Source: Gulosibacter sp.
Lineage (GTDB): Bacteria; Actinomycetota; Actinomycetes; Actinomycetales; Microbacteriaceae
Assembly: GCF_052090685.1 (NCBI RefSeq)
Contig: NZ_JBQDBE010000015.1
Coordinates: forward strand, 3,760-67,759
Direction: 5' to 3'
DNA length: 64,000 bases
Shown: positions 1-64,000 of the stretch, piece after piece
How the letters are laid out: the number at the start of each line of letters is the position of its first letter
Position numbering within the stretch: position 1 is the first letter of the stretch
Made by a program: the position numbers and the translations under genes
Notes under the pieces: model-generated
The model's database searches: none
What the model saw: only the letters and a program-made list of their open reading frames with translations
What the model was told of the DNA's origin: nothing

Positions 1-148
1 GTGCTGGGGACGTCATGGTCGCCGAATGCATCCCTGACTACTTCCCAGGCGGTCACCAAATCTGCTTGTTTCGAGGATGCTACGAGCACTCGGGTGCTGA
101 TTACATCCTCGATGGATGCGCCGGCGGCTGCCAGCGCGCCAGTCATGG
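1..148. repeat. Direct repeat copy A (RidA-gene segment), matches 1417-1563
   Basis: By-eye alignment: gtgctgggg.c.tc.tggtcgcc.a..gcatc.ctgactacttcccaggcggtcaccaaatctgcttg.ttcgagga... is shared with 1417-1563. Most positions are identical. The copy probably continues left of the window. Confidence 0.7.
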
Positions 149-332
149 TTTCGATACAGGCGGCAGCCTGACCGGCGTAGTCGCCGATTGCAGCGGTGCT
201 TCCGTCTGAATTCAGCGGGCATGAGCCGGCAAGAAAAATCAGGCGTGCGTTACTTGGAGCTGTTGCGGCGTATGCGTATTCGGCGGCGGATGATAGGGAG
301 GATGCGCGGATGAGTTGGACTGCGGAAGGCAT
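1..332 (-). CDS. RidA/YjgF/L-PSP family protein, 3' end cut by window edge
   Basis: Hand translation of the minus strand from ATG (330-332) gives MPSAVQLIRASSLSSAAEYAYAATAPSNARLIFLAGSCPLNSDGSTAAIGDYAGQAAACIETMTGALAAAGASIEDVISTRVLVASSKQADLVTAWEVVRDAFGDHDVPST... This fits the RidA pattern (..lflSGq.p.d.dG.. then ..L.aAG.s..dv....v.l.d..d). It is absent from the ORF track because it runs off the window. Confidence 0.55.
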   Translation of the reverse strand, partial: MPSAVQLIRASSLSSAAEYAYAATAPSNARLIFLAGSCPLNSDGSTAAIGDYAGQAAACIETMTGALAAAGASIEDVISTRVLVASSKQADLVTAWEVVRDAFGDHDVPS

Positions 333-432
333 TAATCGAGTATTGCAGCCGACAACTGAACGTTCGCGGCTCCAGTCGTGCCGCCGCGCGAACGTGTTGG
401 GGCTCATCAATCCCAATGGTTTGCCGGGGAAG

Positions 433-498
433 TGGTGGTTCCGACCGGTATCGATCCCGAGACCTCACGAATCTAAGACGTGCCGTTGTCACTCAGCA
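433..498 (-). pseudogene. Degenerate tRNA-like fragment resembling the 3' two-thirds of tRNA-Phe
   Basis: tggtggttccgaccggtatcgatcccgagacctcacgaatctaagacgtgc... aligns with tggtggctccgacgggcgtcgatcccgtgacctcacgattttcagtcgtgc... (tRNA-Phe, 1612-1687). No matching 5' acceptor strand is present, and the T stem and anticodon stem carry mismatches. Confidence 0.6.
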
Positions 499-608
499 AT
501 AACGAGTTCGATGTGAACTGCGAAACATACTGTTTCGGTTGGTGAGCGTCCGTCTCGGCTTGGGTATTACAAAGTAGGATTGAGTCATATCGAAAGCGAG
601 GCCGGAAC

Positions 609-893
609 ATGCGCACTACGAAGCAACTCAGCATTACCCTTCCCAATAGCATGGCTGACGCGCTAAAGGAGCGCGTCGCGTCCGGCGCATATGCAAGCGA
701 AAGCGAAGTCATCCGCGAAGGGCTTCGTGCGTTGTTCTCGCAGGAGGAAGCGGTCGAACGATGGCTCCATGCTGAGGTTGTAGCCTCCTACGATGAGATG
801 CGCGCCGATCCGTCTAGTGCGATCAGTTCCGAAGACGTGCGCGCTCACCTCGCTTCACTGCATCAGCGACACGTGTCAGGAAACGATGTGTGA
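609..893 (+). CDS. parD: ParD/CopG-type ribbon-helix-helix antitoxin
   Basis: 94 aa. The N-terminus TKQLSITLPNSMADALKERVASGAYASESEVIREGLRAL is typical of RHH antitoxins of ParDE modules. Its stop overlaps the next start (GTGTGA). Confidence 0.8.
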   Translation: MRTTKQLSITLPNSMADALKERVASGAYASESEVIREGLRALFSQEEAVERWLHAEVVASYDEMRADPSSAISSEDVRAHLASLHQRHVSGNDV

Positions 894-1204
894 CAAGAAC
901 TGTCACCTACTCGCCGCGTGCCCTGCAACAACTCACCGAGCTCTATCTTTGGGTTGCTGAACAGTCGGGCTTTCCTGATCGCGCCGATGGGTATGTCTCC
1001 GCGATCGTCGACTATTGCGAAGACTTAGGGGACTTCCCATTGAGAGGTGCTGATAGGAGTGATTTGCGTCCAGGGCTCCGCACCATTGGATTCCGTCGCC
1101 GCGTCGTAATTGCGTTCGCTGAACATGAGCAAACAATCCAAATTCTTGGCATTTTCTACGGTGGGCAAGATTACGAAGACTTGATTTCTTCCGCGGGCGA
1201 TTAA
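890..1204 (+). CDS. parE: ParE/RelE-superfamily toxin
   Basis: 104 aa. It ends in ...RTIGFRRRVVIAFAEHEQTIQILGIFYGGQDYEDL, the characteristic ParE C-terminal pattern. There is a 4-nt overlap with parD. Confidence 0.8.
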   Translation: MTRTVTYSPRALQQLTELYLWVAEQSGFPDRADGYVSAIVDYCEDLGDFPLRGADRSDLRPGLRTIGFRRRVVIAFAEHEQTIQILGIFYGGQDYEDLISSAGD

Positions 1205-1341
1205 AGCCAAGGTTGATACTCTCGAAGCTGTAGTCCTCCGGGTTTTGGTTTCGTGGTTCAGCCACGGAACCCCGGAGGTTTTCTCTGCAGCGTGACAGTT
1301 GCACTTCTTGAGTTCCGGGTCAATGGGGCGTCTCTCCCCGG

Positions 1342-1563
1342 TCAGTAACGCACAGCCGCTACGGCTTCAATTTCGTCGAGTTGTTGTCGTAGCCCAGCAC
1401 GGTGACTCCAAGAGGGGTGCTGGGGCCATCGTGGTCGCCAAAAGCATCTCTGACTACTTCCCAGGCGGTCACCAAATCTGCTTGCTTCGAGGACGCGACG
1501 AGCACACGAGTGCTGATCGCGTCTGTGATGGATGCGCCGGCGGCGGCCAGCGCGCGGGTCATG
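1342..1563 (-). pseudogene. 3' fragment of a RidA-family gene (second copy, 5'-truncated, apparently frameshifted)
   Basis: The minus strand reads MTRALAAAGASITDAISTRVLVASSKQADLVTAWEVVRDAFGDHDGPSTPLGVTVLGYDNN... The expected RidA C-terminus (LDEIEAVAAVRY*) lies in a different frame. The first ~60 codons are missing because tRNA-Phe abuts the fragment. Confidence 0.5.
1417..1563. repeat. Direct repeat copy B (matches 1-148)
   Basis: See copy A. Similarity ends just after the shared gtcatg (143-148 / 1558-1563). Confidence 0.7.
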
Positions 1564-1611
1564 CTGCGGCAAAGGGAAATGCAAAAACCCCGAGCCAAAG
1601 ACTCGGGGCAG

Positions 1612-1687
1612 TGGTGGCTCCGACGGGCGTCGATCCCGTGACCTCACGATTTTCAGTCGTGCGCTCTACCAACTGAGCTACAGAGCC
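1612..1687 (-). tRNA. tRNA-Phe (GAA), CCA encoded
   Basis: The reverse complement GGCTCTGTAGCTCAGTTGGTAGAGCGCACGACTGAAAATCGTGAGGTCACGGGATCGACGCCCGTCGGAGCCACCA folds as a 76-nt cloverleaf with anticodon loop CTGAAAA. Confidence 0.93.
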
Positions 1688-1749
1688 AAGCGGAGTTGAA
1701 CTCCGCTGAGCGAAAACGCCCTCATCTTTCGACAAGGGCGTCGCACTCG

Positions 1750-1823
1750 CGACCCTGACGGGACTTGAACCCGCGACCTCCGCCGTGACAGGGCGGCACG
1801 CTAACCAACTGCGCTACAGGGCC
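1750..1823 (-). tRNA. tRNA-Asp (GTC)
   Basis: The reverse complement GGCCCTGTAGCGCAGTTGGTTAGCGTGCCGCCCTGTCACGGCGGAGGTCGCGGGTTCAAGTCCCGTCAGGGTCG is a 74-nt cloverleaf with anticodon loop CTGTCAC. No CCA is encoded. Confidence 0.92.
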
Positions 1824-1891
1824 TTATTTATTTTTTGAGACATCCAACAGTAACAGACTTCTTGACTCGGGTGCCACTTGGGCTACCACAG

Positions 1892-1964
1892 TGACCCCAA
1901 CGGGATTCGAACCCGTGTTGCCGGCGTGAAAGGCCAGTGTCCTAGGCCACTAGACGATGGGGCC
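1892..1964 (-). tRNA. tRNA-Glu (TTC)
   Basis: The reverse complement GGCCCCATCGTCTAGTGGCCTAGGACACTGGCCTTTCACGCCGGCAACACGGGTTCGAATCCCGTTGGGGTCA has anticodon loop CTTTCAC. Confidence 0.92.
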
Positions 1965-2127
1965 AAGAAGGCTGTCGTGCTGACTGCCAAGAGTCAAGCT
2001 TAGGGTCAAACCGCTCCGCGCTGCAACTTGAGAGCGCAAGAATTTTTCGGCCCTCGCGGATCCGAAGGTGAACTTCCTAGTAAATAGGCCACTTTCCCTG
2101 TGAAAATCATTGATTAGTTTGATTAGA

Positions 2128-2168
2128 GTGACTACCGTTACTCATGTTGTTAACGTGACTTGTGTTAC
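2128..2168 (+). promoter_or_regulatory. Two direct copies of GTGACTnnnGTTAC upstream of the M23 peptidase gene (candidate response-regulator site)
   Basis: gtgactaccgttac (2128-2141) and gtgacttgtgttac (2155-2168) start 27 bp apart, in an AT-rich stretch about 100 bp upstream of the start at 2259. Confidence 0.25.
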
Positions 2169-2258
2169 GAATGCACTCTCACGGGGCATGTGTGAGGCGT
2201 AACTTGCGCTCACGAGCCGGATCACTGCATCCGGAAAAGTAGGAAACGAGAGGAACGG

Positions 2259-3734
2259 ATGACTTCGACTAGCGGCCTGTGGGGTCGAACCCGCCGCTTT
2301 GGCCTCCGAGCCGGCGCGGTCATGGTGCTCTCGTTTCTACTCATTGCACAGACTGCGATTACCGCGTCCGCGAAAGATCTCGATGACTACGCGACGTGGG
2401 ATGACGTCATCGCGGCGCAGGGTGATGTGGATGAGCAGAACCGGCTTATCGAAGAAATCAATGCCCAAATTGAGCAGCTTGAAAATGATGTTGCTGACGC
2501 GGAAATAGTCTCGGAAGAGGCCGGTCAGGCTTACTCGGATGCGGCCGATGCGACGACTGAGCAAAACGCGACCGTCTTCAACCTGCAGGAGCAGGCGGAC
2601 GATGCGGATGCGACCGCTACGGATGCGGAGCAGGAAGCGGGCGCGATGGCGGCCGCGATGTCGAACCGCGTGACAGTTGACCCCACGGTTCAGCTGCTCA
2701 CGGAGCCGGGCTCGGCGGACGACTTCCTGATGGGCATGTCGACCCTCTCGAAGCTCGGGACCCACAACGGGGCCGTGTACGAGGATGCGCTCAGCGCTCG
2801 GAACAACGCCGAGCAGCTCGGTGAGCAGGCCACCGCTGCTCTCGAAGAACTCGAACGACTCGAAGCTGAGTCGCAAGAAGCCTACGAAGTTGCGGTTGCG
2901 GCGCAAGAAGACTTGCAGACCAAGCGTGATGCCGCGATCACGCAGGGAACTGAGCTCGAAGCGATGCTCATCCCGCTGATGGAACACCGCGATGTGGTGC
3001 AGTCCGACTTCGAAGAGGGCGAGCGCCTTCGCGAGATCGAACGCCAGCGCATCGAAAAGGAACGCGCCGAAGCCGCTGCTGCTGCGGCTGCCGCCGCGGA
3101 GGCAGCGGCAGCGGAAGCTGCACGACAGAACCAGAACAATGGCGGTGGCAGCAGTAGCGGCGGCGGGGGCGGCGGAAGCAGCAGCTCGAATAGCTCCGGT
3201 GGCGGTGGCTCCAGTGGTGGTGGAGGCGGCGGCTCGTCAACTCCACCTTCGACCGGCGGCGGCGGCGGCGGTGGCGGCGGCTCCAGTGAAGGCGGCGGTT
3301 CGACCGCGAGTGCCGGCTATCACTACCCGATGTCTTCCTCGGGCTGGATCACCAGCCCCTACGGAATGCGTCTGCATCCCGTGTATTTCTACTGGCGGAT
3401 GCACAACGGTATCGACCTTGTTGTGCCGGGTGGAACCTGCTGGGCTCCGATCTACGCAGTGACCTCGGGCACCGTTGGCCTCGCGGGCTGGGTCGGCTCC
3501 TACGGAAACATGGTGTCCTACACCTCATCCGATGGCACCGTGTTCAATAACGGACACATCGCACCGGGCGGGATAAACGTCTGGGTTGGCCAAAAGGTCA
3601 GCGCGGGTGACGTCATCGGATACGCCGGGACCACCGGCGCGTCGACCGGCTGCCACTTGCACTTCGAGATCAAGCAGAACGGCAGCTACGTCGATCCCGT
3701 TCTCTGGCTGGCAAACCGGGGTATGTACTACTAG
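2259..3734 (+). CDS. Secreted M23/LytM-family peptidoglycan metalloendopeptidase with coiled-coil N-domain and Ala- then Gly/Ser-rich linker
   Basis: It has an N-terminal hydrophobic signal/anchor, a long acidic coiled-coil, then AAAAAAAAEAAAAEAA and a GGGSSS linker. The C-terminus HNGIDL...GYAGTTGASTGCHLHFEI carries the HxxxD and HxH M23 motifs. Confidence 0.88.
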   Translation: MTSTSGLWGRTRRFGLRAGAVMVLSFLLIAQTAITASAKDLDDYATWDDVIAAQGDVDEQNRLIEEINAQIEQLENDVADAEIVSEEAGQAYSDAADATTEQNATVFNLQEQADDADATATDAEQEAGAMAAAMSNRVTVDPTVQLLTEPGSADDFLMGMSTLSKLGTHNGAVYEDALSARNNAEQLGEQATAALEELERLEAESQEAYEVAVAAQEDLQTKRDAAITQGTELEAMLIPLMEHRDVVQSDFEEGERLREIERQRIEKERAEAAAAAAAAAEAAAAEAARQNQNNGGGSSSGGGGGGSSSSNSSGGGGSSGGGGGGSSTPPSTGGGGGGGGGSSEGGGSTASAGYHYPMSSSGWITSPYGMRLHPVYFYWRMHNGIDLVVPGGTCWAPIYAVTSGTVGLAGWVGSYGNMVSYTSSDGTVFNNGHIAPGGINVWVGQKVSAGDVIGYAGTTGASTGCHLHFEIKQNGSYVDPVLWLANRGMYY

Positions 3735-3806
3735 CGAGTTTTGTGAACGCCAGCGGCCGCGACAGTCGCGCGCTGGTGGCTGGTGGCCGCTGTAGCCATT
3801 GCAGGT

Positions 3807-3846
3807 AGCGCTCATCATGGTTCGAGTACCGACCATGATGAGCGCT
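3807..3846. terminator. Perfect 15-bp-stem hairpin between convergent genes
   Basis: agcgctcatcatggt-tcgagtaccg-accatgatgagcgct. There is no clear U-tract, so this may be a terminator or another structured element. Confidence 0.35.
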
Positions 3847-3906
3847 GCCAACCATGATGGCGAACGCGGAACTCGTCGCACCGAGGCGCTCGGCGCCCCA
3901 AATGAA

Positions 3907-3942
3907 ACGCGTTCCGCCCGGGACGCCCCGAGCGGAACGCGA
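3907..3942 (-). terminator. Probable intrinsic terminator of ppa
   Basis: cgcgttccgc...gcggaacgcg forms a 10-bp stem immediately after the ppa stop. On the minus strand it is followed by tttcattt. Confidence 0.5.
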
Positions 3943-3948
3943 AAACGA

Positions 3949-4434
3949 CTACTCGCCGGGAAATGCCTCGATCGAGCGCTGGACGATCTCGTCGGCCTCA
4001 GCGGCATTGCCCCAAGCATCCACCTTGACCCACTTGCCAGGCTCGAGGTCCTTGTAGTGCTCGAAGAAGTGCTTGAGCTGGTCGCGAGTGTTCTCGGGAA
4101 CATCCTCGAGCTCCTGCAGGTGCGAGAAGCGTGGGTCCTTGTGAGGGACGCAGAGGATCTTGTCGTCGCCGCCCGCTTCGTCGGACATCCGCAGCACGCC
4201 AATTGGGCGAACCTTGAGTCCGACACCCGGGAACACCGGGTATTCGAGCAGTACGAGCGCGTCGAGGGGGTCGCCGTCGTCAGCAAGTGTGTTCTCGAAG
4301 TATCCGTAGTCGACCGGGTACACGAACGGTGTGAACAGCACGCGGTCGAGGTAGACGCGACCGGTCTCGTGGTCAACTTCGTACTTGTTCTGGCTTCCGC
4401 GGGGGATCTCGATGACGACGTCATATGCGGCCAT
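3949..4434 (-). CDS. ppa: Inorganic pyrophosphatase (family I)
   Basis: [31 protein letters not shown]...[10 protein letters not shown]...DDKILCV is the classic soluble PPase sequence. The start was moved from the ORF-track start to the ATG at 4434 (161 aa). Confidence 0.93.
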
Positions 4435-4772
4435 GAAGGGTGCTCCTCTGGGTCGTTGATTGCAATGGATGCGTAGGGTCCAGGCTAGCGTGGCCCGGCT
4501 AATGCTTTCGTCCGAAAGGAACCTGATCGCCACCGGCAGCGCCAACTCACCTAAGATTGATGCATCTGGCAAAGCGGACACCGTGTCCATTTGGCGCGGT
4601 ATGTGGCGAGATACGACAGTCATTCGCGAGCTTCGACATCAACGCACCAATTACGGCTGCAAGACGCCAACGGCGAAACCAACCCACGAATGACTGCCGG
4701 CAGGCGCCAATAGCGACGACAACGCAAAATGACCCCGGTAAGTCACCGAGCACGACCTCGAGAAGGGCAGGC

Positions 4773-6269
4773 ATGAGCTCCTCCATTTCACCCGTTGCGG
4801 AGCAACGAGTGACCTACGCATTTCGGCATCCGCGTATCCTGATTCGCGAGGTGCTCGCTGGACTGGTGGTCTGCCTCGCGTTAATCCCCGAGGTGGTGGG
4901 CTTCTCGATCATCGCCGGACTCGACCCTGCGGTGGGTCTATATACGTCGATGATCATGGCGATCACGATTGCATTCACGGGTGGTCGCCCCGCGATGGTG
5001 ACCGCGGCGGCGGGCGCCACGGCGCTCGTACTCGCACAGGTCTCGCGCGAATACGACATGAATTACGTGGTCGCGACCGTGCTGCTCGCCGGAATCCTGC
5101 AGATCGTGCTCGCACTCCTCGGCGTCGGAAAGCTGATGCGTTTCATCCCGCGCAGCGTGATGACCGCATTCCTGAACGCACTGGCAATCTTGATCGCGCT
5201 CTCGCAGTTGCCCCATCTCATCGGCGTCGGCTGGCAGGTCTACGTGCTCGTCGCCGTCGGCATCCTGATCGTCTGGGGATTCCCGAAACTCACCAAAGCG
5301 GTGCCGGCGCCGCTCATCGCGATCGTCGTAGTCACCGCAATCGCGCTCATCCTGCGTATCGACGTCCCGACAGTCGGCGATCAGGGGGAGTTGCCTCGGG
5401 CCCTTCCGAACTTATTCTTCCCCGACGTGCCGTGGACCCTCGAAACGCTCGGCATCATCGGTCCGGTCGCAGTGGGCATCGCCCTAGTTGGCCTCATGGA
5501 ATCGCTGATGACCGCGAAGCTCGTCGACGACATCACCGAAACGAATTCATCCAAGACCCGAGAATCGGTGGGCCAGGGCATTGCCAATATCGCGGCGGGA
5601 GCCTTCGGCGGAATGGGCGGCTGCGCGATGATCGGGCAAACGATGATCAACGTCAACGGCTCCGGCGCGCGCACCCGAATTTCCACATTCATGGCGGGCG
5701 TGTGGCTGCTGATCCTGATCCTCGTGCTTGGAGACGTCGTGGGCATGATCCCAATGGCGGCCCTCGTCGCGGTGATGATCATGGTCTCGATCGGCACGTT
5801 CAATTGGCACTCGATCAAGCCGTCCACGCTCCGCCGCATGCCCAAGGCAGAGACGCTCGTCATGGTGCTCACCGTGGTTGTGGTGGTCGTGACCGAGAAC
5901 CTCGCAGTTGGCGTGATCATCGGGGTGATCGCCGCGATGGTCGCCTTTGCGCGCCGCGTCGCCCACTTCACCACGGTCACCCGTGAGATCGAGGGCGAGG
6001 GTGAGGATGCGGTGGCCAAGTATCGGGTCGAAGGGCCACTGTTCTGGGCCTCGAGTAACGACCTCGTGACGCAGTTTAATTACGCCGATGACCCGAAGCG
6101 CGTGGTGATCGACATGTCGAAATCGCACGTGTGGGATGCATCCTCGGTGGTGTCGCTGGATGCGATCGAGCAGAAGTATGCCGCGCACGATGCGAAGGTG
6201 GAGATTATCGGCATGAACCGCGCATCGAGAGGGATGCACGGTCGAGTTTCGGGGACGACCCCGAGTTGA
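4773..6269 (+). CDS. SulP-family anion transporter with C-terminal STAS domain
   Basis: The core is multi-TM (…GGRPAMVTAAAGATALV…, …GGMGGCAMIGQTMINV…) and the C-terminus YRVEGPLFWASSNDL…VIDMSKSHVWDASS is STAS-like. The start was chosen at ATG 4773. The upstream part of the ORF is Arg/Thr-rich and non-protein-like. Confidence 0.85.
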   Translation: MSSSISPVAEQRVTYAFRHPRILIREVLAGLVVCLALIPEVVGFSIIAGLDPAVGLYTSMIMAITIAFTGGRPAMVTAAAGATALVLAQVSREYDMNYVVATVLLAGILQIVLALLGVGKLMRFIPRSVMTAFLNALAILIALSQLPHLIGVGWQVYVLVAVGILIVWGFPKLTKAVPAPLIAIVVVTAIALILRIDVPTVGDQGELPRALPNLFFPDVPWTLETLGIIGPVAVGIALVGLMESLMTAKLVDDITETNSSKTRESVGQGIANIAAGAFGGMGGCAMIGQTMINVNGSGARTRISTFMAGVWLLILILVLGDVVGMIPMAALVAVMIMVSIGTFNWHSIKPSTLRRMPKAETLVMVLTVVVVVVTENLAVGVIIGVIAAMVAFARRVAHFTTVTREIEGEGEDAVAKYRVEGPLFWASSNDLVTQFNYADDPKRVVIDMSKSHVWDASSVVSLDAIEQKYAAHDAKVEIIGMNRASRGMHGRVSGTTPS

Positions 6270-6328
6270 GGTCACGAGTTTTGGGCGTCGGCGTAGCCCG
6301 AAGCGCTGGGCACGACTAGGCTAGCTGC

Positions 6329-7342
6329 GTGACTGATCGACCTCGCCTAACGCCGCCGGTCGCAAACATCCGGAGAGCAGTGCGCAATGCGCTTCGTGGA
6401 TATGCGACCGAGGGAGACCTTGTGCTCGTTGCGCTCTCTGGTGGACCTGACTCGCTTTCATTAGCAGCAGGCCTCGCCTTTGAGGCGCCACGGGCTGGCC
6501 TTCGCGCCGGTGCGGTGATTGTTGATCACCAGATGCAGCCGGGTTCTGCCGAGCAGGCGCAGCGCGCTGCCGAGCAAGCCCGCGCACTCGGCCTCGACCC
6601 CGTCGTCGTGGAATCAACAGCCGTGATCGACACCGGTGCAGGACCAGAAGCATCCGCCCGCGTCGCCCGCTACGACGTGATTGACGATGTGAAAACTCGC
6701 GTCGGCGCCTCGTGGGTTGTGCTCGGCCACACCCTCGACGACCAGGCCGAGTCGGTGCTGCTGGGGCTCGCGCGCGGTTCGGGCGGCAAATCACTGCACG
6801 GGATGGCGGTCGTCAACGGCTACCTCGTGCGGCCGCTGCTCGGTATCGAGCGCAAGGAAACGCATCAGGCTTGCGAGGATCAGGGGCTCGATCCCTGGTT
6901 TGACCCGATGAATCAGGATGAGTCCTATAAACGGGTGCGCATCCGCAAGAACGTGATGCCCACGCTCGAGCGCGAGCTCGGCCCGGGCATTGCGCAGGCG
7001 CTGGCCCGCACCGCAACGACGCTGCGGGAAGATTCAGAGACCCTGGATGCGCTGGCCCTCGAGTGGGCGCAGGAAATTATTGACACGGATGCGGAAGGTC
7101 GCATCACGCTCGATGTCGGCGGCTTGGTGACGCAACCGGCCGCGCTGCGGCAGCGAATCTGCCGGATCGTGGCGGAGCAGGGCTTTGGCGTTTCGCTCTC
7201 GCGGGCGCACACCATGGCAGTGTCGGCGCTCGCGACCGAGTGGCGCGGGCAGGGTCCGATCGACCTGCCGGGAATCCGCGTGGAACGGGCAGAGGGAAGA
7301 CTACTGTTCGGAGCCGCGGCACGAGGATACGAAGAGGACTAA
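6329..7342 (+). CDS. tilS: tRNA(Ile)-lysidine synthase
   Basis: It has the PP-loop VALSGGPDSLSL, conserved synteny directly upstream of hpt and ftsH, and a length of 337 aa. Confidence 0.88.
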   Translation: MTDRPRLTPPVANIRRAVRNALRGYATEGDLVLVALSGGPDSLSLAAGLAFEAPRAGLRAGAVIVDHQMQPGSAEQAQRAAEQARALGLDPVVVESTAVIDTGAGPEASARVARYDVIDDVKTRVGASWVVLGHTLDDQAESVLLGLARGSGGKSLHGMAVVNGYLVRPLLGIERKETHQACEDQGLDPWFDPMNQDESYKRVRIRKNVMPTLERELGPGIAQALARTATTLREDSETLDALALEWAQEIIDTDAEGRITLDVGGLVTQPAALRQRICRIVAEQGFGVSLSRAHTMAVSALATEWRGQGPIDLPGIRVERAEGRLLFGAAARGYEED

Positions 7343-7352
7343 CGAGGACTAG

Positions 7353-7985
7353 ATGCGCGCTAGCGATTGCACCGAGGAAATTCGCCAGGTTCTACTCACG
7401 CAGGAGGAGATTCAGGAGCGCATAGCTGAGCTTGCGCGCGATATTGAGCGCGACTACGAAGGTAAAGTTCCGCTGCTGGTCGGTGTGCTCAAAGGCGCGG
7501 TAATGGTCGTGAGCGACCTTTCACGAGAGCTGCGCATGCCGATCGAGATGGACTGGATGGCAGTGTCTTCCTACGGTTCAGGCACCGAATCCACCGGTGT
7601 GGTGCGCATCCTGAAGGACCTCGACACCGACCTCTCGGGGCGCGACGTGCTCATCGTCGAGGACATTATCGACTCGGGGCTGACGCTGACCTGGCTGACC
7701 CAGAACCTTGCGTCGCGCGGGGCGTCGTCGGTGGAAGTGTGCACGCTGCTGCGCAAGCCCGAGCGGCTTAAGACTGACCTGGCGGTGCGCTATATCGGTT
7801 TCGACGTGCCGAATGAGTTCGTGGTGGGCTACGGCCTCGACTATGACGAGCGCTACCGGAACCTGCGTGATGTGGCGGTGCTGCATCCGGCGGTGTTCGG
7901 TGATGATGACGTTGATCCCGAAGGTCCGGTTGAGCCGGCGCGGAAGGTGCTGACGCCGGGGCTGCCGGATACGCGGACTCGTTGA
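7353..7985 (+). CDS. hpt: Hypoxanthine-guanine phosphoribosyltransferase (with ~25-aa C-terminal tail)
   Basis: It has the PRPP motif VLIVEDIIDSGLTL and FVVGYGLDYDERYRNL. Confidence 0.92.
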   Translation: MRASDCTEEIRQVLLTQEEIQERIAELARDIERDYEGKVPLLVGVLKGAVMVVSDLSRELRMPIEMDWMAVSSYGSGTESTGVVRILKDLDTDLSGRDVLIVEDIIDSGLTLTWLTQNLASRGASSVEVCTLLRKPERLKTDLAVRYIGFDVPNEFVVGYGLDYDERYRNLRDVAVLHPAVFGDDDVDPEGPVEPARKVLTPGLPDTRTR

Positions 7986-8041
7986 GTCTTGGGCGGTGCG
8001 CTGCAGCAGTCGCGGCAACCGCAACGAAGTATGCTGGCCGC

Positions 8042-8575
8042 ATGCGCATTCTGGTTGCCTACACGTCGAAAACCGGCTTCACCAAGACCTACGCCGAGTG
8101 GATTGCCGAGGACCTCGGCGCGGAGCTTGTCACCACGAAGGAACTCACTCGCGAACTCATCCGGGGCCATGACGTGATCGTCCACGGCGGCGGCAACCGC
8201 GCTGGCAATATCGGCGGCCTGTCGAAATTCTTGAAGCACTGGGATGAACTCAACCGCAAGCACGTCGCACTCTGGTACACCGGTGCGAGTCCGGCAAACC
8301 CGCAGGGCAATGCGAAGCAGTGGGCCAAAGTGCTCACGGAAGATCAGCTCGAGCACACCGAACAGTTCTACCTTCGCGGCGGCTTTGACATGAGTTTGCT
8401 GCGCGGCACCGACAAACTGATCATGAGCTCTATGGGTGCGGCGATCCGGCGCAAGCGGAACCCAAGTCCGGCCGACAAGGGCATTCTGAACATGATCAAG
8501 CACCCGAATCGTGAACTCGACCGCGACACGATCACGCCGCTTGTCGAGCACGTTCGCTCGCTTGCGTCTGCGTAA
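8042..8575 (+). CDS. Flavodoxin-like domain protein (HemG/flavodoxin_5-like)
   Basis: MRILVAYTSKTGFTKTYAEWIAEDLG...VIVHGGG is a flavodoxin-fold N-terminus. The start was chosen at ATG 8042. Confidence 0.6.
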   Translation: MRILVAYTSKTGFTKTYAEWIAEDLGAELVTTKELTRELIRGHDVIVHGGGNRAGNIGGLSKFLKHWDELNRKHVALWYTGASPANPQGNAKQWAKVLTEDQLEHTEQFYLRGGFDMSLLRGTDKLIMSSMGAAIRRKRNPSPADKGILNMIKHPNRELDRDTITPLVEHVRSLASA

Positions 8576-8764
8576 GCTTGCGTGGGTTGAGCTCGCACCT
8601 CCGCTGGAAATTTCTAAACTGAACGCCCTCAGCGGACAAACGTCGATTCTCGGCAGGCAAGAGGGGATGGTGCAGCCTTGCCCGGGTAAGATTTGGCCAT
8701 CTGTGCTTGAAGCACCGAAGCATGCCGCCAAATCGAAAGGTCGCGAGCGAGCTCGCCCTCATCC

Positions 8765-10741
8765 ATGAAGACGTTTAAGAAGATCATCAAGAGCCCAATT
8801 TTCATTGTGCTGATCGCGCTCATCGCGATTGGTGTTGGGTTTAGCTTTTTCACCTCGCAGGGTACGAGTGAAGTTACCACGCAAGAGGGCCTCGAGATGC
8901 TCGCCGAGGAGAAGGCGAAGGAAGTCACGATCACGCAGGGTGATAACCGCGTGACCATGGTGCTCGCCGAAGCCGACGACGAGTACGGCGAGAATGTCTT
9001 CTTCTACTACGTGGAGGCGCGCGCCGATCAGGTCATCGACGCGGTCGCCGCGGCAGAACCCGCCGATGGCTTTGACGACGAGGTGCCGGGCCCGAATTGG
9101 CTCTCCACGGCACTTTCGCTCTTGCTGCCACTGATGCTGATCGGTTTCTTCGTCTGGATCATGTTCTCAAGCATGCAGGGCGGGGGCGCGGGCGGCGCGA
9201 TGAAGTTCGCGAAGTCGAAGGCGAAACTCGTCTCGAAGGAAGACCCGCAGGTGACCTTCGCCGATGTCGCGGGTGCGAATGAGGCATTAGAAGAGCTCGC
9301 GGAAATAAAAGAGTTCTTGAAAGAACCGGCGAAATTCCAGGCCGTGGGGGCGCGCATCCCCAAGGGCGTGCTGCTCTACGGCCCGCCGGGAACCGGTAAG
9401 ACGCTCCTTGCCCGTGCGGTTGCGGGCGAGGCTGCCGTTCCTTTCTATTCCATCTCCGGTTCGGACTTCGTCGAGATGTTCGTGGGTGTCGGTGCGAGTC
9501 GTGTCCGCGACCTTTTCGAGCAGGCGAAACAAAACGCGCCAGCGATCATCTTCATCGATGAGATCGACGCCGTCGGTCGCCAGCGTGGCGTCGGCATGGG
9601 TGGCGGAAACGACGAGCGCGAGCAGACCCTGAACCAGTTGCTCGTCGAAATGGATGGCTTTGACGCGACGACGAACGTGATTCTCATCGCGGCTACCAAC
9701 CGGCCGGATGTGCTTGACCCGGCTTTGCTTCGCCCGGGTCGCTTTGACCGCCAGATCGGTGTGGATGCGCCGGATATGCAGGGTCGCGCGCAGATTCTCT
9801 CAGTGCATGCCAAGGGCAAGCCGCTCGCAAACGATGTCGACCTGAGCTCGGTGGCGCGAAAGACCCCCGGATTCACGGGTGCGGATCTCGCGAACGTGCT
9901 CAACGAGGCGGCGCTGCTCACTGCGCGCATGAACGCGCAGATCATCGATGCGCGAGCTATCGAAGAGGCCATTGACCGCGTGATCGCCGGGCCACAGCGA
10001 CGGAGTCGGGTCATGAATGACCAGGAGAAGCTGATCACCGCGTATCACGAGGGTGGCCATGCGGTCGCGGCAGCGGCGCTTCGCCACACCGACCCCGTGA
10101 CGAAGATCACGATCCTGCCTCGCGGTCGCGCCCTCGGATACACGATGGTGGTGCCGCTCGAGGACAAGTACTCGGTGACTCGCAATGAGCTGCTCGACCA
10201 GCTCACCTACGCCATGGGTGGCCGCATCGCTGAAGAGATCGTGTTCCACGATCCGACCACCGGTGCATCCAACGACATCGAGAAGGCAACGAAGACCGCC
10301 CGCAAGATGATCACCGAATACGGCATGTCGAACAAGCTCGGCGCGATGAAGCTCGGTGACAACGAGGGCGACTCGCCCTATTCGCAGTCGCAGGGCGCGC
10401 CGTACTCCGACGGCACCGCGCGCGAGATCGACCACGAGGTGCAGCAGCTACTCGAGAATGCGCTGCAGGAGGCGTACTGGGTGCTCAACCACAACCGCCA
10501 CGTCCTCGACCGCCTCGCAGCTGAACTGCTCGAAAAAGAGACCATCAGCCACGAGCACCTCGACGTGATCTTCGCCGATATCGTCAAGCTGCCCGAGCGT
10601 CCGCAGTGGCTGTCGAGCCCGGAGCGTCCGGTCAGCGACCAGCCGCCAGTGGAGTTGAAGCCTCACCTGCCGGTGGATGAACTCGGCCAGGGTGGTGGTC
10701 ACCACGGTGGTGGTTCGGCGAGCAATACGCGGGCTGATTAG
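8765..10741 (+). CDS. ftsH: ATP-dependent zinc metalloprotease FtsH
   Basis: It has two N-terminal TM segments, Walker [19 protein letters not shown], Walker [10 protein letters not shown], the SRH region, and the zinc motif HEGGHA. Confidence 0.97.
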
Positions 10742-10744
10742 TCA

Positions 10745-11917
10745 GTGACTGTAGACCGGGAGCGTGCTGCGGCTGCGATTCGAGAGTTCCTCGCAGCCGC
10801 GGGTTTGCGCGCCGATGACCCTCGCTTAGCTCGCACACCCGAGCGCGTCGCGGCTGCCGCCGAAGAACTACTCGGCGGCGAGGGCGTCGACCCGGTGCCC
10901 ATGCTGCGCGCCGGGCGAATCTCGGTCAGCGGCGACGCCGAGGTCCGTGGTGGCAGCGTAGATGGTGACCGCGGTGACCTCGGCAGCGGCAGCGGTGGTG
11001 GCGGTGACAGCGGTGGTGGCGGTGACGCCGCGCCGGGTACCCCAGCTTCTGCGCGGGATACCAACGCTTCCTCGTCAGATACCAGCGCTTCTTCATCAGA
11101 TACCACCGAAAGTGAAGTTGACCACTCTCTAGAAAGTGGTCAACTGCATTTCGGGTGGTCCTCAAATTCGGGCACGACCCGCCCCACGCCCGGTGCTCCC
11201 GCATCTTCGTCGGGTCCCCTCACTTCGACGCCCGGTGCCACCGCTTCAGCGCCGGATACCACCGAAAGTGAAGTTGACCACTCTCTAGAAAGTGGTCAAC
11301 TGCGTTTTGGGTGGTATTCAGGAGCGGCGACGGGCGGCGAAGCGGGCGGAGATCTGGGCGGCCAACCGGGCGGAGATCTGGGCGGTGAAGCGGGCGGAGA
11401 TCTGGGCGGTGAAGCGGGCGGAGACCTGGACGGCGAACCGAGCCGCGAAGCAGGAGGCGAACCGGGCAGCGAATCGAGCCGCGAATACACCGACGGCAAC
11501 CTCGTTCTCCTCCGGAACATCCGCTTCCGCTCGATGTGCGAGCACCACCTGCTGCCTTTCGACGGCTGGGTTCACCTGGCCTATCTCCCCGGCGACTCCA
11601 TCATCGGGTTCGGCCGACTCTACGATCTAGTCGAGATCTGCTCGAGCCGCCTGACCCTGCAGGAGCGCCTCGGAGAAGAGCTCGTCGATGCCGTCATGTC
11701 CGGACTCGACGCTCACGGCGCGCTCGCGGTGATCGAAGCTCGACAAGGATGCGTGGCAGACCGAGGCCCCCGGCAGTCAGATTCAGACTCGGTCACCTTG
11801 GCCGCACGCGGCAAATTGTATGACCCGCAGATCCGCGCGGATGCGCTGCGACTGATCGCGCTTGGCGGTAGCGACCGGGATGCCGACTCCACTGAGCGTG
11901 GCCACGGTCCCAGATAG
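10745..11917 (+). CDS. folE: GTP cyclohydrolase I with a large internal low-complexity insertion
   Basis: The N-terminus is ...RLARTPERVAAAAEELLGG. The C-terminal core is LRNIRFRSMCEHHLLPFDGWVHLAYLP...LTLQERLGEEL...VIEARQGCVADRG. About 190 residues of repeats lie between them, giving 390 aa against the ~190-200 aa usual for FolE. Confidence 0.85.
   Translation: MTVDRERAAAAIREFLAAAGLRADDPRLARTPERVAAAAEELLGGEGVDPVPMLRAGRISVSGDAEVRGGSVDGDRGDLGSGSGGGGDSGGGGDAAPGTPASARDTNASSSDTSASSSDTTESEVDHSLESGQLHFGWSSNSGTTRPTPGAPASSSGPLTSTPGATASAPDTTESEVDHSLESGQLRFGWYSGAATGGEAGGDLGGQPGGDLGGEAGGDLGGEAGGDLDGEPSREAGGEPGSESSREYTDGNLVLLRNIRFRSMCEHHLLPFDGWVHLAYLPGDSIIGFGRLYDLVEICSSRLTLQERLGEELVDAVMSGLDAHGALAVIEARQGCVADRGPRQSDSDSVTLAARGKLYDPQIRADALRLIALGGSDRDADSTERGHGPR
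11099..11159. repeat. 61-bp intragenic element, copy 1 (contains palindrome gttgaccact-ctctagaa-agtggtcaac at 11117-11144)
   Basis: gataccaccgaaagtgaagttgaccactctctagaaagtggtcaactgcatttcgggtggt is repeated at 11255-11315 with 2 mismatches. Confidence 0.9.
11255..11315. repeat. 61-bp intragenic element, copy 2 (palindrome at 11273-11300)
   Basis: The sequence matches copy 1 except for two positions (tgcGtttTggg). It lies 156 bp (52 codons) downstream, in the same frame. Confidence 0.9.
11344..11439. repeat. Tandem 24-nt repeat x4 inside folE (encodes GGDLGGEA-type units)
   Basis: The units gggcggagatctgggcgg(ccaacc/tgaagc) start at 11344, 11368, 11392 and 11416. Confidence 0.85.
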
Positions 11918-12088
11918 CCGGGACAAGATTTTTGATGAAGCAGACTCCGTAGGCTGAACATTGCTGAGACCCTCGACGTCGTAGAGCCGTAATCCGCGTG
12001 TTGTCGGAAGGCTGGACTAAAGTGTGCAGAAGATATCAGCCGTGCGTGGCCAATTACCTTTATTGCGCGGGGAAGAGGGCTGACCTAC

Positions 12089-12424
12089 ATGTTGCTAGCA
12101 ATTACAGCTTTTATTGACGTTCCAGAAGGAGTGCCGACCGTAGGGGTGGTTAAGGCATTTCGTGACGGGCTCGAAGAACTCGAAAAGCGCGAGTCTCTAA
12201 TCGATCCTGACGTTACAGTTATGAAGGCACTCCACCGAGTGAGAGTGCAAATTACGCTCGCCATGGACCCACCTGACGATGATTTGATCGAGAGTGTCCT
12301 CAGCGATGCGTTGGAAATTGGCTCATCGGGGGAGTTCGTCCTCGTTAATGATGAAGACGATGAGTTAGCCACCAATCTTCAGAAGCCTCTGCATCGCAGG
12401 GGCGCGTTGCTCACCCCGGCATGA
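12089..12424 (+). CDS. Hypothetical small acidic protein (111 aa), first gene of an orphan pair
   Basis: The ORF has a plausible RBS (gaagaggg ~10 nt upstream) and a 4-nt ATGA overlap with the next gene. No family was recognised. Confidence 0.5.
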   Translation: MLLAITAFIDVPEGVPTVGVVKAFRDGLEELEKRESLIDPDVTVMKALHRVRVQITLAMDPPDDDLIESVLSDALEIGSSGEFVLVNDEDDELATNLQKPLHRRGALLTPA

Positions 12425-13281
12425 CTGCCGCGCGCCGTGCCATCGCTTTGTCGACAGATGAACGAGTAAACCTGGCGATATGGCGAGGTACGAAGCAATA
12501 CGCTCCCATCGTCCTGCAGGCTATTGCAACCGTAGGAATCGGTTTCGTTCCCGGTGGGTTCGCACAGAGCAGTCCATACTCCGAATGGGCTTGGCCGCTC
12601 CTGATAGCTTCCATTCTCGCGGCTCTTGCGGGAGGAATCTGGGGTGTACGTCAGCGGCGAAGCACCGCAGAACTTGAGCGGCACGCGGCAGGTGCACATG
12701 AACGTGCTGAAGCACGGGCGGATGCGGTGAGGCGAGCATTGGATCATATTGTCCAGGAGATTATGGATGATCTAAGAGTGAACCGTGCAGAAACGCGAGG
12801 ATCGGTGTACAGGCATCGGAATGACGATTTTCTGTTGGTTTCGCGTTGGTCGGAGAACCCGAAACTGCACAAGATCGGGACACTTGAATTTTCTGATGAC
12901 CAGGGTGTACTTGCTGAGGCATGGGAACGCGGATTTGCGAGTACGCAAGACATGGATGAAGACCTTGAAAAGTGGCGAATCATGCAAGAGGAGCAATACA
13001 ACGTGTCGAGAGATCGCGTTCTGAAACTCACTATGCATGCTCGGTCGATGCTTGCTCTCCGGATCGATCACAACGGTGACCAGCTGGGTGCGATCGTGTT
13101 GGAAAGCCGTCGTCCGCGTGGGCTCACCACAAGGCATCTTGCACAGTTGAAGGAACACATCCTCGTCCGAGCAATAGCACCACTACTCTCTATCCCCTGG
13201 TCACATTTACCGAGTGCTGCGACTTTATCCACAGAGGATCTAGGCAATCCTGGTGTCGAAACTTCCTTATCGCGGGAATAG
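12421..13281 (+). CDS. Membrane protein with two N-terminal TM helices, a coiled segment and a GAF-like C-terminal domain
   Basis: The TM segments are YAPIVLQAIATVGIGFVPGGF and WAWPLLIASILAALAGGIWGV. The C-terminal part ...SVYRHRNDDFLLVSRWSE...SMLALRIDHNGDQLGAIVLESRRP resembles GAF-domain strands. Confidence 0.5.
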   Translation: MTAARRAIALSTDERVNLAIWRGTKQYAPIVLQAIATVGIGFVPGGFAQSSPYSEWAWPLLIASILAALAGGIWGVRQRRSTAELERHAAGAHERAEARADAVRRALDHIVQEIMDDLRVNRAETRGSVYRHRNDDFLLVSRWSENPKLHKIGTLEFSDDQGVLAEAWERGFASTQDMDEDLEKWRIMQEEQYNVSRDRVLKLTMHARSMLALRIDHNGDQLGAIVLESRRPRGLTTRHLAQLKEHILVRAIAPLLSIPWSHLPSAATLSTEDLGNPGVETSLSRE

Positions 13282-13478
13282 CTCCTTAGCGCGCTGTGCT
13301 TACCCAAGCGCCTAAAACTGGAAACTCACGAGCGAATCTCCCGAAGTCAGCCAATGGTTTGTGCACTTTAGTGAACGCGCGGGCTTCACTCAAGTATTGC
13401 AACCCGGACCGGAAAAGACTTCGGTAACGGATAGATTACGGATGTTTGTGAATTTCATCTGAGCCCGTGAGGACATCC

Positions 13479-14837
13479 ATGAAGACTCGCCGCATGATTG
13501 GCGCCGGCGCCGCCACCGCAGCTCTCCTTCTCGCAGGAGCGGTTGCGACTCCAGCGTTTGCTGCTGACCAGACCGTCACTGATCTGAACGATGCATCGTT
13601 GACTGCCGAATCACTCGTCGAGAGCCTTCTGGGTGACGACACTGAGGTCAGTAACGTGACCTTTACCGGTGACCCGCGGGGAGCTGGTGTCGCGAGCGGT
13701 TTTGAAGACGTCTTCGGTATCGACGGCGGTGTCGTGCTTGCCAGTGGTGCAGTTGCCGGATCGTCAAGCATCATCCTGGGGCCGAACACGAGTGACGGCA
13801 CTTCGGTCAGCCTGGGAGCGCCCGGTGACACTGACCTCGACGCTATCGTTGCCCCTAACTCGACACGCGACGCTTCAGTCCTCGAGTTCGACTTCGTACC
13901 GCAGAGCAGCACGATTACGTTCTCGTATGTCTTCGGCTCGGATGAGTACCAAGAATATGTAGATAGCTCATTCAACGATGTCTTCGGCTTCTTCGTAAAC
14001 GGCACCAACTATGCCACCGTGAATACCGCGGACGGTGTCGTTCCAGTTGCGATCAACTCGATTAACCACAAGACGAACTCATCGTTCTACGTCGATAACT
14101 ACGGCGAAAACAACACCAACTTCAACACGGAACTCGACGGCTTCACCGTTGTGCTCACCTTTGAAGCACCGGTAAATGCTGGCGAGGTCAATCACATCAA
14201 GCTGGCCATCGCGGATACTTCCGACCGGTCTCGCGACTCCGCGGTGCTCATCGCCGCAGGCAGCTTCAAGTCGAACACCGCGCCTGTCGCAAACGACGTC
14301 GCCAAGGAAACCGAGTTTGACACTCCAGTCGACGTCACGCTTGACGGCACCGACGCAGACGGGGATGCACTGACTTACGAAATCGTCGATGCACCAGCCG
14401 CTGAGCAGGGCACCGTCTCGGCTGTGGACGGCAACAAGGTCACCTTCACTCCGGCCGAAGGATTCACCGGCGATGCCACGTTCACCTACCGCGTGAACGA
14501 CGGCTCGGTGAACTCGGCGCCGGCAACCGTAACGGTTACCGTGCTTGAGGAAGGCACCGTCATCCCGACGCCGACGCCGACGCCGACCCCAACTGAGACC
14601 ACGACGGCACCAACCACCACGCCTCCGACGACCGACCCGGCCACGTCGGTTCCCACCGCGACCGATTCAGAGTCGCCAAAGCCGGACAAGGGCGACAAGC
14701 CAGCTAAGGGCGACCAGGATGACGACGCGCTCGCATCCACCGGTGCCAGCGACATGGGTCTGCTGATCGGCCTCAGCGCAGCGCTCATGCTGGCCGGTGG
14801 CCTCGCCTTCGCCGCAAACAAGCGTCGCCGGGCATAG
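13479..14837 (+). CDS. Cell-wall-anchored surface protein (choice-of-anchor-L-like domain + cadherin/VCBS-like repeat + Pro/Thr stalk + LAxTG sorting signal)
   Basis: Signal peptide ...AVATPAFA. Domain motifs are NDVFGFFVNG...ELDGFT...IADTSDRSRDSAVLI, then DGTDADGDALTYEIV...TFTYRVNDG. A PTPTPTPTPTETT stalk follows, and the C-terminus is LASTG + hydrophobic + KRRRA. The start was chosen at ATG 13479 (gagga RBS). Confidence 0.8.
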   Translation: MKTRRMIGAGAATAALLLAGAVATPAFAADQTVTDLNDASLTAESLVESLLGDDTEVSNVTFTGDPRGAGVASGFEDVFGIDGGVVLASGAVAGSSSIILGPNTSDGTSVSLGAPGDTDLDAIVAPNSTRDASVLEFDFVPQSSTITFSYVFGSDEYQEYVDSSFNDVFGFFVNGTNYATVNTADGVVPVAINSINHKTNSSFYVDNYGENNTNFNTELDGFTVVLTFEAPVNAGEVNHIKLAIADTSDRSRDSAVLIAAGSFKSNTAPVANDVAKETEFDTPVDVTLDGTDADGDALTYEIVDAPAAEQGTVSAVDGNKVTFTPAEGFTGDATFTYRVNDGSVNSAPATVTVTVLEEGTVIPTPTPTPTPTETTTAPTTTPPTTDPATSVPTATDSESPKPDKGDKPAKGDQDDDALASTGASDMGLLIGLSAALMLAGGLAFAANKRRRA

Positions 14838-14898
14838 TTGAGCCGCGGCACGGTCTAGCCGCTACCGGCTAGACACCGCGGCACCGCGACCTCCCAAC

Positions 14899-14946
14899 AA
14901 AAGCGCTACACCCGACCCCATCACGGGGCCGGGTGTAGCGCTTTTC
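14899..14946. terminator. Bidirectional intrinsic terminator between surface-protein gene and katG
   Basis: aaaagcgctacacccg...cgggtgtagcgctttt is a long GC-rich stem flanked by an A-run and a T-run. Confidence 0.7.
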
Positions 14947-14975
14947 GCTTCGGACAAGGCCAAAGCCGAAGTCGA

Positions 14976-17255
14976 CTACACCAGGTCGAAGCGGTCGAGC
15001 TCGGTGACCTTGGCCCAGGCGGCGACGAAGTCCGCAACGAACTTCTCGGTGGCGTCATCGCTCGCGTAAACCTCGGCGACCGCGCGCAGCTCCGAGTTGG
15101 AACCGAAGAGCAGGTCAACGCGGGTGCCACGGCCGACGAGCTCTCCCGAACCCTCGCGGCGACCCTCGAAGGCCTGCGAGTCCGGATCGAGCGGCTTCCA
15201 AGTCGTGCCGAGGTCGAGCAGATTCACGAAATAGTCGTTCGTGAGCTGCCCCGGGCGGTCGGTGAACACACCGTAGTCCGAGCCGTCCCAGTTCGCGGCG
15301 AGCGCGCGCAGTCCACCCACGAGCACCGTCATCTCGGGCGCCGAGAGGGTCAGCAGGTTCGCCTTATCCACGAGCGCGTGCTCCTGCGGGAGCACCGCGT
15401 TCGGCCCGTAGTAGTTCCGGAAACCATCCGCGATCGGCTCGAGCACGCCGAAGGAATTCACATCGGTCTGCTCCGCAGAAGCATCCGTCCGGCCCGGGTG
15501 GAACGGCACGGTGACCTCGTGACCCGCATCCGCCGCCGCCTTTTCGATGGCCGCGTTGCCCGCGAGCACGATCAGGTCGGCGAGCGAAACCCGCTTGCCA
15601 TCGGCGCGGCCCTCGTTGAACGAAGCCTGCACCCGCTCGAGCACCTCCAACACGCGGCCGAGTCGCTCGGGGTTGTTCGCGCTCCAGTTGCGCTGCGGTT
15701 CGAGGCGGATGCGCGCACCGTTGGCACCGCCGCGCTTGTCGCTACCGCGGTAGGTGGATGCTGCCGCCCAGGTGGTCGCGACGAGGTCGCCGATGCTGAG
15801 CCCCGCATCCAGAATCTGCTGCTTCAGCGAGGCGGCTTCGGATGCGTCGATCAGCTCGTGATCGACGGCCGGCACCGGATCTTCCCAGATGAGGGCTTCC
15901 TGCGGAACTTCCGGCCCGAGCAGGCGAATCTTCGGGCCCATGTCGCGGTGGGTGAGCTTGTACCAGGCACGTCCGAAGGCATCCTCGAAGGCCCCGAGGT
16001 CGTCCTTGAAGCGACGCGAGATTTTCGCGTACTCGGGGTCCACGCGCAGCGAAATGTCGGTGGTGAGCATGCGCGGTTCGCGGCGGCCGCTACCGTGCGC
16101 CATTGGCACCATGTCCTCACCGCCGCCGTCCTTCGGGCGCCACTGGTAGGCGCCGGCCGGGCTCTTCATGAGTTCCCACTCGTAGGCGTAGAGGATGTGG
16201 AAGAACTCGTTGTCCCAGCGTGTGGGGTGGTAGGTCCAGGTGACCTCGATACCCGAGGTGATCTGGTCATCCCCCTTGCCGCTGGCGTGGTTGTTCTTCC
16301 AGCCAAGGCCCTGCATTTCCAGGCCCGCCGCTTCGGGGTTGTCTTCGAGATTCGAGTCGGGCGCGGCGCCGTGGGTCTTACCGAAGGTGTGGCCACCGGC
16401 GATGAGCGCGACGGTTTCCTCGTCGTTCATCGCCATGCGGGCGAAGGTTTCGCGGATGTCGTGGGCCGCGGCGAGCGGGTCAGGCTCGCCCTCCGGGCCT
16501 TCCGGGTTCACGTAGATGAGACCCATGGTGGTCGCGGCGAGCGGCTTTTCGAGGTCACGGTCACCGGTGTAGCGCTTGTCGGTGCCGAGCCACGTGGTTT
16601 CGCTGCCCCAGTAAACATCGTCGTCCGGTTCCCAGGCTTCCACGCGACCGCCGCCGAAACCGAAGGTCTTCATGCCCATCGATTCGAGCGCGACGTTCCC
16701 AGCGAGGATCATCAGGTCGCCCCAGGAAATGTTCTTGCCGTACTTCTTCTTGACCGGCCAGAGGACGCGGCGCGCCTTGTCGAGACCGACGTTGTCGGGC
16801 CAGCTATTGAGCGGAGCAAAACGCTGCTGGCCGGTGCCCGCACCACCGCGACCGTCGTAGATGCGGTAGGTGCCCGCGGCGTGCCAGGCCATGCGGATGA
16901 TCAGCGGACCGTAATTGCCGAAGTCGGCAGGCCACCATTCCTGCGAGGTCGTGAGGGTCTGGGCGATCTCTTGCTTGACCTCGTCGAGGTTCAGTGTGTC
17001 GAAGGCCGCGCGATAGTCGAAGTCCTCACCGATCGGGTTCGCGACGGCGGGGTTCTTCGCAAGGATCTTCAGGTTGAGCTGGTTTGGCCACCACACCTGG
17101 TTGGCGTTGCCGGCGGTGGGGTGAGGCTGATTGTGCACGACCGGGCAGGTGGCCTCTTCGGCCTGCGCTTCGGCGGCGTCGGAGACGGTAACTGACTGGT
17201 CAATGTCAGTGTCGTTCTCGCCGATTTCGGTGACGGCTTCGTCGGGGTTGGACAT
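14976..17255 (-). CDS. katG: Catalase-peroxidase
   Basis: ...[11 protein letters not shown]...[11 protein letters not shown]...[10 protein letters not shown]... with a duplicated peroxidase-fold architecture. The start was chosen at the ATG preceded by ggaagga (759 aa). Confidence 0.96.
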
Positions 17256-17396
17256 TTCAGATCCTTCCATGATCACGGGTGGTCGTTCGGGGTGGTGGTT
17301 GTTGGATGCGGGATGCGGCTACCGGTTCAGTCGGTGGGAGCATGCGGGCGCAGGGGTGGTGGATGCGCGGGGTGGCGGATGTAGGGTCGGCATCGG

Positions 17397-17828
17397 CTAT
17401 TCGGCTGCGTTGGACTGGGTGCAGTCCGGACAGACGCCCCAGTAGGTGACCTCGGATTCTTCGACGACGTAGCCGTGCGTGTCCGAGGGCTCGAGACAGG
17501 GAGCGTGGCCGACGGCGCAGTCGATATCGACGATGGAATTGCAGGCTCGGCAGATCAGATGATGGTGATTGTCGGTGATGCGCAGCTCGAAGAGCATCGG
17601 CAAACCGGCGGGCTTGATGCGTCGAACGAGTCCCGCATTCGTGAAGTCGGTAAGCGCGTTGTAGATCGACTGCATGCTGGTCGCCGGCAGCTTCGCCGAG
17701 ATCGAGTCGAACACGTCCTCCGCCCGCGCGTGTGGATGCTCTTCAAGCGCTTCGTACACCGCGGCCCGCGTGGCAGTCAGGCGCAGCCCGGCGGCCCGGA
17801 TGGTTTCGATGGAGGTAGTCACTGGCAA
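17397..17828 (-). CDS. furA: Fur-family peroxide-responsive repressor (FurA/PerR-like)
   Basis: ...RLTATRAAVYEAL...HHHLICRACNSIVDIDC...WGVCPDC (HHHxxCxxC and CxxC). It sits directly upstream of katG as in other actinobacteria. The start (TTG 17828 or GTG 17822) is uncertain. Confidence 0.88.
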   Translation of the reverse strand: MPVTTSIETIRAAGLRLTATRAAVYEALEEHPHARAEDVFDSISAKLPATSMQSIYNALTDFTNAGLVRRIKPAGLPMLFELRITDNHHHLICRACNSIVDIDCAVGHAPCLEPSDTHGYVVEESEVTYWGVCPDCTQSNAAE

Positions 17829-18083
17829 GCCCTAGGCCGAATTGATGATTTGAGTGAACCAAAGTTGAGAGGAACTCAACAAACGCTCGGAGCGATTAAG
17901 GCAGTTAGGCTGACCTAAGTCAACGAGAAAACTGTGATTCTCGGCAGATTTGCGGACAACAGTGTCGAGGGATCGGTGCCGCCTGAGTGCTTCCGAGAGG
18001 AAATGCGTCCAGTGCGAAGCAAACCGGCCGTGCCGGCTCGCGAGGTGAATTCCCTGGTCAGATAGTGCGAGAAGATAAACACC

Positions 18084-18935
18084 ATGACTGATTCCTCGCA
18101 GACCTCTTCCGCCAATACCGAGATCATGGCGGTGCTGAACGTCACGCCCGACTCGTTTTCGGATGGTGGCTCGGTCGAGGCGCCGAGCGAGGCGGAGCGC
18201 ACGGCGCGCGCGGTTGAGAAGGCACTGACCATGGTCGAACAGGGCGCGACGATCGTCGACGTGGGCGGTGAATCGACCCGTCCGGGCGCCCAGCGAGTAC
18301 CGCAGGCGGAAGAATCCGCACGCGTAGTGCCCGTGGTGCGCGAACTCATTCGTGCCGGAGTAACGGTCTCGGTCGACACGATGTATGCGGCTACCGCAGC
18401 CGCCTGCCTTGAAGCCGGAGACGTCTTCATCAATGACGTTTCGGGCGGCCTCGCCGATGACGCCATGCTCCGCACCGTCGCCGAGCGCGAGGGTCGCTTC
18501 ATCCTGAGCCACTGGCGTGGCCATTCAGTGGTGATGAATGACCTCGCGGTGTACGAAGACGCCGCAACTGAAATCAAGTCAGAGTTGCTGCAGATGCGGG
18601 ATCGGGCCGTCGAAGCGGGGATAGCGGCCGATCGGATTGTGCTCGACCCCGGCCTCGGGTTCGCGAAGGACCGAGACGACAACTGGTCGGTACTGCAACG
18701 GCTCGACGAATTCCTGACACTCGGGCATCCACTGCTCATCGGCGTCAGCCGCAAGCGCTTCATGGGTGCGCTGCTCGAGCCGGATGCGCACGTGCACGAG
18801 CGGGATCTGCCCACCGCGATCGTCTCGGCCCTTTGCGCCGAACGAGGCGTGTGGGGCGTTCGGGTACACAACGTCGAGGCGACCAAAATCGCGATGGATG
18901 TCGTGGCCGCCTGGCAGCAGGGGAGGCAAAGCTAG
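18084..18935 (+). CDS. folP: Dihydropteroate synthase
   Basis: IMAVLNVTPDSFSDGG...DVGGESTRPGA...SVDT...NDVSGG...DPGLGFAK...GVSRKRF. Confidence 0.95.
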   Translation: MTDSSQTSSANTEIMAVLNVTPDSFSDGGSVEAPSEAERTARAVEKALTMVEQGATIVDVGGESTRPGAQRVPQAEESARVVPVVRELIRAGVTVSVDTMYAATAAACLEAGDVFINDVSGGLADDAMLRTVAEREGRFILSHWRGHSVVMNDLAVYEDAATEIKSELLQMRDRAVEAGIAADRIVLDPGLGFAKDRDDNWSVLQRLDEFLTLGHPLLIGVSRKRFMGALLEPDAHVHERDLPTAIVSALCAERGVWGVRVHNVEATKIAMDVVAAWQQGRQS

Positions 18936-18978
18936 CCCCCACGCACCTCGACAGGCGGGCATTGATATCGTCGTACGG

Positions 18979-20676
18979 ATGGCAAAACGACGCTCGGCAT
19001 CGCTCCCGCTGACCGAACGCACGAAGATTCGCCGCCGAAACCTGGCGATTATCGCGGCGGCGGCAGTTGCGACACTCATCATAATTGTGGCGGTGTTCCC
19101 CAGAAGTGATGAGCCGCATACTGGACAAAGCACCTCGACGCCGGGGCCTTCTTATCCGCAAGACATTGAAGAGTCCTGGGCTTCAGACCCGGCGAACCAG
19201 ATAAATGCTCCTGGTTTTGATCCCTATCCGCCCACGTTTAAGTTGCCCGATGCGTCCACGCTGACAGAGGGTGCGGTCACCACGGATTTCGCTCTTGAGT
19301 CTGAAACGACACCCTTCGACGGCACCGTGGGGTTCAGTTTTGAAGGGACCGATTTAGCATCGCCGATGTGGGGTTCCAATGACTCGAATATCGGCGAGAT
19401 GCTGGCGGGCGTGCAGAATCCCGTGTTGCGCTTCGGTGGAATCCGCGGCGATAAGTACCTGTGGTGGACGTCTTCGAACGAACCGATGCCTGAGTGGGCT
19501 GAAGTCACCGTCACCCCTGAAAATCTCGAGCATGTCGCTGCCGTTGCCGAAGAAGCGGATGCGTCGGTCAGCTTGGTCGTGAGTCTCGCGCGCGAAGACG
19601 CTGATCGTGCGGCTGATATGACGGCACACGCGCGCGAGATCTTTGGCGAGCGCCTCGTCGCCGTCACGGTCGGCAATGAGCCCAATGGCTATTTCCAGCC
19701 AACCGACCCGGAGAGGTCGACGCGGGGCGAAGATTGGGGTCCAGCGGAATACAAAGAGTCTCTCGAGGAGTTTGGTGCAACGATCGAGGAGGCCTCGCCG
19801 GGAACTCCCTTCAGCGGTCCGGGAGCCTACGACGCGCCGTGGTGGCGTGCGTATGCCGACTCGAATCTGCCGAATAAGCAGTCGCTGTCGATGCACTGGT
19901 ATCCGCTGTGGGATTGTGCAGGGCCGGATACCTCAACCGCGAATCCGACGTTGGAAGACCTCGTTTCACCACAACTGCGCGAAAGCGCAAACAAGATTGT
20001 CGGTATGGGGGCTGCGACCGCAGCGGAATACGGGTTACCGCTGTGGATCGAAGAAACGGGCCCAACTTCGTGCCCAGGGGGCAACGAAACTTCGCGCACC
20101 CACGCTCAAGCACTGTGGACTACGGATTACGTCCTCACCGCGGCGCAACTGGGAGCTGAGCGCATCGCATTCCACTCCACACTGATGGCCTGCGAAGGTG
20201 GCGCCCCCATGAGTCCGGTATGTGCGACTGGCAGTTACGGCGACCCGGGGGTGCTCCTCGAGGGCCGCACGAGCTATCTGGCGCTCATGCAACTGAGCTG
20301 GATTCCCGAGGGTGTGATGCTGTCCCCCACGGTCGACGGCGACGGCACAATCATGGTGCACGCCGTGCTTGGCAACGATGGTTCAATCACGGTGGTCATC
20401 AGTGATCTTCGGGATCCGGCCTCGACGAGCAACGCGATACCGGTTGAGGTGGCAGCGCCCGAGGGGCTCGATCAGGATGCACCGAGCAGTTGGTCTCCCG
20501 TCAGCGGTTCCCAGCTCAGCGGCGATGCGCTATCTGCGCAAGCGAGCACGCTCAGCGCCCTGGTGCCGGTTGATCATGAGCTCGCGGCACTCGAATTGAG
20601 CAGCAATCAAACGCTCACGGTTGCCAGTGAGCCGGGATCCACGACGATGCTCGTTCTCGAGCCGACGAGCAATTGA
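18979..20676 (+). CDS. Membrane-anchored clan GH-A glycoside hydrolase (GH79/GH30-like)
   Basis: N-terminal anchor LAIIAAAAVATLIIIVAVF. It has ...VLRFGGIRGD..., the candidate acid/base VTVGNEPNGYF and the candidate nucleophile LWIEETGP. The start was chosen at ATG 18979. Confidence 0.6.
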   Translation: MAKRRSASLPLTERTKIRRRNLAIIAAAAVATLIIIVAVFPRSDEPHTGQSTSTPGPSYPQDIEESWASDPANQINAPGFDPYPPTFKLPDASTLTEGAVTTDFALESETTPFDGTVGFSFEGTDLASPMWGSNDSNIGEMLAGVQNPVLRFGGIRGDKYLWWTSSNEPMPEWAEVTVTPENLEHVAAVAEEADASVSLVVSLAREDADRAADMTAHAREIFGERLVAVTVGNEPNGYFQPTDPERSTRGEDWGPAEYKESLEEFGATIEEASPGTPFSGPGAYDAPWWRAYADSNLPNKQSLSMHWYPLWDCAGPDTSTANPTLEDLVSPQLRESANKIVGMGAATAAEYGLPLWIEETGPTSCPGGNETSRTHAQALWTTDYVLTAAQLGAERIAFHSTLMACEGGAPMSPVCATGSYGDPGVLLEGRTSYLALMQLSWIPEGVMLSPTVDGDGTIMVHAVLGNDGSITVVISDLRDPASTSNAIPVEVAAPEGLDQDAPSSWSPVSGSQLSGDALSAQASTLSALVPVDHELAALELSSNQTLTVASEPGSTTMLVLEPTSN

Positions 20677-20771
20677 CACGGAGCGATCGAGAACTTCAGC
20701 AATCAAGCATAGATGGGGCAGGATGGATGCATGACTCCACGGCAGCACAGGTACGAGTTCGGTGAGCGTTC

Positions 20772-21791
20772 ATGAACGGTGACGCGACTGCCGCGAGCTC
20801 CACGCCAGTCGGACCCAACGGCGCCCAGGTGCACCCTGCACTGCAAGCAATCAGGCTGATGCCGACCCGCCCGGGTCCGGAAGCGCATCCGGCCTTGCCC
20901 GCACCGGAACTTGATCGCATTACGATCAAGCGGCTGCACGTGCACGGTCGCCACGGCGTCTTCGCCCACGAGCGCGCCTCCGGGCAGGACTTCTACATCG
21001 ATGCCGAGGTCTGGATCGACACGCGGGCTGCGGCGCAGACGGACGAGATCGAAGACACGCTGCACTACGGGCACCTCATGCGCGCGCTCTACGAAGTCGC
21101 CATGAAAGAGCCGGTCGACCTCCTCGAGACGCTCGCGGAACGGCTCGCCGCGGTGACCTTCGCGTTTTCCGGCCCACAAGCAGTGCGCATCACGGTGCAC
21201 AAACCGCAGGCTCCCGTGAAGTTGCGATTTGAGGATGTCACGGTGTCGGTACTTCGCTACCGTCCCGAGGGCGCCGAGCCAGAGGTACCACGTCTGCCGC
21301 ACTCGCGCGCGGTGATCGCGCTCGGCGCCAACCTTGGTGCGCGTGAAGCGGCGATACGCGACGCGATGGATGAGATTGAGACGATCGAAGGCGTGTGGCC
21401 ACACCGCCGTTCGAGCCTTTATGAGACACCCGCGCTCACGACGCACGGCATTGATGAGACCGTTCCTTCCTACCTCAACGCTGTTATCACGGTGCATACC
21501 GATCTGGCCCCACACCAGTTGCTCGATCAATTGCAGGCGATTGAGGATGCGCACGGTCGCGTCCGCCAGGAACGGTGGGGGAGCAGGACTCTCGACCTCG
21601 ATCTCATCGAGCACGGCGGGCTCGAGTTCGAGGATGCCCGGCTCACGCTGCCGCATCCTCGCGCCTTTGAGCGTGCTTTCGTGCTCGCGCCCTGGGCCGA
21701 GATCGAACCGGAAGCCGCGCTCACGAACCGAGGTCCGATTCGACAGCTGCTCGAGCAAACGAATGACGAAGTGCAGCGGTATCAGGCATGA
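20772..21791 (+). CDS. folB/folK: Fused dihydroneopterin aldolase / 6-hydroxymethyl-dihydropterin pyrophosphokinase
   Basis: The FolB part is ITIKRLHVHGRHGVFAHERASGQDFYIDAEVW...TLHYG. The FolK part, AVIALGANLG...SSLYETPA...YLNAVITV...ERWGSRTLDLDLI...LTLPHPRA, lies in the same frame with no stop between. The N-terminal ~45 aa and the exact start are uncertain. Confidence 0.85.
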   Translation: MNGDATAASSTPVGPNGAQVHPALQAIRLMPTRPGPEAHPALPAPELDRITIKRLHVHGRHGVFAHERASGQDFYIDAEVWIDTRAAAQTDEIEDTLHYGHLMRALYEVAMKEPVDLLETLAERLAAVTFAFSGPQAVRITVHKPQAPVKLRFEDVTVSVLRYRPEGAEPEVPRLPHSRAVIALGANLGAREAAIRDAMDEIETIEGVWPHRRSSLYETPALTTHGIDETVPSYLNAVITVHTDLAPHQLLDQLQAIEDAHGRVRQERWGSRTLDLDLIEHGGLEFEDARLTLPHPRAFERAFVLAPWAEIEPEAALTNRGPIRQLLEQTNDEVQRYQA

Positions 21792-22342
21792 CACGCACGA
21801 ACCCGTGGCTGCTTCTGCTGCTTGTGCTCGCGGGCGGCGCCGTCGGCTGGGCCGCAGAGACATGGCTGACCTCGAACGGCAGCGGCACGCTGCTGCCCTC
21901 GATGCCTTTTTCTATCACCTTGCTCGGGCTCGCGGTGGTGGTACTCGCGATCGCGTGGCCCGTTCGTCGATACACGGTTGCAGTGCGCAAAGCGAATGAA
22001 GCCCTGGACCGTTCGCACCGGCACGGAAACGGCGCGGCCGAGACTCAGGATGCGCAGGCAGCGGCGCGCGAGGTCAGTCGGCTTCGCGTCGACCCATTTC
22101 GGGCCACGTTCGCGGTTGCACTCGCGAAGGCTTCGAGCTTGGCCGGAAGCTTGTTCATGGGCGGTTCGGCTGCGGCGCTGACCTGGCTATTGACCCGCAC
22201 GGTGGTCGGCTCGGGAGTGGCAGAGTCGGTGTTCGCGACGATCGCTGCGGCGGTCCTCGTGATCGCTGGGATTATTGCCGAATCCTGGTGTGTCCTACCA
22301 CCGGAGGACGGCGAAGGTGCTGAAACGCTTTCACCGAGCTAA
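21788..22342 (+). CDS. DUF3180-type membrane protein (conserved partner of folK in actinobacteria)
   Basis: Four predicted TM segments, a 4-nt overlap with folK, and the usual synteny. Confidence 0.65.
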   Translation: MTRTNPWLLLLLVLAGGAVGWAAETWLTSNGSGTLLPSMPFSITLLGLAVVVLAIAWPVRRYTVAVRKANEALDRSHRHGNGAAETQDAQAAAREVSRLRVDPFRATFAVALAKASSLAGSLFMGGSAAALTWLLTRTVVGSGVAESVFATIAAAVLVIAGIIAESWCVLPPEDGEGAETLSPS

Positions 22343-22399
22343 TCGGCGCTTCGCTGCAAGGCAAACCGCATCGGTTTCTCTTCGCGAGAATTCGTCGGC

Positions 22400-23218
22400 C
22401 TAGTTCGGTCCGCCGTCTCCGGAGGGCGCCGGGTCGCCGTCAGAGTCAGAATCGCCGACTGCATCGGCATTAGCATCTGCACTGGAGCTTGGGTCAGCGC
22501 CTGCGTCGGAGCTACCCATCGTGTCGCCATCGGCGGACGTATTCGTGTCGCTGCTCCCCGAGGATGCGTTGCTACCGACGCCATCGACACCACTCGACGA
22601 CGTACTTGAGCCACTACCGCTCCCGCCGGAGCCAGATCCAGAACCGGAGCCGGACCCAGAACCGCCACCGGGCCCAGAACTGCCGCCTGACCCAGAACTG
22701 CCACCGGATCCAGATCCGCCACCCGAACCAGAACCGGTTCCACCGCCAGTTCCACCACCGCCATCGGGCCCGCTTCCTCCGGTTCCGGCGTCACCATTCA
22801 CGGGTGGACCGCCCGCCCCTTCGGCATCACCGACGGCATCGGTCGAGGAATCTGTCGCCGCATCTATGCCCGAACTGTCTTCGGACGGCTCTACGGTCGT
22901 TTCCTCCGGCGCAGTGGGCGTCGATGTCGGCGAGGCAGATGGCGACTGCGGCACTGTCGGCGAAGCGGTGGCCGCGGCCGTCGGTGCAACCGTGTGGGTC
23001 GAGAACGGAACCGTCGCACTGTGCTCGTCGAACCAGGTCGGAACAACCGCGGAACCGACCACAGCACCGGCGCTCACCACCACCACGCCGCTCCAAAACA
23101 GCGGCTTTCGAATGAGTGCCGAGAGTCGCTCACGCGCGGTAAGCGGCACCGGCGCGGCCGCTTCAATCGTCTCCCCTTCGAGATCGTGAAACTCGATCGG
23201 GTCCTCGTTCAGCATCAC
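22400..23218 (-). CDS. Single-pass membrane protein with long Gly/Ser/Asp/Thr low-complexity ectodomain
   Basis: It has a cytoplasmic N-terminus, the TM segment PLFWSGVVVVSAGAVVGSAVV, and then a low-complexity tail. It is co-directional with the LCP gene and 5 nt downstream of it. Confidence 0.55.
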   Translation of the reverse strand: MMLNEDPIEFHDLEGETIEAAAPVPLTARERLSALIRKPLFWSGVVVVSAGAVVGSAVVPTWFDEHSATVPFSTHTVAPTAAATASPTVPQSPSASPTSTPTAPEETTVEPSEDSSGIDAATDSSTDAVGDAEGAGGPPVNGDAGTGGSGPDGGGGTGGGTGSGSGGGSGSGGSSGSGGSSGPGGGSGSGSGSGSGSGGSGSGSSTSSSGVDGVGSNASSGSSDTNTSADGDTMGSSDAGADPSSSADANADAVGDSDSDGDPAPSGDGGPN

Positions 23219-23223
23219 GGCGG

Positions 23224-24234
23224 TTAGGGATGCGCCGGCGGATCGTATGTTGCGAGGTCATCGGTCGCGAATTTCTCGCGGAGGACTTCCATTTCGTCCC
23301 AGTTGACATGTACGACCGATTGGTCACCGATCATGCCGGTACCGTTTGTCGGCATCGTGAACGTCGTAACGTCTCTGATGCGCACCGAGGACATTGATTG
23401 CGCGAGATCGAACATCACCGAGCCATTGAGCGAAGAGTCGGTTGCGACATAGGGCGTGACCGAGCCGAGCAGATTATTGAGCTTGCCGGGGTTGGTGAGT
23501 GTGTCACGCGACAGCACCGCGGACATCACGCCCTTCAGGAACAGCTGTTGGTTCTCGACGCGCTGGTAGTCACCGTCAGTGAAGGATTGGCGCTCGCGCA
23601 CGAAGACCAGAGCTTGGTCGCCATCCAGAGTGATCGGCCCAGTCGGGAAGTCGTAGCCGGCCTGGGAGAACGCATTCTGATTGTGCACGGTCACACCACC
23701 GAGGGCATCGGTAACGCCTTTGAACCCGTTGAAGTCGATCATCGCGACGTGGTCGATGCGCTGGTCCAGCAGACCTTCCACCGTCTGCACCATCAGCGGC
23801 ATGCCGCCAAGCGCAAGGGCTGCGTTCACTTTCATTTCACCGTGACCGGGGATTTCTACCCATGAGTCACGCATAATCGACATCAACTGAACCGATTCGC
23901 GGTCGGCAGGGATGTGCGCAACCATGATCGTATCGGCGCGACTCCCCAGGTCTTCGAGGAGCGATTGGGAGGAGTCAGCGCGTGAATCAGAGCCGAGCAG
24001 CAGGATGTTCAACGGGGCGTTCTCACCCTCGGGCACCTCAACGGCGTCTGGGCGAAGAGACTCGTCGGGGAAGGCGGATTCGATTGTTTCGATCTCGTTC
24101 AGTTTCGACTGCACGCTCCACCAGACGACTCCCGCAGCAGCGACGACTAACACCAGCAGAACGATGAGTACGATCTGCCAGACTTTGAGACGGCGTCGGC
24201 GTGACGAAGTTTCTCCGGTTGTCATGAGCGACAT
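23224..24234 (-). CDS. LytR-CpsA-Psr (LCP) family glycopolymer-to-peptidoglycan ligase
   Basis: TM anchor VWQIVLIVLLVLVVAAAG. LCP motifs are LNILLLGSDSR...DTIMVAHIP...SIMRDSWVEIPGHG..KVNAALALGG. The start was chosen at ATG 24234. Confidence 0.88.
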   Translation of the reverse strand: MSLMTTGETSSRRRRLKVWQIVLIVLLVLVVAAAGVVWWSVQSKLNEIETIESAFPDESLRPDAVEVPEGENAPLNILLLGSDSRADSSQSLLEDLGSRADTIMVAHIPADRESVQLMSIMRDSWVEIPGHGEMKVNAALALGGMPLMVQTVEGLLDQRIDHVAMIDFNGFKGVTDALGGVTVHNQNAFSQAGYDFPTGPITLDGDQALVFVRERQSFTDGDYQRVENQQLFLKGVMSAVLSRDTLTNPGKLNNLLGSVTPYVATDSSLNGSVMFDLAQSMSSVRIRDVTTFTMPTNGTGMIGDQSVVHVNWDEMEVLREKFATDDLATYDPPAHP

Positions 24235-24350
24235 TGTCCCATGTTGTAGCGGCAAACGGTGATTTTCGCGCGTTGCTGCCACCACATGGCTGGTACTTAC
24301 CGCAAACCTGTTCACCCATTGTTTTGCAGGTGGTTACCTATGATGGTCAA

Positions 24351-25097
24351 ATGAACCCTTCGCGACCGGTGGCAGTCACCATCTTTGGCAGCTGCGTGAG
24401 TCGCGACACGCTTGAGACGATGGACCGGACCGTGTATCCGATTCTCGCGTATGTCTCACGTCAATCGCTGCTAACTGCGGGTACGGATGCATCGGCACAC
24501 CTTCCCGAGCACTATACGACTTCGAATCGATTCCAACTCCGCAATGTCCGGCGCGATATTGAGGGCCACCAGCTCGACACGATTGTGGCAGCGGGGGAAC
24601 CCGAGGTCTTGCTTTGGGACCTCGTGGATGAGCGACATGGCATTTTCGAGTTTGGTGATGGGGCGGTAATTACTCGCAGCGTGGATGTGCTCGGCGTCCC
24701 GGAGTTCTCGGAAGCAACGGAAGCGGCGCGGGTTGTGCGCTTCGGCAGTGATGAGCATTTCAACCGTTGGACGGATGCCGCGCAAATCTTCCTCTCCGAA
24801 TTGGATGCTTTAGGCTATCGCGACCGCGTGCTCGTACTCGCGGTGAATTGGGCAGCTGTCGACGTCGAGGGAATGCCGACGCCTCTGTCGATGGGGAAGA
24901 GCTCTGGGCAAGCCAATTCGATGTTTGCACGCTATTACGCGTATCTCGAAGAGCTTGGGCTGCCGGTGTTTCGTATCGATGACGCGGTCGCTGACCCCGA
25001 TCATCGTTGGGGCCCAGCCCCTTTCCACTACACTTCTGACGTATACGCGCGAATCCACGAAGCGATCGACGAGCATGTGCGACAACGCCGCGGCTAA
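24351..25097 (+). CDS. Hypothetical protein, SGNH-hydrolase-like (resembles the DUF6270 family from memory)
   Basis: The N-terminus VTIFGSCVSRDT and the C-terminus DPDHRWGPAPFHY resemble SGNH blocks I and V. The start was chosen at ATG 24351. Confidence 0.45.
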   Translation: MNPSRPVAVTIFGSCVSRDTLETMDRTVYPILAYVSRQSLLTAGTDASAHLPEHYTTSNRFQLRNVRRDIEGHQLDTIVAAGEPEVLLWDLVDERHGIFEFGDGAVITRSVDVLGVPEFSEATEAARVVRFGSDEHFNRWTDAAQIFLSELDALGYRDRVLVLAVNWAAVDVEGMPTPLSMGKSSGQANSMFARYYAYLEELGLPVFRIDDAVADPDHRWGPAPFHYTSDVYARIHEAIDEHVRQRRG

Positions 25098-25129
25098 GTG
25101 ATCGCTGCAGACCGGCCGACGACGAAGGA

Positions 25130-26662
25130 ATGATCGGGAGCATGTTCGAACGACGTGCCGAGACAAAACGGCTGCGAGCACTACAGGATCTCGAGCGTCG
25201 ACAGCATGAGCTCCTTCCTGGCTACAAGATCTGGGGCTACAAGAACATCTTTGCGAAGGGGTTTCTGATCACGCGCGGTGCAGCCGGCTACAGCCCGCGG
25301 GAAGAGTGGGATTACCTGGAATTCGGCCAGTGGCGAGTGTGCCTCGACTCGGTGCTTGAGCATCAAATTGCCCTGTCAACGACGACAGCTCAGGACGGCG
25401 AGCAAACCGGAGTCCTGATCCTCGGTCAGGTCTTTGACGATCGTGGACCTGCACGGCGCGGCGAGATTGCGTCGAGGCTGCTCAAAACGATCACGAAGGC
25501 GGGTGCTGGGCGCGAAGTCTCCCGGCGAGCAGCGGATGATGCGATTACGTGGCTGTCAGGTCGGTTTATCGTCTTCGTGATGCGGGGTGACGTCCTCGAT
25601 GTCTACGGCGACCCGATGGCGTCGAGGTCATGTTTTTGGCACGACATCGGTAGCGGCATTGCGCTAGCCTCACACACGGCGATTCTTTCGGAGCTCGCGG
25701 GCGGTCTTTCATCAGAACGGATGCGCTGGGTCCTGCGGCATCCCGACTACAAGTCGCCGGCGGGGAAGTGGTTGCCTGGTCTCATCACACCCCACGACGA
25801 TGTCGGGCAGGTCTTCGCGAACAGTCGGCTCACTATCCAGGGCCGGGACGTCAGCTACGAACGGTTCTTCCCTCGAGAAGACCGACGTGAGCTGTCTGTT
25901 GAGGAGGCTGCGGCGGTGTTTCGTCGAGAACTGCAGCAGCAGGTTCGCAATTGGATCGCCGTTGCACCGCAGACGGTGCTCGCGCTTACCGCGGGAAGTG
26001 ATTCAAAGGCGATCCTGCGCGCGGGAATCTCGGATCTTCAGGATGCGAAGGCAGTCGCATTGACGTATCACCCGTTTCACGTGTCCTCAAAGAGCACGTA
26101 TGAGGATCTCGTGACGGCCAACCGCCTGGCAGCAGCGGCTCGATTGCCCCAGATTGTGCTCGATGTCGGGCAGATGAAACCGACATCTGCCATGGCTGAT
26201 CTCTATCGCCGCACGTTCCCAACCTGGCAGCGCTATGCAAATCTCGCGAATGCACTGTATCTCGGTGCACCCGCGAAGGCGGCAACGATATTTGGCGTGG
26301 GCGGCGGGATCATCACGGGTATGTTCACCGATAAGAGTGCGCCGGAACCGACACCGGCCGTCCTTGCAAAGAAATTTGCATACTCAAAATTTGCTGAAAA
26401 TGCAGAGATTCTTCAAGAATTTGAAAAATGGCAGGTGGTGACTCAGTTTTCAACCGAAGCACTGGCCGGTCACGACTTTTACGATTTCTTTCACTGGGAA
26501 CATCGAATGAGTAAGTGGGGAGCAGCCGGATACTCCGAGTATGACCTCGCCACGACGCCCGCTCCGGTGCTGAACTCTCGTAGATTGCTCCTTACGGCGT
26601 TGGCTGTGCCGATGCGGGATCGAGAGTCAAAATCTTTATATACCGCGCTACAGCCCCTATAG
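25130..26662 (+). CDS. Asparagine-synthetase-like (PP-loop ATP-pyrophosphatase) protein lacking the N-terminal Cys nucleophile
   Basis: The central motif VLALTAGSDSKAIL resembles the SGGxDS PP-loop. The N-half pattern ILGQVFD...LSGRFIVFVMRGDVLDVYGDPMASRSCFW...ALASHTAIL resembles the AsnB glutaminase-domain fold, but the protein starts MIGSMF with no Cys2. Confidence 0.45.
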   Translation: MIGSMFERRAETKRLRALQDLERRQHELLPGYKIWGYKNIFAKGFLITRGAAGYSPREEWDYLEFGQWRVCLDSVLEHQIALSTTTAQDGEQTGVLILGQVFDDRGPARRGEIASRLLKTITKAGAGREVSRRAADDAITWLSGRFIVFVMRGDVLDVYGDPMASRSCFWHDIGSGIALASHTAILSELAGGLSSERMRWVLRHPDYKSPAGKWLPGLITPHDDVGQVFANSRLTIQGRDVSYERFFPREDRRELSVEEAAAVFRRELQQQVRNWIAVAPQTVLALTAGSDSKAILRAGISDLQDAKAVALTYHPFHVSSKSTYEDLVTANRLAAAARLPQIVLDVGQMKPTSAMADLYRRTFPTWQRYANLANALYLGAPAKAATIFGVGGGIITGMFTDKSAPEPTPAVLAKKFAYSKFAENAEILQEFEKWQVVTQFSTEALAGHDFYDFFHWEHRMSKWGAAGYSEYDLATTPAPVLNSRRLLLTALAVPMRDRESKSLYTALQPL

Positions 26663-26769
26663 TTGACTCTCGTACAGGAAATTCGTAGGCGTTACCAATC
26701 TCAGAATTGGTCGCTGTTGTCGGGGCTTGACGGCTTGCCCCGCGTAAAGCTAACCCGAGGAGTCTGAGA

Positions 26770-28695
26770 TTGCCTGATCGTCCACCTGGCGCGCGGTGGC
26801 GCCGGGCCATTTGGCACTTTCGAGATGGGGGCCTCAAACGTGTCGTGGAATTCGAACGGCGCGAACGCGCAATTCGGAAACTCCCGAAGAGCACGGCCCT
26901 CGTTGGTCCGGTAAAACCCAAGAGCGGGGCAACTCCATCGGAGACGCTCGCGAATTCGATTCCTGACTACATTCCCGTAGAGCTGCCGCTCACTTTCCCA
27001 GACGTTCGCGCTGCGGTCATCATGGACGACTTTTCGCTCGCAGCCTGGGGTCACGAGTTCGAAACGGTGCAGGTCACCCCGAAGTGGTGGCGCCAGCAAC
27101 TCGACAAGCAACCCGTAGACCTGCTGTTCGTCGAGTCAGCATGGAACGGCAACGGTGGTGCCTGGCAGTACAAGTTGACCGGCTCGAAGGCACCCGCTCC
27201 TGAACTCCGCGCGCTCGTGGCGCACTGCAAACAACAGGGCATCACCACGGTGTTCTGGAATAAAGAGGACCCCCCACACTTCGACGACTTCCTCGACACT
27301 GCGAGGCTCTTTGATGTCGTATTCACGAGTGACGCGAACATGCTGCCGAAGTATCAGGAGGCGCTTGATCACGATCGCATAGACGTGCTCAGCTTTGCGG
27401 CTGCGCCAGCAATACACAATCCGATTCGCCTCCCACAATTTCATCAGAAACGAGACGTGGCGTTCGCGGGCATGTACTTCAGCCACAAGTTTCCCGAGCG
27501 ACGCGAGCAGATAGAGATGCTTCTCGGTGCCGCAGATCAGGTGTCTGGACGTATGGAACGCGGACTGGAGATCTACTCGAGATTCGACGGTGGTGATGAG
27601 CGGTACCAGTTCCCGAAGCCGTTGAACAAGCGTGTGCGCGGTTCCTTGCCGTACCAAAAGATGCTCACGGCGTATCGGATGCACAAAGTATTCCTCAACG
27701 TGAATTCGGTCGTGGACAGTCCGAGCATGTGTGCCCGACGTGTCTTTGAGATTGCGGCATCGGGCACCCCGGTCGTATCCGCGCCAAGCGCAGCGATTCC
27801 GCAGTTCTTCCCTCAGGATGAGGTACCAGTGGTGAGCGAGCAGCAAGAAGCTGGCTGGTTGTTGCGGGCGCTCGAGCGGTCCCCGCAAATGCGTGACCGG
27901 ATGGTACATAAAGCACAGCGACGAATTTGGAATTCACACACCTACACTCACCGTGCATCGCAGGTGTTTCGTGCAGGTAAGGTCGAGTTCGATGAGACCG
28001 CGACCGCTCCAAAACCAGTGACTGTCATGGTGTCCACAAACCGTCCCTATCAAGTCGAACATGTACTCGAGACGGTGGCATCACAAGTCGGCGTACCTGT
28101 GCAACTCGCGATGTTGACACACAACTTTGAGCTAAATGAGAAAGACTTCCGTGCTAAGGCGAACGACCTCGGGCTCGATGATGTAGTTCTGACAAGTGCC
28201 ACGAATGATGTCCTACTTGGTGAATGCTTGAACCGCCTAGTTGATCTTGCTGATGGGGAGATTGTCGCCAAGTTCGACGATGATGATTTTTATGGTGCGA
28301 ACTATCTCTTGGACGCCAGTAATGCCCTAAAATTCACGAACGCTGATCTTCTCGGAAAACAAGCTGTCTATGTTTACCTTGCTGCTCAAGACAGGATCGT
28401 TCTACGCAGCCCAGAACGTGAGCATCGATGGACCACATTTCTAGCTGGACCGACGTTCGTCGGCAATCGCGCGACATTTAAACAGTCTCGTTTCGCAAAC
28501 GTTACAAGAGGAGAAGACTCGGGCTTTCTCCTCAAAGTGATCGAACAGGGTGGACAAATATATTCATCGGATCGATTTAATTTTATCCAGAATCGAGGAA
28601 TGCAATCGCACACATGGCAAGTCAATGACCTCGAAGTTCTTGCAAATTCTAGAGTAGAATCTGCCGGTTACAATGAAGGGCACGTAACGGCATGA
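26770..28695 (+). CDS. Two-domain glycosyltransferase: CgeB/DUF3880-like N-domain + GT-A (GT2-like, DDDD motif) C-domain
   Basis: The N-domain is ...DLLFVESAWNGNGGAWQYKL...TTVFWNKEDPPHFDDFL...VFTSD. The C-domain is VTVMVSTNRP...KFDDDDFYGANYLLD. The TTG start is uncertain. Confidence 0.7.
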   Translation: MPDRPPGARWRRAIWHFRDGGLKRVVEFERRERAIRKLPKSTALVGPVKPKSGATPSETLANSIPDYIPVELPLTFPDVRAAVIMDDFSLAAWGHEFETVQVTPKWWRQQLDKQPVDLLFVESAWNGNGGAWQYKLTGSKAPAPELRALVAHCKQQGITTVFWNKEDPPHFDDFLDTARLFDVVFTSDANMLPKYQEALDHDRIDVLSFAAAPAIHNPIRLPQFHQKRDVAFAGMYFSHKFPERREQIEMLLGAADQVSGRMERGLEIYSRFDGGDERYQFPKPLNKRVRGSLPYQKMLTAYRMHKVFLNVNSVVDSPSMCARRVFEIAASGTPVVSAPSAAIPQFFPQDEVPVVSEQQEAGWLLRALERSPQMRDRMVHKAQRRIWNSHTYTHRASQVFRAGKVEFDETATAPKPVTVMVSTNRPYQVEHVLETVASQVGVPVQLAMLTHNFELNEKDFRAKANDLGLDDVVLTSATNDVLLGECLNRLVDLADGEIVAKFDDDDFYGANYLLDASNALKFTNADLLGKQAVYVYLAAQDRIVLRSPEREHRWTTFLAGPTFVGNRATFKQSRFANVTRGEDSGFLLKVIEQGGQIYSSDRFNFIQNRGMQSHTWQVNDLEVLANSRVESAGYNEGHVTA

Positions 28696-28831
28696 GCATA
28701 GCCAATGCCGTTTATTCACAGTGAGGGAGTGCCCTTAAGAATGCGTGTTGCTACAGAAGTAAACAAGGGCAACTTGCGGAGTTCGTGGCGTTGGGACGAG
28801 CCAAGAATAAACCCTGCCTAGGTCAATTGGC

Positions 28832-29317
28832 CTAACTTGCCTCATCCTCGCAGTGCCCCATTGCGACTTCAAGCAATGCCTTGATATTGGGCGCGAGCTC
28901 GCTGGGGATTTGTAAAGGGATGGTTTGCTCATCACCGTTGACGGCAATCCGAGCGCTGCGCAACGACCGTACCGCTTTCACGACCGCGCTGATCACCGAC
29001 CAGTCGCGGATTCGGCCAGGTAACGCAGCAAAAACGACGGTCAGGTGGGCTTTGAACGAGTCCAGCTCGCGATAAAAAAATGGCCGCGCCGCACGATCCG
29101 ATGTCAACAACCGACATGATCGTTCCAACCGCCAAAGGTCATGACACTCAGCGATCAATCCAGGCTTATACAGCAGACCTTGACTGAGGTTAGTCACATA
29201 ACCTGAATTATACCGAGTTAAATAGGGGACAGAAATCTTCTTTAGCAATTTCCCACCCTCCCTTTGACTTCGAACGATTGACGCTCCTGTCCGATCCTGG
29301 CAGTCGCGCCTGAACAT
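28832..29317 (-). CDS. Hypothetical protein (161 aa), low-GC, downstream of the 747-aa gene
   Basis: This is an ORF only, with no recognisable motif. It is co-directional with 29473-31716. Confidence 0.3.
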   Translation of the reverse strand: MFRRDCQDRTGASIVRSQREGGKLLKKISVPYLTRYNSGYVTNLSQGLLYKPGLIAECHDLWRLERSCRLLTSDRAARPFFYRELDSFKAHLTVVFAALPGRIRDWSVISAVVKAVRSLRSARIAVNGDEQTIPLQIPSELAPNIKALLEVAMGHCEDEAS

Positions 29318-29472
29318 CGTCTCCTCGAAAGAAAAAGCCAGTTACATCCTACGCGAAGGATAACCCCACAAGAATTGATTGTAATCAGTGAATATTTCCC
29401 AATATTGTAGGTACTCGCTCCAGCACAACGGGATAACTACCATGTAACCGCGACACACGACAGTGATATTGT

Positions 29473-31716
29473 CTAGATTTCCCCGATATGAGACGTGGCG
29501 TTCTGGAGATCGCTCAAAGCATTCCGCAGTACCGTCACCTTCGTGTCCTTTGGGCCGACTGGTAGGACAAGGGAATCAGTCGACACTCCAAGTAAATTAA
29601 CCAATTTAGGCGCCCCGTGCCCGGAAGTAGTGTACTTACGAATACCATATTCCAGCGCATTCTGATCTATCCACCATTGTGGCGAGCCAGGTTCGATCAA
29701 CGCTAGTCCGGCTTCACGAACATAGTTGGCGATGTCCATGGCTGCCTCGGAGGATTGAAATACGACGATGCCTGCGGCATACCGTTCCCATGGAGCAAGG
29801 TTTCCGCCAAGTATGCGTAACGCGATATCGCCGTCAGTGGACGCATTAATTAATTCCATGGGATCTTGTTTGATTACCGCATCGATATCGAGTAAAAGAA
29901 CTGGCGCATTTGTTCGGGCTAACAGCTCTGGGACCGCCAAAAATCTAACGAGTGATGAGACCGGACCGACATTGGCTCCTAAGTCGGTATCAATAAAAAC
30001 GAATTTAACTCGTTTCGAACTTACCCCGTAATTTGAGATGATTGGACGAGCGTCCTCTTCACTTCCCAAAACTACTATCACTAAAATAGAGTTATTCCGA
30101 GATGCGATATCGAATGAGCTGATTAAGAATTGACCAAATGCTTCCAGATATACGAGGTCGCAAGAGGCAACAAGGCTGTACTCAACCTGATTGACGTCGT
30201 CTAAGTATGCATCTATCTCGAAAGTAAACTGGTGCTTCTTATTTCTTGTCTGCTCTATTGATGCTGTAGTTGCGACAGTCGAAAAAGGGATTAGCATGTA
30301 CGTGCTAAAGGACGGCTCCAGTGAATCTCGAATATGATCAACGGAGCGCTCGTAGCCGATTAAATCTCCGGCACTGTATGCTGCAATCGCACGGAAAATG
30401 TCAACAACACACAACACCTCCGGATTCATTAGCGTGCTACGGAGATTCGACAGGTGCGTATCAATATCTTCAAATTCATCATTTGATAGGATTCCTCGGC
30501 AAACATATGAAGCCGCCTCGATAGACTCTTTTCGTGCGAGAGCGCGTTTCGCAGTCTCAAAAAGTTCAGGACTGTAGCGTAGCTCCCAAGACTTAAGCAA
30601 AGCACACGCCCGGCGAAGTGGAATGTCTTGAGTTTCATCAATGTCAGCTGCTGCATACAAGGAATCTAACGCAGCGAGATAAATTGTCCTATCAGCACGC
30701 GTGCGTGTGAACTCAACCTTGTTTGCCAGATCGAGACCCTGTTGCAGTCTCTCTCTGAATCCAACTTTATCAGAAATCTCATCATTGCCACGTGTGTTGA
30801 GGGTCGATGAATTCGGTTTACTTGATATGCGATCGAGTTCATCATTTATGATTGGCACGACGACGTCCCGAGGAAGGGGTTTGTGGCCAACAGCTTCGTA
30901 GGCGACGTCGATACTCAAGGAACCCACGCTATCCGCAACAACATTGCTCAATCGCTCACCAAGACTCAGCACATTTTCAAACTCAGAATCTGCCGAGTTC
31001 GTGAGAAGTCTCATTCTTGGTATCCGTTGTGTGCTCCTAATCCGATCCACTACAGATACCTGCTCAGGGAACCTCTTCCTATGTTGCAAAAACGAAGTGT
31101 CTAACAAATGCCGTTCAATTTCTTCAAGAGACTGAGGAAACTCATAAGTCATCATGTCAAGTTGAGGAACTTCCGCGACACAGTTACCGTGGAGGTCCAG
31201 CGCTGCTAGTTGAATTGCTTCAAAGCCACCCATCGACGAGCCATAGTAGAGCGTGGCTCCTGGTTCGGTCCCCCACGCATGTGCAATTGTTTTCACTTCA
31301 CGGCTGATGGATTTTGCCAAATCCTGACTTGAGGACATTAGCCAACCACCCAAGATTGAGTCCGATTTATACAAAGTAGGCTCGCTAAGTACAAGGATAT
31401 TCGCGCTGGGGAAACTGTCTGCCCAAGCCCAGCGGTGGAAGACCGGATTCTGCCTTGATCCTCTTGACTGCGCTGCGGGCATCAATACAAGTAGAGGCGC
31501 ACCAGCCTGACGAAATTGCAGGAGCATGTCCAGCGACATCTCGTCCCCGAGCGGAACTGTAGCCTGTCGCCACTCGTTCCTGACCGACTGCGCTGTCTCG
31601 ATGAAACTTGCTAACGACACGCTTGCCGGAAAATTAACCACCGAATCCCACCTAATCTTTTTCCACGGCCTAGTACCCTGTGAACCGGACCGTAGCCGTA
31701 CCGACTGACGATACAA
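29473..31716 (-). CDS. Three-part protein: Asp2-like alpha/beta-hydrolase N-domain, helical middle, GT-A-like (DxD) C-domain
   Basis: The N-domain is ...PLLVLMPAAQ...ILVLSEPTLY...GATLYYGSSMGGFEAIQLAA (GxSxG elbow). The C-domain is ...APVLLLDIDAVIKQD...WIDQNALEY. The gene is low-GC and its TTG start is uncertain. Confidence 0.55.
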   Translation of the reverse strand: MYRQSVRLRSGSQGTRPWKKIRWDSVVNFPASVSLASFIETAQSVRNEWRQATVPLGDEMSLDMLLQFRQAGAPLLVLMPAAQSRGSRQNPVFHRWAWADSFPSANILVLSEPTLYKSDSILGGWLMSSSQDLAKSISREVKTIAHAWGTEPGATLYYGSSMGGFEAIQLAALDLHGNCVAEVPQLDMMTYEFPQSLEEIERHLLDTSFLQHRKRFPEQVSVVDRIRSTQRIPRMRLLTNSADSEFENVLSLGERLSNVVADSVGSLSIDVAYEAVGHKPLPRDVVVPIINDELDRISSKPNSSTLNTRGNDEISDKVGFRERLQQGLDLANKVEFTRTRADRTIYLAALDSLYAAADIDETQDIPLRRACALLKSWELRYSPELFETAKRALARKESIEAASYVCRGILSNDEFEDIDTHLSNLRSTLMNPEVLCVVDIFRAIAAYSAGDLIGYERSVDHIRDSLEPSFSTYMLIPFSTVATTASIEQTRNKKHQFTFEIDAYLDDVNQVEYSLVASCDLVYLEAFGQFLISSFDIASRNNSILVIVVLGSEEDARPIISNYGVSSKRVKFVFIDTDLGANVGPVSSLVRFLAVPELLARTNAPVLLLDIDAVIKQDPMELINASTDGDIALRILGGNLAPWERYAAGIVVFQSSEAAMDIANYVREAGLALIEPGSPQWWIDQNALEYGIRKYTTSGHGAPKLVNLLGVSTDSLVLPVGPKDTKVTVLRNALSDLQNATSHIGEI

Positions 31717-31782
31717 AGTACACTGATCGGAACTTTACTTCATTAGGTTGCGAACTGCGCCGATGTCCTAAGGAGTTATGGC

Positions 31783-32235
31783 TTGACTAAACACCAGTGT
31801 TCCACTGTGCGTCACGGGTTGACAGGAGAACCACAGAGGCTAGAATCACGACCCACATCATCGGCACGAACTCTATCTCGGAAGGATTTGGGAGTCCTAC
31901 GTGAATGGATCGCCTCAGCTCAGGAACGTGAGCTTCAAGTGGAGTCTGAGGTGGAAGCACTGAGAGCACAAGCTCTCAACCTCCAGGAGACGGTCGAAGG
32001 CCTTGAGCAAGAACTTATCAGCGCTAATGACGAATGTGAGCTTCTTCGATCTAAGCTCAATAAGACTAGGGAAGCATTGGCTCAGTACTCCAAATATCGG
32101 TCCATACTAAATGGATTGCGTAAGAGTAAGACTTATAAAACAGGGGTCGCGGTGCGAGAGTCAACTTCGCTATTCAAAATACTTCTACTTCCTGCCAAAA
32201 TTATAAAAATTTCTCGAGATAAGGATGAATTGTAA
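31783..32235 (+). CDS. Coiled-coil protein (150 aa), translationally linked to the 1099-aa glycosyltransferase
   Basis: A strong SD (aaggag, 31770-31775) lies 7 nt before TTG 31783. Heptad-like sequence ELQVESEVEALRAQALNLQETVEGLEQELISANDECELLRSKLNKTREAL. The stop is 2 nt before the next ATG. Confidence 0.6.
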   Translation: MTKHQCSTVRHGLTGEPQRLESRPTSSARTLSRKDLGVLREWIASAQERELQVESEVEALRAQALNLQETVEGLEQELISANDECELLRSKLNKTREALAQYSKYRSILNGLRKSKTYKTGVAVRESTSLFKILLLPAKIIKISRDKDEL

Positions 32236-32237
32236 GG

Positions 32238-35200
32238 ATGGGGAAAGACCTGATTTCGGTTGTTCCAGCGACTATAACCGAACGACGTTTGAAAGACTCA
32301 GGCCTCTCCATTCGTAAGAGGCAAGGTGCGGCAGGAAATTTAACCGTTGCGTGCATTCTTGATAATCTCTCTTTTGGATCATTCGAGCCTGAGGCTGATT
32401 TTCAGCAGCTGACCATGAGGGACTGGCTTGTTGAGCTGACCGCGTCGCAGCCTGATTTGCTATTTGTGGAATCTGCTTGGCGGGGGCACAACAACACATG
32501 GTGGAACGAAGTGCATCGTTGTGGGCCCGAGTTGTTAGGCATCCTGGAATGGTGTCGAGACCGATATATTCCTACAGTGTTCTGGAACAAGGAAGATCCT
32601 GTTCATTTTTCGACCTTCCTCAAAACAGCGAGTAAATTTGATCATGTCTTCACGACAGACATCGATTGCATACCACGATATCGTGCTACGTTGAAACACG
32701 ACAATGTTTATTTTCTACCGTTCGCTGCACAATTGGCAACTCACAACCCTGTCGAAGTTTTCGAACGACTTCAAGGATGTGCCTTCGCCGGAGCATACTA
32801 TCGAAAATATTCAGATCGAAACAAAGATTTTGATACACTGCTGCCCGAGTTGTTAAAATTGGGTGATTTTCACATATATGATCGGAACTTCGGTGACGAT
32901 CATCCTGATCATAAGTTTCCGGACGCTATTTCAAAACACATTGTTGGCACTCTGGATCCCCGTGATATTGATATCGCGTACAAAGGTTACACTCATAATT
33001 TAAATCTCAACTCCGTTAAAAGCAGTCAATCTATGTTTGCCAGAAGAGTATTTGAATTATTAGCATGCAATACAGTCATTGTAAGTAACTTCTCGCGAGG
33101 TTTACGTCTTGCTTTTGGCGATCTCACTATATCAACTGATGGGGCCTCTGAGGTCAATCGGAGGATATCGGAGATTAGGGCGCTTCCCAACGGTTCAGAA
33201 AGGTTGCGGGCACTTGCGCTCCGAAAAGTGGTTAGGCAGCATACCTATACGCAACGTTTAGAGGAGATCGCGCGACGTGTGAACCTCCCACTCGTTCCGA
33301 ACACTGTACCGTCGATTGCGATTATCGCGAACGTGTCGAGTGTGAATGCGGCATCCTACCTGGTCAATCTGGCTGAACGACAGACAGTAATGAATTGGAG
33401 GCTTTACTTACTGTGTGAGCAAGGTGACACGCAAGCTTACAGACAGTTTTCGTCCGAGCGTGTAAGTATCTCTTACGATCAGATCCTTGTTAGAGAGTCC
33501 ATTGCTCGAGACGGTCATACGCACCTTGCATGCTGGGAACAGGACTCTTGGTATGGTGATGAATATCTGCTGGACCTTCTAGATGCTCTACGCTGGGCCG
33601 ACGTGTCAGCGGTTGGACACGCTGAGCATTTCAAATATGAAAACGGATTTGTTAGTCGAGTTAATCCTGGAAAGTCTTGGACCTATCAAAGAGATATTCC
33701 TCTTGCACGCGGAATGCTGAAGGTAGACAACTTAGAAATTTCGCCTGAATTATTAGAACCCGAATTCTGCGTGTCGGGGCTGGCGGTCTCCACTCTAGAA
33801 TTTATGAAGGGCGGTAGGCATTGCGCTCACAATGAACTACAGACATGCCAATCACCTTCAATAGACCAAGGCCTTTCGTTTGATGATTTTCAGAATTATG
33901 CCGATCAGCTGTCGCCGGAGAAGGAATTAAGTAGAGCTGACGATGATAATTCAATTTCTATAGAGTGGTTATTGTCAGATCTTAATAAAGTGAGAAATGT
34001 TGAATATTCCCTCGATAATGATGGAAACTTTGAAATCTCTTCCACCTTGGCGGAGGGGCAACATACTTATGCATATTCTCAATCTCTTTTAGAGCCCAAA
34101 ATGCTTCCGTCCACAAACGGCGGGGAAGTGTACTTTGAGGCGACTCCCGGCCTCAACTTAATGTTGACTCTCATCTTCTTTGACAGCATGGGCACTCGTC
34201 TGGGGCACTCTATGGTTGCCAATTCTGCTAATTCCACAGTGTCATGGCCGGATGGAACTTCCCAAATAAGGGTCGGGGTTCGCGTCATGGGTCCTGGGGT
34301 CTCATCAATTTTAAACTATTCGCGTGCAGCTCGTCAAACAGCCGCTCATCCCCTTGTTCCACGGCAGAAGAACCTTGTCGTGACAAATATATTTCCCTCC
34401 TATGAATCATTATATAGGAATGGATTTGTCGCATCGCGGTTGAGGGCCTATAAGGAACTTGGCTTTGACTCTGAGGTTTACTGCGCGATCCCAAACCAAA
34501 GGGATTTGCGATTTCGAGACTTTGCTGGATTTGATGTTGCGACTGGCAACATCGCGACCTTAAGGGAAACTGTGGATGCGGACAATCATACAAGCATCAT
34601 GATACACTTCCTTACTCCGGATATTTGGGAATCACTTAAGGCCTCCACGTCCTCTGCTCGAGTTATCGTTTGGATTCATGGTTTTGAAATTCAGCCATGG
34701 TGGCGAAGAAAATCACAGTATTCGACGGTTGAATCACAAGAACAGGCTGAAGAACTCTGGCGGAAACGGCATAAGATGTGGTCGGAGGTGTTCACCTCTC
34801 CTCCTGAGGGTTGGCATTTCGTCTTCGTATCTTCTTACCTCGCAGAGCAGGCTTTTTCGGATCATGGCCAACGACTTCCTGATGGTCGATTTTCTATTAT
34901 TCATAATCACATCGACACACAACTATTTACTTATGAGCAGAAGAGGCCGGAGCAGAGATTTAGAGTCCTCTCGATTAGGCCGTATAGTTCACCTATTTAT
35001 GGGAACGACCTCAGCGTGAAAGCGATTATTGAACTTTCGAAACGAAGCAGGCTGTTCGATAAGTTTGAATTCTCTTTCTATGGTGAGGGGTCTTTATTTG
35101 AGTCGACGCTTGAGCCGATCCGCGATTTTCATAATGTTAAAATTCATAATGAATTCTTGACTCACGTAGAAATTGCGGCGTTGCACAAGACTCACGGAGT

Positions 35201-35537
35201 GTTCCTCGTCCCGAGTAGGATGGATACTCAGGGTGTTTCTCGAGGTGAGGCAATGTCTTCTGGTCTAGTGCCAATTAGCAATAGCATTGCTGCTATACCT
35301 GAATTCGTTGATGAGAGTTGCGGATTGCTTGCTCCTGGTGAAGATTATGTGGAGATTTCTAACCACCTTGAACGCCTTGCAAATGATCCAGATCTGTTTG
35401 TTGATTTGTCACAAGGGGCTGCCGCTCGTGTTCGAGCTGAGTTATCGAGAGTGAACACCATCCTGGAGGAGCTGAAACTGGTGGAAAACTCATTTGTCGA
35501 CCCGGAGCGGTGTTCTCATCTCTCCTACCTTGGTTGA
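32238..35537 (+). CDS. Multi-domain glycosyltransferase (CgeB/DUF3880-like N-domain + degenerate GT-A-like middle + GT4 C-domain)
   Basis: The N-domain is DLLFVESAWRGHNNTWWNEV...PTVFWNKEDPVHFSTFL. The middle is IAIIANVSS...WYGDEYLLDLLDAL, paralogous to 26770-28695, but DDDD is replaced by EQDS. The C-domain is FYGEGSLF...VFLVPSRMDTQGVSRGEAMSSGLVPISN... (GT4 EX7E region). Confidence 0.75.
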   Translation: MGKDLISVVPATITERRLKDSGLSIRKRQGAAGNLTVACILDNLSFGSFEPEADFQQLTMRDWLVELTASQPDLLFVESAWRGHNNTWWNEVHRCGPELLGILEWCRDRYIPTVFWNKEDPVHFSTFLKTASKFDHVFTTDIDCIPRYRATLKHDNVYFLPFAAQLATHNPVEVFERLQGCAFAGAYYRKYSDRNKDFDTLLPELLKLGDFHIYDRNFGDDHPDHKFPDAISKHIVGTLDPRDIDIAYKGYTHNLNLNSVKSSQSMFARRVFELLACNTVIVSNFSRGLRLAFGDLTISTDGASEVNRRISEIRALPNGSERLRALALRKVVRQHTYTQRLEEIARRVNLPLVPNTVPSIAIIANVSSVNAASYLVNLAERQTVMNWRLYLLCEQGDTQAYRQFSSERVSISYDQILVRESIARDGHTHLACWEQDSWYGDEYLLDLLDALRWADVSAVGHAEHFKYENGFVSRVNPGKSWTYQRDIPLARGMLKVDNLEISPELLEPEFCVSGLAVSTLEFMKGGRHCAHNELQTCQSPSIDQGLSFDDFQNYADQLSPEKELSRADDDNSISIEWLLSDLNKVRNVEYSLDNDGNFEISSTLAEGQHTYAYSQSLLEPKMLPSTNGGEVYFEATPGLNLMLTLIFFDSMGTRLGHSMVANSANSTVSWPDGTSQIRVGVRVMGPGVSSILNYSRAARQTAAHPLVPRQKNLVVTNIFPSYESLYRNGFVASRLRAYKELGFDSEVYCAIPNQRDLRFRDFAGFDVATGNIATLRETVDADNHTSIMIHFLTPDIWESLKASTSSARVIVWIHGFEIQPWWRRKSQYSTVESQEQAEELWRKRHKMWSEVFTSPPEGWHFVFVSSYLAEQAFSDHGQRLPDGRFSIIHNHIDTQLFTYEQKRPEQRFRVLSIRPYSSPIYGNDLSVKAIIELSKRSRLFDKFEFSFYGEGSLFESTLEPIRDFHNVKIHNEFLTHVEIAALHKTHGVFLVPSRMDTQGVSRGEAMSSGLVPISNSIAAIPEFVDESCGLLAPGEDYVEISNHLERLANDPDLFVDLSQGAAARVRAELSRVNTILEELKLVENSFVDPERCSHLSYLG

Positions 35538-35850
35538 CCGACTATTTGACAGGGCTTTGATTTTCGCTCCGCCTTAGGTTAAGATTTTAGATTGGCTCGA
35601 TTTGTTTATCAGGGTTTCGTGTTAGGAATTTATTCAATTCGTGCGACTAAGGGCTGCGTATATATTGGGAGATGCCAGCCTGTATCTAGATCGAGACTAC
35701 CGCGTCGGGTGTCAGCGCTGTGAGAATCGTGTGCTCCCTCAAGGCTCGCACCAGTATCGCTATTAACAATCAGAGACTTGGACCTCAATTTCTGCCAGTT
35801 GAGTGCTATTGCTTAGTATCGACTCGAAAGTCAATCCCCAATTACTCATC

Positions 35851-36397
35851 AGACCTGACCCTTGGACCTATAGTGACGCGTTTCTGGAGTTGTTGGTTGG
35901 GTTGGCTTGTGCGAGGACTTCGTCTGCTGTCCTGGTCCTTGTGAAGGGATGCTTGCGGGAGGCTCACCAGCACAAAAGTCACGATCTTCGACCGTACCTT
36001 CACGGCCATCGCCAAACACTCCCTGCTCATGGGGCGAAAAGGCCAATACTTCCACTGACCCCACCCACGTTCCCGAACGACACCGCGATGTTGACGGGCT
36101 CTGGACCCGCGACTGGTTCCTCGCCCGCGCCGAACGCTTCGGTCCGGCGACGACCTGGGCCATCGAACCGCGTTCGAACAACTCGTCTTCACCACACAGC
36201 GATTGTGTGTCGAGCCGAGCCGAGGCGGTCGCGGGGTGGTCGTTGAAGCAATTTATCACCACCGTCCGCGACGTTGAGAAGTTTCGCTGACGCTCAACGG
36301 CCATACCGTTACCGCAGCCGACCCTATTCCAGACGACCTGGCACAAGCTCTTCAACCGATGAAGAAAATGGACACTAATCTGACCCAAGTCAGGTCT
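35851..36397 (+). mobile_element. Possible decayed IS remnant (IS481/IS3-superfamily transposase C-terminal traces, short terminal inverted repeats)
   Basis: agacctgac (35851-35859) is inverted at gtcaggtct (36389-36397). Between them are frame-broken traces: ...ARAERF... (36131-36142 region) and ...EAIYHHRPRR* about 40 codons later. These resemble GKxERF ... YNHHRPH of DDE transposases. The segment is a GC-rich patch between low-GC blocks. Confidence 0.3.
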
Positions 36398-36465
36398 AGC
36401 GGCGGATGGCGGGCCTAAACGCCGAAAACCGAGGTGCGCCAGCCGAATAAGAATACTCAACGAAA

Positions 36466-37341
36466 TTAAGTCCGGCGGTCCCGCAAATCACTGTTGGCTT
36501 CCCTCATCAGCTTGGCCGCCGTTTCGGTATTACCTTTAGCCAGGTTGTGCGCATACCAACGGTAAGATCGAGCGACTTTGACTGCTGGACCGTCGGCAAT
36601 GACTCGACCGGAATCAAGCCAAATTGCTCGGCTGCACATCTCTTCGACGGTTTGTGCCGCGTGGCTAACCAGGAATACCGTCCCTGCTTTCTCCAGCATT
36701 CCGTTCATGGCCTGCTTTGAGCGCTCCATGAACGCTGCGTCGCCCGTTGAGAGAGCTTCATCAATCATGAGGATCTGAGGCTCTGCGGCTACTGAAATCG
36801 CAAATCGCAGACGTGCGCTCATGCCTGATGAGTAGGTGCGCATCGGCCGACGAATCGAATCACCGATGTCGGCCAATTCTACGATCCGTTGGCGTCGCGC
36901 ACGCGCTTCGGTGGGGCTCATCCCCATGGCTAGTAGCCCAAGTTGAATGTTCTCTTCACCTGATAAGTCAGGCATGAGCGCGGCACTGACGCCGAGCAAC
37001 TGTGGTTTTGCGGAGGTGACAACGAGTCCCTTCGTGGGTGGCTCTAGGCCCGCGAGTACGCGAAGTAACGAACTCTTTCCTGAACCATTTCTGCCGATAA
37101 GACCAATGAACTCGCCTTCTCGGGCAGCAAAAGAGATACCGCGAAGCGCTAGAAAACTAGTTTTTTGACGGAAACGAGACAGGAACCCACCGCCTCGTTT
37201 GCCGTCCTCCGAGGTTCGATAGCGGAGACGGACATTATCGGCGAGAACAGTCACTGCACCGTACTTAGACTCCGTTGGGCTCGTTTTGTTCGTTGCTTTT
37301 GTCGGCTCGACCTTACTGCTCACGGGCGTATGACTCCTCAC
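36466..37341 (-). CDS. ABC transporter ATP-binding protein, TagH/Wzt-like polysaccharide/teichoic-acid exporter
   Basis: Walker A GLIGRNGSGKSSLL, signature YSSGMSARLRFA, Walker B ILMIDEALSTGD. It is paired with an ABC-2 permease. Confidence 0.88.
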   Translation of the reverse strand: MRSHTPVSSKVEPTKATNKTSPTESKYGAVTVLADNVRLRYRTSEDGKRGGGFLSRFRQKTSFLALRGISFAAREGEFIGLIGRNGSGKSSLLRVLAGLEPPTKGLVVTSAKPQLLGVSAALMPDLSGEENIQLGLLAMGMSPTEARARRQRIVELADIGDSIRRPMRTYSSGMSARLRFAISVAAEPQILMIDEALSTGDAAFMERSKQAMNGMLEKAGTVFLVSHAAQTVEEMCSRAIWLDSGRVIADGPAVKVARSYRWYAHNLAKGNTETAAKLMREANSDLRDRRT

Positions 37342-38302
37342 CTTTCCAAAACCACACTAAGCCAAAGGCGCAAAGCCCGAACGCCCAAGCGGCTGCAGAC
37401 ATCCATGAGTCTGCTAGCGGAACCGTTCCACCGATAAGTATTGTTCTGTACATTTCCAGAATAATATAGATGGGGTTTGCCTCAATGAATAACACCGCAA
37501 CCGGAAACTCCTCGAACCGTGTTATGGGAAAAATAACTGCCGAGGTGTACATAAGTATACGTACAACGAACGAAACAGCATTCGCCATATCTGGAAAGCT
37601 AGCGCCGAAACGAGCAAAAATGAGGCCTAGGGCGAAATTTAGAATTGTCTGAAGTCCAAATACTGCTGGAACCAGTGCCCACGCGAGAGTCGGTAATTCA
37701 TGCGGAGGCCACAGTATAATTATCAGCAGCATTACCGCCATTGCAGGCAGTCGTTCAAGAATGGACCGTAGGAGTATTGCGACTATGATCGATGCGCGTG
37801 GAAAGCTGAAGGCACGAATCATTGCTCTCGAAGATCGCATTGCGGTAGTGCCACCGGAGATCGCAGCGCTCGTGAGTTGGAACATAAACACACCGATAAT
37901 TACGAATGCGACGTAATTCTCGACATCATGGCCAGCTTGAAGAACTAGGCCAAATATTGCGATGTAAAAAATGGCATCCAGAAGCGGCCTAATCACAAGC
38001 CAAGCAATGCCTAGTCGGTCTTGAGCATTACCGGTGGCGACCTTCTTTCGAGACTCGCGCCAAATGAAATGCCTTCGCTCCCAGATCTCGCGAATGTACT
38101 GTAGGAGAGAAGGGCGTCCGCCGACTTTGGTGAGGTGGCTGAGGTCTCCGTAAGCAACTTCGACCTCGAAAATGAAGTCGGAAGCTTGCATCTCTTTTCG
38201 GAGACGAAGTTCATCGCGCGACATTGATTGGGCCACATGGCGTGGCGGCTCATTCATTGGTATTTGCCGCGGCCGAGAGGGCTGCTGTTTGCTTAGTGCC
38301 AA
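37313..38302 (-). CDS. ABC-2 type permease, TagG/Wzm-like
   Basis: Six predicted TM segments. The N-terminal ...LLQYIREIWERRHFIWRESRKKVATGNAQDRLGIAWLVIRPLL is typical of ABC-2 polysaccharide exporters. It overlaps the ATPase gene by 29 nt. Confidence 0.85.
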   Translation of the reverse strand: MALSKQQPSRPRQIPMNEPPRHVAQSMSRDELRLRKEMQASDFIFEVEVAYGDLSHLTKVGGRPSLLQYIREIWERRHFIWRESRKKVATGNAQDRLGIAWLVIRPLLDAIFYIAIFGLVLQAGHDVENYVAFVIIGVFMFQLTSAAISGGTTAMRSSRAMIRAFSFPRASIIVAILLRSILERLPAMAVMLLIIILWPPHELPTLAWALVPAVFGLQTILNFALGLIFARFGASFPDMANAVSFVVRILMYTSAVIFPITRFEEFPVAVLFIEANPIYIILEMYRTILIGGTVPLADSWMSAAAWAFGLCAFGLVWFWKGEESYAREQ

Positions 38303-38481
38303 ATCTCGGTCCCTTCAACGCGTACCCGGAATCGGGCAGCGATCCGCACAATTGAGTGCGATTGCCTCCGACGGTGGAGCGATTCTGCAGTAGCTCGCTC
38401 GCATTTAGTATTTTTACACGATAGACATCATAAGCGTTGGGGCACCTTGGCTGTACTAGCGCCGCAAACGTTCGTTGCCGG

Positions 38482-38509
38482 AGTAGACTATCCGCAGTTT
38501 TCCCGTGCC
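38482..38509 (+). promoter_or_regulatory. Conserved upstream block with TAnnnT -10-like hexamer (tagact), paralogous to 44721-44748
   Basis: agtagactatccgcagttttcccgtgcc aligns with agtaggctaagcgctgtttccatgtgcc. Both lie 46-47 nt upstream of paralogous start codons. Confidence 0.3.
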
Positions 38510-38527
38510 CCGCCAGGAAGGTAATGC

Positions 38528-39757
38528 GTGCGCATCCTCTTATTAACGCACTACTTCTCTCCCGAGAACGGCGCCCCCCAGCGTCGATGGGATGCGATCA
38601 TCCGCGAGTTCGTCGCGGCAGGCCACGAGGTCCGTGTGTTTTGTCCGCCACCACATCACCCTTCGGGGACGGTGTCGAAGCGATATCGCCGCCACTACCG
38701 TACCGGCAGCGCGGATCGTGATTCCAGCGGAGCGATCGTGCACCGTGTCGGGTATCTGCCGCATCGCGGCGATATCGTGACTCGCTCACTCGACCACCTC
38801 GTGTCAGCTTTCACCTCGATAGCGCGAGGTAGTCATCTCATCCGCGCGAAGAAGTTTGTCCCTGACGTCATTATCGCCACGGCGCCAGCCATCCCAACGC
38901 TGATTGCAGGCACAAGCCTCGCCAGACGATTCCACATCCCCCTCGTAGTCGAAATGCGCGACGCGTGGCCGGATCTCGTCACCCACATTTCGGGTCTCGC
39001 TGACCGCGGCGGGCCCGTGAGCTTCGTGAAGAAGATCATCCACCGCTGGGTGACCGGGCTGCAAGGTGCGGCCAACCAAATCGTGACCACTACAGACGCG
39101 TTCGCAGAGATCCTCAAAGACCGTGGGATGAGTCGTGTGGCGGTCATTCGTAATGGCGCCGATGCTGAACGGTTTGCCAACATCGCGCCGCTTGACACAC
39201 AACATACTGCCCTTCGGGCGCTCTATCTTGGCACCATTGGCCGCAGCCAAGGCCTCGACATCGTGGTGAGGGCTGCCCATCAACTGTTGGTTCGAGGCGT
39301 GGACGTGCAGGTCCGCATCATCGGAGAGGGACACGCGCTTCCCGCACTCATCGAACTCAACGAATCACTGGGGTCGCCAGTGGAAATTCTTCCGGCGATC
39401 GATCCCGCCGAGGTTATAACGCAATACGAATGGGCCGACACCACGATCGCCACGCTCCGCGACTGGCAACCATTCGATTGGACAGTGCCGTCGAAGCTAT
39501 ATGAGCTGCTTTCGACGGGACGTCACGTCACGGCTATCTTGGCGGGAGAAGGGGCTGAAATCTTGTCTCAGGCAAAGGTCGGGAATGTGATCGCGCCTGG
39601 TGACGTTGACGCAGTAATAGCGCTGTGGACACAACTTGCCGATGATCGGATGTGTCTCGACGTCGGTGATTCCGGGCGAGAGTGGGCACGTGAACACGTC
39701 TCGTTCGCTAAACTCGCAGCGAAGTACCAAGCAGTTCTCGCAGGCATAGCAAATTAA
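38528..39757 (+). CDS. GT4-family glycosyltransferase (WbuB-like), paralog A1
   Basis: MRILLLTHYFSPENGAPQRRW...IIATAPAIPTL...VVEMRDAWPDL...YLGTIGRSQGLD...VPSKLYELLSTGRHV. Confidence 0.85.
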   Translation: MRILLLTHYFSPENGAPQRRWDAIIREFVAAGHEVRVFCPPPHHPSGTVSKRYRRHYRTGSADRDSSGAIVHRVGYLPHRGDIVTRSLDHLVSAFTSIARGSHLIRAKKFVPDVIIATAPAIPTLIAGTSLARRFHIPLVVEMRDAWPDLVTHISGLADRGGPVSFVKKIIHRWVTGLQGAANQIVTTTDAFAEILKDRGMSRVAVIRNGADAERFANIAPLDTQHTALRALYLGTIGRSQGLDIVVRAAHQLLVRGVDVQVRIIGEGHALPALIELNESLGSPVEILPAIDPAEVITQYEWADTTIATLRDWQPFDWTVPSKLYELLSTGRHVTAILAGEGAEILSQAKVGNVIAPGDVDAVIALWTQLADDRMCLDVGDSGREWAREHVSFAKLAAKYQAVLAGIAN

Positions 39758-39855
39758 CGGCCTCGAAATTGGTCATGATTTCGACGCTGTGTCTGTGCCT
39801 AGGGTACCGCCAGCTTGTCCGAGGGTGGTGCGAATGAACAATACGGAAGGTAATA

Positions 39856-41118
39856 ATGACATCAGAAGTTTCTGAAGCGGTGTTTGAGACGGTGAGCGTC
39901 ATCGGGTTGGGGTACATCGGCCTACCGACTGCCGCATTTATTGCCTCGCGAGGCCCGAATGTAATCGGCGTAGACGTCAACGAGAAATTCGTACAGCGCA
40001 TTAACGCGGGCGAAGTGCCGTTCTACGAACCAGACTTCGAGTCACTTCTGTCCGGTGTCGTTGCCAAAGGTAAGCTCACCGCGCAGACCAGCACCCCGGC
40101 GGCCGACGCATACATCGTTGCCGTACCCACGCCCTTCAAAGATGACTACGCCGTTGACACGAAGTACATCCAGGCGGCGGGAAGCAAGATTGCCGAACAA
40201 CTCAAGGGCGGCGAATTGATCGTTCTGGAGTCGACTTCGCCACCAGGAACCACCGAGAAGCTCGCAGAGCTCGTTTTGGCAGAGCGCCCCGATCTCACCC
40301 TGGAACAAGGGCACGACAACACAGTGCACTTCGCGCACTGCCCGGAGCGTGTGCTCCCCGGTCGCATCATGGCAGAAATGTCGGCCAACGACCGCGTAAT
40401 CGGTGGGGTCACACCGCGAGCCGCCGAGCTTGCTCGCGACCTGTACGCAACGTTCTGCGACGGCGAGCTGCTGCTGACGAATGCCCGCACTGCGGAAATG
40501 GCCAAGCTCACCGAGAACTCCTTCCGGGACGTGAATATCGCCTTTGCCAACGAACTGTCGATCATTGCTGAGCGCCTCGATATTGATGTGTGGGAGCTCA
40601 TCGAGCTTGCCAACCACCACCCGCGCGTGAACATTCTGCAGCCGGGCCCCGGCGTGGGTGGTCACTGCATCGCTGTCGACCCATGGTTCATTGTGAATGC
40701 GGCCCCGGAAGAAGCACGCCTGATTCGTACCGCACGCGAAGTGAATGACGGCAAACCGGTACACGTCCTCGACAAAGTTGAAGCACTTGCCGGTCGATTC
40801 AAAGCACCGGTGGTTGCTGCACTCGGCATCGCGTTCAAAGCGAACATCGATGACCTACGCGAGTCACCCTCGCTCAACATCGTCGACCAACTCGCCGACC
40901 ACGTGAAGGATGTCGACATTCGCGTTGTCGAACCAAACGTGGACGAACTACCCGAGCAGCTGACCCGACACTCGAACATCCGCAAGCAGGGCGTTGTCGA
41001 GGCGGTCCAGGATGCCGACATCGTGCTCCTGCTCGTCGACCACGATGAATTCAAAGGGCTCGACCGTGACCTGCTCAAGGAGAAGATCATTGTGGACACC
41101 AAGGGTGTCTGGCGATAA
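39856..41118 (+). CDS. wecC: UDP-N-acetyl-D-mannosamine dehydrogenase
   Basis: VSVIGLGYIGLPTAAFIASRG (Rossmann)...TAEMAKLTENSFRDVNIAFANE...GVGGHCIAVDPWF...FKANIDDLRESP. Confidence 0.85.
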   Translation: MTSEVSEAVFETVSVIGLGYIGLPTAAFIASRGPNVIGVDVNEKFVQRINAGEVPFYEPDFESLLSGVVAKGKLTAQTSTPAADAYIVAVPTPFKDDYAVDTKYIQAAGSKIAEQLKGGELIVLESTSPPGTTEKLAELVLAERPDLTLEQGHDNTVHFAHCPERVLPGRIMAEMSANDRVIGGVTPRAAELARDLYATFCDGELLLTNARTAEMAKLTENSFRDVNIAFANELSIIAERLDIDVWELIELANHHPRVNILQPGPGVGGHCIAVDPWFIVNAAPEEARLIRTAREVNDGKPVHVLDKVEALAGRFKAPVVAALGIAFKANIDDLRESPSLNIVDQLADHVKDVDIRVVEPNVDELPEQLTRHSNIRKQGVVEAVQDADIVLLLVDHDEFKGLDRDLLKEKIIVDTKGVWR

Positions 41119-41144
41119 CGGAGCACTGAATTAGACTCTGAGTC

Positions 41145-42971
41145 GTGGCAATCACACTGCGGAGACCCTGGTCGGCGAACCTTTCGCTGATCGTGCAGTC
41201 GTTGTCCGGCCACATCGTCGATGACCCCTTCCTACTTTCCTTTCAACTAGCCCGGCGACTACCAGGCGGGGCACGCCTGGTATTGGGCCGGGCACTCACG
41301 TCCTTTCGAGTGCGCGGCCCTCGCGGCGTGAACGCGCTCGGCTACGAACTCGTTGGGAACCACGAAGAAGCCCGCACGGTGCTCCGAATCCTGGCGCGGC
41401 GAATCCTCGATCGCGATATTCCTCGCGCACGAACGCGCTATGTGCCGTACGTTGCCGATGTAGCGATATCGATCGGTCAGCTGGATATTGCCGAGCGTTT
41501 GCTCGAGGCCGTCCCGAAAACGCGCCGTGGCGCATCCTGGTACGCCACGGCATCCCGCCTCGCACTCGACACCGGCGACCTCGACGCGGCAGTGTCGATC
41601 GCCTCACGGCACCCGGTCAATGATTCGCTCGCGCGACGGATGATCGGCGAACGAGAAGCGTTTAGCGACTTCGTGCCGACCGTGCCCCGCGAGCATGGTT
41701 ACACTCCGCATCCTGGCCGGGTGCTACACGTTCTCACGAACTCACTGCCGCACACCAAAAGCGGTTATGCGCAGCGAACCCAATCGATCCTGCGTTCGCT
41801 CGTCAGCCAAGATCGCGAAGTGCGCGCCGTCACACGCCCCGGGTACCCCGCGCAGGTCGGCGTGCTGTGGTCGAAATGCGTCGACCAGATTGACGGGATT
41901 CCGTATGTCAGGCTCACGCCGCGCCGACTCGCGACAGGGCTCGACAACAAGGTGCAACAGCATGCCGAGATGCTCGCCGAACAGGTACGCGAGTTCCGAC
42001 CCGAGGTGCTGCACACGACAACGCACTTCACGAACGCGCTGGCGGTGCGCGCGGTCGCGGAAGCCTTCGGGATTCCTTGGGTCTATGAAATACGTGGACT
42101 GCTCGCCGACACCTGGGCGTCGAACCGTGGCGCAGCTGCAACGAGGTCGCAGCGCTACCAGCGCTTCGTCGCACGAGAGCTCGAAGTCGCCAAAGACGCG
42201 GATGCTGTGGTCACGCTGGGTTTCAACATGGTCCAACGGCTTGTGAAAGCGGGCATCGACGCCGATAAAATCTCGCTGAGCCCGAACGCCGTCGACGGCG
42301 CATTCTTGGCACCCGCGCCGACCCGCAACGCCGCGCGCAAGGCCCTCGGTATTGTCCAGGACGCGCTGTATATCGGCACCGTATCGAGCCTCGTCGAATA
42401 CGAGGGTATCGAGTACCTGCTTGAGGCTGCCGCGCGTCTTGCACCCGAGTTTCCGAAACTCCGAGTGCGCATCGCTGGTGATGGTGTGTCATTACCGGGG
42501 TTGCAGCTACTCGCCGAGCGCCTCGGGATCTCGGATATTTGCGAGTTCCCCGGACGAGTGGACCACTCCCAGGCGATCTGGAATCACGCGGCCCTCGACG
42601 TGTTCGTTGCCCCGAGACTCGACCGTCTCGTTACTCGTAACGTCACACCGATGAAGACCATCGAAGCCTCGGCAGTTGCGCGACCCGTGGTCGCATCCCG
42701 CTTACCAGCGCTCGAAGAACTCGTGATCCACCGTGAGACCGGGATGCTCTTTGAAGCTGAGAACATTGATTCCTTGACCGAGGCGCTCGCCGAGATTCTG
42801 CGCGATGAAGCACTGCGCGACCGTCTCGGTGCAGCTGCCCGCGAATGGGCGCTCGAAACTCGCACGTGGGCGGCGAACGCGAAGACCTATGCCGAGATTT
42901 ACTCACGGGTGCTTACTCGGGAACCGGTCGACGGGATCGATGCGGTCGGGGATGATATCGATAGCGAATAG
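41145..42971 (+). CDS. GT4-family glycosyltransferase with ~190-aa helical N-terminal extension, paralog B1
   Basis: VLHVLTNSLPHTKSGYAQRTQSIL...HTTTHFTNALA...RIAGDGVSLPGL...TPMKTIEASAVARPVVASRLPALEELV..ETGMLF. Confidence 0.8.
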   Translation: MAITLRRPWSANLSLIVQSLSGHIVDDPFLLSFQLARRLPGGARLVLGRALTSFRVRGPRGVNALGYELVGNHEEARTVLRILARRILDRDIPRARTRYVPYVADVAISIGQLDIAERLLEAVPKTRRGASWYATASRLALDTGDLDAAVSIASRHPVNDSLARRMIGEREAFSDFVPTVPREHGYTPHPGRVLHVLTNSLPHTKSGYAQRTQSILRSLVSQDREVRAVTRPGYPAQVGVLWSKCVDQIDGIPYVRLTPRRLATGLDNKVQQHAEMLAEQVREFRPEVLHTTTHFTNALAVRAVAEAFGIPWVYEIRGLLADTWASNRGAAATRSQRYQRFVARELEVAKDADAVVTLGFNMVQRLVKAGIDADKISLSPNAVDGAFLAPAPTRNAARKALGIVQDALYIGTVSSLVEYEGIEYLLEAAARLAPEFPKLRVRIAGDGVSLPGLQLLAERLGISDICEFPGRVDHSQAIWNHAALDVFVAPRLDRLVTRNVTPMKTIEASAVARPVVASRLPALEELVIHRETGMLFEAENIDSLTEALAEILRDEALRDRLGAAAREWALETRTWAANAKTYAEIYSRVLTREPVDGIDAVGDDIDSE

Positions 42972-42996
42972 GTTTGGGCGAACTCGGTAGCCCCGT

Positions 42997-44652
42997 CTAG
43001 CGCTTCAGGACGATCCCGCGCTCCGGGTCGAGCAGCAGCTTCCCGAGCCTTGAGGCGCCGGTAATGACCCGAGTGTTGCGATTCCACAGGGGACCGCGCT
43101 TCAACAACGCCGGCGTTGAATCATTGGTGCCGACACCGAACTTGAACACCGTGACGAATTCGCCGTCGGGACCGTGATCCATGTATTGGATTGATGCATT
43201 GGGAGCCATTTCGTACATGGTTTCCGTTGCGCCAAGCGGCGCTCCCTCTTGATCGGCATTAATCACGGTCATCGAACTCGTCGGGATGAGATTCACTGCG
43301 TTAAACGCCACTGGCCCGTCGCCGCGGATCAGCTGGCCGGTTGCGTCGAGTCGCGTTTCGCCAGGGAGAAGCCAGCGCTGCTCAATTTCGGTCTGCCCTT
43401 CCGACTGCACCCGGTCCCAAACCACCATGATGTCGGGACCGAATTCGAAGCTTACGCTTCGGGTCAGATACGTGCCCTCGACCGGGTTGGCGGTCATTGT
43501 GTATGACCGCCAATCCGCGGAGCAGTCCTCATACGTCAACGTACTGGGGTGACCGGTGCTCTTTTTCCGACGCGTATGCGCGATGAAGGTGCTGTGCGCC
43601 GAGGGGGAGCGCAGCCACATCCGATTATCATCATCGGTGTAGCCGTGAAATCCACCGTCTTTGATCATCTCGACACCGCCTGTGACGAAGCGAATAGAGA
43701 GGTGATCGAGGTGGCCGTGAATCTGACGCGGTTGTCCGAACCGCAGTGAATATGCAGACTCCTCATTGAACGGTCGATCATCGCCCCATCCCGAACGGCC
43801 GAACGCATAGCCATTGGTGTACGACTTGAACAACTCCTGGGGCTTCGGCCCAGACTCACCTGCCGTCGCGGCGTACTCGGCAACGGTTCTAAGGATGGAT
43901 TTCGCCGGTTGATGAGGAGTGTCGCCTATTTCGAACCACGTGCCGTCGGGGCGGGTTGCGTGCGCCAAAAACGTCGGCATTGCCTCGAGGCGAGCATTGA
44001 GTCGCGCCTTGATGGCATCCGAGAGCTCACCGTCACCCAAAAACGGGAGGTATTTTTGTATCTGCACAAAATTGAAGTGGTGATAGTGAACGGCCTGCTC
44101 GACGGTCACCCCTTCGTCATCCACGGTGCTGAGGATTGACACTTCCAGCCGCTTGAGGCCGAGTCGAGCGGCCTCTTCGTCGTCGAGATATCGACCCACA
44201 CTAATGAGCGCCTTGTCCTGGTCCACGCCGTGGTTCCAGTTTCCGGCGTAGTTTTCTTCGGCGGCCAAGAACTCGAGGTGTTCTCGCAGGTGGGGTCGCA
44301 GCCACGTGTCGTCCGAAACGCGCTCGGCCGCGGTCACCAAGACTTCGGTGCGAAGCGCTACCGCGTGTGCATCCCAGGCACGAGAGTTCTTTGGGTTCTC
44401 TTGCGGATTGTGCTCGAACCAGTCCGTGAGAATCTCGGTGACGACGGCCTCATCAGATTCGCTCAGTGGATTTGAAACGCAGACGATTCTCACGAATCCC
44501 AAGCAAGCCATCCACCATTTAAACGACTCGGGGGCGTCCGCGAACTCGTCGTAATCGATGCCGCCCTGCCACGGGAATGGATCAATATTGTACTTCGCAG
44601 GGGTAGGGACCAACCCGCCGCGAAACATCCGACGCTGACTCTTACGATCCAC
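42997..44652 (-). CDS. Heparinase II/III-like family protein, no signal peptide
   Basis: ...RAWDAHAVALRTEVL...NWNHGVDQDKALI...HGHLDHLSIRF...WLRSPSAHST... The N-terminus MDRKSQRRMFRGGLVPTPAKY has no hydrophobic leader. Confidence 0.7.
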   Translation of the reverse strand: MDRKSQRRMFRGGLVPTPAKYNIDPFPWQGGIDYDEFADAPESFKWWMACLGFVRIVCVSNPLSESDEAVVTEILTDWFEHNPQENPKNSRAWDAHAVALRTEVLVTAAERVSDDTWLRPHLREHLEFLAAEENYAGNWNHGVDQDKALISVGRYLDDEEAARLGLKRLEVSILSTVDDEGVTVEQAVHYHHFNFVQIQKYLPFLGDGELSDAIKARLNARLEAMPTFLAHATRPDGTWFEIGDTPHQPAKSILRTVAEYAATAGESGPKPQELFKSYTNGYAFGRSGWGDDRPFNEESAYSLRFGQPRQIHGHLDHLSIRFVTGGVEMIKDGGFHGYTDDDNRMWLRSPSAHSTFIAHTRRKKSTGHPSTLTYEDCSADWRSYTMTANPVEGTYLTRSVSFEFGPDIMVVWDRVQSEGQTEIEQRWLLPGETRLDATGQLIRGDGPVAFNAVNLIPTSSMTVINADQEGAPLGATETMYEMAPNASIQYMDHGPDGEFVTVFKFGVGTNDSTPALLKRGPLWNRNTRVITGASRLGKLLLDPERGIVLKR

Positions 44653-44720
44653 TTATTCTGCTCCTGACGGGTCCTGCGGGGTAAACAGCGAATGCTACTC
44701 AGGGTGCCTGATCGCGCCCT

Positions 44721-44748
44721 AGTAGGCTAAGCGCTGTTTCCATGTGCC
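44721..44748 (+). promoter_or_regulatory. Conserved upstream block (taggct -10-like), paralog of 38482-38509
   Basis: See 38482-38509. Confidence 0.3.
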
Positions 44749-44767
44749 ATGATTCGAAAGGCCGTCG

Positions 44768-46030
44768 GTGCGAGTTCTACTGCTCACTCACTACTTTGTT
44801 CCCGAGACGGGGGCCCCGCAAAAGCGATGGGATGCGCTCATCCGCGAATTCGTGGCTGCCGGGCACGAGGTAGCAGTGCTGTGCCCACCGCCTCACCACC
44901 CAAATGGCCGGGTCGAAGAACGATTCCACCGCTATTATGCGCCGGGATCCTCCGACCGAGCAGATAACGGTGCGGCGGTGTATCGCGTCGGCTTGCTTCG
45001 CCACGGCGGCGATATTGTCACCCGCTCCCTCGACCACCTCTTTGCCGCGCAGCGCATGATTACACGCGGCGGCAGGCTCATTCGTACAGGCCGGGTGCGC
45101 CCGGATGTGATCATCGCGACGGCGCCGGCGGTACCCACACTGCTTGCCGGACAGTGGCTCGCCAAGCGGTTTCGCATTCCCTATGTGGTCGAGATGCGGG
45201 ATGCGTGGCCCGATCTCATTACGCACGTCGAAGGCATGGGAACGAGTAACGTCGCGGTGTCGTTTGCGAAGCGTGCGATTCACTCGGGAGTGACCTGGCT
45301 GCAGCGTTCCGCCGACCGGGTCGTGTCAACGACGAAGACATTCGCGGGCGTGCTCGAAAGCCGTGGGATACGAAACGTCGCGGTGGTGCGCAATGGCTCG
45401 GATGCCCGCGCGATGCGGGCGATGCCGTCTGCATCCGATAATCACACGGAATTGCGGGCGCTCTATATCGGCACCATGGGCCGGAGCCAAGGCCTCGAGA
45501 TGATCGTGCGCGCGACGGCAAAGCTTAATCGACAAGGCGTCCCGGTCGACGTAAGACTCGTAGGGGAGGGGCACGATCGTGAGGGTCTCGTCGATCTGAA
45601 CAAGTCACTCGGCAATCCCGTGACAATTCTCGACGCCGTCCCACGCGACGAGGTTGCGCAACACTATGCGTGGGCGGACACGACGATCGCGTCATTGCGT
45701 GACTGGGAGCCTTTCACCTGGACGGTTCCTTCCAAGCTGTATGAGCTCTTGTCCACCGGGCGTCACGTCACCGGCATCCTCAGCGGCGAAAGCGCCGAAT
45801 TACTCTTTGAAGCCGGAGGCGGTGACGTTGTCGCGCCCGGCAATGAACAACAACTCATTGAACTGTGGCGCGACCTCGCGACTCACCGCGACCGGTTGGA
45901 AGTCGGCGACTCTGGCCGTGTTTGGGTGACGAACAATGTGCAGTTCGACGACCTCGCGGCGTCGTACCTGGAAGTCCTCGAACGCGTTGTTCACGGTGAA
46001 AACGAGTCGCAACGAGAGGAATCGCGATGA
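44768..46030 (+). CDS. GT4-family glycosyltransferase (WbuB-like), paralog A2
   Basis: MRVLLLTHYFVPETGAPQKRW... is collinear with 38528-39757. Well over half of residues are identical by eye. Confidence 0.85.
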   Translation: MRVLLLTHYFVPETGAPQKRWDALIREFVAAGHEVAVLCPPPHHPNGRVEERFHRYYAPGSSDRADNGAAVYRVGLLRHGGDIVTRSLDHLFAAQRMITRGGRLIRTGRVRPDVIIATAPAVPTLLAGQWLAKRFRIPYVVEMRDAWPDLITHVEGMGTSNVAVSFAKRAIHSGVTWLQRSADRVVSTTKTFAGVLESRGIRNVAVVRNGSDARAMRAMPSASDNHTELRALYIGTMGRSQGLEMIVRATAKLNRQGVPVDVRLVGEGHDREGLVDLNKSLGNPVTILDAVPRDEVAQHYAWADTTIASLRDWEPFTWTVPSKLYELLSTGRHVTGILSGESAELLFEAGGGDVVAPGNEQQLIELWRDLATHRDRLEVGDSGRVWVTNNVQFDDLAASYLEVLERVVHGENESQREESR

Positions 46031-47793
46031 AGCTCCGTCGACCCTGGGCGCAGAATGCAGCGCTCACGGCCCAAACCGTCCGTGAACACATCGTTGATGA
46101 CCCGGTACAGCTTGCACTGCAGATCTCCCGGCGACTGCCCGTGCAAGCTCGCAGCGCGCTCGGCAATGGCCTCGCCAAGATCACCAATCGAGGTGGCGGA
46201 GTTCTCGAAACCATTGGCCATGCAATCGCTGGCGACCGTGAGCGAGCCAACCAAACACTCGACGATGCGGTGAACGTTGACGTCACTGATCGCAGGGCAA
46301 GGGCTTCGCGTCGTATCGCTCACCTTGCGGATGTGGCATTGTCGTTGGGGCAACCTGACCGGGCGCAAGAGATGCTCGCATCCGTTCCGAGGGCTGAGCG
46401 AAAGTCTGTGTGGTTCGCGGTCGCTTCCCGCATTGCCCTGTACCGGGGCGACCACGGCGGTGCCGTCGAGTTCGCGTCCCGACACCCCCGGAACGAATCG
46501 CTCGCGAAACGGATGTTCGGGGAACAGCAGGTGTTCGCGGGTTATGTCCCCGAACTCCCTGCCGAATCGAGCTACATTCCCCGCCCGGGCAGCGTTTTAC
46601 ACGTCCTCACGAACTCGGCACCGCATACCTCGAGTGGGTATGCGCAGCGCAGCCATTCAATCCTGAAATCCGTGCAGCAACTCGGTCACGAGGTTGCCGC
46701 AGTCACTCGACCCGGGTATCCGGTCCAGGTTGGGGTGCCGTGGGCGGCTGGTGAGGATGTGGTTGAGGACATTCGATACATCAGGTTATTGCCAGCGACG
46801 CTCGGGCAAGGGTTGAAGGAGCGCGTTGACCAACATGCGCGCCTCCTTGCGGAAGAGGTCCGAAAGTTTCGCCCGGCCGTGTTGCACACTACGACGCACT
46901 TCACGAATGCACTCGCGGTCGGCGCGGTGGCGCGCGCATTCGGTATCCCGTTCGTGTACGAAGTGCGCGGCCAACTTGCCGACACGTGGGCATCCACTCG
47001 CGGGCCGGAAGCGCTGGAGTCGCAACGCTACCGTGAGTTCCAAGCACGCGAGCTCGATGCCGCGAAAGCGGCCGATCACGTCGTCACGCTTGGCGCCATG
47101 ATGAAACAGCGGCTCATCGACGGCGGAGTCCCCGAAATCAATATCTCGGTGTGTCCGAACGCGGTCGGTGTGCCCTTCACCGATGACCCACCAGGGCAGG
47201 CGGATGCGCGCGCCCGCTTGGGTATTCAGCCGGATGCGCAGGTCGTCGGCACAGTCTCGAGCATCGTCGACTATGAGGGGCTTGACCTCCTCGTGCGAGC
47301 GGTCGCGAAACTGGCGCCGACGAACCCGAAACTGCGGTTGCACATTGCGGGTGACGGTGTCGCGTTGCCGGGACTCAAAGTACTTGCCGAGCGGCTCGGC
47401 ATCGCAAACATTTGCGAGTTCCCGGGCCGCGTGCAGCGTCCCGAAGCCATTTGGCACCACGCGGCCCTGGACCTGTTCGTCGTGCCGCGGCGCGATCTCA
47501 GCGTGACGCGGAGCGTGACACCAATGAAATCGGTTGAGGCTTCGGCAGTGGGTCGGCCCGTAGTCGCATCCAACCTGCCCGCGTTGCAAGAGCTCGTGGT
47601 CGATGATGAAACGGGGCTGCTCTTCGAAGCCGAAAACGTCGACGCGCTCGCTGACGCACTCTCATCACTACTTGCCGACCCTGAGCGGCGGGCAAAGATG
47701 GGCGCTGCCGCTCGAGAATGGGTCAAGGACGGTCGCACGTGGTCAGCGAATGCCCTCACATACGAACATGTGTACCGCGAATTGACGAGGTAG
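46027..47793 (+). CDS. GT4-family glycosyltransferase with helical N-extension, paralog B2
   Basis: MKLRRPWAQNAALTAQTVREHIVDDP...VLHVLTNSAPHTSSGYAQRSHSIL... is collinear with 41145-42971. It has an ATGA overlap with the upstream gene. Confidence 0.8.
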   Translation: MKLRRPWAQNAALTAQTVREHIVDDPVQLALQISRRLPVQARSALGNGLAKITNRGGGVLETIGHAIAGDRERANQTLDDAVNVDVTDRRARASRRIAHLADVALSLGQPDRAQEMLASVPRAERKSVWFAVASRIALYRGDHGGAVEFASRHPRNESLAKRMFGEQQVFAGYVPELPAESSYIPRPGSVLHVLTNSAPHTSSGYAQRSHSILKSVQQLGHEVAAVTRPGYPVQVGVPWAAGEDVVEDIRYIRLLPATLGQGLKERVDQHARLLAEEVRKFRPAVLHTTTHFTNALAVGAVARAFGIPFVYEVRGQLADTWASTRGPEALESQRYREFQARELDAAKAADHVVTLGAMMKQRLIDGGVPEINISVCPNAVGVPFTDDPPGQADARARLGIQPDAQVVGTVSSIVDYEGLDLLVRAVAKLAPTNPKLRLHIAGDGVALPGLKVLAERLGIANICEFPGRVQRPEAIWHHAALDLFVVPRRDLSVTRSVTPMKSVEASAVGRPVVASNLPALQELVVDDETGLLFEAENVDALADALSSLLADPERRAKMGAAAREWVKDGRTWSANALTYEHVYRELTR

Positions 47794-47803
47794 GACGGAT
47801 ACG

Positions 47804-48598
47804 ATGGCACGATTTCGCAAGGTCGTGAACAAAGCAACAGGGCTCGTGCCGACGAAGCTTCGCAATCGAGCAAAAGCCGTCGGTAAAGCCGCGCTGGATG
47901 CAATGCCCGACGGGCTCGAATCACAGGTCCGGACGGCGTTTGGACGTAAGGGTACTGTTCGCGTGCTCGGACCAGCTGACCCGCTCGATCTCGAGGTGCG
48001 CGAAGAACCGCAACAGAAGTCCACTAAGGCACGTAAGAAGAAAACAACGACACGGAAGACAGCTGTCGCGGGGCGCGCGGCCGGGGCGGGCAGCGCATCC
48101 CGACACGACGCGCCGGAGCGATTGCATCGTGCTCTATTCGGAGCCACCGCACCGGCCCGAACCGAAGCCGGAGGGCGCCCCGTTGCGGGAATTCTCGGCC
48201 GTGATCTCCGCAGTGTGCTCGAAGAGAGTTCACACCGCGTCGTTCCGCTGATACCTGGCACGGCACGGGCTGCCGCCGCGATCGCCGAAGTCGTGATAGT
48301 CGATTTGGCGGCCTTCAACGGCCCGTGGTCCGGCGCATTGGATGCCGCTGGAGTTGCGTTGTACGACGAGTTGGAAGATGCGATTACCACTGCAGTACAG
48401 AAAGGCATTACGACCTGGGTCGTTCTTCGCGGTGACGATCTGCATCGCCTCGGCGCACTCCAGCTCCGACGCTTGGAGTCGGTCGAGGTGGTTGACCCCA
48501 CCAATGAACGCGAACGCGAACACTTTACCGAAGATGCCGGTGCGGATGCGCCGGAGGGAATCATCGACATCTTGCGGAGTTTGGGGGGTGCACAATGA
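47804..48598 (+). CDS. Companion protein 1: basic N-terminal helix + low-complexity linker + DUF3880/CgeB-N-like domain
   Basis: MARFRKVVNKATGLVPTKLRNRAKAVGK...; the C-domain is ...RPVAGILGRDLRSVLEES...AEVVIVDLAAFNGPWSGAL...TTWVVLRGDD. It has an ATGA overlap with the 740-aa gene. Confidence 0.6.
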   Translation: MARFRKVVNKATGLVPTKLRNRAKAVGKAALDAMPDGLESQVRTAFGRKGTVRVLGPADPLDLEVREEPQQKSTKARKKKTTTRKTAVAGRAAGAGSASRHDAPERLHRALFGATAPARTEAGGRPVAGILGRDLRSVLEESSHRVVPLIPGTARAAAAIAEVVIVDLAAFNGPWSGALDAAGVALYDELEDAITTAVQKGITTWVVLRGDDLHRLGALQLRRLESVEVVDPTNEREREHFTEDAGADAPEGIIDILRSLGGAQ

Positions 48599-50817
48599 GC
48601 AAGACGAAGGTGCTGCTGTACGGCGATGTCGATCTCAACGTGATCGACGGGTCAGCGATTTGGTTACCCGCGATCGCCGAAGCGTGGTCGAAAGCGGGTT
48701 CCGAGGTGCACGTGCAACTCAAGGCCGTGGAAAAACGGGACCTGCTTACGGGCCCGCTCCGGGCACTGCCCAACGTCACGGTGCTCGAGGCGAATCCGCC
48801 GCGGTCACAATCTGCGCTGCAACCGACCGATTTATCGGACCGGCTTATTGAGTTGGATGCACAACATCACTTCGACGTCGTGATGGTCCGCGGGATTAAT
48901 GCGTGTCTTGCCCTCACGAATAAGGGCGTGCTGAGTGACAAACTGTGGTCATATGTCACCGAATTCGGCTACGCCAGTGAGACGTTCGACGCCGTGCAGC
49001 GCACGCAGATCGCAACCATTGCGCGCGGCAGCCGCGTGATGCTCGCGCAAACGGCTGCGGCACGATCCGTGCTCGAGGCACGCGTGCCCGAAGCGGCCGG
49101 CCGTACTGAAATCCTTGGGCCGATGATTCCGGACGAGCTGGAACCGAATGCCGACGGCACCCGCGGAAATAAGCCGCTCGAACTCGTATACGCGGGTAAA
49201 TTTGCCCGCGCTTGGCGCACCGATTTGATGCCAGACATTGTTGCGGAACTGGCTTCGCTGGGTGTTCCCGCGCACCTCACAATGATTGGCGACAAGGTTC
49301 ACAACGAGCCTCAGCATCCGGGATGGGCCGCAAACATGCGTGCGGTTATGGCCAAGGGTGATGCTGCCGTGAAATGGGCTGGGGCGAAGAGTCGCGAGGA
49401 AAGTTTACGACTGGTCTCGCAGTCGGATCTGGCACTGGGGTGGCGCACCGACGACCTCGACCTCAGCCTTGAAATCTCCACAAAGGTGCTCGAAAGCTCG
49501 GCAGTCGGGGTCGCATCCATCGTCAACCGCACCACGATGCACGAAGAACTGCTTGGCGGTGACTACCCGCTTTTTGTCGACGCTCGCCAGGACTCAGCTG
49601 CCGATATTGCGAGGAAAATTGCGGAAGCACTGCCGCAACTCGAGACGCTATCGGCGCGGGTACGCGCGGTATCGGACCCCTACCGACTGAGTCGACGGGC
49701 AGAAGATCTTCAGCGGTACCTCTCTCGTTGGGGTACGCAAGGGCGCCGAATAGAAAGTGGGGAGGCTCGAGCCGAAACAGCGCCAACATCTTCCTCTACT
49801 GCTGGGCTAACATCACTGGCGACCGCAAAGACGCTGAAAGTGGGACTCGCGGGGCATGACCTCAAATTCGCTGGCGAGCTCATTGAGATGCTCCGTCGTG
49901 ATTCCGCCATCGAGTTGCGCATCGACAAATGGGCAGGCTTGCACAAGCACGATGAATTGGCTTCGCAGCGGCTCGTCGATTGGGCCGATGTAGTGATCTG
50001 TGAGTGGGCCGGCGCTAATTCCGTGTGGTACTCCCAGCACAAACGGCCGGGACAGCGCCTGTTCGTCCGGCTCCATATGTTCGAGTTGCGAGGGCACTGG
50101 CTCCCGCAGATTGCGGTCGATCAGGTCGATCAGTTCATCGCTGTCTCAGAGCACTATCGGCAGTACATCATCGATGAACTCGGCGCGGAACCCGAGCGTG
50201 TCAGGGTTATCCCGAACGCCATCAGCATTGCCGATCTTGATCGCGAGCCAATCGAAGGACGCGAGTTCCGCCTGGGGATCGTCGGAATCGTGCCGCTGCG
50301 CAAGCGACTCGATCGTGCGGTGGCGCTCTTGCGGAGGCTGCGTGCTCACGACGATCGCTTTACCTTGCACGTGCGAGGCAAGATGCCATGGGAACACCCG
50401 CACGAGTGGCGAAAGGCTCGCCAGCGCGAGAGTTATATGGATTTGTTCTCGAAAATTGGCGGTTCTGACCTCAACGAGTCGATTGCCTTTGAGCCATTTG
50501 GTGCGGACATGGGCAACTGGTATCGGAAGATTGGCTGGGTTCTTTCACCGTCGACGGTTGAGAGTTTTCACCTCGCGCCAGCGGAGGGAATGGCCTCTGG
50601 AGCGGTTCCACTGCTCTGGGATCGACCCGGTGTGCGGGATATTTTTGGAGATGATTTCGTAGTCGCAAATAATGATGAGGCTGCAAAATTCGTTCTGGAT
50701 TCAGTCGATGACGTTTCGCGGCTGGCGCGGTATCGGTCTCTCGCTCGCAGAGTTGCCGAAAACTTCGATGAGAAAGAGGTCGAACGATTGTGGAGTGCGC
50801 TAATCCACGTCGAGTAG
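48595..50817 (+). CDS. Dual GT-B-domain glycosyltransferase (candidate bifunctional polymerase), paralog P1
   Basis: The N-half is VLLYGDVDLNVIDGSAIWL...LVYAGKFAR...LEISTKVLES. The C-half is ...VVICEWAGANSVWYSQH...GIVGIVPLRKR...STVESFHLAPAEGMASGAVPL (EX7E). Confidence 0.75.
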   Translation: MSKTKVLLYGDVDLNVIDGSAIWLPAIAEAWSKAGSEVHVQLKAVEKRDLLTGPLRALPNVTVLEANPPRSQSALQPTDLSDRLIELDAQHHFDVVMVRGINACLALTNKGVLSDKLWSYVTEFGYASETFDAVQRTQIATIARGSRVMLAQTAAARSVLEARVPEAAGRTEILGPMIPDELEPNADGTRGNKPLELVYAGKFARAWRTDLMPDIVAELASLGVPAHLTMIGDKVHNEPQHPGWAANMRAVMAKGDAAVKWAGAKSREESLRLVSQSDLALGWRTDDLDLSLEISTKVLESSAVGVASIVNRTTMHEELLGGDYPLFVDARQDSAADIARKIAEALPQLETLSARVRAVSDPYRLSRRAEDLQRYLSRWGTQGRRIESGEARAETAPTSSSTAGLTSLATAKTLKVGLAGHDLKFAGELIEMLRRDSAIELRIDKWAGLHKHDELASQRLVDWADVVICEWAGANSVWYSQHKRPGQRLFVRLHMFELRGHWLPQIAVDQVDQFIAVSEHYRQYIIDELGAEPERVRVIPNAISIADLDREPIEGREFRLGIVGIVPLRKRLDRAVALLRRLRAHDDRFTLHVRGKMPWEHPHEWRKARQRESYMDLFSKIGGSDLNESIAFEPFGADMGNWYRKIGWVLSPSTVESFHLAPAEGMASGAVPLLWDRPGVRDIFGDDFVVANNDEAAKFVLDSVDDVSRLARYRSLARRVAENFDEKEVERLWSALIHVE

Positions 50818-50873
50818 GCGACACGCCGTGAGTTCCTCATTTACGTCTCATTTACCTTGCGTTTACTCGAGGT

Positions 50874-51611
50874 ATGAAGAACGCTCGAGGTCGAGTTCGC
50901 TGGCAACATCAGATTCTTATCGTGCTCATCGCGGTGAGTGTGCTGCTCGTGCTCGCTTCGCTGATGATGTCCGTGCTCGGCGTTTCCTACACGTCACCGA
51001 TCCGGGAGTTTTTCGATGTGTCGGATGAACGGAACCTCCCTACCTGGTGGAACGCGGGACTCCTGTTAATCGCGGGATCAACCACCGCTGCCGTCGGGCT
51101 TGCTCGGGTCGTTGCAAAATTTGACGGCAAGCTTGGATGGCTTCCATGGGGTGGACTTTCAGCCATGCTTGGAGCAATGTCGCTGGATGAGTTCGCGGGA
51201 TTTCACCAGCTTCTCGGACTGGTGTGGGAGAAATTCGTCGGGGAGAACCCGCTCAGTTCATTCGGGTGGTTCATTATCGGCGTACCGCTCGCGATCCTGC
51301 TCGTGTTGTTCATCTGGCTTTGTGCACGGCAACTTCCGAAGGAGTCTTCACGAGCGTTCATGATAGGCATCGCGGTGCTCTTGTTCGGCGCAATCGCAAT
51401 CGAAGCGTTCCCGATGCTGATGGACTTTGGTCGAAACTCAACCGCGTACTACCTCACGTATCACGTTGAAGAACTCGTAGAGAAGATCGGCGCCTCAGTG
51501 CTCGTCGTGGCCCCGCTTTACGCGATCGGACTCAGCCGCAACGGTGATGGATACACGGTAAGATTCGAGCGCCGCCGCAGCGATATCAAACCTTCGAATG
51601 CAATTGCATGA
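50874..51611 (+). CDS. Polytopic membrane protein (about 6 TM), unknown function
   Basis: Hydrophobic segments run throughout (ILIVLIAVSVLLVLASLMM, WWNAGLLLIAGSTTAAV, FIIGVPLAILLVLFIWL, IGIAVLLFGAIAIEAF...). It sits between the two duplicated modules. Confidence 0.55.
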   Translation: MKNARGRVRWQHQILIVLIAVSVLLVLASLMMSVLGVSYTSPIREFFDVSDERNLPTWWNAGLLLIAGSTTAAVGLARVVAKFDGKLGWLPWGGLSAMLGAMSLDEFAGFHQLLGLVWEKFVGENPLSSFGWFIIGVPLAILLVLFIWLCARQLPKESSRAFMIGIAVLLFGAIAIEAFPMLMDFGRNSTAYYLTYHVEELVEKIGASVLVVAPLYAIGLSRNGDGYTVRFERRRSDIKPSNAIA

Positions 51612-51686
51612 GGCCTCCCAATTCGCAGTGAGCGGAAGTTGGCTCGCGAGGTTCCAAGAGGCTATGGCGTAATCTGATCGCTACCA

Positions 51687-52472
51687 ATGGCGACCGGGGC
51701 TAAATTGAGCGAGGACATGTCGAAACCAAAGAAATTCGTTCGAACGATTGGCAAGGCCCTCCCTACTCGCATTCGGAAGGGCGTCAAGCGCGTCGCGAAA
51801 AAAGTACTGCCGCAACGTGCGCAATCAACCGTCGCCCCGGTCTCCGATTCAACGTCTAATGCACAGGCACAGCCTCCACTTGATCCGCTGAGCCTTGCAG
51901 CACAGCCAACCGGTGCTTCGGACAAGGGCAGACAACAGCCAATCGCAGGTCGTGCGGCAGCTGGCACTACGCTGGACCCCGAGGCTTCGGCTCGACTGGG
52001 GCGAGCCATGTTCGGTCACGCGGCACCCGCTCGCACCGCGCAAGGCGGCAGGCCTGTTGCCGGTATTTTCGCAAGCGACTTGCGCGACGCACTCTGCACT
52101 GCGGGCCACGAAGTCAGTGAGTTCGTGCCAGGGATTACCGGTGCGCTTGCCGACAGCGCTGAAGTCCTCGTGATCGACCTCGCCGGGTTCACCGGTGTCT
52201 GGGATGGCGCCCTTGAACCGACCGGCGTGAGCTTGATTCGTGAAGTGACCGACGCCGTTGAAGCCGCACGCTATCGCGGGGTTACCTGCTGGCTCGTCGT
52301 TCGAGGCGATCAGCCGCACTATCACGGTGCAATTCTGTTGCAAGAGTCGACACTTTTGCAGCCGCTTTTGCCGGGCCAGCAATCAACCGAACAAACTCAT
52401 TTCACGGAGAACCCGGGTAACGCACCCGTGGGAATCGTTGACATCATCCGATCATTGGAGGTCGCAGCATGA
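51687..52472 (+). CDS. Companion protein 2 (paralog of 47804-48598)
   Basis: ...MSKPKKFVRTIGKALPTRIRKGVKRVAKKVL...RPVAGIFASDLRDALCTAG...AEVLVIDLAGFTGVWDGAL...TCWLVVRGDQ. It has an ATGA overlap with the 738-aa gene. The true start may be ATG 51717. Confidence 0.6.
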   Translation: MATGAKLSEDMSKPKKFVRTIGKALPTRIRKGVKRVAKKVLPQRAQSTVAPVSDSTSNAQAQPPLDPLSLAAQPTGASDKGRQQPIAGRAAAGTTLDPEASARLGRAMFGHAAPARTAQGGRPVAGIFASDLRDALCTAGHEVSEFVPGITGALADSAEVLVIDLAGFTGVWDGALEPTGVSLIREVTDAVEAARYRGVTCWLVVRGDQPHYHGAILLQESTLLQPLLPGQQSTEQTHFTENPGNAPVGIVDIIRSLEVAA

Positions 52473-54685
52473 CGCGGGTCGTCCGAGTTTTTCTCTACGG
52501 TGATGTCAATCTCAACATCATCGACGGCTCCGCAATCTGGCTGCAATCGATGGCACAGGTTTGGGCGGGCACGGGCGCACAAGTCGACGTGCAGCTCAAG
52601 GCTCCCGAGACGCGCGCGCTCTTGTCGGGACCTCTACGCAAGATTCCCGGTGTCACGGTGCTCGATGCCACTCCAGAATCGGCCGATGCACTGACACACG
52701 CTGAAGTCGTAGCCATTGCCGAAGCTCGTGATGCACAAGCGCCGTATGACGTCGTTATGGCTCGCGGCCTGCAAGTGTGTCGGGCGCTTTCCGAGCAGCC
52801 ATCACTCGCAAGCAAGCTTTGGGCATATGTCACCGAGTACGCCTATGGTTCGGAAAGTTTCGACGAAGATCGCCAGCGTATTTTTAGTGAGCTCGCTGGC
52901 CGCGCGCGCTTCGTGCTGGCACAGACCGATGAGGCACGTTCGGTACTCGAATCGTTGATTCCGGAGGCGGCGGGGAAGGCGCTGCTATTGGGGCCGATGA
53001 TCCCGGATACGTTGACGCCAAAAGTTGCTGCGCAAGAGGCCCTCGGTACCGCTGAGAATCCACTTCGCCTTATCTACACCGGCAAGTTCGCCAAGGACTG
53101 GCGAACGGATTTGATGCCCGAGCTCGTTCCCGAGCTTGAGAAACTCGGCGTCATTGCCGAACTCACGATGGTCGGCGACAAGGTGCACAACGAGCGAAGC
53201 GACCCGAATTGGGCCTTGCGGATGAACGCTTTGATCAACCGCAAGCAGCCACGAGTTCACTGGGCGGGCGGGAAAGATCGAGCAACGAGCCTCGAGATGG
53301 TGTCGAATTCTCACATTGCGCTGAGCTGGCGAAGCACTCAGCTCGACCTCAGCCTCGAGATGTCGACCAAGGTACTCGAAGCGAGTGGACTTGGCGTCCC
53401 ATCGATCATTAATCGCACGCCAATGCACCAGAACCTCCTGGGCGAGGACTACCCGCTCTTGGTCGATGCACGTGCCGATTCTGTGGCAGACATCGCATCC
53501 CGGATTCGAGATGCGCTGCCTGAACTGCACGGGCTATCAGAGCGAGTCCATGTCGCGACCGAGCAGTACCGGATGGCGAGCCGCGTCAGTGACCTCATGC
53601 GCTACCTGCGCCGAATCGGCATTGTCGCGAACGACCAAGGTTTCTCGGATGCAGTTGAGCTGCCCGAGCGCCTCCGCCGGTCTAATCGGCCGCTGCGAGT
53701 GCTCTTGGCGAGCCACGACCTTAAATTTGCTGGCGAGCTCGTGACAATTCTGCAGCGACTGCGCGGCGTTGAGCTGCGCTTTGACCACTGGGAAGCACTG
53801 CACCGTCACGACGCTGCCGCATCACAAGAATGTCTTGACTGGGCCGACATTGTCATTTGCGAGTGGGCCGGGTCGAATGCCGTGTGGTACTCGCAACATA
53901 AGCGTCCGGACCAGCGACTCGTCGTGCGCCTGCACATGTTCGAGTTCCGTGGGCATTGGCTGAGCAAGATCGACACCGACAACGTCGACCTGTTCATCGC
54001 CGTGTCGGAGTACACGCGTGAGCTAATCGAGGAGCAGCTCGAAGTGCCTGCTATGAAGGTTGCGGTCATCCCGAATGCCGTGAGCTTCGCCGACTTCAGA
54101 CGGCCAGCGGTGGCGGGTCGCGAACATCGAATCGGGCTTGTCGGTTTCGTGCCGCTACTCAAACGACCCGACCGGGCGATCGAGCTGCTCCGGCGCCTGC
54201 GTGAGCAAGACGACCGTTTTACCCTGCACATCCGCGGCCGCATGCCCTGGGAATATCGCCACCTCTGGCAAAAGCCCGAGCAGCGCGAAGCGTATCTGGA
54301 CCTCTTTGCGAGGCTCGGCGCGGACAACCTGCATACGGCGATCGCATTCGAGCCGTTCGGCGCCGATATGGCGAACTGGTACCGCAAGATAGGCTGGATG
54401 CTGTCGCCGTCAACCACCGAGAGTTTTCACCTCGCCCCGGCTGAAGGTACCGCATCCGGGGCACTGCCCGTCTTCTGGGAACGACCGGGCGTCCGGCAGA
54501 TCTTTGGCGACGAGTTTGTCGTCCCGGACACGAAAGCAGCGGCTGAGTTCATTCTCGCGACGAACCGCGACGCAGACATTCGGGCTCGTCGCATCGAGAT
54601 TGCTCGCAGCGTCGTCGCACCATTTGACGAGCAGATCGTTGAAGAAGCTTGGGTGGACGCGGTCTGCGGTCCCGAGCAACGATAG
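52469..54685 (+). CDS. Dual GT-B-domain glycosyltransferase, paralog P2
   Basis: Collinear with 48595-50817: VFLYGDVNLNIIDGSAIWL...LIYTGKFAK...LEMSTKVLEAS...IVICEWAGSNAVWYSQH...STTESFHLAPAEGTASGALPV. Confidence 0.75.
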   Translation: MTRVVRVFLYGDVNLNIIDGSAIWLQSMAQVWAGTGAQVDVQLKAPETRALLSGPLRKIPGVTVLDATPESADALTHAEVVAIAEARDAQAPYDVVMARGLQVCRALSEQPSLASKLWAYVTEYAYGSESFDEDRQRIFSELAGRARFVLAQTDEARSVLESLIPEAAGKALLLGPMIPDTLTPKVAAQEALGTAENPLRLIYTGKFAKDWRTDLMPELVPELEKLGVIAELTMVGDKVHNERSDPNWALRMNALINRKQPRVHWAGGKDRATSLEMVSNSHIALSWRSTQLDLSLEMSTKVLEASGLGVPSIINRTPMHQNLLGEDYPLLVDARADSVADIASRIRDALPELHGLSERVHVATEQYRMASRVSDLMRYLRRIGIVANDQGFSDAVELPERLRRSNRPLRVLLASHDLKFAGELVTILQRLRGVELRFDHWEALHRHDAAASQECLDWADIVICEWAGSNAVWYSQHKRPDQRLVVRLHMFEFRGHWLSKIDTDNVDLFIAVSEYTRELIEEQLEVPAMKVAVIPNAVSFADFRRPAVAGREHRIGLVGFVPLLKRPDRAIELLRRLREQDDRFTLHIRGRMPWEYRHLWQKPEQREAYLDLFARLGADNLHTAIAFEPFGADMANWYRKIGWMLSPSTTESFHLAPAEGTASGALPVFWERPGVRQIFGDEFVVPDTKAAAEFILATNRDADIRARRIEIARSVVAPFDEQIVEEAWVDAVCGPEQR

Positions 54686-54774
54686 GGGTGCGTGTTAGCC
54701 TAAGCGCTTGACGGGGCTTGAGATTCGCAAGTACCCGCGAAGCTTTGTCTGAACTGAAACAAGGGGTCCTCCGC

Positions 54775-56091
54775 TTGAAAATCGCAGTAATTGCACTTGG
54801 AAAGATCGGCCTGCCACTTGCAGTCCAGTTCGCCACAAAGGGTCACGAAGTCATCGGTGTTGATATCAACGCGACGACGGTCGACATGGTTAACCAAGCA
54901 AAGGAACCCTTTCCCGGCGAGTACCAGCTTCAAGAAAAGCTCGAAGAGACCGTCGGCAACGGCACCTTGAAAGCGACGACGAACTACGCTGAGGCCATTC
55001 CTGGGGCGGACGCCATTGTGCTCGTCGTCCCGCTGTTCGTTGACGAGAACGCGGTGCCGGACTTCGGCTGGATGGATGCTGCGACCAACGAACTCGCGGC
55101 CCACCTCACGCCTGGCACACTCATTTCGTTTGAGACCACGTTGCCGGTGGGAACCACCCGCACTCGCTGGAAGCCAATGATCGAAGAAATTTCGGGACTC
55201 AAAGAAGGCGAAGACTTCCACCTCGTGTTCTCGCCGGAGCGAGTACTTACCGGTCGAGTGTTTGCCGACTTGCGCAAGTACCCGAAGCTCATCGGTGCGC
55301 TGAGCGCCGAAGGGGCCGAGCGGGCGCGGGAATTCTACGAGGCAGTGCTTGACTTCGATGACCGCCCAGACCTGGAGCGAGAAAACGGTGTGTGGGACCT
55401 CGGGAGTGCTGAAGCATCCGAGCTGGCCAAACTCGCAGAGACGACCTACCGCGACGTCAACATCGGTCTTGCCAACGAGTTCGCTCGCTACGCAGGTGAA
55501 AACGGCATCGACATTTACCAGGTGATTGAAGCATCGAACTCTCAACCTTACAGTCACATCCACCGCCCCGGTATTGCGGTTGGTGGCCACTGCATCCCGG
55601 TGTATCCGCGGCTCTACCTCTGGAATGATCCGAAAGCAGAGATCGTTCGGACCGCCCGTGCGCTGAACGCGGACATGCCCAATTTTGCGATTGGGCTCCT
55701 GGCTGGTGCTCACGATACCGACCTCGAAGGCCAGAGCGTTGCCGTGCTCGGTGCTGCATACCGTGGCGGAGTCAAAGAGACCGCGTTCTCGGGGGTCTTT
55801 GCCACCGTTGAGGCACTCAAGGAACGTGGCGCGGTGGTTACCGTTCATGATCCGCTTTACACCGACGATGAACTCGCGGCATTCGGATTTGCTCCGTATC
55901 ACCTCGGTGAAAATGTTGATGCAGTGGTGATTCAAACTGACCACCAGGACTATAAAGATCTGACTCCGCAGAAGTTCCCTGGCATCCGAACGCTTGTCGA
56001 CGGTCGAAACGTCACGGACCCAGCGAAATGGGAAAGTGTGACCCGTCGAGTTATCGGTAAGCCTGGCATCGCTGCCGAGAGCACAAAGTAA
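54775..56091 (+). CDS. wbpA: UDP-N-acetyl-D-glucosamine 6-dehydrogenase-type nucleotide-sugar dehydrogenase (WbpA-like)
   Basis: KIAVIALGKIGLPLAVQFATKGHEVIGVDIN...ASELAKLAETTYRDVNIGLANE...AVGGHCIPVYP. The start was chosen at TTG 54775. The ORF-track start at 54718 is also TTG. Confidence 0.75.
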   Translation: MKIAVIALGKIGLPLAVQFATKGHEVIGVDINATTVDMVNQAKEPFPGEYQLQEKLEETVGNGTLKATTNYAEAIPGADAIVLVVPLFVDENAVPDFGWMDAATNELAAHLTPGTLISFETTLPVGTTRTRWKPMIEEISGLKEGEDFHLVFSPERVLTGRVFADLRKYPKLIGALSAEGAERAREFYEAVLDFDDRPDLERENGVWDLGSAEASELAKLAETTYRDVNIGLANEFARYAGENGIDIYQVIEASNSQPYSHIHRPGIAVGGHCIPVYPRLYLWNDPKAEIVRTARALNADMPNFAIGLLAGAHDTDLEGQSVAVLGAAYRGGVKETAFSGVFATVEALKERGAVVTVHDPLYTDDELAAFGFAPYHLGENVDAVVIQTDHQDYKDLTPQKFPGIRTLVDGRNVTDPAKWESVTRRVIGKPGIAAESTK

Positions 56092-56702
56092 TGGTTGACG
56101 CTCCCAACTATCGAGTCGTTGACTCCGCGGATGTCGCTGAGAATGCACAGATCGGCGACGGATCGTCAGTGTGGCATCTTGCGCAAGTTCGTGAAGATGC
56201 GGTGCTGGGTAAGAATTGTGTGATTGGTCGAGGCGCGTATATCGGTACCGGTGTAACGCTTGGTGATAACTGCAAGGTGCAGAATTATGCACTGGTGTAC
56301 GAACCAGCCGTTCTTGAGTCTGGGGTCTTCATAGGTCCAGCGGTGGTGCTCACGAATGACACCTATCCGCGCGCTATCAACCCGGACGGAACGCAGAAGG
56401 CCGCATCCGACTGGGATGCGGTTGGTGTGACTATCAAAACTGGCGCGGCGATTGGCGCACGTGCCGTCTGTGTTGCTCCCGTGACGATCGGTGCTTGGTC
56501 GCTGATCGCTGCAGGATCTGTGGTCACGAAGGACGTCCCGGATCATGCGTTGATAGCCGGCGTGCCAGCGAAGCAATTGGGCTGGGTTGGGAAGACGGGC
56601 CACCGTCTCATCGAACGTGACGGGGCACTCGTTTGCCCGGACACACATGACCGTTTTAGTGAGGTAGACGGAGCCCTCGTCGCCGAAAACCAAGGAGCCT
56701 AA
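56091..56702 (+). CDS. wbpD: Left-handed beta-helix N-acetyltransferase (WbpD/WlbB-like, UDP-2-acetamido-3-amino-2,3-dideoxy-glucuronate N-acetyltransferase)
   Basis: Hexapeptide repeats IGDGSSVWHLAQVREDAVLGKNCVIGRGAYIGTGVTLGDNCKVQNYALV...; TAATG overlap with wbpA. Confidence 0.75.
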   Translation: MVDAPNYRVVDSADVAENAQIGDGSSVWHLAQVREDAVLGKNCVIGRGAYIGTGVTLGDNCKVQNYALVYEPAVLESGVFIGPAVVLTNDTYPRAINPDGTQKAASDWDAVGVTIKTGAAIGARAVCVAPVTIGAWSLIAAGSVVTKDVPDHALIAGVPAKQLGWVGKTGHRLIERDGALVCPDTHDRFSEVDGALVAENQGA

Positions 56703-56704
56703 CC

Positions 56705-57802
56705 ATGGTGGATTTTATCCCTCCAGCGAAGCCAATTATCGGTGAAGAAGAGCGCGCCGCGGTAGATCGTGTGCTGCAGACCGGAATGATCGCCCAAGGC
56801 CCCGAGGTCAAGGCATTTGAAGAAGAATTTGCTGCTGCGCTGACCGCTGGCCGCACGGCGGTGGCAGTGAACTCTGGAACGTCTGGACTCCACCTCGCGC
56901 TACTTGCCGCTGGTATTGGCGTTGGAGACGAAGTAATTGTGCCGGCGTTCACCTTTGCCGCGACGGGTAACTCGGTTGCGCTGACCGGAGCGACACCGGT
57001 GTTCGTTGACATCGAACTTGATACCTACAACCTTGATCCAGCGCGCATCGAAGCTGCGATCACGCCCAAGACAAAGGCGATCATGCCGGTGCACCTCTAT
57101 GGCCATCCGGCCAATATGCCGGCAATTCTCGCAATCGCGGAAAAGCACGGACTGCAAGTGTTCGAGGACGCCGCACAGGCACACGGAGCGACGCTCAACG
57201 GTCAGCAGGTCGGTACGTTCGGTACGTGGGGCGTGTTCAGCCTCTACCCGACGAAGAACATGACTTCGGGCGAGGGTGGCATGGTGACCGTCGAGGATGC
57301 CGAAGTAGCACGCAGGCTCCGGCTACTTCGCAACCAGGGTATGGAAGTGCAGTATCAAAATGAGCTGGTCGGATTCAATAACCGAATGACCGACATTCAC
57401 GCTGCTATCGGTCGAGTTCAGCTCACGAAAGTTGCCGACTGGACCAAGCAGCGTCAAACAAACGCGGCTGCTCTGAATGCGGGCCTTCGTGACGTCAAGA
57501 CGCCGGTGGTGGCCGAAGGCGCTGAGCACGTTTACCACCAATACACCGTGCAGCTGCCGGAGGCACTCGTTGCGCAACGCACCGAACTGCTTGCGCGTCT
57601 CAAGGATGAGTTCCAGGTTGGTACCGGTGTGTACTACCCGGTGCCGACCAATGAGCTTCCGTCGTTCAACGTCGAAGCTGACCTCCCGAACACCAAGATC
57701 GCTGCAGCTTCGGTATTCTCACTGCCTGTGCATCCCTCATTGACCTCGGGGGACCTCGAGCGCATCATTGCTGCCGTGAATACTGTCGTCGAGGAGGCCT
57801 AA
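56705..57802 (+). CDS. wbpE: DegT/DnrJ/EryC1/StrS-family PLP aminotransferase (WbpE-like)
   Basis: ...FEEEFAA...AVNSGTSGLHLAL...VIVPAFTFAATGN...FSLYPTKNMTSGEGGMV (PLP-Lys region). Confidence 0.85.
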   Translation: MVDFIPPAKPIIGEEERAAVDRVLQTGMIAQGPEVKAFEEEFAAALTAGRTAVAVNSGTSGLHLALLAAGIGVGDEVIVPAFTFAATGNSVALTGATPVFVDIELDTYNLDPARIEAAITPKTKAIMPVHLYGHPANMPAILAIAEKHGLQVFEDAAQAHGATLNGQQVGTFGTWGVFSLYPTKNMTSGEGGMVTVEDAEVARRLRLLRNQGMEVQYQNELVGFNNRMTDIHAAIGRVQLTKVADWTKQRQTNAAALNAGLRDVKTPVVAEGAEHVYHQYTVQLPEALVAQRTELLARLKDEFQVGTGVYYPVPTNELPSFNVEADLPNTKIAAASVFSLPVHPSLTSGDLERIIAAVNTVVEEA

Positions 57803-57805
57803 GCC

Positions 57806-58774
57806 ATGACGCTTCGCACTGGACTGATCGGCCTCGGGATGATGGGGCGTCATCACGCTCGCGTCATGCGGGGGATTGAAGGAACCGAGTTGGTTGCAGT
57901 CGCTGACGCGATGGGTGACGCTCACGGTGTTGCCGAAGAACTGCCGCTTTTCGAAACCGTGGATCAGCTCATCGATTTCGGCGTTGATGCAGTTGTGTGT
58001 GCAGTCCCGACCGGAATGCACGAAGAGGTTGGTTTGAAACTCGCTTCAGCTGGCGTACACACGATGGTTGAAAAGCCCATCGCGCACAGCGTCGAAGCCG
58101 GTGAGCGCCTGGCGACAGCATTTAATGAACGTGGGCTGATCGGCGCGGTTGGACACATCGAGCGCTTCAACCCGGCGCTGCAGGAACTCCGTCGACGTAT
58201 TGATGCTGGTCAGCTTGGCGAGGTCTATCAAGTAGCGACGCGTCGCCAGGGACCGTTTCCCTCACGCATCGCTGACGTAGGAGTCGTCAAAGACCTTGCG
58301 ACGCACGACATTGATCTGACGGCGTGGTTGAACCGGACCAAGTATGCGGAGATCAATGCGAAGGTAGTCCGAATCACCGGTCGCGAACACGAAGACATGG
58401 TCGTGGCCGTCGGACAGCTAGAGAACGGCGTCATCGTCAATCACACTGTGAACTGGCTGTCGGCAGTCAAGGAGCGCACAACCGTGGTCACAGGGCAGAA
58501 TGGCGTGTTCATCGCCGACACGCTCACCGCGGACCTCACGTTCTACGAGAACGGCGAAGTCCGGAGCACGTGGCAGCCGGTCGAGAACTTCCGTGGAGTT
58601 ACTGAAGGTGACGTCATCCGATACGCGTTCCCGAAGCAGGAACCACTCAAGACAGAGCATGAAGCATTCCGAGATGCGATCCTCGGTAAAGAGAACACTC
58701 ACGTCAGCATGACCGAAGGACTTGAGACACTGCGGGTGGCCGAAGGGATGCTCGAAGCCTCGAGTGTGAAATAG
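57806..58774 (+). CDS. wbpB: Gfo/Idh/MocA-family oxidoreductase (WbpB-like)
   Basis: LRTGLIGLGMMGRHHARV...VCAVPTGMHEEV...VHTMVEKPIA. Confidence 0.8.
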   Translation: MTLRTGLIGLGMMGRHHARVMRGIEGTELVAVADAMGDAHGVAEELPLFETVDQLIDFGVDAVVCAVPTGMHEEVGLKLASAGVHTMVEKPIAHSVEAGERLATAFNERGLIGAVGHIERFNPALQELRRRIDAGQLGEVYQVATRRQGPFPSRIADVGVVKDLATHDIDLTAWLNRTKYAEINAKVVRITGREHEDMVVAVGQLENGVIVNHTVNWLSAVKERTTVVTGQNGVFIADTLTADLTFYENGEVRSTWQPVENFRGVTEGDVIRYAFPKQEPLKTEHEAFRDAILGKENTHVSMTEGLETLRVAEGMLEASSVK

Positions 58775-58883
58775 AAGGTCGCTTTCAGAATTGCTCGCGT
58801 GCGTGGCCTCGAAGCTGTATTCGGGATTTGACGCGATTTTTGGATGCGCAACACATTTAGAATGAAATAGAAAGGCACGCCGA

Positions 58884-59951
58884 ATGAGGGTTGTAAGTAT
58901 CGTTGGGGCTCGGCCGCAATTCGTCAAGCTGGCGCCAATGGACCGCGCGTTTAAAAGGCTCGGTATTGAGCACAAGATTATCCATACTGGTCAACACTAC
59001 GACGCGAACATGTCGGATAGTTTCTTCAAGGATCTCGATATCTCCGCGCCAGATGTTCATCTCGGCGTTGGGTCTGGAACTCACGGCAAACAAACTGGTG
59101 CGATGCTGAGCCAGATGGATACGACATTTGAGGATCTAGAGCCTGATTGGGTCCTGGTTTACGGTGACACGAATTCGACGATTGCCGGCGCACTCTCTGC
59201 GGTCAAATTACAAATTCCACTAGCACATCTGGAAGCTGGGCTCCGTTCTTACAATCGCGCTATGCCAGAGGAACACAATCGTGTTCTCACCGACCATGCG
59301 GCCGACCTCTGCCTTGCCCCAACACAAACCGCGATGGAATGCCTTGCGGGAGAAGGGCTTGCGCAGCGTTCGCGATTGGTTGGCGACGTCATGGTCGATG
59401 TCTGTTGGCAAACGCGTGATCTAGTTAGACAAAAAAATGAACCGATTCCAGGCCTAACAGCGGACGAGACATTTGTCCTCGCAACTATTCACCGAGCGGA
59501 AAATACGGATGATCCAAAGCGGTTAGACAATATAATCAAGGCACTAGCGGGACTGAAACTCCCGGTTGTTCTACCAGCACATCCAAGACTGGTTGCAAAG
59601 ACACGTGAGTACGGTATAGAGCTTGGCGGTGGATCTCTCCGGATAGTGGATCCACTGAGTTATCCGCAAATGGTGCGCGCGATTGACGCATCGACGGGTG
59701 TTGTCACTGACTCCGGCGGCCTGCAGAAGGAAGCTTTCTTGCTACAGACGCCGTGCACTACTCTGCGCACAGAAACGGAATGGGTTGAGACTCTTGTCGA
59801 TGGCTGGAATGTCTTGGACCCGAACCTAACGCAAGTCGCTGATGTTGCAGTGCGCGAGGCGCCGACCTCGGAGCAGGATGCTCCGTATGGGAAGGGTGAT
59901 GCAGCGATTACCGCGGCACGTGCACTCATGGAGAGCTATTCAGCCAGCTAG
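58884..59951 (+). CDS. wecB: Non-hydrolysing UDP-N-acetylglucosamine(-uronate) 2-epimerase (WecB/WbpI-type)
   Basis: MRVVSIVGARPQFVKLAP...HTGQHYD...VLVYGDTNSTIAGAL...HLEAGLRSYNRAMPEEHNR...TDSGGLQKEA. Confidence 0.88.
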   Translation: MRVVSIVGARPQFVKLAPMDRAFKRLGIEHKIIHTGQHYDANMSDSFFKDLDISAPDVHLGVGSGTHGKQTGAMLSQMDTTFEDLEPDWVLVYGDTNSTIAGALSAVKLQIPLAHLEAGLRSYNRAMPEEHNRVLTDHAADLCLAPTQTAMECLAGEGLAQRSRLVGDVMVDVCWQTRDLVRQKNEPIPGLTADETFVLATIHRAENTDDPKRLDNIIKALAGLKLPVVLPAHPRLVAKTREYGIELGGGSLRIVDPLSYPQMVRAIDASTGVVTDSGGLQKEAFLLQTPCTTLRTETEWVETLVDGWNVLDPNLTQVADVAVREAPTSEQDAPYGKGDAAITAARALMESYSAS

Positions 59952-60012
59952 AAGCCGCCAATCACGCAAAAATCCGCGCGCGGTAAATTAGGTTCTGAGC
60001 AATCAATTCTGG

Positions 60013-62121
60013 TCAGGCATTCAACGCCTCGCGAATGTCTTGAATACGACGGTGCCAAGTTTGGGATTTCTGCGCAGCTTCGATGTCCTCTGAAGCAATA
60101 CTGCCTTCGATTTCAGTGAGACCCTCAATTATCGAATCGACGCTTCGTTCGCAAGCGATGCCAACTCGATTGCTAACGACAAAATTGGCAATCGCCATGT
60201 CTTCAAAACAGAGCATTGCGAACCCACGTTCGAGCATGCTTACAGTCTTATACTGGAAGCCCGCCTTTGCATAGTCGCTGTCGAGCAAATTGATTCCAAT
60301 GCACCTACTTGTTCGAGGCAAATATGTGTCCAACGCAACTGTGGAGATTCGTACGCGTGGGTCTTCATCGAGGCCGAACCTTGCTAGCGACTTGAGCAAG
60401 TGATCCACTTCACCTTGACGTGCAATGAAATCAAACCAGTATCCCTCGCTAGGAAGGCTGGAAATTGCGGTCAGATATTGGTCCATGCCGTATACGGCTC
60501 CTTGACCGCCCGCGTACAACAGAGTTGTTCCAGCGACCAAGTCACTGCCCAAAAGTGAGACGGTGTTACATACGTTTGCCGGTGCCACGGCCGGCGGTAG
60601 TGCGTGCCAGGAACGGCTTGCCTGTCCAGCATTTTCTAGCAGTTGGTTATATAGACGGCCGGTGGCCTCGACTGGAGAAAACAGGACATCACAGTGATCG
60701 CCAATCTGCTCCAGTTCGTTTGCTCCGCGCGTGCGCATATTCTGCAACTCTGTCGCGTCTGTGACGTAATCGTCTTTGTCTTCAAGCCAATAGAGATCGC
60801 GAATGAAGAATCCACTCTTACCACCTGCTTCGCGGAACTCATCTATGAATTTACTTATATCTTCTACGACGGCGTCTGAAGTTATCGGTGTCGTGGAGTT
60901 CTCCCCGTACAGGATGCCGACTTCGCCTTGCTGTGCAAGGTAGCGGCGGAGAAGAGTGAGTCGGCGATGCGCGGTGTTTGGTCCGGCAAATACACGAACA
61001 GTGGGACCAAATTCAGCAAGTGACTGCGCAAGATTTCGGATGCGCTGCGGCCTGGCTCCATTCGTTCGATCCTCAAGGGACGCTACAGAAAGAAATACGT
61101 TGAGGGGTCCGGGTTGAGAGAACGCACTCAACTCCTCATACAATTCGGGAACTTTGCGTCCCATGCATTCGTCAAGCGATTCTAAGAAACTCTCGGTACT
61201 GCGATCTGTATTTGAAATTTCGGAGTCAGGCTGTTGCTGGTGTACCGTTTGCCGAAGTTTGGTTACCAAGTTGAGCCCGCGACCAGTTTCCGCGAAATTG
61301 AGGTCATTAGTGAAATACCAAGCCCCAATTGTTTCCTCAACGACAACTCTCGACCAATCGGGACGGAGGAGTGAAAGAACCGGAGCATGATGTGCGGTCG
61401 AGCCGACGAACATCACATGCGTTGCACCTTCGAGGCGTAATTTAACGGTAGGTGCGACACTCCTATTCTGTCTAAGGTCACGGGTCGAGTACAGTGATTC
61501 GACACTGAGTTTGAAAACTTCCGCGTCTGAAATTGCGGATTGTGCAGCTTCAAGATAAGCGTCAACTCGCGCTTCATCGCTGTTGAGTGGATGAATTAAA
61601 GCAATTTTTGTTTTTGTAGCCTGCGAAAGTAAAGACTTATCATTGAATGCGTGCAACGATGGTGCTCGGAGGTGTGGCAACTGTGATCCCTTTGCCCCTG
61701 CCTTGTCCATTTCCCACTCGTCGTCTAGTAGCAATCGGTCGACAGACTTTAGGACTGCCTCGAAATCTCGAACAAGATTTGACCGACGTGTAGAGAAATC
61801 AAGCGAACCGCGTAACAGGAGTGGAATGAATGGTTGATTTAGTATATTGGCAGCGAAGCCGCTTGCTTCAAGTCCAATAGCAATTATTCGGTCAAAATTG
61901 TCGTTCGCTATTCCATGATTGAACTGGTTTGCCGCGAGAATTGAACGGCGTAATCTGTAGCCCTTCATCCATATTGGTGTGGATTTGTGGGGTCTTAGCC
62001 ACTCTCCGTTGACGTCATATACTTCAACTTCGTGATCCTCTTCTTTGAGGCGATTGAAAATCGTCCCTTCAGCTGGGCCGATATTACGTACTAGCAGCAG
62101 GATCTTCACTGGATCTCTCAT
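60013..62121 (-). CDS. Large putative glycosyltransferase with two GT-B-like halves (low GC)
   Basis: The N-half starts with a Rossmann-like KILLLVRNIGPAEG. The C-half is ...NGARPQRIRNLAQSLAEFG...LYGENSTTPI...FFIRDLYWL...LLYAGGQGAVYG...FQYKTVSMLERGF. The assignment is by pattern only. Confidence 0.5.
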   Translation of the reverse strand: MRDPVKILLLVRNIGPAEGTIFNRLKEEDHEVEVYDVNGEWLRPHKSTPIWMKGYRLRRSILAANQFNHGIANDNFDRIIAIGLEASGFAANILNQPFIPLLLRGSLDFSTRRSNLVRDFEAVLKSVDRLLLDDEWEMDKAGAKGSQLPHLRAPSLHAFNDKSLLSQATKTKIALIHPLNSDEARVDAYLEAAQSAISDAEVFKLSVESLYSTRDLRQNRSVAPTVKLRLEGATHVMFVGSTAHHAPVLSLLRPDWSRVVVEETIGAWYFTNDLNFAETGRGLNLVTKLRQTVHQQQPDSEISNTDRSTESFLESLDECMGRKVPELYEELSAFSQPGPLNVFLSVASLEDRTNGARPQRIRNLAQSLAEFGPTVRVFAGPNTAHRRLTLLRRYLAQQGEVGILYGENSTTPITSDAVVEDISKFIDEFREAGGKSGFFIRDLYWLEDKDDYVTDATELQNMRTRGANELEQIGDHCDVLFSPVEATGRLYNQLLENAGQASRSWHALPPAVAPANVCNTVSLLGSDLVAGTTLLYAGGQGAVYGMDQYLTAISSLPSEGYWFDFIARQGEVDHLLKSLARFGLDEDPRVRISTVALDTYLPRTSRCIGINLLDSDYAKAGFQYKTVSMLERGFAMLCFEDMAIANFVVSNRVGIACERSVDSIIEGLTEIEGSIASEDIEAAQKSQTWHRRIQDIREALNA

Positions 62122-63659
62122 TCTCCTGATTCGCGGGTACTTGGATCAATCCCGAGTATCTTCATTTCGCGGTCAACAGTGCGTTCTGGTGACGACTGAC
62201 TTCGTACACGATTTGCGGCTGCACGAGACATTTGTGAAAAGAGGTTCGGATTCTTCATGAGTCTCAGGATGCCGTCTGCAAGTGCTTGGGCGTCCTCTTC
62301 AGGTGCGAGTACAGCCTCGCTTTCGGAAACAAACTCAGGGATGGCGGCCACTGAATTTGTCACTGGTACAAGGCCAGAGGACATTGCTTCATCACGAGAG
62401 ACTCCTTGAGTATCAAGTCGTGAAGGGACAAGAAAGATTCCGTAATCTTTGTGGAGCTTGCTAATTTCTGACTGCGATATGAAGCCTTGCTCGATAGTTA
62501 CGTTTGGAAAAGTGCCAAGCTCTTTTGTAAAATCGGAGAAGTAGCTTCCATCGCCAACAATCTTAATCTCAATATTTTCCCATAGTGGGTTCCGTGATAG
62601 AGACTGAATCGTCTTGATAGCGATGTCGTGCCCATAGTTCAGGTTATGTGCGCTGCGTATCCATAAGATCTTGAAGCGCTGAGATGGGTCTTTTTCGAAA
62701 TAAGGAAACAGGTCAGTGTCGATTATGTTATGTACTATTTGCGTGCGTGATCTCGGGAAATGAACACGCATGTCTTGGCTCGCAGCGCGGTGAAGCCAGT
62801 CAGAAACAAATATGAACGAGGTTGGCCCAACCGGGTGGTTCACGACGTTTTGCCAATGGCGCTGCTGTGAAATAGTGCGATCAATGGACCGTTCAAGGCT
62901 CGTGCCATTGGGAATGTTCATGATTCGACGAATCCAATGGCTTGTCTCATAGCCGTGCACGAAAACGTGCAGCGAGATATTTGAAATGTGTGGTTCGATG
63001 TACTCCCACATTCGGGGGTTTAGGAAGTGGACACTTACGCTGTCATAAACTTGCTTCTTTAGGAGAGTGTCGATCTCGGGACCGTTGCCCGCGAGTACCC
63101 GTATTCCCTCGTATTCGAATATTTCTTGATCAGCCGAATATCCGGCGATAAGTACATCGACGTGCGCTCCTTGCTGCTGGTAATGCAGAACGCGGCGATG
63201 GATAAAACCGTTTGCATATTCGCTACCCGTTCTTGGGTAATTATTGGCGATTACCAAGTGGCGCGGTTTGTCGCGTACATCACCTTGGAGCGACAGAAAA
63301 TGGTCAGTGTTCGCGAGTGCAACTTCGTAGTCGTTGTTTGGGGTCTCATCTGCCGCGGACGGATCCGTCTCCGGTACGCCTACGTCCTGCTTGTCTAGGG
63401 CAGCGAAAAGCTGTTTGCGTAGTGCCTCGTTTTCCAATGCCAGCATGGCAAGTAATGATTCAGGGTCGTAGGTGTCTCCCAAGACTTCCGCCGTCACACC
63501 GAAGGTTTTGTCGTAGCCGGAAATCGGCTGCTTGGATTCACTAGTCGATGACGACTTGAGTAGCGGTCCCAGCAGCTTCTTGGAGAAGGCCTTTACGGGC
63601 TGGGGCGCGCGTCGACCTACGCTCTTGATTCTGCGTGCTATTGGCTTCGGAACTTGCAA
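62118..63659 (-). CDS. GT4-family glycosyltransferase with basic N-terminal helix and short coiled-coil (low GC); paralog of the C-domain of 32238-35537
   Basis: ...IVGDGSYFSDF...IFLVPSRLDTQGVSRDEAMSSGLVPVTNSVAAIPEFV... is nearly collinear with residues ~730-1099 of the 1099-aa protein. There is a 4-nt overlap with the downstream gene. Confidence 0.8.
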   Translation of the reverse strand: MQVPKPIARRIKSVGRRAPQPVKAFSKKLLGPLLKSSSTSESKQPISGYDKTFGVTAEVLGDTYDPESLLAMLALENEALRKQLFAALDKQDVGVPETDPSAADETPNNDYEVALANTDHFLSLQGDVRDKPRHLVIANNYPRTGSEYANGFIHRRVLHYQQQGAHVDVLIAGYSADQEIFEYEGIRVLAGNGPEIDTLLKKQVYDSVSVHFLNPRMWEYIEPHISNISLHVFVHGYETSHWIRRIMNIPNGTSLERSIDRTISQQRHWQNVVNHPVGPTSFIFVSDWLHRAASQDMRVHFPRSRTQIVHNIIDTDLFPYFEKDPSQRFKILWIRSAHNLNYGHDIAIKTIQSLSRNPLWENIEIKIVGDGSYFSDFTKELGTFPNVTIEQGFISQSEISKLHKDYGIFLVPSRLDTQGVSRDEAMSSGLVPVTNSVAAIPEFVSESEAVLAPEEDAQALADGILRLMKNPNLFSQMSRAAANRVRSQSSPERTVDREMKILGIDPSTRESGE

Positions 63660-64000
63660 GGGTTTTTACTCCTAGAGCGGCAGTCGGTGCAATGTCGATC
63701 TTAATGGCCCACGGTGCGAGACGCTCGTCAACGTCGTTGCTTCCGTTGGGCAACGACCGAGGCATCTACTGAGGTTAGCAGCCGCGAACGCCCGCATTCA
63801 TCCGGTGAAGACTTGCCAGAACGATGCTGCCTAATGACGACTGCAGTTTCGTACGTCGGTATTGCCAGGACAGAGCCCGGCGCCGGCAAGCCGGGGATTC
63901 TAACGGTTACTGAAGTGCGATGTGCCGGCAGCGATTCGACAGATAAACATCCACGTTGAGGTAGTCTGCGCCAGCACCGTATTAAGTATGTTGTAATCGC

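Follow-up and report, generated by a model that had tools for sequence, protein, structure and literature searches.

The folE gene of Gulosibacter sp., located at positions 10745–11917 on the forward strand of the 64-kb stretch of DNA analysed here (the window), encodes a GTP cyclohydrolase I of type IA of 390 amino acids, including a very long in-frame insertion in the active-site lid loop. We consider, with a probability of roughly two in three, that this folate-operon enzyme is functional, that its lid loop has grown through colonisation by a palindromic element and through slippage, and that the glutamine present at a canonical catalytic histidine position predates the insertion and is independent of it.

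The gene was assigned from its open reading frame, from the Pfam family PF01227 and from alignments to solved structures. In the ORF listing it started with a GTG codon, 4 nt past the stop codon of ftsH (8765–10741, forward strand), the upstream gene in a conserved tilS-hpt-ftsH-folE order. The PF01227 score was 140.2 bits, above the family cut-off of 27, and the match was split in two, one part at the N-terminus and the other over residues 250–371 (profile positions 56–178, E 6e-41). FolE chains of the PDB were matched at E values of 1e-13 to 4e-27. The NCBIfam FolE cut-offs were missed (148.9 for 162 in NF006826 and 109.1 for 181.6 in TIGR00063) because of the split match and of divergence, and annotation pipelines may therefore under-call the gene. 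An exact look-up in public assemblies returned no record of the 390-residue FolE product and none of FtsH. The N-terminal helical segment (residues 1–58, positions 10745–10918, forward strand), as delimited by the predicted structure and the alignment, ends with I58, the equivalent of the lid clasp residue F122 of the human enzyme. The catalytic core (residues 251–390, positions 11495–11914, forward strand) was placed by residue mapping and contains the CEHH motif at 11537–11548, the QERL motif (Q306–L309) and Q334, whose CAA codon occupies 11744–11746. A preliminary description of this DNA had called the FolE core motifs intact, and the E. coli alignment agreed, as CEHH and QERL were located and the zinc ligands Cys110, His113 and Cys181 (E. 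coli numbering) were retained as C265, H268 and C336. His112, Gln151 and Glu152 corresponded to H267, Q306 and E307, and both R65 (R34 in the window) and R185 were kept.

The insertion corresponds to residues 59–250 (positions 10919–11494, forward strand) and is rich in Gly, Ser, Asp, Ala, Glu and Thr. It is acidic, with 33 Asp plus Glu for 7 Lys plus Arg, and its delimitation and predicted disorder rest on pLDDT, composition and GC3. The preliminary description had reported an interruption by about 190 codons of repeats; the frame is indeed open through 576 nt. The size of the loop was derived from the insertion-free relative P0007, which aligns without gaps to human GCH1: the window loop has 192 residues for five in the standard loop, hence about 187 extra. 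The three repeat types described earlier, with units of 21, 61 and 24 nt, were all recovered by Tandem Repeats Finder and identity comparison. From left to right, the tract comprises 9/18-nt G-rich tandem repeats (10964–11026, forward strand, Tandem Repeats Finder, repeat family D3), with the sequence GDRGDLGSGSGGGGDSGGGGD; 2.9 copies of a 21-nt tandem repeat encoding DT[NS]ASSS (11045–11105, forward strand, Tandem Repeats Finder); two 61-nt elements separated by a spacer of degenerate 21-nt units (11161–11255, forward strand, from repeat and identity comparison), with the sequence SNSGTTRPTPGAPASSSGPLTSTPGATASAP; and 12/24-nt tandem repeats encoding GGDLGGEA 4.4 times and followed by degenerate units (11331–11485, forward strand, Tandem Repeats Finder, repeat family D1). 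The 4.4 copies of the 24-nt unit extend over 11332–11437 with 90% matches, and the 12-nt periodicity continues to 11485. All tandem-repeat unit lengths in the insertion are divisible by three. The predicted insertion product also includes the peptide DTNASSSDTSASSSDTTESEVDHSLESGQLHFGWSSNSGTTR. GC3 was 0.33–0.43 in the palindromes and 0.565 in the whole insertion, below the 0.75–0.78 of native genes, so that the tract is young and not codon-adapted. Residues 59–250 matched no Pfam or NCBIfam domain, including no intein splicing or endonuclease domain. An intein was considered and rejected in view of this lack of domains and of the low-complexity, predicted-disordered sequence. No promoter or terminator signature was detected inside the insertion, and no T-run follows the hairpins.

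A search for inverted repeats revealed that the two 61-nt elements are near-perfect palindromes, a property absent from the preliminary description. Copy 1 (11096–11167, core 11100–11160, forward strand, inverted repeat I3) is read as DTTESEVDHSLESGQLHFGW and matched the family model at an nhmmer E value of 6e-22. Copy 2 (11251–11322, core 11256–11317, forward strand, inverted repeat I2) is read as DTTESEVDHSLESGQLRFGWY and matched at 2e-23. The predicted hairpins reach -33.4 kcal/mol for copy 1, with a fold z-score of -6.4, and -38.8 kcal/mol for copy 2. The two palindromes are 97% identical, with two differing positions; their flanks differ, with 64% identity. Only one of the three frames of the element is open in each orientation, and both folE copies lie in the open frame, leaving the ORF intact. 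Every 21-nt unit opens with GATACCA, the same bases as at the start of the left arm of the palindrome. The 21-nt periodicity was also visible in the flank of copy 2, where identity was 64% at an offset of 156 and 61% at 177, for a background of 27 +/- 6%. Since the flanks share this degenerate periodicity, copy 2 may have arisen when about 156 nt were duplicated locally. The element is an inverted repeat over its whole length; copy 1 alone is flanked by a possible 3-nt TCA duplication, and none was evident at the remaining copies.

An exact scan of the GTDB representative genomes with the palindrome core gave no match. A degenerate arm pattern then located the element in Gulosibacter chungangensis, where it occupies four intergenic sites, three of which separate convergent genes, with four full copies in all and further half copies. 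The matches of this pattern in other genomes, and all of its metagenome matches, consisted of one arm only and were discarded with the family model as chance matches. The consensus hairpin of the family has 28 pairs, seven of which show compensatory changes. Within the insertion, the palindromes alone match DNA of the relatives. In this genome, about 67 kb contained just two copies, both within folE, which leaves mobility in this strain putative. The element was absent from 16.8 kb of G. chungangensis (L015), from 20.8 kb of G. molinativorax (L013) and from the rest of the 64-kb window. At the loci examined, no transposase, RAYT or IS partner was present near the copies, and no terminal GTAG-type motif. 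In G. chungangensis (L001) an ORF at 3241–4560 lies between element copies; a DUF559-type endonuclease carrier was considered, and the ORF had no Pfam match. In Rfam the element had no match, with only sub-threshold matches to miRNA-like hairpins. A profile of the element peptide found no match at E <= 10 among 5.8 billion proteins.

In the alignment to GCH1 the insertion falls within the active-site lid loop, after the counterpart of human F122 and before that of E128. In human GCH1 this flexible surface lid, "region A" (residues 115–130), orders over the active site upon substrate binding and controls the activity, and the F122A variant in the loop is inactive (PMC7750480). A large insertion next to the clasp residue might thus be costly. 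In the AlphaFold model pLDDT exceeded 90 for residues 1–60 and 251–380, and was below 60 (31–58 in the insertion), with no secondary structure, for residues 61–250; the insertion at this surface site is thus predicted to be compatible with the FolE fold, between well-folded flanking domains. The loop varies from 0 to about 60 residues among relatives, and it is expanded only in sequences of Gulosibacter and Pseudoclavibacter (8–52 extra residues in the representatives measured). No equivalent of the tract exists in the relatives, and no other insertion observed at this position comes close to it in length. The wording of an unusually decorated enzyme in the preliminary description is borne out.

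The histidine at position 179 of the E. coli enzyme is the other departure from the canonical sequence. Mutants of E. coli at this residue are said to stall at the formamidopyrimidine intermediate. In HMMER alignments to solved FolE structures, "IEARQGCVADRG" sits on "IEAEHLCMAMRG", "MEAEHMCMTIRG" and "IEATHMCMVMRG", and the alignment to the verified E. coli sequence equates Q334 with His179. The canonical catalytic histidine is therefore absent, as the preliminary description had suspected. Further changes are S135G, K136R and R139D (E. coli numbering). Glutamine occupies the His179 position in all nine sequences of the Gulosibacter clade, including the insertion-free members, and histidine in all 16 outgroup sequences. 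Among the nearest representative clusters, the same change was found in 24 of 137, scattered among His-type neighbours. One Gln-type folE of another lineage lies in a canonical folate operon, and another, from a different phylum, in a FolB/PTPS/SDR pterin cluster. Bracher et al. 1999 (J Biol Chem 274:16727, cited in PMC7750480) announce in their title that E. coli His179 mutants form a formamidopyrimidine product, and full activity of a Gln enzyme is for this reason not self-evident. The residue is fixed genus-wide and recurs in other FolE lineages, and therefore accords with the demands of the operon on the enzyme, whatever these are. Judged from these alignments, glutamine at this position is a conserved natural variant and not a sign of decay.

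The same ftsH-folE-folP-folBK-DUF3180 arrangement was seen in the window and in the relatives, and folE stands at the head of this operon in all relatives examined. In the window, inserted genes part folE from the rest of the operon (18084–22342), which consists of folP (18084–18935), a folB-folK fusion (20772–21791) and DUF3180 (21788–22342), all on the forward strand and assigned with Pfam. No second folE was detected by tblastn within the 64-kb window. The dN/dS of the folE core was 0.09–0.18, at a dS of 0.7–1.3, modestly above that of ftsH. Together with the fixation of the glutamine, its recurrence and the position of the gene in the folate operon, this value speaks against the drift towards a non-catalytic role suggested in the preliminary description. 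The folE product of the window is probably catalytically competent.

We propose the following origin of the tract. In standard enzymes five residues link the clasp residue to strand beta-1; this solvent-exposed lid loop would have gained about 187. A genus-specific palindrome of the REP/MITE type, about 65–70 bp long and normally intergenic, would have colonised the loop, leaving two copies, each in a stop-free frame. Slippage-type amplification of units of 9/18, 21 and 12/24 nt around the palindromes would have extended the tract further, and the whole would be translated as an acidic, Gly/Ser-rich, disordered loop. Such a loop may be tolerated because it would project from the surface of the decamer. 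This would parallel Rickettsia, where housekeeping proteins tolerate palindromic elements in their surface loops. The glutamine at the His179 position would be older than the insertion and separate from it. We infer both the mobility of the element and the order of the insertion events.

Other readings of these observations were weighed against this origin. Palindromes and tandem repeats are error-prone in assembly, and a faulty joining or collapse of such sequences within folE could have created the tract. Three public sequencing runs yielded independent assemblies that were 100% identical to the window; one short-read contig began at 11527, just past the tract and so not spanning it, and the 390-residue product has no identical database protein. 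A contig break at a repeat boundary is nevertheless expected of a real tract. The 576 nt stay in frame although each of the two elements is open in a single frame out of three, the two copies carry two differences and have unlike flanks, and related species are expanded at exactly the same site. We therefore regard an artefact as very improbable. The enzyme might instead be decaying or repurposed, the loss of the general acid His179 and the lid insertion having abolished or changed its activity, with a FolE2 (GCYH-IB) or a second FolE elsewhere supplying dihydroneopterin triphosphate. This would fit the presence of Q334, the altered residues 135, 136 and 139, the NCBIfam scores under the cut-offs, the genes interrupting the folate operon, the product that Bracher et al. 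1999 (cited in PMC7750480) name in their title for His179 mutants, and the inactivity of the human lid-loop variant F122A (PMC7750480). It fits poorly with a core dN/dS that, at saturating dS, is unlike relaxed selection, although a changed function would also be compatible with purifying selection. The glutamine, moreover, is fixed across the clade even where the insertion is missing, the zinc ligands and the residues H112, Q151, E152, R65 and R185 are all retained, folE keeps its place at the head of the operon in the relatives, and Gln-type FolE has arisen independently and adjoins PTPS/FolB in another phylum. Decay or repurposing thus seems unlikely to us.

It is also conceivable that the tract has been co-opted: the mRNA hairpins could affect how the ftsH-folE transcript is translated, stabilised or processed, the acidic lid could tune substrate access, or slippage could give phase-variable enzyme levels. 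Hairpins of -33 and -39 kcal/mol, a family stem kept by compensatory changes, tandem units divisible by three and the control of activity by the human lid loop (PMC7750480) would suit such a role, and the identity of 97% between the palindromes for 64% between their flanks could reflect a constraint on the hairpin. Recent duplication or gene conversion would explain this identity equally well, however. The tract is absent in the relatives, it has the codon-position composition of recent non-coding DNA, and the hairpins are followed by no T-run or terminator signature. In the relatives' folE genes, a sliding-window RNA fold indicated that the GC-rich DNA folds strongly everywhere. We rate co-option as rather improbable, and retain as the preferred reading a functional enzyme with a lid loop grown by palindromes and slippage.

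If this reading is correct, translated selfish palindromic DNA in housekeeping genes, best known in Rickettsia, would extend to a free-living high-GC actinobacterium. The construction of a disordered loop of about 190 residues in the lid of an essential enzyme, by palindromes and slippage repeats, would be a natural experiment on lid tolerance. The recurrent natural His179-to-Gln variant, which sits in folate and pterin clusters, is at odds with a straightforward interpretation of the E. coli mutants. A bolder proposal, which we hold to be doubtful, is that the Gulosibacter element is the actinobacterial counterpart of the protein-coding palindromes of Rickettsia, mobile, stop-free and able to settle inside essential genes, and that, separately, the Gln-type FolE of several lineages is an unrecognised natural catalytic variant. 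Such a variant would carry the reaction to its end with no canonical general acid, or else hand the formamidopyrimidine intermediate on to a second enzyme.

The window enzyme shares with canonical FolE (GCYH-IA; E. coli 1GTP/1FBX and human GCH1) the PF01227 fold, the zinc triad, His112, Gln151/Glu152, Arg65, Arg185 and the folP/folB-folK context. It differs by Gln for His179, by Ser135Gly, Lys136Arg and Arg139Asp, by a lid of 192 residues versus five and by NCBIfam scores below the cut-offs. The E. coli His179 mutants likewise have no histidine at this position, but they are laboratory products, whereas the glutamine of Gulosibacter is natural, under selection and found in folate or pterin clusters of several lineages. 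The insertion occupies the same surface loop as human region A, between the F122 and E128 equivalents; in contrast to the human protein, the bacterial enzyme lacks a GFRP partner, its clasp residue is Ile instead of Phe, and its loop of about 190 residues is predicted to be disordered. REP elements and MITEs (Correia, ERIC, BOX; PMC10969869) are, like the Gulosibacter element, short, dispersed and imperfect palindromes, and the G. chungangensis copies are intergenic, mostly between convergent genes, with a compensated stem. In contrast to these families, no RAYT or IS partner, no clear target-site duplication and no GTAG-type motif was found for the element at the loci examined, and its copy density appears low. 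The G. chungangensis copies are extragenic and those in the window folE intragenic. The Rickettsia palindromic elements (Ogata et al. 2000 Science; 2002 Genome Res), in the account given in PMC10969869, measure about 100–150 bp and belong to an alphaproteobacterial intracellular parasite, each genome of which carries them in dozens of genes. The Gulosibacter element, by comparison, is about 65–70 bp long, resides in a free-living high-GC actinobacterium and is in frame in one gene only among the 5.8 billion proteins searched; with its peptide in no other protein, it is a single case, unlike the genome-wide habit in Rickettsia. Likened by description, and with translation predicted in the present case, both are dispersed palindromes lying in frame in housekeeping genes, with a conserved peptide, at sites that the fold tolerates.

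The folE ORF (10745-11917, plus strand, 390 codons) started 4 nt past the ftsH stop codon. The match of the product to the Pfam profile PF01227 (GTP_cyclohydroI) was split: one part was N-terminal, and the other joined residues 250-371 to profile positions 56-178 (E 6e-41). Matches to all four NCBIfam FolE models were also obtained, each under its curated cut-off. In HMMER alignments to solved structures, the segment IEARQGCVADRG was aligned onto IEAEHLCMAMRG, MEAEHMCMTIRG and IEATHMCMVMRG. The E. coli FolE reference sequence was checked, found to be identical to PDB 1FBX/1GTP, and then aligned with the window protein. C110, H112, H113, Q151, E152, C181, R65 and R185 (E. coli numbering) were kept, S135 was changed to Gly, K136 to Arg and R139 to Asp, and Q334 fell at the position of His179. 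The intact core motifs and the Gln at this catalytic position, both reported in the preliminary description, were thus borne out, and each of its repeat classes was recovered in the insertion by Tandem Repeats Finder and a repeat finder.

The 9/18-nt units covered positions 10964-11026 and the 21-nt units 11045-11105, while the 24-nt units occupied 11332-11437 (4.4 copies, 90% matches), with a 12-nt periodicity continuing to 11485. Each of the two 61-nt elements (cores 11100-11160 and 11256-11317) was a near-perfect inverted repeat, a palindromy that the preliminary description had not mentioned. The hairpin energies were -33.4 kcal/mol (z-score -6.4 against shuffles) for one and -38.8 kcal/mol for the other. 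The two copies were 97% identical over the elements but just 64% identical over the 72 nt upstream of each. Their flanks corresponded to one shared degenerate 21-nt unit opening with the first bases of the palindrome left arm (GATACCA), the flank-to-flank identity being 64% at offset 156 and 61% at offset 177 against a background of 27 +/- 6%. Whichever strand is read, two of the three frames of the element contain stop codons, and both folE copies occupy the open one, whose peptide is [DN]TT..[AE]VDH..E.GQL.F.WY. The GC content at third positions was 0.75-0.78 in ftsH, the folE core, folP and folBK, but fell to 0.565 over the insertion and to 0.33-0.43 in its palindromes; the tract, lying below the native genes, has therefore not been shaped by long-term coding selection. 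Two long ORFs in other frames or on the other strand ran across the repeats, 10926-11204 (minus strand), which encodes the palindrome peptide again (NAVDHFLESGQLHFRWY), and 11292-11630 (plus strand). They were rejected as genes, being by-products of palindromy and GC richness.

Only the palindromes, and no other part of the insertion, matched DNA of relatives. An exact scan of the GTDB representative genomes with the palindrome core gave no match; a degenerate arm pattern matched two scaffolds of Gulosibacter chungangensis KCTC 13959, its remaining genome and metagenome matches being rejected as single-arm chance matches. An nhmmer model located four full copies in G. chungangensis, at L004 4350-4422 and at L001 964-1036, 3291-3364 and 4688-4760; half copies lay at L001 4603-4626 and 4781-4808. 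All were intergenic, with convergent genes on either side at three of four sites. A 28-pair hairpin was common to the six full copies, with compensatory changes at 7 pairs, and the family had no counterpart in Rfam. Copies were absent from the remainder of the 64-kb window and 3 kb past its right end, from 20.8 kb around folE of G. molinativorax, from 16.8 kb around that of G. chungangensis, and from three more related loci; because of this the family is, as far as seen, genus-restricted and sparse. Upstream of clpC, the segment L001 4603-4810 held one full palindrome together with an isolated right arm and left-arm half copies repeated in tandem every 44 nt or so. In the window, the 21-nt repeats that start with GATACCA and precede the copies form a parallel to this array, which suggests slippage at the hairpin base. 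A 439-aa ORF with no Pfam match (L001 3241-4560) had element copies on both sides, which could be a coincidence or could mark a carrier of the element.

The position of the insertion was established with P0007, a Gln-type relative devoid of it, which aligned without gaps to human GCH1 (GRI-AAPDS-GLV corresponding to AIF-DEDHD-EMV). Window I58 is equivalent to human F122 and G251 to E128, so that the loop counts 192 residues versus five in the standard enzyme. Human residues 115-130 form "region A", a surface lid that orders over the active site upon substrate binding, with F122 as its clasp; the F122A substitution leaves the enzyme without activity (PMC7750480). AlphaFold2, run with the protein alignment A1, gave a pLDDT above 90 at residues 1-60 and 251-380, and of 31-58 at residues 61-250, which were without secondary structure. 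The insertion comprises 81% Gly/Ser/Thr/Ala/Pro/Asp/Glu, with 33 acidic and 7 basic residues; the most fitting reading of it, from the model, is a disordered acidic loop exposed on the exterior of the decamer. Of the 141 nearest 50%-identity representatives with a measurable loop, most were within 3 residues of the standard length, and 8-52 extra residues were seen only in Gulosibacter and Pseudoclavibacter-type sequences, whose inserts showed no sequence relation to that of the window. The loop is a clade-specific expansion hotspot with the window folE as its extreme, and the enzyme is indeed unusually decorated, one of the two alternatives offered in the preliminary description. In Pseudoclavibacter (P0016-P0064) a FolE homologue was fused to dihydropteroate synthase (about 600-670 aa, PF01227 and PF00809), the annotation naming the synthase only.

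The folate genes of G. molinativorax were uninterrupted in the order ftsH-folE-folP-folBK-DUF3180. All were present in the window, but other genes had been inserted among them. The interval between folE and folP (11900-17300) contained an unknown 286-aa ORF, the gene of a Big_9/Cadherin-like surface protein, and katG on the opposite strand; that between folP and folBK (folB-folK; 18940-20700) encoded a secreted product of about 600 aa for which Pfam gave no match. The stretch at 11900-13450 had a GC content of about 50%. Other gene sets were inserted past folE in G. chungangensis (L015 6900-12600) and another relative (L018 800-7100). In the MAG SGH_MAG_46, the gene upstream of folE (L019 9201-10004) was called as a mere 267-aa Peptidase_M41 FtsH fragment, preceded by a small ORF and an RNB-family gene; either a disruption of ftsH or a fault in the assembly could account for this.

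E. coli His179 mutants reportedly stall at a formamidopyrimidine intermediate. Gln occupied this position in the window protein and in all homologues P0001-P0008 (EARQGCVADRG or EA[SA]QGCVTARG), whereas His was kept in 16 of 16 more distant relatives of the alignment. Over 190 core codons (dS 0.7-1.3), dN/dS was 0.087 between the window and G. molinativorax, 0.124 between the window and G. chungangensis, and 0.176 between the latter two, compared to 0.05-0.075 for ftsH. A HMMER search with P0007 was run exhaustively against 1.84 billion representatives, and its 137 alignable nearest clusters included 24 with Gln, three with Pro, one with Asp and one with Glu (P0085-P0214). Outside the Gulosibacter group, the sequence nearest to most Gln-type representatives was His-type; these representatives kept C110, H112, Q151 and E152, and also H113 and C181 bar one exception each. 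The two Gln-type genes placed in context (L026 6001-6597; L027 6001-6567) were P0145 from a Microbacteriaceae genome, without loop insertion, in a canonical tilS-hpt-ftsH-folE-folP-folB-folK operon, and P0126 from an LpxC-encoding bacterium, preceded by SDR, FolB-like and PTPS genes. From these comparisons, the His to Gln change is recurrent and under selection, in genes with neighbours that make use of the FolE product; this argues against a dead enzyme without proving normal chemistry. According to the title of Bracher et al. 1999 (cited in PMC7750480), the E. coli His179 mutants form formamidopyrimidine triphosphate. A decaying or repurposed enzyme, with another cyclohydrolase as back-up, is nevertheless unlikely, and the suggested drift towards a non-catalytic role finds no support in the clade-wide Gln, the low core dN/dS and the folate or pterin contexts. 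This natural recurrent variant is the part of the case most deserving a bench test.

Contigs of three independent public runs (ERR12057369, ERR12057367 and SRR25395063; L020-L025) were 100% identical to the window, placing the same strain in all three. The short-read contig L024 began at window position 11527, about 40 nt beyond the tract, and did not span it; such a break at the downstream edge is expected of a short-read assembler at a real repeat. An assembly artefact is very improbable, because the frame is preserved through the tract, the two palindrome copies differ from each other and expansions occur at the same site in related genes. Co-option of the hairpins or the loop for a regulatory or structural role is at least as unlikely as a decaying enzyme. 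With a probability of about two in three, the sequence would represent a functional, operon-encoded FolE whose lid loop was colonised by a genus-specific palindromic repeat, inflated by slippage, and tolerated.

We propose that a single palindromic element entered the loop-coding DNA and that the 21-nt array arose by slippage at its base. The second copy would derive either from another insertion or from the duplication of some 156 nt, and the unrelated G-rich 9/18-nt and 12/24-nt arrays would have expanded on either side, the finished tract being tolerated as a disordered surface loop. We infer this order of events, which makes a plausible history. The nearest known parallel is offered by the palindromic elements of Rickettsia (RPEs; PMC10969869). 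A profile search of 5.8 billion proteins found the element peptide in no other protein, so in-frame copies are not common, unlike those of RPEs, and recurrent insertion into many genes (PMC10969869) sets the latter apart. In both cases, a palindrome belonging to a dispersed family lies in frame and at a surface site.

Follow-up and report, generated by a model that had tools for sequence, protein, structure and literature searches.

A stretch of about 40 kb within the 64,000 nucleotides of DNA analysed here (the window) is, by its gene content, a genuine teichuronic-acid-type (acidic cell-wall polysaccharide) gene cluster. We read it as an expanded Micrococcus-type, ABC-exporter-dependent cluster for teichuronic acid, an anionic wall polysaccharide, with a probability of roughly 0.7, and the predicted polymer probably contains both ManNAcA and ManNAc3NAcA. 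Genes were annotated by Pfam and NCBIfam profile searches and PDB sequence matches. Between 23.2 and 63.7 kb, these placed an LCP ligase, an ABC-2 exporter of TagGH/Wzm-Wzt type, no fewer than 12 glycosyltransferase (GT) domains with Pfam support, WecC, and a five-gene diacetamido-uronic acid set; the locus extends beyond the window end. The features in the first-pass annotation were thus all recovered where it had put them, far above chance, with the corrections given below. The first-pass annotation had proposed an undescribed biosynthetic system, which is overstated: the cassette is present in M. luteus, near-collinear in Gulosibacter, and, as judged from genome comparison, widespread in Actinomycetota, with the same gene kit in Paenarthrobacter and Corynebacterium. 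The suggested comparison across related genomes revealed near-collinearity with Gulosibacter and synteny of the core with M. luteus, in loci that are without gene-level characterisation. Relative to the core kit, the window version has additional sets of GT paralogs, together with two low-GC islands. The system is therefore of a known kind, enlarged, and what is still undescribed is which gene encodes which enzyme; no paper assigning genes to enzymes for the teichuronic kit was found in the literature searched.

Predicted export and wall attachment

The gene for the LCP (LytR-CpsA-Psr) glycopolymer-peptidoglycan ligase (23224..24315, minus strand) was identified by PF03816 (LytR_cpsA_psr, E=3.7e-43) and by TagU/LCP NCBIfam matches. 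Its product has a single N-terminal TM segment (residues 40-72) and is 45% identical to the LCP protein that heads the M. luteus locus. An LCP ligase beside the locus had been noted in the first-pass annotation, correctly, with an end at 24234 that is an internal ATG. The exporter that it had placed at 36466-38302 was likewise borne out by Pfam and NCBIfam for both subunits. The TagH/Wzt-type ATPase (36466..37341, minus strand; ABC_tran, E=1e-19; TagH, 165-181 bits; galactan Wzt, 157 bits) is without a C-terminal carbohydrate-binding domain, and the TagG/Wzm/KpsM-type ABC-2 permease (37313..38302, minus strand; PF01061 and Wzm/KpsM NCBIfam matches) has about 7 hydrophobic segments; they are 44% and 37% identical, respectively, to the ATPase and permease of the M. 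luteus locus. A profile search of the window matched no Pfam family for Wzx/Wzy, TagF, or WecA/TagO/WbaP. Hydropathy analysis agreed, revealing no Wzx/Wzy-like polytopic ORF in the window: multiple TM segments were seen only in the ABC permease, a SulP permease, a 245-aa protein, and an ORF at 21.8 kb with three such segments. The ORF at 35849-36460 is probably not a gene.

Predicted synthesis of the uronic acid donors

WecC, UDP-N-acetyl-D-mannosamine 6-dehydrogenase (39856..41118, plus strand), scored 576.7 bits against NF008286 (equivalog cutoff 459) and is 83-88% identical to the Gulosibacter and 63% identical to the M. luteus proteins; its predicted reaction converts UDP-ManNAc to UDP-ManNAcA. 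WecC had been paired with a WecB at 58884-59951, and only the WecC half of that route stood. The gene in question (58884..59951, plus strand; GC 54%) encodes a WbpI/WlbD-type UDP-2,3-diacetamido-2,3-dideoxy-glucuronic acid 2-epimerase. Of PDB entries, it matches the UDP-GlcNAc3NAcA 2-epimerase of T. thermophilus best (8sxv; 325 bits, about 50% identity), compared to about 110 bits for bacterial WecB. The specificity residues Tyr96 and Trp307 are present (VYGDT and TEWVE, compared to VQGDT and TERPE in the M. luteus enzyme), and Leu occupies the Ala18 position. We rejected the WecB identity on the PDB scores and the Tyr96 and Trp307 residues, and the predicted substrate is UDP-GlcNAc3NAcA. No canonical UDP-GlcNAc 2-epimerase that would feed WecC was found in the window. 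Since the sole 2-epimerase is WbpI-type, the UDP-ManNAcA route is without its first enzyme there.

The diacetamido-uronic acid set spans 54718-59951 and is predicted to convert UDP-GlcNAc to UDP-ManNAc3NAcA through 6-dehydrogenase, 3-dehydrogenase, aminotransferase, N-acetyltransferase, and WbpI-type 2-epimerase activities. The NDP-N-acetylhexosamine 6-dehydrogenase (54718..56091, plus strand), in the WbpA position and of the WecC/Cap5O family, has three UDPG_MGDP_dh domains (TIGR03026, 305 bits), top PDB matches to 4r16 and Cap5O, and 84% identity to Gulosibacter. It is followed by a hexapeptide WbpD/WlbB-type 3-N-acetyltransferase (56091..56702, plus strand; Hexapep), whose best PDB match (3mqg, E=3.4e-35) is titled "lipopolysaccharides biosynthesis acetyltransferase" and is presumably WlbB. 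The DegT-family sugar aminotransferase (56705..57802, plus strand; PF01041, E=1e-125) would fill the WbpE role; it scored 224 bits against WbpE, and its top PDB match is another chain. Next lies a GFO/IDH/MocA nucleotide-sugar 3-dehydrogenase of GnnA/archaeal type (57806..58774, plus strand; NF040723, 214 bits, below cutoff). It is closest to 7bvj in the PDB and to an archaeal UDP-GlcNAc 3-dehydrogenase model, and no PDB chain annotated WbpB or WlbA matched it at E<1e-8. Consequently, of the WbpA/D/E/B route that had been assigned, we kept the diacetamido-uronic set and rejected WbpB/WlbA as the identity of the oxidoreductase. The Gulosibacter sets are 82-86% identical to that of the window.

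Glycosyltransferases and their coupled partners

The 12 Pfam-supported GT domains lie in nine proteins (641, 1099, 409, 608, 420, 588, 740, 738, and 513 aa), in keeping with the at least ten, several in multi-domain proteins, counted before. The GTs and the accessory proteins are all devoid of signal peptides and TM segments. The locus carries GT4, GT600, and companion/dual-GT genes in two copies each, and there are two uronic acid donors. The WcaI-like 409-aa GT4 (paralog A; 38528..39757, plus strand; Pfam GT4 N and C domains; WcaI family, 107 bits) is 60% identical to the 420-aa GT4 (paralog B; 44768..46030, plus strand; Pfam GT4), 65% identical to its G. chungangensis counterpart, and 39% identical to that of M. 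luteus. The stp3-like 608-aa GT4 (paralog A; 41145..42971, plus strand; Pfam GT4; TIGR04063, 245 bits) carries a helical N-terminal extension of about 190 aa and is 56% identical to the 588-aa GT4 (paralog B; 46027..47793, plus strand; Pfam GT4 and TPR_19; TIGR04063, 259 bits), whose N-terminal extension is TPR-like. The former is 55-62% identical to its M. luteus and Gulosibacter orthologs, and the latter 70% to Gulosibacter and 60% to M. luteus. GT409, WecC, and GT608 form a separate operon. The gene for GT420, which overlaps the next gene by 4 nt, opens a tightly packed operon of about 15 kb that also takes in GT588, the two companion/dual-GT pairs, and the diacetamido genes.

The 740-aa dual GT (48595..50817, plus strand) has two complete GT-B modules (Pfam Glyco_trans_1_2 at 233-372 and GT4 at 484-698), which span residues 1-380 and 414-740 of the AF2 model (pLDDT 91), and is a candidate repeat-unit polymerase. 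It shares 54-59% identity with proteins of M. luteus and Gulosibacter. The top Foldseek match was a capsule synthesis multienzyme (8qoy, E=1.7e-15), with a TM-score of only 0.32/0.23, an rmsd of 18 Å, and 11% sequence identity; the remaining matches were GT4 enzymes. The 738-aa paralog (52469..54685, plus strand; Pfam) is 56% identical to the 740-aa protein and 63% identical to Gulosibacter. Each dual GT is preceded by a companion gene, and the companions, of 264 aa (47804..48598, plus strand) and 261 aa (51687..52472, plus strand), are 40% identical to each other; the shorter is 52-57% identical to the Gulosibacter companion. The 264-aa companion consists of a basic N-terminal helix, a disordered linker, and a small alpha/beta domain. 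Pfam and NCBIfam searches with it returned no match; its C-terminal domain was modelled by AF2 at pLDDT of about 90, and the fold had no PDB structural match with E<0.01. Both companion genes are translationally coupled to the dual-GT gene that follows by an ATGA overlap, every dual-GT gene of M. luteus and Gulosibacter has a companion ortholog upstream, and the overlap is 4-8 nt in three genera.

Three further GTs complete the set. The 641-aa Glyco_trans_1_2/CgeB-like GT-B protein (26770..28695, plus strand; PF13524, E=3e-23) shares 30% identity with the N-half of the 1099-aa protein (32238..35537, plus strand; GC 46%), which has two GT modules (PF13524 at 225-344; PF13692/PF00534 at 920-1061). 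The C-half of the latter is 38% identical to the 513-aa GT4-type enzyme (62118..63659, minus strand; PF00534, E=3e-16), which is 45-50% identical to Gulosibacter GT525/526.

Accessory proteins and low-GC islands

Among the accessory proteins in the first-pass annotation, the companions, the Asp2-like fusion, the cytoplasmic heparinase-like protein, and the coiled-coil protein were recovered. Support is weak for calling the 510-aa protein (25130..26662, plus strand) AsnB-like: it comes from one sub-threshold NCBIfam match to an AsnB-type macrolactam cyclase (43 bits; cutoff 300), and Pfam and PDB searches gave no match. Upstream of it lies a DUF6270 protein gene (24234..25097, likely start 24351, plus strand; PF19786, E=7e-62, above cutoff), with no counterpart in the M. 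luteus or Gulosibacter loci. The heparinase II/III-like protein (42997..44652, minus strand; polysaccharide-lyase fold; Hepar_II_III_C, E=8e-10; Hepar_II_III_N, E=4e-6) is 52-56% identical to Gulosibacter proteins, and no signal peptide or TM segment was found in it. The family also occurs in the Paenarthrobacter and Corynebacterium loci, and one M. luteus strain has an Alginate_lyase-like neighbour gene. The probable substrate of this conserved protein is the nascent polyuronide, which it would trim or epimerise at C5. The 245-aa polytopic membrane protein (50874..51611, plus strand; about 5 TM segments by hydropathy; only a weak DUF6629 match) is specific to the window locus among the loci compared.

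GC content falls to 45-50% from a partial IS1634-type transposase fragment (28832..29317, minus strand; NF033559, E=6e-5) at the edge of the first island to about 35.5 kb. This island contains the Asp2-like hydrolase fusion, the coiled-coil protein, and the 1099-aa GT. The 747-aa fusion (29473..31716, minus strand) joins an N-terminal Asp2-like/S9 alpha/beta-hydrolase (about 55-295) to a C-terminal domain (about 325-740), and has 1019 relatives; the two halves are also found as separate proteins. Relatives of the N-half match Asp2 (weakly), Peptidase_S9, and Esterase, the C-half has a weak Nucleotid_trans match alone (E=0.027), and a PDB sequence search gave no match. The 150-aa coiled-coil protein (31783..32235, plus strand), 2 nt upstream of the 1099-aa GT, has a heptad-like sequence at residues 35-105 and only sub-threshold matches to coiled-coil families. 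The second island consists of GT513 and a 702-aa probable divergent GT-B protein (60013..62121, minus strand). The latter had no match in Pfam, NCBIfam, or the PDB, and is 36-38% identical to Gulosibacter proteins of 676-716 aa with Gtf3_C or Glyco_trans_1_4 matches. Both islands resemble decoration or capping modules of recent acquisition.

Model for polymer assembly

In our model, an initiating transferase encoded elsewhere would form polyprenyl-PP-GlcNAc, on which the GT4 enzymes of about 410 and 600 aa would build a linkage or adaptor oligosaccharide, which in M. luteus has ManNAcA residues. The two-GT-B proteins of about 740 aa, with their coupled companions, would then act as bifunctional polymerases that add two repeat sugars alternately. 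The completed lipid-linked chain would leave through the ABC-2 transporter and be attached to peptidoglycan by the LCP enzyme. This scheme of cytoplasmic assembly, ABC export, and LCP attachment had already been proposed for one or two teichuronic-like polymers, and is supported by homology and synteny with M. luteus and by the soluble nature predicted for the GTs.

The duplicated GT4, GT600, and companion/dual-GT genes together with two uronic acid donors suggest that the product is a pair of related polymers or else a single mixed one. Two separate wall polymers sharing one exporter and one ligase are a tentative possibility: a M. luteus-like ManNAcA polymer made by WecC, GT409, GT608, and one companion/dual-GT pair, and a ManNAc3NAcA polymer made by GT420, GT588, the other pair, and the diacetamido operon. 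All four assembly genes are paralog pairs (40-60% identity), the two GT4/GT600 sets lie in different operons, and genera differ in how many copies of each module they have. However, both companion/dual-GT pairs share one operon, and M. luteus has two such pairs, no diacetamido genes, and one known polymer. In addition, G. chungangensis has both sugar routes with a single GT4, GT~600, and dual GT, which favours a mixed polymer. The two dual GTs of M. luteus, set against its one disaccharide repeat, also imply that a rule of one dual GT for one repeat unit is not established.

The same gene products could instead make a capsule or exopolysaccharide that is lipid-anchored or released rather than peptidoglycan-bound, as in group 2-like ABC-dependent capsules. 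The 8qoy match, which is to an A. pleuropneumoniae capsule synthesis multienzyme, the KpsM match of the permease, and the occurrence of dual-GT homologs beside ABC exporters in Gram-negative Hyphomicrobiales as well are consistent with this reading, but we consider it improbable. An LCP ligase flanks the locus, its M. luteus counterpart is co-oriented with and immediately upstream of GT4, the M. luteus polymer is wall-linked (PMC3005890), and a Pfam search of the window found no KpsC/S/E/D-like genes. Protein O-glycosylation or glycan modification by the Asp2-like fusion, the 702-aa protein, and the multi-GT proteins is very unlikely: the Asp2 matches in relatives of the 747-aa N-domain and the Gtf3_C matches on Gulosibacter homologs that point to it are weak and below cutoffs, the window contains no accessory SecA2/SecY2 or serine-rich substrate gene, and the candidate genes are embedded between nucleotide-sugar and ABC-exporter genes.

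Comparison with known systems

The B. subtilis tuaABCDEFGH pathway is of Wzx/Wzy type, includes an initiating transferase, and builds its polymer from GlcA and GalNAc. As predicted for the window locus, it makes an anionic wall polysaccharide with uronic acid, and there is weak similarity to TuaC and TuaD, but none of its membrane components occurs in the window. TagGH- and LCP-dependent wall teichoic acids and the group 2 capsule multienzymes (8qoy) share the logic of lipid-carrier cytoplasmic assembly, multi-domain polymerase, ABC-2 export, and LCP ligation, whereas the window locus lacks a TagF-type phosphotransferase and polyol phosphate. The P. aeruginosa Wbp/Bordetella Wlb route to UDP-ManNAc3NAcA (PMC10622841) has the same five activities in one operon, and the closest solved structures to the window N-acetyltransferase and 2-epimerase are Wlb/Wbp-type enzymes. 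By contrast, the GnnA/archaeal-type 3-dehydrogenase is not WbpB/WlbA-like, so C6 and C3 oxidation may take place in a different order, and the product would be destined for a Gram-positive wall polymer instead of O-antigen. A ManNAc3NAcA-containing teichuronic acid has been described in Streptomyces, with a precursor route in the S. griseus utr cluster predicted to be similar to the P. aeruginosa Wbp pathway (PMC13274773). By its description, utr makes a Gram-positive wall teichuronic-acid-like polymer with ManNAc3NAcA, as predicted for the window locus, but there TarS/TarM-like GTs build the polymer on ribitol-phosphate wall teichoic acid, in a cluster described without an ABC exporter, dual GT-B polymerase, or companion (PMC13274773).

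M. luteus teichuronic acid, (->4)-beta-D-ManNAcA-(1->6)-alpha-D-Glc-(1->)n, is made by the membrane TUAS complex, and work on its structure and membrane enzymology spans decades (PMC3005890). We infer from gene content that the M. luteus locus makes this polymer; no paper testing the link was found in the literature searched. The purified synthetase subunits of 54 and 52.5 kDa (PMC3005890) fit no locus protein in size, which counts against the teichuronic reading, as do the lack in the window of a canonical UDP-GlcNAc 2-epimerase and of an initiating transferase, and the absence of a recognisable fold relative for the companion. The M. luteus polymer is assembled at the cytoplasmic membrane from UDP-sugars with GlcNAc as the starting sugar, as predicted for the window polymer, and the two systems share syntenic orthologs (37-63% identity) of the LCP, GT4, companion and dual GT, WecC, GT~600, and ABC-2 exporter, in the common order LCP, GT4, companion and dual GT (twice), WecC, GT601, ABC ATPase and permease, epimerase. 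Beyond M. luteus, the window has the diacetamido-uronic acid operon, a second GT4/GT600 pair, DUF6270, the 510-aa protein, the 641-aa GT, the membrane protein, and two low-GC islands. It lacks a reverse-strand GT of about 605 aa, and its epimerase is WbpI-type where that of M. luteus is a canonical UDP-GlcNAc 2-epimerase.

Compared with the uncharacterised loci of G. molinativorax and G. chungangensis (public genomes), the window has a second GT4, a second companion/dual-GT pair, and the low-GC island at 28.8-35.5 kb; the 702-aa/GT513 segment is inverted; and the epimerase is differently placed and shorter (355 aa compared to 387-388 aa). Otherwise these loci are near-collinear with the window, with precursor enzymes 82-88% identical, and have in common with it GT4, WecC, GT~600, the heparinase-like protein, GT~590, companion, dual GT, dehydrogenase, acetyltransferase, aminotransferase, oxidoreductase, GT~525, the protein of about 700 aa, and a PP-loop protein of about 614 aa.

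Gene content, export and ligation machinery

The locus was annotated by ORF listing, codon-position GC, and profile scans with Pfam and NCBIfam models. By these measures, polysaccharide genes run unbroken from 23.2 kb to the end of the window, whereas the genes before 23 kb have housekeeping functions (M23 peptidase, SulP, TilS, Hpt, FtsH, FolE, KatG, and FolB-FolK). The locus also runs past the window end (Logan contig L001 6792-9685, corresponding to about 64025-66918 in window coordinates). There, a gene encodes a 615-aa protein whose PP-loop/Asn_synthase signature is weak and which is 49% identical to its Gulosibacter homologue and 32% identical to a 604-aa protein of Micrococcus luteus; a GDSL-lipase-like gene follows.

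The export and ligation genes proposed in the first-pass annotation were borne out. An LCP ligase gene lies at the locus edge (23224-24315, minus strand; PF03816, E = 3.7e-43), and its orthologue stands first in the M. luteus locus. Two genes adjacent to each other encode a TagH/Wzt-like ATPase (36466-37341; PF00005) and an ABC-2 permease (37313-38302; PF01061) of the TagGH/Wzm-Wzt/KpsMT type; TagH models scored 165-181 bits and Wzm/KpsM models also matched, all under their equivalog cutoffs. The estimate of at least ten glycosyltransferase (GT) domains was exceeded, as 12 were found with Pfam support in nine proteins.

Hydropathy was scanned in all six frames of the window, and ORFs with at least three hydrophobic segments were listed. 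Four were recovered: SulP, a small 3-TM ORF, the ABC permease, and a 245-aa protein. Neither TM segments nor signal peptides were found in the GTs and accessory proteins of the locus. Domain scans and six-frame hydropathy revealed no Wzx flippase or Wzy polymerase in the 64-kb window, and no polyprenyl-phosphate initiating transferase (TagO/WecA), which may be encoded elsewhere in the genome. Because there were no polytopic candidates and no TM segments in the GTs, the earlier claim that Wzx/Wzy, TagF, and WecA/TagO/WbaP are lacking holds for the window. Adjacent exporter genes, a locus-associated LCP gene, and assembly enzymes predicted to be cytoplasmic or peripheral, without Wzx/Wzy, are expected of an ABC-dependent wall glycopolymer (TagGH/LCP) system, and all of these were found.

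Upstream of the locus, GC dips to 55% at 12000-14900, where a 286-aa ORF is located (12421-13281). Next to it, among the housekeeping fol genes, comes the gene for a 456-aa protein (13467-14837) that carries Big_9/cadherin-like Ig domains. A 636-aa ORF (18766-20676) had no Pfam match. In a 390-aa ORF directly after ftsH (10745-11917), the GTP cyclohydrolase I domain takes up residues 250-371 only, indicating either an over-called start or a long N-terminal extension.

A conserved core in Micrococcus and Gulosibacter

Comparison with related genomes, the check suggested in the first-pass annotation, showed that the core of the locus is syntenic in M. luteus and near-collinear in two Gulosibacter genomes. 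The M. luteus locus reads LCP, GT4 (390 aa), 256-aa companion, 777-aa dual GT, 211-aa companion, 730-aa dual GT, WecC, GT601, a 608-aa GT on the reverse strand, ABC ATPase and permease, a canonical epimerase, and the 604-aa protein, where a dual GT is a protein with two GT-B modules and a companion is the small protein encoded just upstream of it. The shared syntenic core thus consists of GT4, the companion and two-GT-B protein, WecC, a GT of about 600 aa (GT~600), the ABC exporter, and LCP, at 37-63% identity by tblastn and with order kept. The (ManNAcA-Glc)n teichuronic acid is classically produced by M. luteus; GlcNAc is the starting sugar of this polymer, and a bifunctional, membrane-associated synthetase extends it with UDP-Glc and UDP-ManNAcA as donors (PMC3005890). 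The synthetase subunits are reported to be 54 and 52.5 kDa in mass, sizes that none of the proteins of the M. luteus locus has (about 22, 27, 42, 45, 65, 66, 79, and 84 kDa; L010 4842-22155).

In Gulosibacter molinativorax and G. chungangensis, the near-collinear locus includes the operon for 2,3-diacetamido uronic acid synthesis. Identities to the Gulosibacter proteins were 83-88% for WecC, 84-85% for the dehydrogenase, 83-85% for the acetyltransferase, 85-86% for the aminotransferase, 82-83% for the oxidoreductase, and 52-56% for the heparinase-like protein. These loci also hold a GT of about 525 aa, a protein of about 700 aa, and a PP-loop (Asn_synthase-like) protein of about 614 aa. Exact-match protein searches placed proteins of the window on two short Logan contigs only (ERR12057369 and SRR25395063) and gave no match for FtsH; judged by the 82-88% identity to Gulosibacter enzymes, the organism probably belongs near Gulosibacter in the Microbacteriaceae. 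The same gene kit, with the heparinase-like gene, was present in Paenarthrobacter ureafaciens and Corynebacterium minutissimum.

A protein search with the 740-aa dual GT (48595..50817) returned hundreds of full-length homologues in Actinomycetota, with identities of 54-59% in Gulosibacter, M. luteus, Citricoccus, and Zhihengliuella and of 40-47% in Arthrobacter, Corynebacterium, and Actinomadura. By contrast, a genome-contig scan, which depends on exact peptide patterns, gave alphaproteobacterial matches only (33-34%), the close relatives coming from the protein search. The distant homologues in Hyphomicrobiales and Rhodobacterales (33-34%) adjoin genes for an ABC ATPase, an epimerase, and a WecC-like protein, and include full-length proteins in an Aquamicrobium MAG (L004) and Mesorhizobium sediminum (L005), around 5-20 kb. 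These homologues imply that the dual-GT polymerase family is not confined to Gram-positive bacteria.

Two proposed uronic acid precursor routes

The first-pass annotation had assigned a WecB plus WecC route to UDP-ManNAcA. WecC (UDP-ManNAc 6-dehydrogenase, 39856-41118) was upheld, its 576.7 bits exceeding the equivalog cutoff of 459, but the "WecB" is of the WbpI/WlbD type by its PDB match and its Tyr and Trp residues. Although this epimerase (58884-59951) clears the generic wecB model, its closest solved relative is the UDP-2,3-diacetamido-2,3-dideoxy-glucuronic acid 2-epimerase of Thermus thermophilus (8sxv; 325 bits, ~50% identity), compared to 245 bits for the M. jannaschii UDP-GlcNAc epimerase and about 110 bits for bacterial WecB/MnaA. 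Three substitutions, Ala18, Tyr96, and Trp307, fit the epimerase pocket to the bulkier substrate (PMC10622841). The window epimerase has Tyr96 (VYGDT) and Trp307 (TEWVE), with Leu in place of Ala18, and the M. luteus locus epimerase carries the UDP-GlcNAc-type residues VQGDT and TERPE. A tblastn search with the M. luteus enzyme found no second epimerase in the window, so that WecC is without an in-window source of UDP-ManNAc; a canonical epimerase may be encoded elsewhere.

Besides the 2-epimerase, the products of the diacetamido operon (54718-59951) are a 6-dehydrogenase for nucleotide sugars, an N-acetyltransferase of the hexapeptide family, an aminotransferase of the DegT family, and a GFO/IDH/MocA oxidoreductase. 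The dehydrogenase, in the WbpA position, scored above the TIGR03026 cutoff, and its closest solved relatives are UDP-ManNAc dehydrogenases. Antisense to its gene, a 530-aa ORF (54700-56292, minus strand) was rejected as a shadow, with no domain match versus three dehydrogenase domains on the plus strand. The acetyltransferase is of the WbpD/WlbB type, since its best PDB match, far ahead of other hexapeptide transferases, is 3mqg (E = 3.4e-35), which we take to be WlbB. The aminotransferase is WbpE-like (224 bits), but not uniquely so, as several other sugar aminotransferases scored higher. The oxidoreductase best matched 7bvj and an archaeal UDP-GlcNAc 3-dehydrogenase model (214 bits), and no WbpB- or WlbA-annotated chain was returned at E < 1e-8 in the PDB search. 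In the proposed WbpA/D/E/B route, the acetyltransferase is of the expected type, the WbpA and WbpE counterparts are candidates, and the 3-dehydrogenase is of the GnnA/archaeal rather than the WbpB type.

Judged by its sequence matches, the oxidoreductase belongs to the same activity class as WbpB/WlbA but to a different lineage. The C3-oxidation enzyme differs in lineage from that of the Pseudomonas/Bordetella pathway, and the step order is possibly different as well. Together, the epimerase, acetyltransferase, aminotransferase, and oxidoreductase matches imply that UDP-ManNAc3NAcA is most likely the end product of the operon.

The companion and dual-GT pair

In the confident AF2 model of the dual GT (pLDDT 91, pTM 0.87), residues 1-380 and residues 414-740 each form a complete GT-B module, and the linker between the two is disordered. 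The top PDB structural match of the model was a multienzyme for capsule synthesis from serotype 3 of Actinobacillus pleuropneumoniae (8qoy, E = 1.7e-15), where the low TM-scores (0.32/0.23) and rmsd of 18 A indicate that the match reflects multi-domain GT-B architecture only. Retaining GT4 enzymes such as BshA, MshA, PimA, and TarM followed, TarM being one among many such matches. The model and its matches fit a bifunctional polymerase of an ABC-dependent pathway.

In the companion, a basic helix at the N terminus is connected by a disordered linker to a conserved alpha/beta domain of about 140 residues, modeled at a pLDDT of about 90 compared to 70 overall. Foldseek gave no significant structural match to this model, and word-based searches recovered only 13 homologues. 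Conservation of the pair extends from Micrococcus to Corynebacterium, and Alphaproteobacteria have distant relatives. Translational coupling of the companion to the dual GT, kept in three genera, suggests that the companion is a stoichiometric partner of the dual GT.

A joint reading of these results, to which we tentatively assign a probability of about 30%, is that the companion and two-GT-B pair encodes the Micrococcus-type teichuronic acid synthetase. The pair would then represent a separate class of bifunctional polymerases in ABC-dependent pathways, one needing a small, fast-evolving alpha/beta partner, and the cytoplasmic heparinase-fold protein would be biosynthetic, with the nascent polyuronide as its substrate, whether as a lyase that sets chain length or as a polymer-level C5-epimerase. 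The C5-epimerase role is speculation, and direct support for it was absent from the paper checked.

Paralogues, low-GC segments and accessory proteins

All-against-all BLASTP of the locus proteins, here named by length in aa, revealed paralogue pairs: GT409 and GT420 (60% identity), GT608 and GT588 (56%), the 264-aa and 261-aa companions (40%), GT740 and GT738 (52469..54685; 56%), a 641-aa GT and the N-terminal half of a 1099-aa GT (30%), and the C-terminal half of the latter and GT513 (38%). Between 44768 and 59951, the genes are closely spaced on a single strand, with ATGA overlaps at the GT420/GT588 junction and at both companion/dual-GT junctions. The 245-aa polytopic membrane protein (50874-51611; ~5 TM, weak DUF6629 match) sits between the two companion/dual-GT pairs, and none of the loci compared has a counterpart of it.

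Two segments have a GC content of 45-54%, compared to ~60% for the rest of the locus. The first (28832-35537; 45-50%) starts with an IS1634 transposase fragment and encodes a 747-aa protein, a 150-aa coiled-coil protein, and the 1099-aa two-GT protein. This island was probably acquired horizontally, because it is missing from the M. luteus and Gulosibacter loci; a search for flanking repeats found none. A 203-aa ORF between the 1099-aa GT gene and the ABC ATPase gene (35849-36460, minus strand) is probably non-coding, being R/S/P/G-rich with flat codon-position GC and no homologue or domain found. The second segment (58884-63659; 50-54%) encodes the WbpI-type epimerase, a 702-aa protein, and GT513. 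The 702-aa/GT513 pair is inverted compared to Gulosibacter, where the epimerase gene (387-388 aa) is at the far end of the locus.

The 747-aa protein is the Asp2-like hydrolase fusion recognized earlier, with an N-terminal Asp2-like/S9 alpha/beta-hydrolase domain that is a candidate O-acyl esterase or transferase. The 702-aa protein is probably a divergent GT-B, and local HMMs showed no relation of its family to other GTs. A 510-aa protein had been called AsnB-like; this similarity proved marginal, and local HMMs showed no relation to the PP-loop family of about 610 aa. PDB sequence searches with the 510-, 747-, and 702-aa proteins gave no match.

Proposed pathway and number of polymers

The locus contains genes for precursor enzymes, soluble GT-B enzymes, an ABC-2 exporter, and an LCP ligase, and is orthologous to the loci of M. 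luteus and Gulosibacter. In the pathway that we propose, synthesis would begin on polyprenyl-PP-GlcNAc made by an enzyme encoded elsewhere, the GT4 and GT~600 enzymes would make an adaptor, and the companion/dual-GT pairs would polymerize the chain, which the ABC exporter would move out and the LCP enzyme would ligate.

The locus may produce either one mixed polymer or two polymers, and the paralogue pairs and the two sugar routes favor two. G. chungangensis has both uronic-acid routes with assembly genes in single copies, and M. luteus has two companion/dual-GT pairs, yet a single known disaccharide repeat. The single copies in the former and the two dual GTs in the latter argue against a simple one-to-one rule.

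Significance and comparison with known systems

Teichuronic acids are classical Gram-positive wall polymers that have been genetically neglected. Their enzymology was worked out in M. luteus (PMC3005890). Beyond the Bacillus tua operon and the Streptomyces utr cluster, teichuronic acid genes are essentially unassigned, in M. luteus as elsewhere. In the literature searched, we found no paper that links genes to the pathway of M. luteus; the genome paper of that species reportedly discusses candidate genes. The conserved ABC-exporter-dependent kit (GT4, GT~600, companion and dual GT-B, heparinase-fold protein, and PP-loop protein) supplies concrete candidates for the M. luteus synthetase. Together with its relatives, the locus shows diversification of actinobacterial polyuronides by paralogue duplication, extra sugar routes, and low-GC islands. 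Such polymers serve as phage and toxin receptors, as shown in Streptomyces (PMC13274773), and locus variation therefore likely affects how phages and toxins target their hosts. Because the experimentally tractable entry point is the M. luteus orthologue set, this window itself is of incremental value.

The locus is unlike the Bacillus subtilis tua operon, which encodes Wzx/Wzy-type proteins and its own initiating transferase (TuaA/B/E/F); the window has no such polytopic proteins, and similarities to TuaC and TuaD are weak and sub-threshold. The Streptomyces utr cluster for ManNAc3NAcA teichuronic acid, characterized in 2025, has different GTs and no exporter (PMC13274773); its TarS/TarM-like GTs attach the polymer to ribitol-phosphate teichoic acid. 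The first-pass view of an undescribed biosynthetic system was accordingly narrowed: the polymer class, both uronic-acid sugars, and the export and ligation logic are already known, whereas the companion/dual-GT pair and the cytoplasmic heparinase-fold protein are unstudied. This conserved pair and the heparinase-fold protein are the most interesting content of the locus and are better pursued in M. luteus.

Follow-up and report, generated by a model that had tools for sequence, protein, structure and literature searches.

A family of unannotated companion proteins adjoining two-module glycosyltransferases in putative actinobacterial wall-polymer loci: a candidate membrane adaptor

We describe here a real, unannotated protein family whose genes stand, in a nearly obligate manner, directly before the genes of large two-module ("dual") GT-B glycosyltransferases (GTs). 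Two such pairs, designated C1-G1 and C2-G2 (companion and dual GT), occur in the window that we analysed, a 64,000-nucleotide stretch of a Gulosibacter sp. genome (GCF_052090685.1, NZ_JBQDBE010000015.1:3760-67759). The constant adjacency, the overlap of the genes and a natural fusion of the two proteins argue for a physical partnership, and we consider it reasonably probable that the companion serves as an adaptor tethering a soluble two-module transferase to the membrane, and that this enzyme makes a ManNAcA-type (teichuronic-acid-like) wall polymer. From these data we infer the tethering, the physical contact with the enzyme, its polymerase role and the sugars used.

Translation gives five plus-strand ORFs (Table 1), which comprise two collinear companion and dual-GT pairs with a membrane protein between them, as was earlier noticed from the sequence. 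At both junctions, CAATGAGC and GCATGACG, the TGA stop of the companion and the ATG of the large gene share 4 nt (ATGA), and a Shine-Dalgarno-like GGGGGG/GGAGG is located 6-12 nt upstream. C1 starts after a 10-nt gap behind the gene that ends at 47793, and the true start of C2, according to the family alignment, may be the second Met at 51717.

Table 1. Features of the glycan locus discussed in the text; coordinates are counted from the first nucleotide of the window
Feature	Coordinates	Strand	Description
LytR-CpsA-Psr (LCP) ligase	23224..24315	-	Pfam LytR_cpsA_psr E 3.7e-43; left edge of glycan locus
CgeB-like GT	26770..28695	+	641 aa; PF13524 E 3e-23 at 267-399
ABC transporter ATPase	36466-37341	-	291 aa; Pfam ABC_tran
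ABC-2 permease	37313-38302	-	Pfam ABC2_membrane; five hydrophobic segments
GT4, second set	38528-39757	+	409 aa; Pfam
UDP-ManNAc-type 6-dehydrogenase	39856-41118	+	Pfam
~600-aa GT, second set	41145-42971	+	608 aa; Pfam
GT4	44768-46030	+	420 aa; Pfam/NCBIfam; upstream of C1, same operon-like run
TPR + GT4 (~600-aa) GT	46027-47793	+	588 aa; Pfam/NCBIfam; directly upstream of C1
Companion C1	47804..48598	+	264 aa, pI 9.7; basic N-terminal helices, disordered linker, C-terminal alpha/beta domain
Dual GT-B glycosyltransferase G1	48595..50817	+	740 aa, pI 6.0, without hydrophobic segment
Polytopic membrane protein	50874..51611	+	245 aa
Companion C2	51687..52472	+	261 aa, pI 8.6
Dual GT-B glycosyltransferase G2	52469..54685	+	738 aa, pI 5.8
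Nucleotide-sugar genes	54718..59951	+	resemble WbpA, WbpD, WbpE, WbpB, UDP-GlcNAc 2-epimerase

Pairwise alignment of the two modules, a check that the earlier note had proposed, revealed 40% identity between C1 and C2 (261 aa, E 2e-54) and 56% between G1 and G2 (735 aa, E 0; 57% in a second comparison), which is far above chance. The DNA identity of the modules is ~66%, in patches only, and G1 is nearer to orthologues elsewhere (64% in the related locus L001, 60% in Micrococcus luteus) than to G2 (57%), which points to an old paralogy and not to a recent local tandem duplication; of the initial reading as a tandem duplication, the two paralogous modules thus stand and the recent local event does not. 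The upstream GTs are paralogous as well (59% identity for the two GT4 genes, 57% for the two ~600-aa GTs), and L001 has GT4, ~600-aa GT, companion and dual GT contiguous in the same order as upstream of G1, so it is a four-gene set that is present twice in the window. The doubled pairs of M. luteus are, judging by sequence comparison, of independent origin. The two copies in the window most likely serve two different linkages, or two polymers or polymer segments, and C2-G2 adjoins the candidate genes for a 2,3-diacetamido-uronic acid.

The ORF between the pairs is indeed polytopic, with at least three strongly hydrophobic segments. It has no significant Pfam match and no homologue in 85 related loci; where Microbacterium sp. 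A93 and M. luteus encode a homologue, it is situated between serA and a tRNA-synthetase-like gene. This protein is probably an inserted passenger that lies outside the conserved cassette.

The partnership is borne out by a survey of co-occurrence, also suggested beforehand, that covered 80 actinobacterial genome loci together with other fetched loci (Micrococcales, Propionibacteriales, Corynebacterium, Actinomadura/Spirillospora and Nanopelagicales). A companion-family ORF ends at the dual-GT start in 88 of the 89 dual-GT genes, the 89th being at a contig edge, and a 4-nt overlap in the form of NTGA is possible in 56 of 87 pairs. Looked up from the other side, all seven companions chosen across the family, five of them distant, are followed by a dual-GT-type gene (722-736 aa; behind the fifth distant companion, P0144, the contig ends after 159 aa of the downstream gene). 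On one contig the companion and the dual GT are even fused in frame into a single protein, P0036. In the AlphaFold model of this natural fusion the linker motifs fall below pLDDT 50, and the pTM of 0.68 is what would be expected of a rigid dual GT with a companion that the model leaves unplaced.

Both halves of the large proteins had been proposed to be GT-B glycosyltransferases, and Pfam, the P0036 model and Foldseek all agree with this. The N-half of G1 (~1-385) carries PF13524 at 233-372 (29.3 bits versus a cut-off of 25); G2 scores 24.8 bits, just below the same cut-off, and most dual-GT homologues have this domain precomputed. The C-half of G1 (~415-740) matches PF13692, PF00534 and PF13439 at 484-698, with 44.7 bits for PF13692 (cut-off 27) and 36.7 bits for PF00534 (cut-off 26.4), the corresponding values for G2 being 47.4 and 44.5 bits. 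The G1 C-half also matches TarM in the PDB (E 3e-5), where no solved relative of the N-half was found by sequence. The EX6-7E motifs quoted earlier are present, namely LEISTKVLES with E293-E300 (EX6E) and ESFHLAPAEGMASG with E656-E664 (EX7E), and none of the four glutamates varies across a family alignment of 22 sequences. The P0036 model (mean pLDDT 84) shows two alternating beta/alpha GT-B halves, the alternation extending across 672-997, which is the C-half region. With the Pfam scores above curated cut-offs, the EX7E motif and the Rossmann-like domains of this model, the C-half classifies as a GT4-like GT-B; by sequence and model, the N-half appears CgeB/YkvP-type and the C-half GT4/TarM-like, each being a predicted complete GT-B. 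Hydropathy analysis finds no hydrophobic segment in G1 or G2, both acidic (pI ~6). An NCBIfam equivalog search for the Bacillus subtilis Tua proteins (TuaA-H) gave no match to G1 or G2, and identity with the Tua pathway was rejected at the equivalog level; the only Tua matches were those of TuaC to the ~600-aa GTs, 37.8 and 29.2 bits versus a cut-off of 550. Taken alone, the GT part is ordinary.

The top Foldseek match of the P0036 model is 8qoy, a capsule multienzyme polymerase of Actinobacillus pleuropneumoniae serotype 3 (850 aligned columns, E 7e-13), followed by the GT4 enzymes BshA, SenB and PimA (TM to target 0.7-0.78). The dual GTs resemble the multi-enzyme capsule polymerases in having several transferase modules per chain and in the alternating acidic polymer that they would build, but the overall TM-score to 8qoy is low, 0.23, so that the domain arrangement differs. 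In polymerases of this type a GT is joined to TPR domains and a TagF-like phosphotransferase, and we know of no separate companion for them.

The genes around the two pairs suggest what may be made. The LCP ligase in the locus implies attachment of the product to peptidoglycan, and the multi-module GTs are encoded together with a Wzm/Wzt-type ABC-2 transporter, as in M. luteus. The nucleotide-sugar genes (Pfam matches UDPG_MGDP_dh, Hexapep, DegT, GFO_IDH_MocA and Epimerase_2) could provide ManNAc(A) as well as a 2,3-diacetamido uronic acid donor, if the Wbp pathway of P. aeruginosa (summarised in PMC13274773) is taken as the analogue, and UDP-ManNAcA and UDP-ManNAc3NAcA are plausible candidate donors according to the gene neighbourhood. 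Among 52 related loci with full flanks, the dual GT, the companion and a UDP-sugar 6-dehydrogenase form an invariant core (52/52), to which the GT4 and the ~600-aa GT do not belong; a 2-epimerase is found in 43 and the ~600-aa GT in 40. An ABC transporter is present within 10 kb in only 9 of the 52 loci, which is a counter-point to an ABC-exported polymer. The window locus holds four further GTs, two GT4 and two ~600-aa proteins, any of which could be the polymerase.

Many Actinomycetota have teichuronic acids as major anionic polymers of their walls, and the polymer of M. luteus has served for decades as a biochemical model. According to our analysis, the M. luteus locus has an LCP gene at its head, a ManNAc dehydrogenase, a 2-epimerase, an ABC transporter and two companion and dual-GT pairs; its two dual GTs, GT4 and ~600-aa GT amount to six GT modules. 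The teichuronic acid synthetase (TUAS) of this bacterium is a membrane-associated, phospholipid-dependent complex that transfers Glc and ManNAcA, and its purified form was reported to have subunits of 54 and 52.5 kDa (PMC3005890). No genes are assigned to TUAS in the literature that we searched, this paper included. The membrane-bound activity and the presence of two companion and dual-GT pairs in the M. luteus locus are points of likeness, whereas the dual GT has ~80 kDa and the companion ~23-27 kDa. The subunit masses do not fit a complex of ~80 + ~27 kDa, a counter-point to the assignment of our proteins to TUAS.

These facts bear on another reading of the locus, in which the dual GTs are adaptor/linkage-region or side-chain transferases, polymerisation is carried out by the GT4 and the ~600-aa TPR-GT4 proteins, and the companion is their partner. 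The M. luteus polymer is a simple disaccharide repeat, for which six GT modules appear too many, the synthetase subunits are unlike the dual GTs in size, and the ~600-aa GT is retained in most of the related loci. We nevertheless regard this reading as rather unlikely, though deserving attention, since it is the dual GT, and neither the GT4 nor the ~600-aa GT, that belongs to the invariant core, since a chain with two unlike modules is well suited to a repeat that alternates alpha and beta linkages, and since the structure comparison places a capsule multienzyme polymerase first.

The companions themselves had been said to lack a described role, and we found the same: neither C1 nor C2 has a Pfam family at E <= 1 or any NCBIfam match, and in public records they are named "hypothetical protein". 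Their N-termini are strongly basic in the window, with a net charge of +10 over the first 57 aa of C1 and +11 in the N-terminal region of C2, and in a close subgroup ~60 N-terminal residues carry from +6 to +18. Across the family, 44 of 66 representatives have an N-terminal hydrophobic, TM-like segment. The window companions have only basic helices (~45 aa) followed by a disordered linker, which in C1 bears the motifs DPLxL and AGRAAG, and lack a coiled coil. Such a basic N-terminus could also bind an anionic polymer instead of the membrane.

A close parallel is found in E. coli O9a, where the coiled-coil protein WbdD carries a membrane helix, recruits the dual-GT polymerase WbdA and sets the chain length (PMC11231755). 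That system, with its Klebsiella O3 counterpart, shares with the window the Wzm/Wzt-type ABC-2 export and, on our reading, a soluble polymerase of two GT-B (GT4) modules recruited by a separate membrane-binding protein, the scaffold that forms the assembly complex; for the companion a membrane element is likewise predicted, from the TM-like segments of its relatives and the basic helices here. The adjacency and the one fusion suggest a WbdD-like recruitment of the dual GT. At the same time, WbdD is a kinase/methyltransferase terminator that has an extended coiled coil and is anchored by its C-terminus, whereas the companion has no catalytic domain, an N-terminal anchor, a half-GT-B-like folded part and no sequence relationship to WbdD; furthermore, the host here is Gram-positive and the product would be linked to the wall by the LCP ligase. 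A WbdD-like terminator was rejected as an identity for the companion, given the lack of a catalytic domain in Pfam and NCBIfam and of a coiled coil in the window proteins.

Chain-length control may still be the main task of the companion, which would then act as a molecular ruler or stopper in the way of the coiled-coil scaffolds of ABC-dependent O-antigens, with the terminating domain absent. Distant members join the conserved domain to a TM helix and to coiled-coil-like segments in which RLRQIGQ is repeated, much as WbdD unites a membrane-binding helix, a WbdA recruitment site and the setting of chain length, and the window ATPase, at only 291 aa with ABC_tran, leaves little space for a glycan-binding module. 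The repeat occurs, however, in only 6 of the 66 representatives, neither the window companions nor those close to them show a coiled coil, and no kinase, methyltransferase or other terminator domain was found by Pfam and NCBIfam, so we judge such a role unlikely.

The AlphaFold model of C1 is confident over residues ~100-230 (pLDDT ~96), the folded part, with five beta strands alternating with helices, and the invariant residues D167, G173, W175, W205, R209/G210 and H240-T242-E243 are found where strands 3-5 end or beyond these points. In a Rossmann-like sheet this strand-end side is the ligand-binding one. An iterated companion HMM, run over 8529 ORFs, matched 13 CgeB-like proteins (i-E 1.8e-8 to 1e-5, with HMM drift possible), the best match being residues ~80-172 of the CgeB-like GT of the window (i-E 1.8e-8). 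A profile comparison of the companion with the CgeB-like N-domain by hhalign is of moderate strength (64% probability, E 6.7e-5, 89 columns), with 0.1% in the control against the dual-GT profile. The resemblance of AEVVIVDLAAFNGPWSGAL to DLLFVESAWNGNGGAW, quoted in the earlier note, is thus real at the profile level, and the N-domain of the window CgeB-like GT appears, by sequence, to be the closest detectable relative of the companion domain. The likeness to a CgeB-type N-half implied by the label "DUF3880/CgeB-type" therefore holds, and the Pfam DUF3880 (PF12996) part of it was rejected, with no match for C1 or C2; in the CgeB-like GT, DUF3880 itself is sub-threshold (E 0.23, aa 163-233), and this stretch lies mostly downstream of the companion-matching part. 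Foldseek found no solved structure significantly related to the companion (best E 0.026), so the link to CgeB rests on moderate profile scores. With moderate confidence, the companion domain resembles the Rossmann-like N-half of CgeB-type GT-B enzymes, and does so specifically, as compared with other GT-B N-domains. The alignment includes the orthologues of the window CgeB-like GT in related loci, and the dual-GT N-half has the PF13524 C-domain of this enzyme group; unlike CgeB/YkvP GTs, the companion has no donor-binding C-domain and no EX7E-type motif, and stays below every Pfam threshold.

A half-GT-B fold brings to mind Alg14/Alg13 and the bacterial split GT-B pairs, in which a membrane-anchored N-terminal GT-B half works with a separate transferase polypeptide whose gene adjoins its own. 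The companion could accordingly be the working half of a split GT-B, its acceptor-side domain pairing in trans with the CgeB-type donor-binding domain of the dual-GT N-half, and could create or re-target an active site, for example for initiation on a lipid-linked primer versus elongation. The alignment with the CgeB-like N-half, the PF13524 domain of the dual GT, whose own N-domain is unrelated to the companion, and the invariant residues on the presumed ligand side all favour such an arrangement. In Alg13/14, though, the partner contributes just the absent C-terminal half, so that one GT-B arises from both proteins, while both modules of the dual GT are complete in the P0036 model and also by length and motifs, with no half missing. 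A split pair in the strict sense was rejected, as the dual GT is not just a missing donor-binding half, and the looser form seems to us improbable. As for an unrelated small enzyme or nucleotide-binding regulator of flavodoxin-like fold that is merely co-transcribed, the weak Foldseek matches to flavodoxin-like or TIR-like and nucleoside-processing folds (ThiM, SARM1 TIR, CMP N-glycosidase and CD38; E 0.03-0.1), none of them significant, are opposed by the near-universal adjacency, the gene overlap, the natural fusion and membrane anchors unsuited to a soluble metabolic enzyme, which makes this reading very hard to believe.

The adaptor role that we favour may be pictured as follows. The cassette would belong to a locus of ~40 kb whose product is a uronic-acid (ManNAcA-type) wall polymer, exported by the ABC transporter and linked to peptidoglycan. 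On the cytoplasmic side of the membrane, each GT-B module of the large protein would probably extend a polyprenyl-linked chain by one sugar, which belongs either to an alternating repeat or to an adaptor region. The companion would be non-catalytic and made in step with the enzyme through the stop/start overlap. Its N-terminus would rest on the membrane by a TM helix in most relatives and by the strongly basic helices in this window, and its C-terminal domain, presumably the acceptor-side half of a CgeB-type GT-B in stand-alone form, would keep the enzyme, and possibly the lipid-linked acceptor too, at the membrane.

We may even suggest, quite speculatively and with low confidence, that the companions constitute an unrecognised class of non-catalytic "half-glycosyltransferase" subunits, in which a membrane-anchored GT-B domain of the acceptor side joins, in trans, a two-module polymerase that is itself complete, and presents the lipid-linked primer or, in the coiled-coil relatives, measures the chain. 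If this were true, actinobacterial teichuronic-acid-type polymers would owe their initiation, elongation and length control to a pseudoenzyme derived from a split GT-B and not to a terminator enzyme.

Our analysis defines a protein family that has no Pfam or NCBIfam model and whose members seem to be dedicated to a soluble multi-module GT as its partner at the membrane. It would extend the scaffold-plus-polymerase logic of Gram-negative O-antigens to the wall polymers of Gram-positive bacteria, with a scaffold of a different kind. The core of companion, dual GT and dehydrogenase, that of the M. luteus locus included, supplies candidates, which can be tested directly, for the genes of the M. 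luteus teichuronic acid synthetase, an enzyme never cloned so far.

According to our analysis, the gene for the small companion protein and that for the dual GT-B glycosyltransferase (dual GT) stay next to each other almost wherever the latter occurs. All ORFs of 80 genome loci around dual-GT relatives were searched with companion HMMs. Already the first HMM detected, in every Micrococcales, Propionibacteriales and Corynebacterium locus, a companion ORF that runs up to the start of the GT gene; after three iterations this was so for 88 of 89 dual-GT genes, the 89th being at a contig end. A start codon overlaps the companion TGA by 4 nt in 56 of 87 pairs, against a chance expectation of roughly one in four. 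Looked up from the companion side, in individual contexts that include five distant relatives, all seven companions were directly followed by a dual-GT-type gene (722-736 aa or truncated by the contig end); a three-sequence companion alignment recovered Gulosibacter only as a survey query, companion alignments being too variable. One contig encodes companion and dual GT as a single 997-aa protein, P0036, a fusion to be treated with some caution since the contig is a short metagenomic assembly.

The five ORFs of the two pairs, C1-G1 and C2-G2, and of the membrane protein between them lie on the + strand where the earlier note had placed them, and the ATGA overlap it described is present at both junctions, the companion TGA overlapping the ATG of the large gene. 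A G-rich Shine-Dalgarno-like element stands 6-12 nt 5' of both large-gene starts; at window 48577-48598 it is a six-G run (TTTGGGGGGTG) 6-12 nt ahead of the C1 stop and G1 start, which we read as a putative ribosome-binding site.

Features of the window and, where a locus handle (L) is given, of related genome loci
Feature	Coordinates	Strand	Remark
LCP ligase	23224-24315	-	left edge of glycan locus
DUF6270 protein	24234-25097		beside LCP ligase, left edge of glycan locus; E 7e-62
CgeB-like and multi-module GTs			between LCP ligase and ABC-2 transporter
747-aa protein	29473-31716	-	low-GC stretch; no Pfam match
1099-aa multi-module GT	32238-35537		low-GC stretch
ABC-2 transporter	36466-38302	-
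GT4, UDP-ManNAc-type dehydrogenase, ~600-aa GT			after ABC-2 transporter
Heparinase II/III-like protein	42997-44652	-	between the two GT sets
Second GT4 and ~600-aa GT			followed by C1-G1, membrane protein, C2-G2
Companion C1	47804-48598	+	ORF, 264 aa
Dual GT G1	48595-50817	+	ORF, 740 aa
Hydrophobic membrane protein	50874-51611	+	ORF, 245 aa
Companion C2	51687-52472	+	ORF, 261 aa
Dual GT G2	52469-54685	+	ORF, 738 aa
WbpA-, WbpD-, WbpE-, WbpB-like genes, UDP-GlcNAc 2-epimerase			after C2-G2
702-aa protein	60013-62121	-	low-GC stretch; no Pfam match
Protein with dual-GT-C-half homology	L002 15417-17243; L006 3635-5521; L009 17388-19205; L019 12239-14512	-	HMM scores 269-313

That each large protein consists of two GT-B halves, as the earlier note had proposed, is supported by domains, modelling and structural matches. 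Pfam places PF13524 (a CgeB/YkvP-type GT-B C-domain) at ~233-372 of G1 and G2, the G2 score of 24.8 bits being slightly below the 25-bit cut-off, and the GT4-type domains PF13439, PF00534 and PF13692 at ~454-713 of both; E293/E300 and E656/E664, of the EX-motifs quoted from the sequence, are invariant in a 22-member family alignment. In a profile search of PDB sequences the C-half matches TarM (E 3e-5), and no match was obtained for the N-half. The AlphaFold model of P0036, a 53% identical homologue, has a mean pLDDT of 84 and two consecutive GT-B units of two beta/alpha domains apiece. Its best Foldseek match is the capsule-synthesis multienzyme 8qoy (E 7e-13, 850 aligned columns), followed by many GT4 enzymes (TM to target 0.7-0.78). 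Since G1 and G2 have a pI of ~6 and no hydrophobic segment, these two-module glycosyltransferases are soluble. The family, labelled only 'glycosyltransferase' in databases, occurs within Actinomycetota in Micrococcus, Citricoccus, Zhihengliuella, Gulosibacter, Arthrobacter and relatives, Corynebacterium and Rothia, as well as in Propionibacteriales, Actinomadura/Spirillospora and Nanopelagicales, and adds a new member to a well-known class, the multi-module GT-Bs that serve ABC-dependent glycan pathways. Its module content is variable, as follows from P0079 of Tessaracoccus sp. SD287 (locus L022; 1223 aa), where a third, CgeB-like GT module is fused at the C-terminus, and from several further homologues of ~1190-1280 aa. 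A protein of ~600-760 aa (from stop-to-stop ORFs) in Micrococcus luteus, Gulosibacter, M. antarcticus and Zafaria, adjoining ABC transporter genes in M. luteus, has C-terminal ~330 residues homologous to the dual-GT C-half and an N-terminal part with no Pfam match; the window holds no counterpart.

C1 and C2 have no Pfam or NCBIfam match even at E <= 1, and the M. luteus companions are 'hypothetical protein' in NCBI and UniRef. While a word-indexed search with C1 returned C1 itself and one relative only, an exhaustive HMM profile search of 1.84 billion representatives made the family visible, with 71 relatives, of which 15 score below 1e-30; nearly all of the relatives stand alone and are 200-370 aa long. 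In its AlphaFold model C1 has three basic helices at residues 2-46, then a linker that is disordered and carries the conserved short motifs DPLGL and AGRAAA, then a helix at 97-112 and a compact alpha/beta domain whose pLDDT is ~96. Neither Foldseek (best E 0.026, generic flavodoxin-like folds) nor a sequence-profile search found a significant relative of the companion in the PDB. At the profile level its domain resembles the Rossmann-like N-terminal half of CgeB-like GT-Bs: the iterated companion HMM matches the CgeB-like GT at 26770-28695 with i-E 1.8e-8 among 8529 ORFs, and hhalign gives 64% probability (E 6.7e-5, 89 columns) against the CgeB-like N-half and a null 0.1% against the dual-GT profile. 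The earlier note had compared the companions with this same 26770-28695 protein under the name of a DUF3880/CgeB-type module. That likeness is real at profile level, but the DUF3880 label is wrong, since the Pfam DUF3880 segment of this protein is sub-threshold and lies mostly downstream of the companion-aligned stretch; 'N-half of a CgeB-type GT-B' is the right description. Having no donor-binding domain, the companion cannot be a transferase alone.

From ~23 kb onwards, the whole of the window belongs to a single wall-glycopolymer locus. A UDP-sugar 6-dehydrogenase is found in 52/52 related loci with full flanks and a 2-epimerase in 43/52, which links the cassette with uronic acid donors of the ManNAcA type. 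Genes similar to the heparinase II/III-like (polysaccharide-lyase-like) one also stand immediately 3' of the dual GT at two loci that are unrelated (L169 3620-5392; L172 8319-10082), the M. luteus locus has an alginate-lyase-like gene at its flank (L003 21909-22193), and a lyase-like gene is a recurrent partner of uronic-acid polymer synthesis. GC falls to 45-50% at 28000-36000 and 60000-64000, against ~60% elsewhere, and these stretches of the glycan locus, which also contain a 513-aa GT, probably came in by horizontal transfer. A 530-aa ORF without Pfam match (54700-56292, - strand), antisense to the gene of the WbpA-like dehydrogenase (54718-56091), is most likely spurious, as high-GC DNA typically contains such long ORFs. 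The source organism is a Micrococcales-like actinobacterium, and for its FtsH the best genome matches (Microbacteriaceae) reach only ~70% identity.

The membrane protein between the pairs can be dismissed as a conserved component: no homologue exists among 85 related loci, and its family, a small Micrococcales set of 'hypothetical proteins', lies elsewhere outside glycan loci (L086 10001-10810; L087 8001-8759), with serA on one side and a class-I tRNA-synthetase-like gene on the other in Microbacterium and M. luteus. Judged from this distribution, we regard it as a presumable insertion. The pairs themselves are paralogous, as had been claimed, with 40% identity of C1 to C2 (E 2e-54) and 56% of G1 to G2 across 735 residues in pairwise alignment. 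A recent tandem duplication is rejected, however, for G1 is closer to its orthologues in locus L001 (64%) and M. luteus (60% to one copy) than to G2 (57%); as the two M. luteus copies share 69%, doubling happened more than once and is old in the window. The upstream GT4 genes (38528-39757 and 44768-46030; 59% identity) and ~600-aa TPR + GT4 genes (41145-42971 and 46027-47793; 57%) are also paralogous, so the window has two four-gene sets, whose order (GT4, ~600-aa GT, companion, dual GT) matches locus L001. C2-G2 abuts diacetamido-uronic acid genes (54718-58774), and on an unrelated metagenomic contig (L170 4029-8125) a transmembrane-type companion and dual GT stand directly beside WbpD/E/B/A-like genes; this arrangement would fit the use of a different donor by each set.

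The M. luteus locus contains an LCP gene, GT4, companion plus dual GT twice, ManNAc dehydrogenase, a ~600-aa GT, an ABC transporter and an epimerase. These are the genes that production of a Glc-ManNAcA teichuronic acid, as in M. luteus, should require. The subunits of the teichuronic acid synthetase were reported as 54 and 52.5 kDa (PMC3005890), a mismatch with the dual GT, which may be either the repeat polymerase or an adaptor-region builder. The Streptomyces utr teichuronic locus was considered as the closest known one and rejected, being a different system with TarS/TarM-like single GTs (PMC13274773).

A transmembrane-type hydrophobic segment lies within the first ~50 residues of 44 of 66 companion representatives, six of these 44 also having RLRQIGQ-type coiled-coil-like repeats. 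The window-type subgroup has no such segment; instead its first ~60 residues have a net charge between +6 and +18, the remainder being acidic or neutral. That a polybasic helical region stands where other members have a transmembrane helix is most simply explained by two modes of membrane binding. The P0036 fusion was modelled with only 6 sequences over the GT part, MAFFT misplacing companions onto the GT region once more than five dual GTs were included, and folded well; the linker motifs were not ordered in it, pLDDT and pTM gave no readable evidence of docking, and the pTM of 0.68 could come from a model that leaves the companion unplaced.

The earlier note knew of no described role for such a stand-alone protein, and the analysis agrees: the family is unannotated, literature searches on M. 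luteus, on DUF3880 and on teichuronic acid genes yielded no relevant description, nor was its combination of features found described, namely an anchor to the membrane, an acceptor-side GT-B half that stands alone, and obligate adjacency of its gene to that of a complete dual GT. It resembles one half of a split GT-B (Alg14) but falls outside that type as defined; the pair would work like the scaffold and polymerase WbdD/WbdA, yet falls outside the WbdD type too. The dual GT would act on membrane-linked acceptors yet lacks a membrane element of its own, and the M. luteus synthetase activity is membrane-bound, abolished by phospholipase and regained in part when phospholipid vesicles are added (PMC3005890). 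Together with the transmembrane or polybasic N-termini this favours a role of the companion as a tether or scaffold that would hold the dual GT at the membrane, functionally analogous, we propose, to the recruitment of the dual-GT polymerase WbdA by WbdD (PMC11231755).
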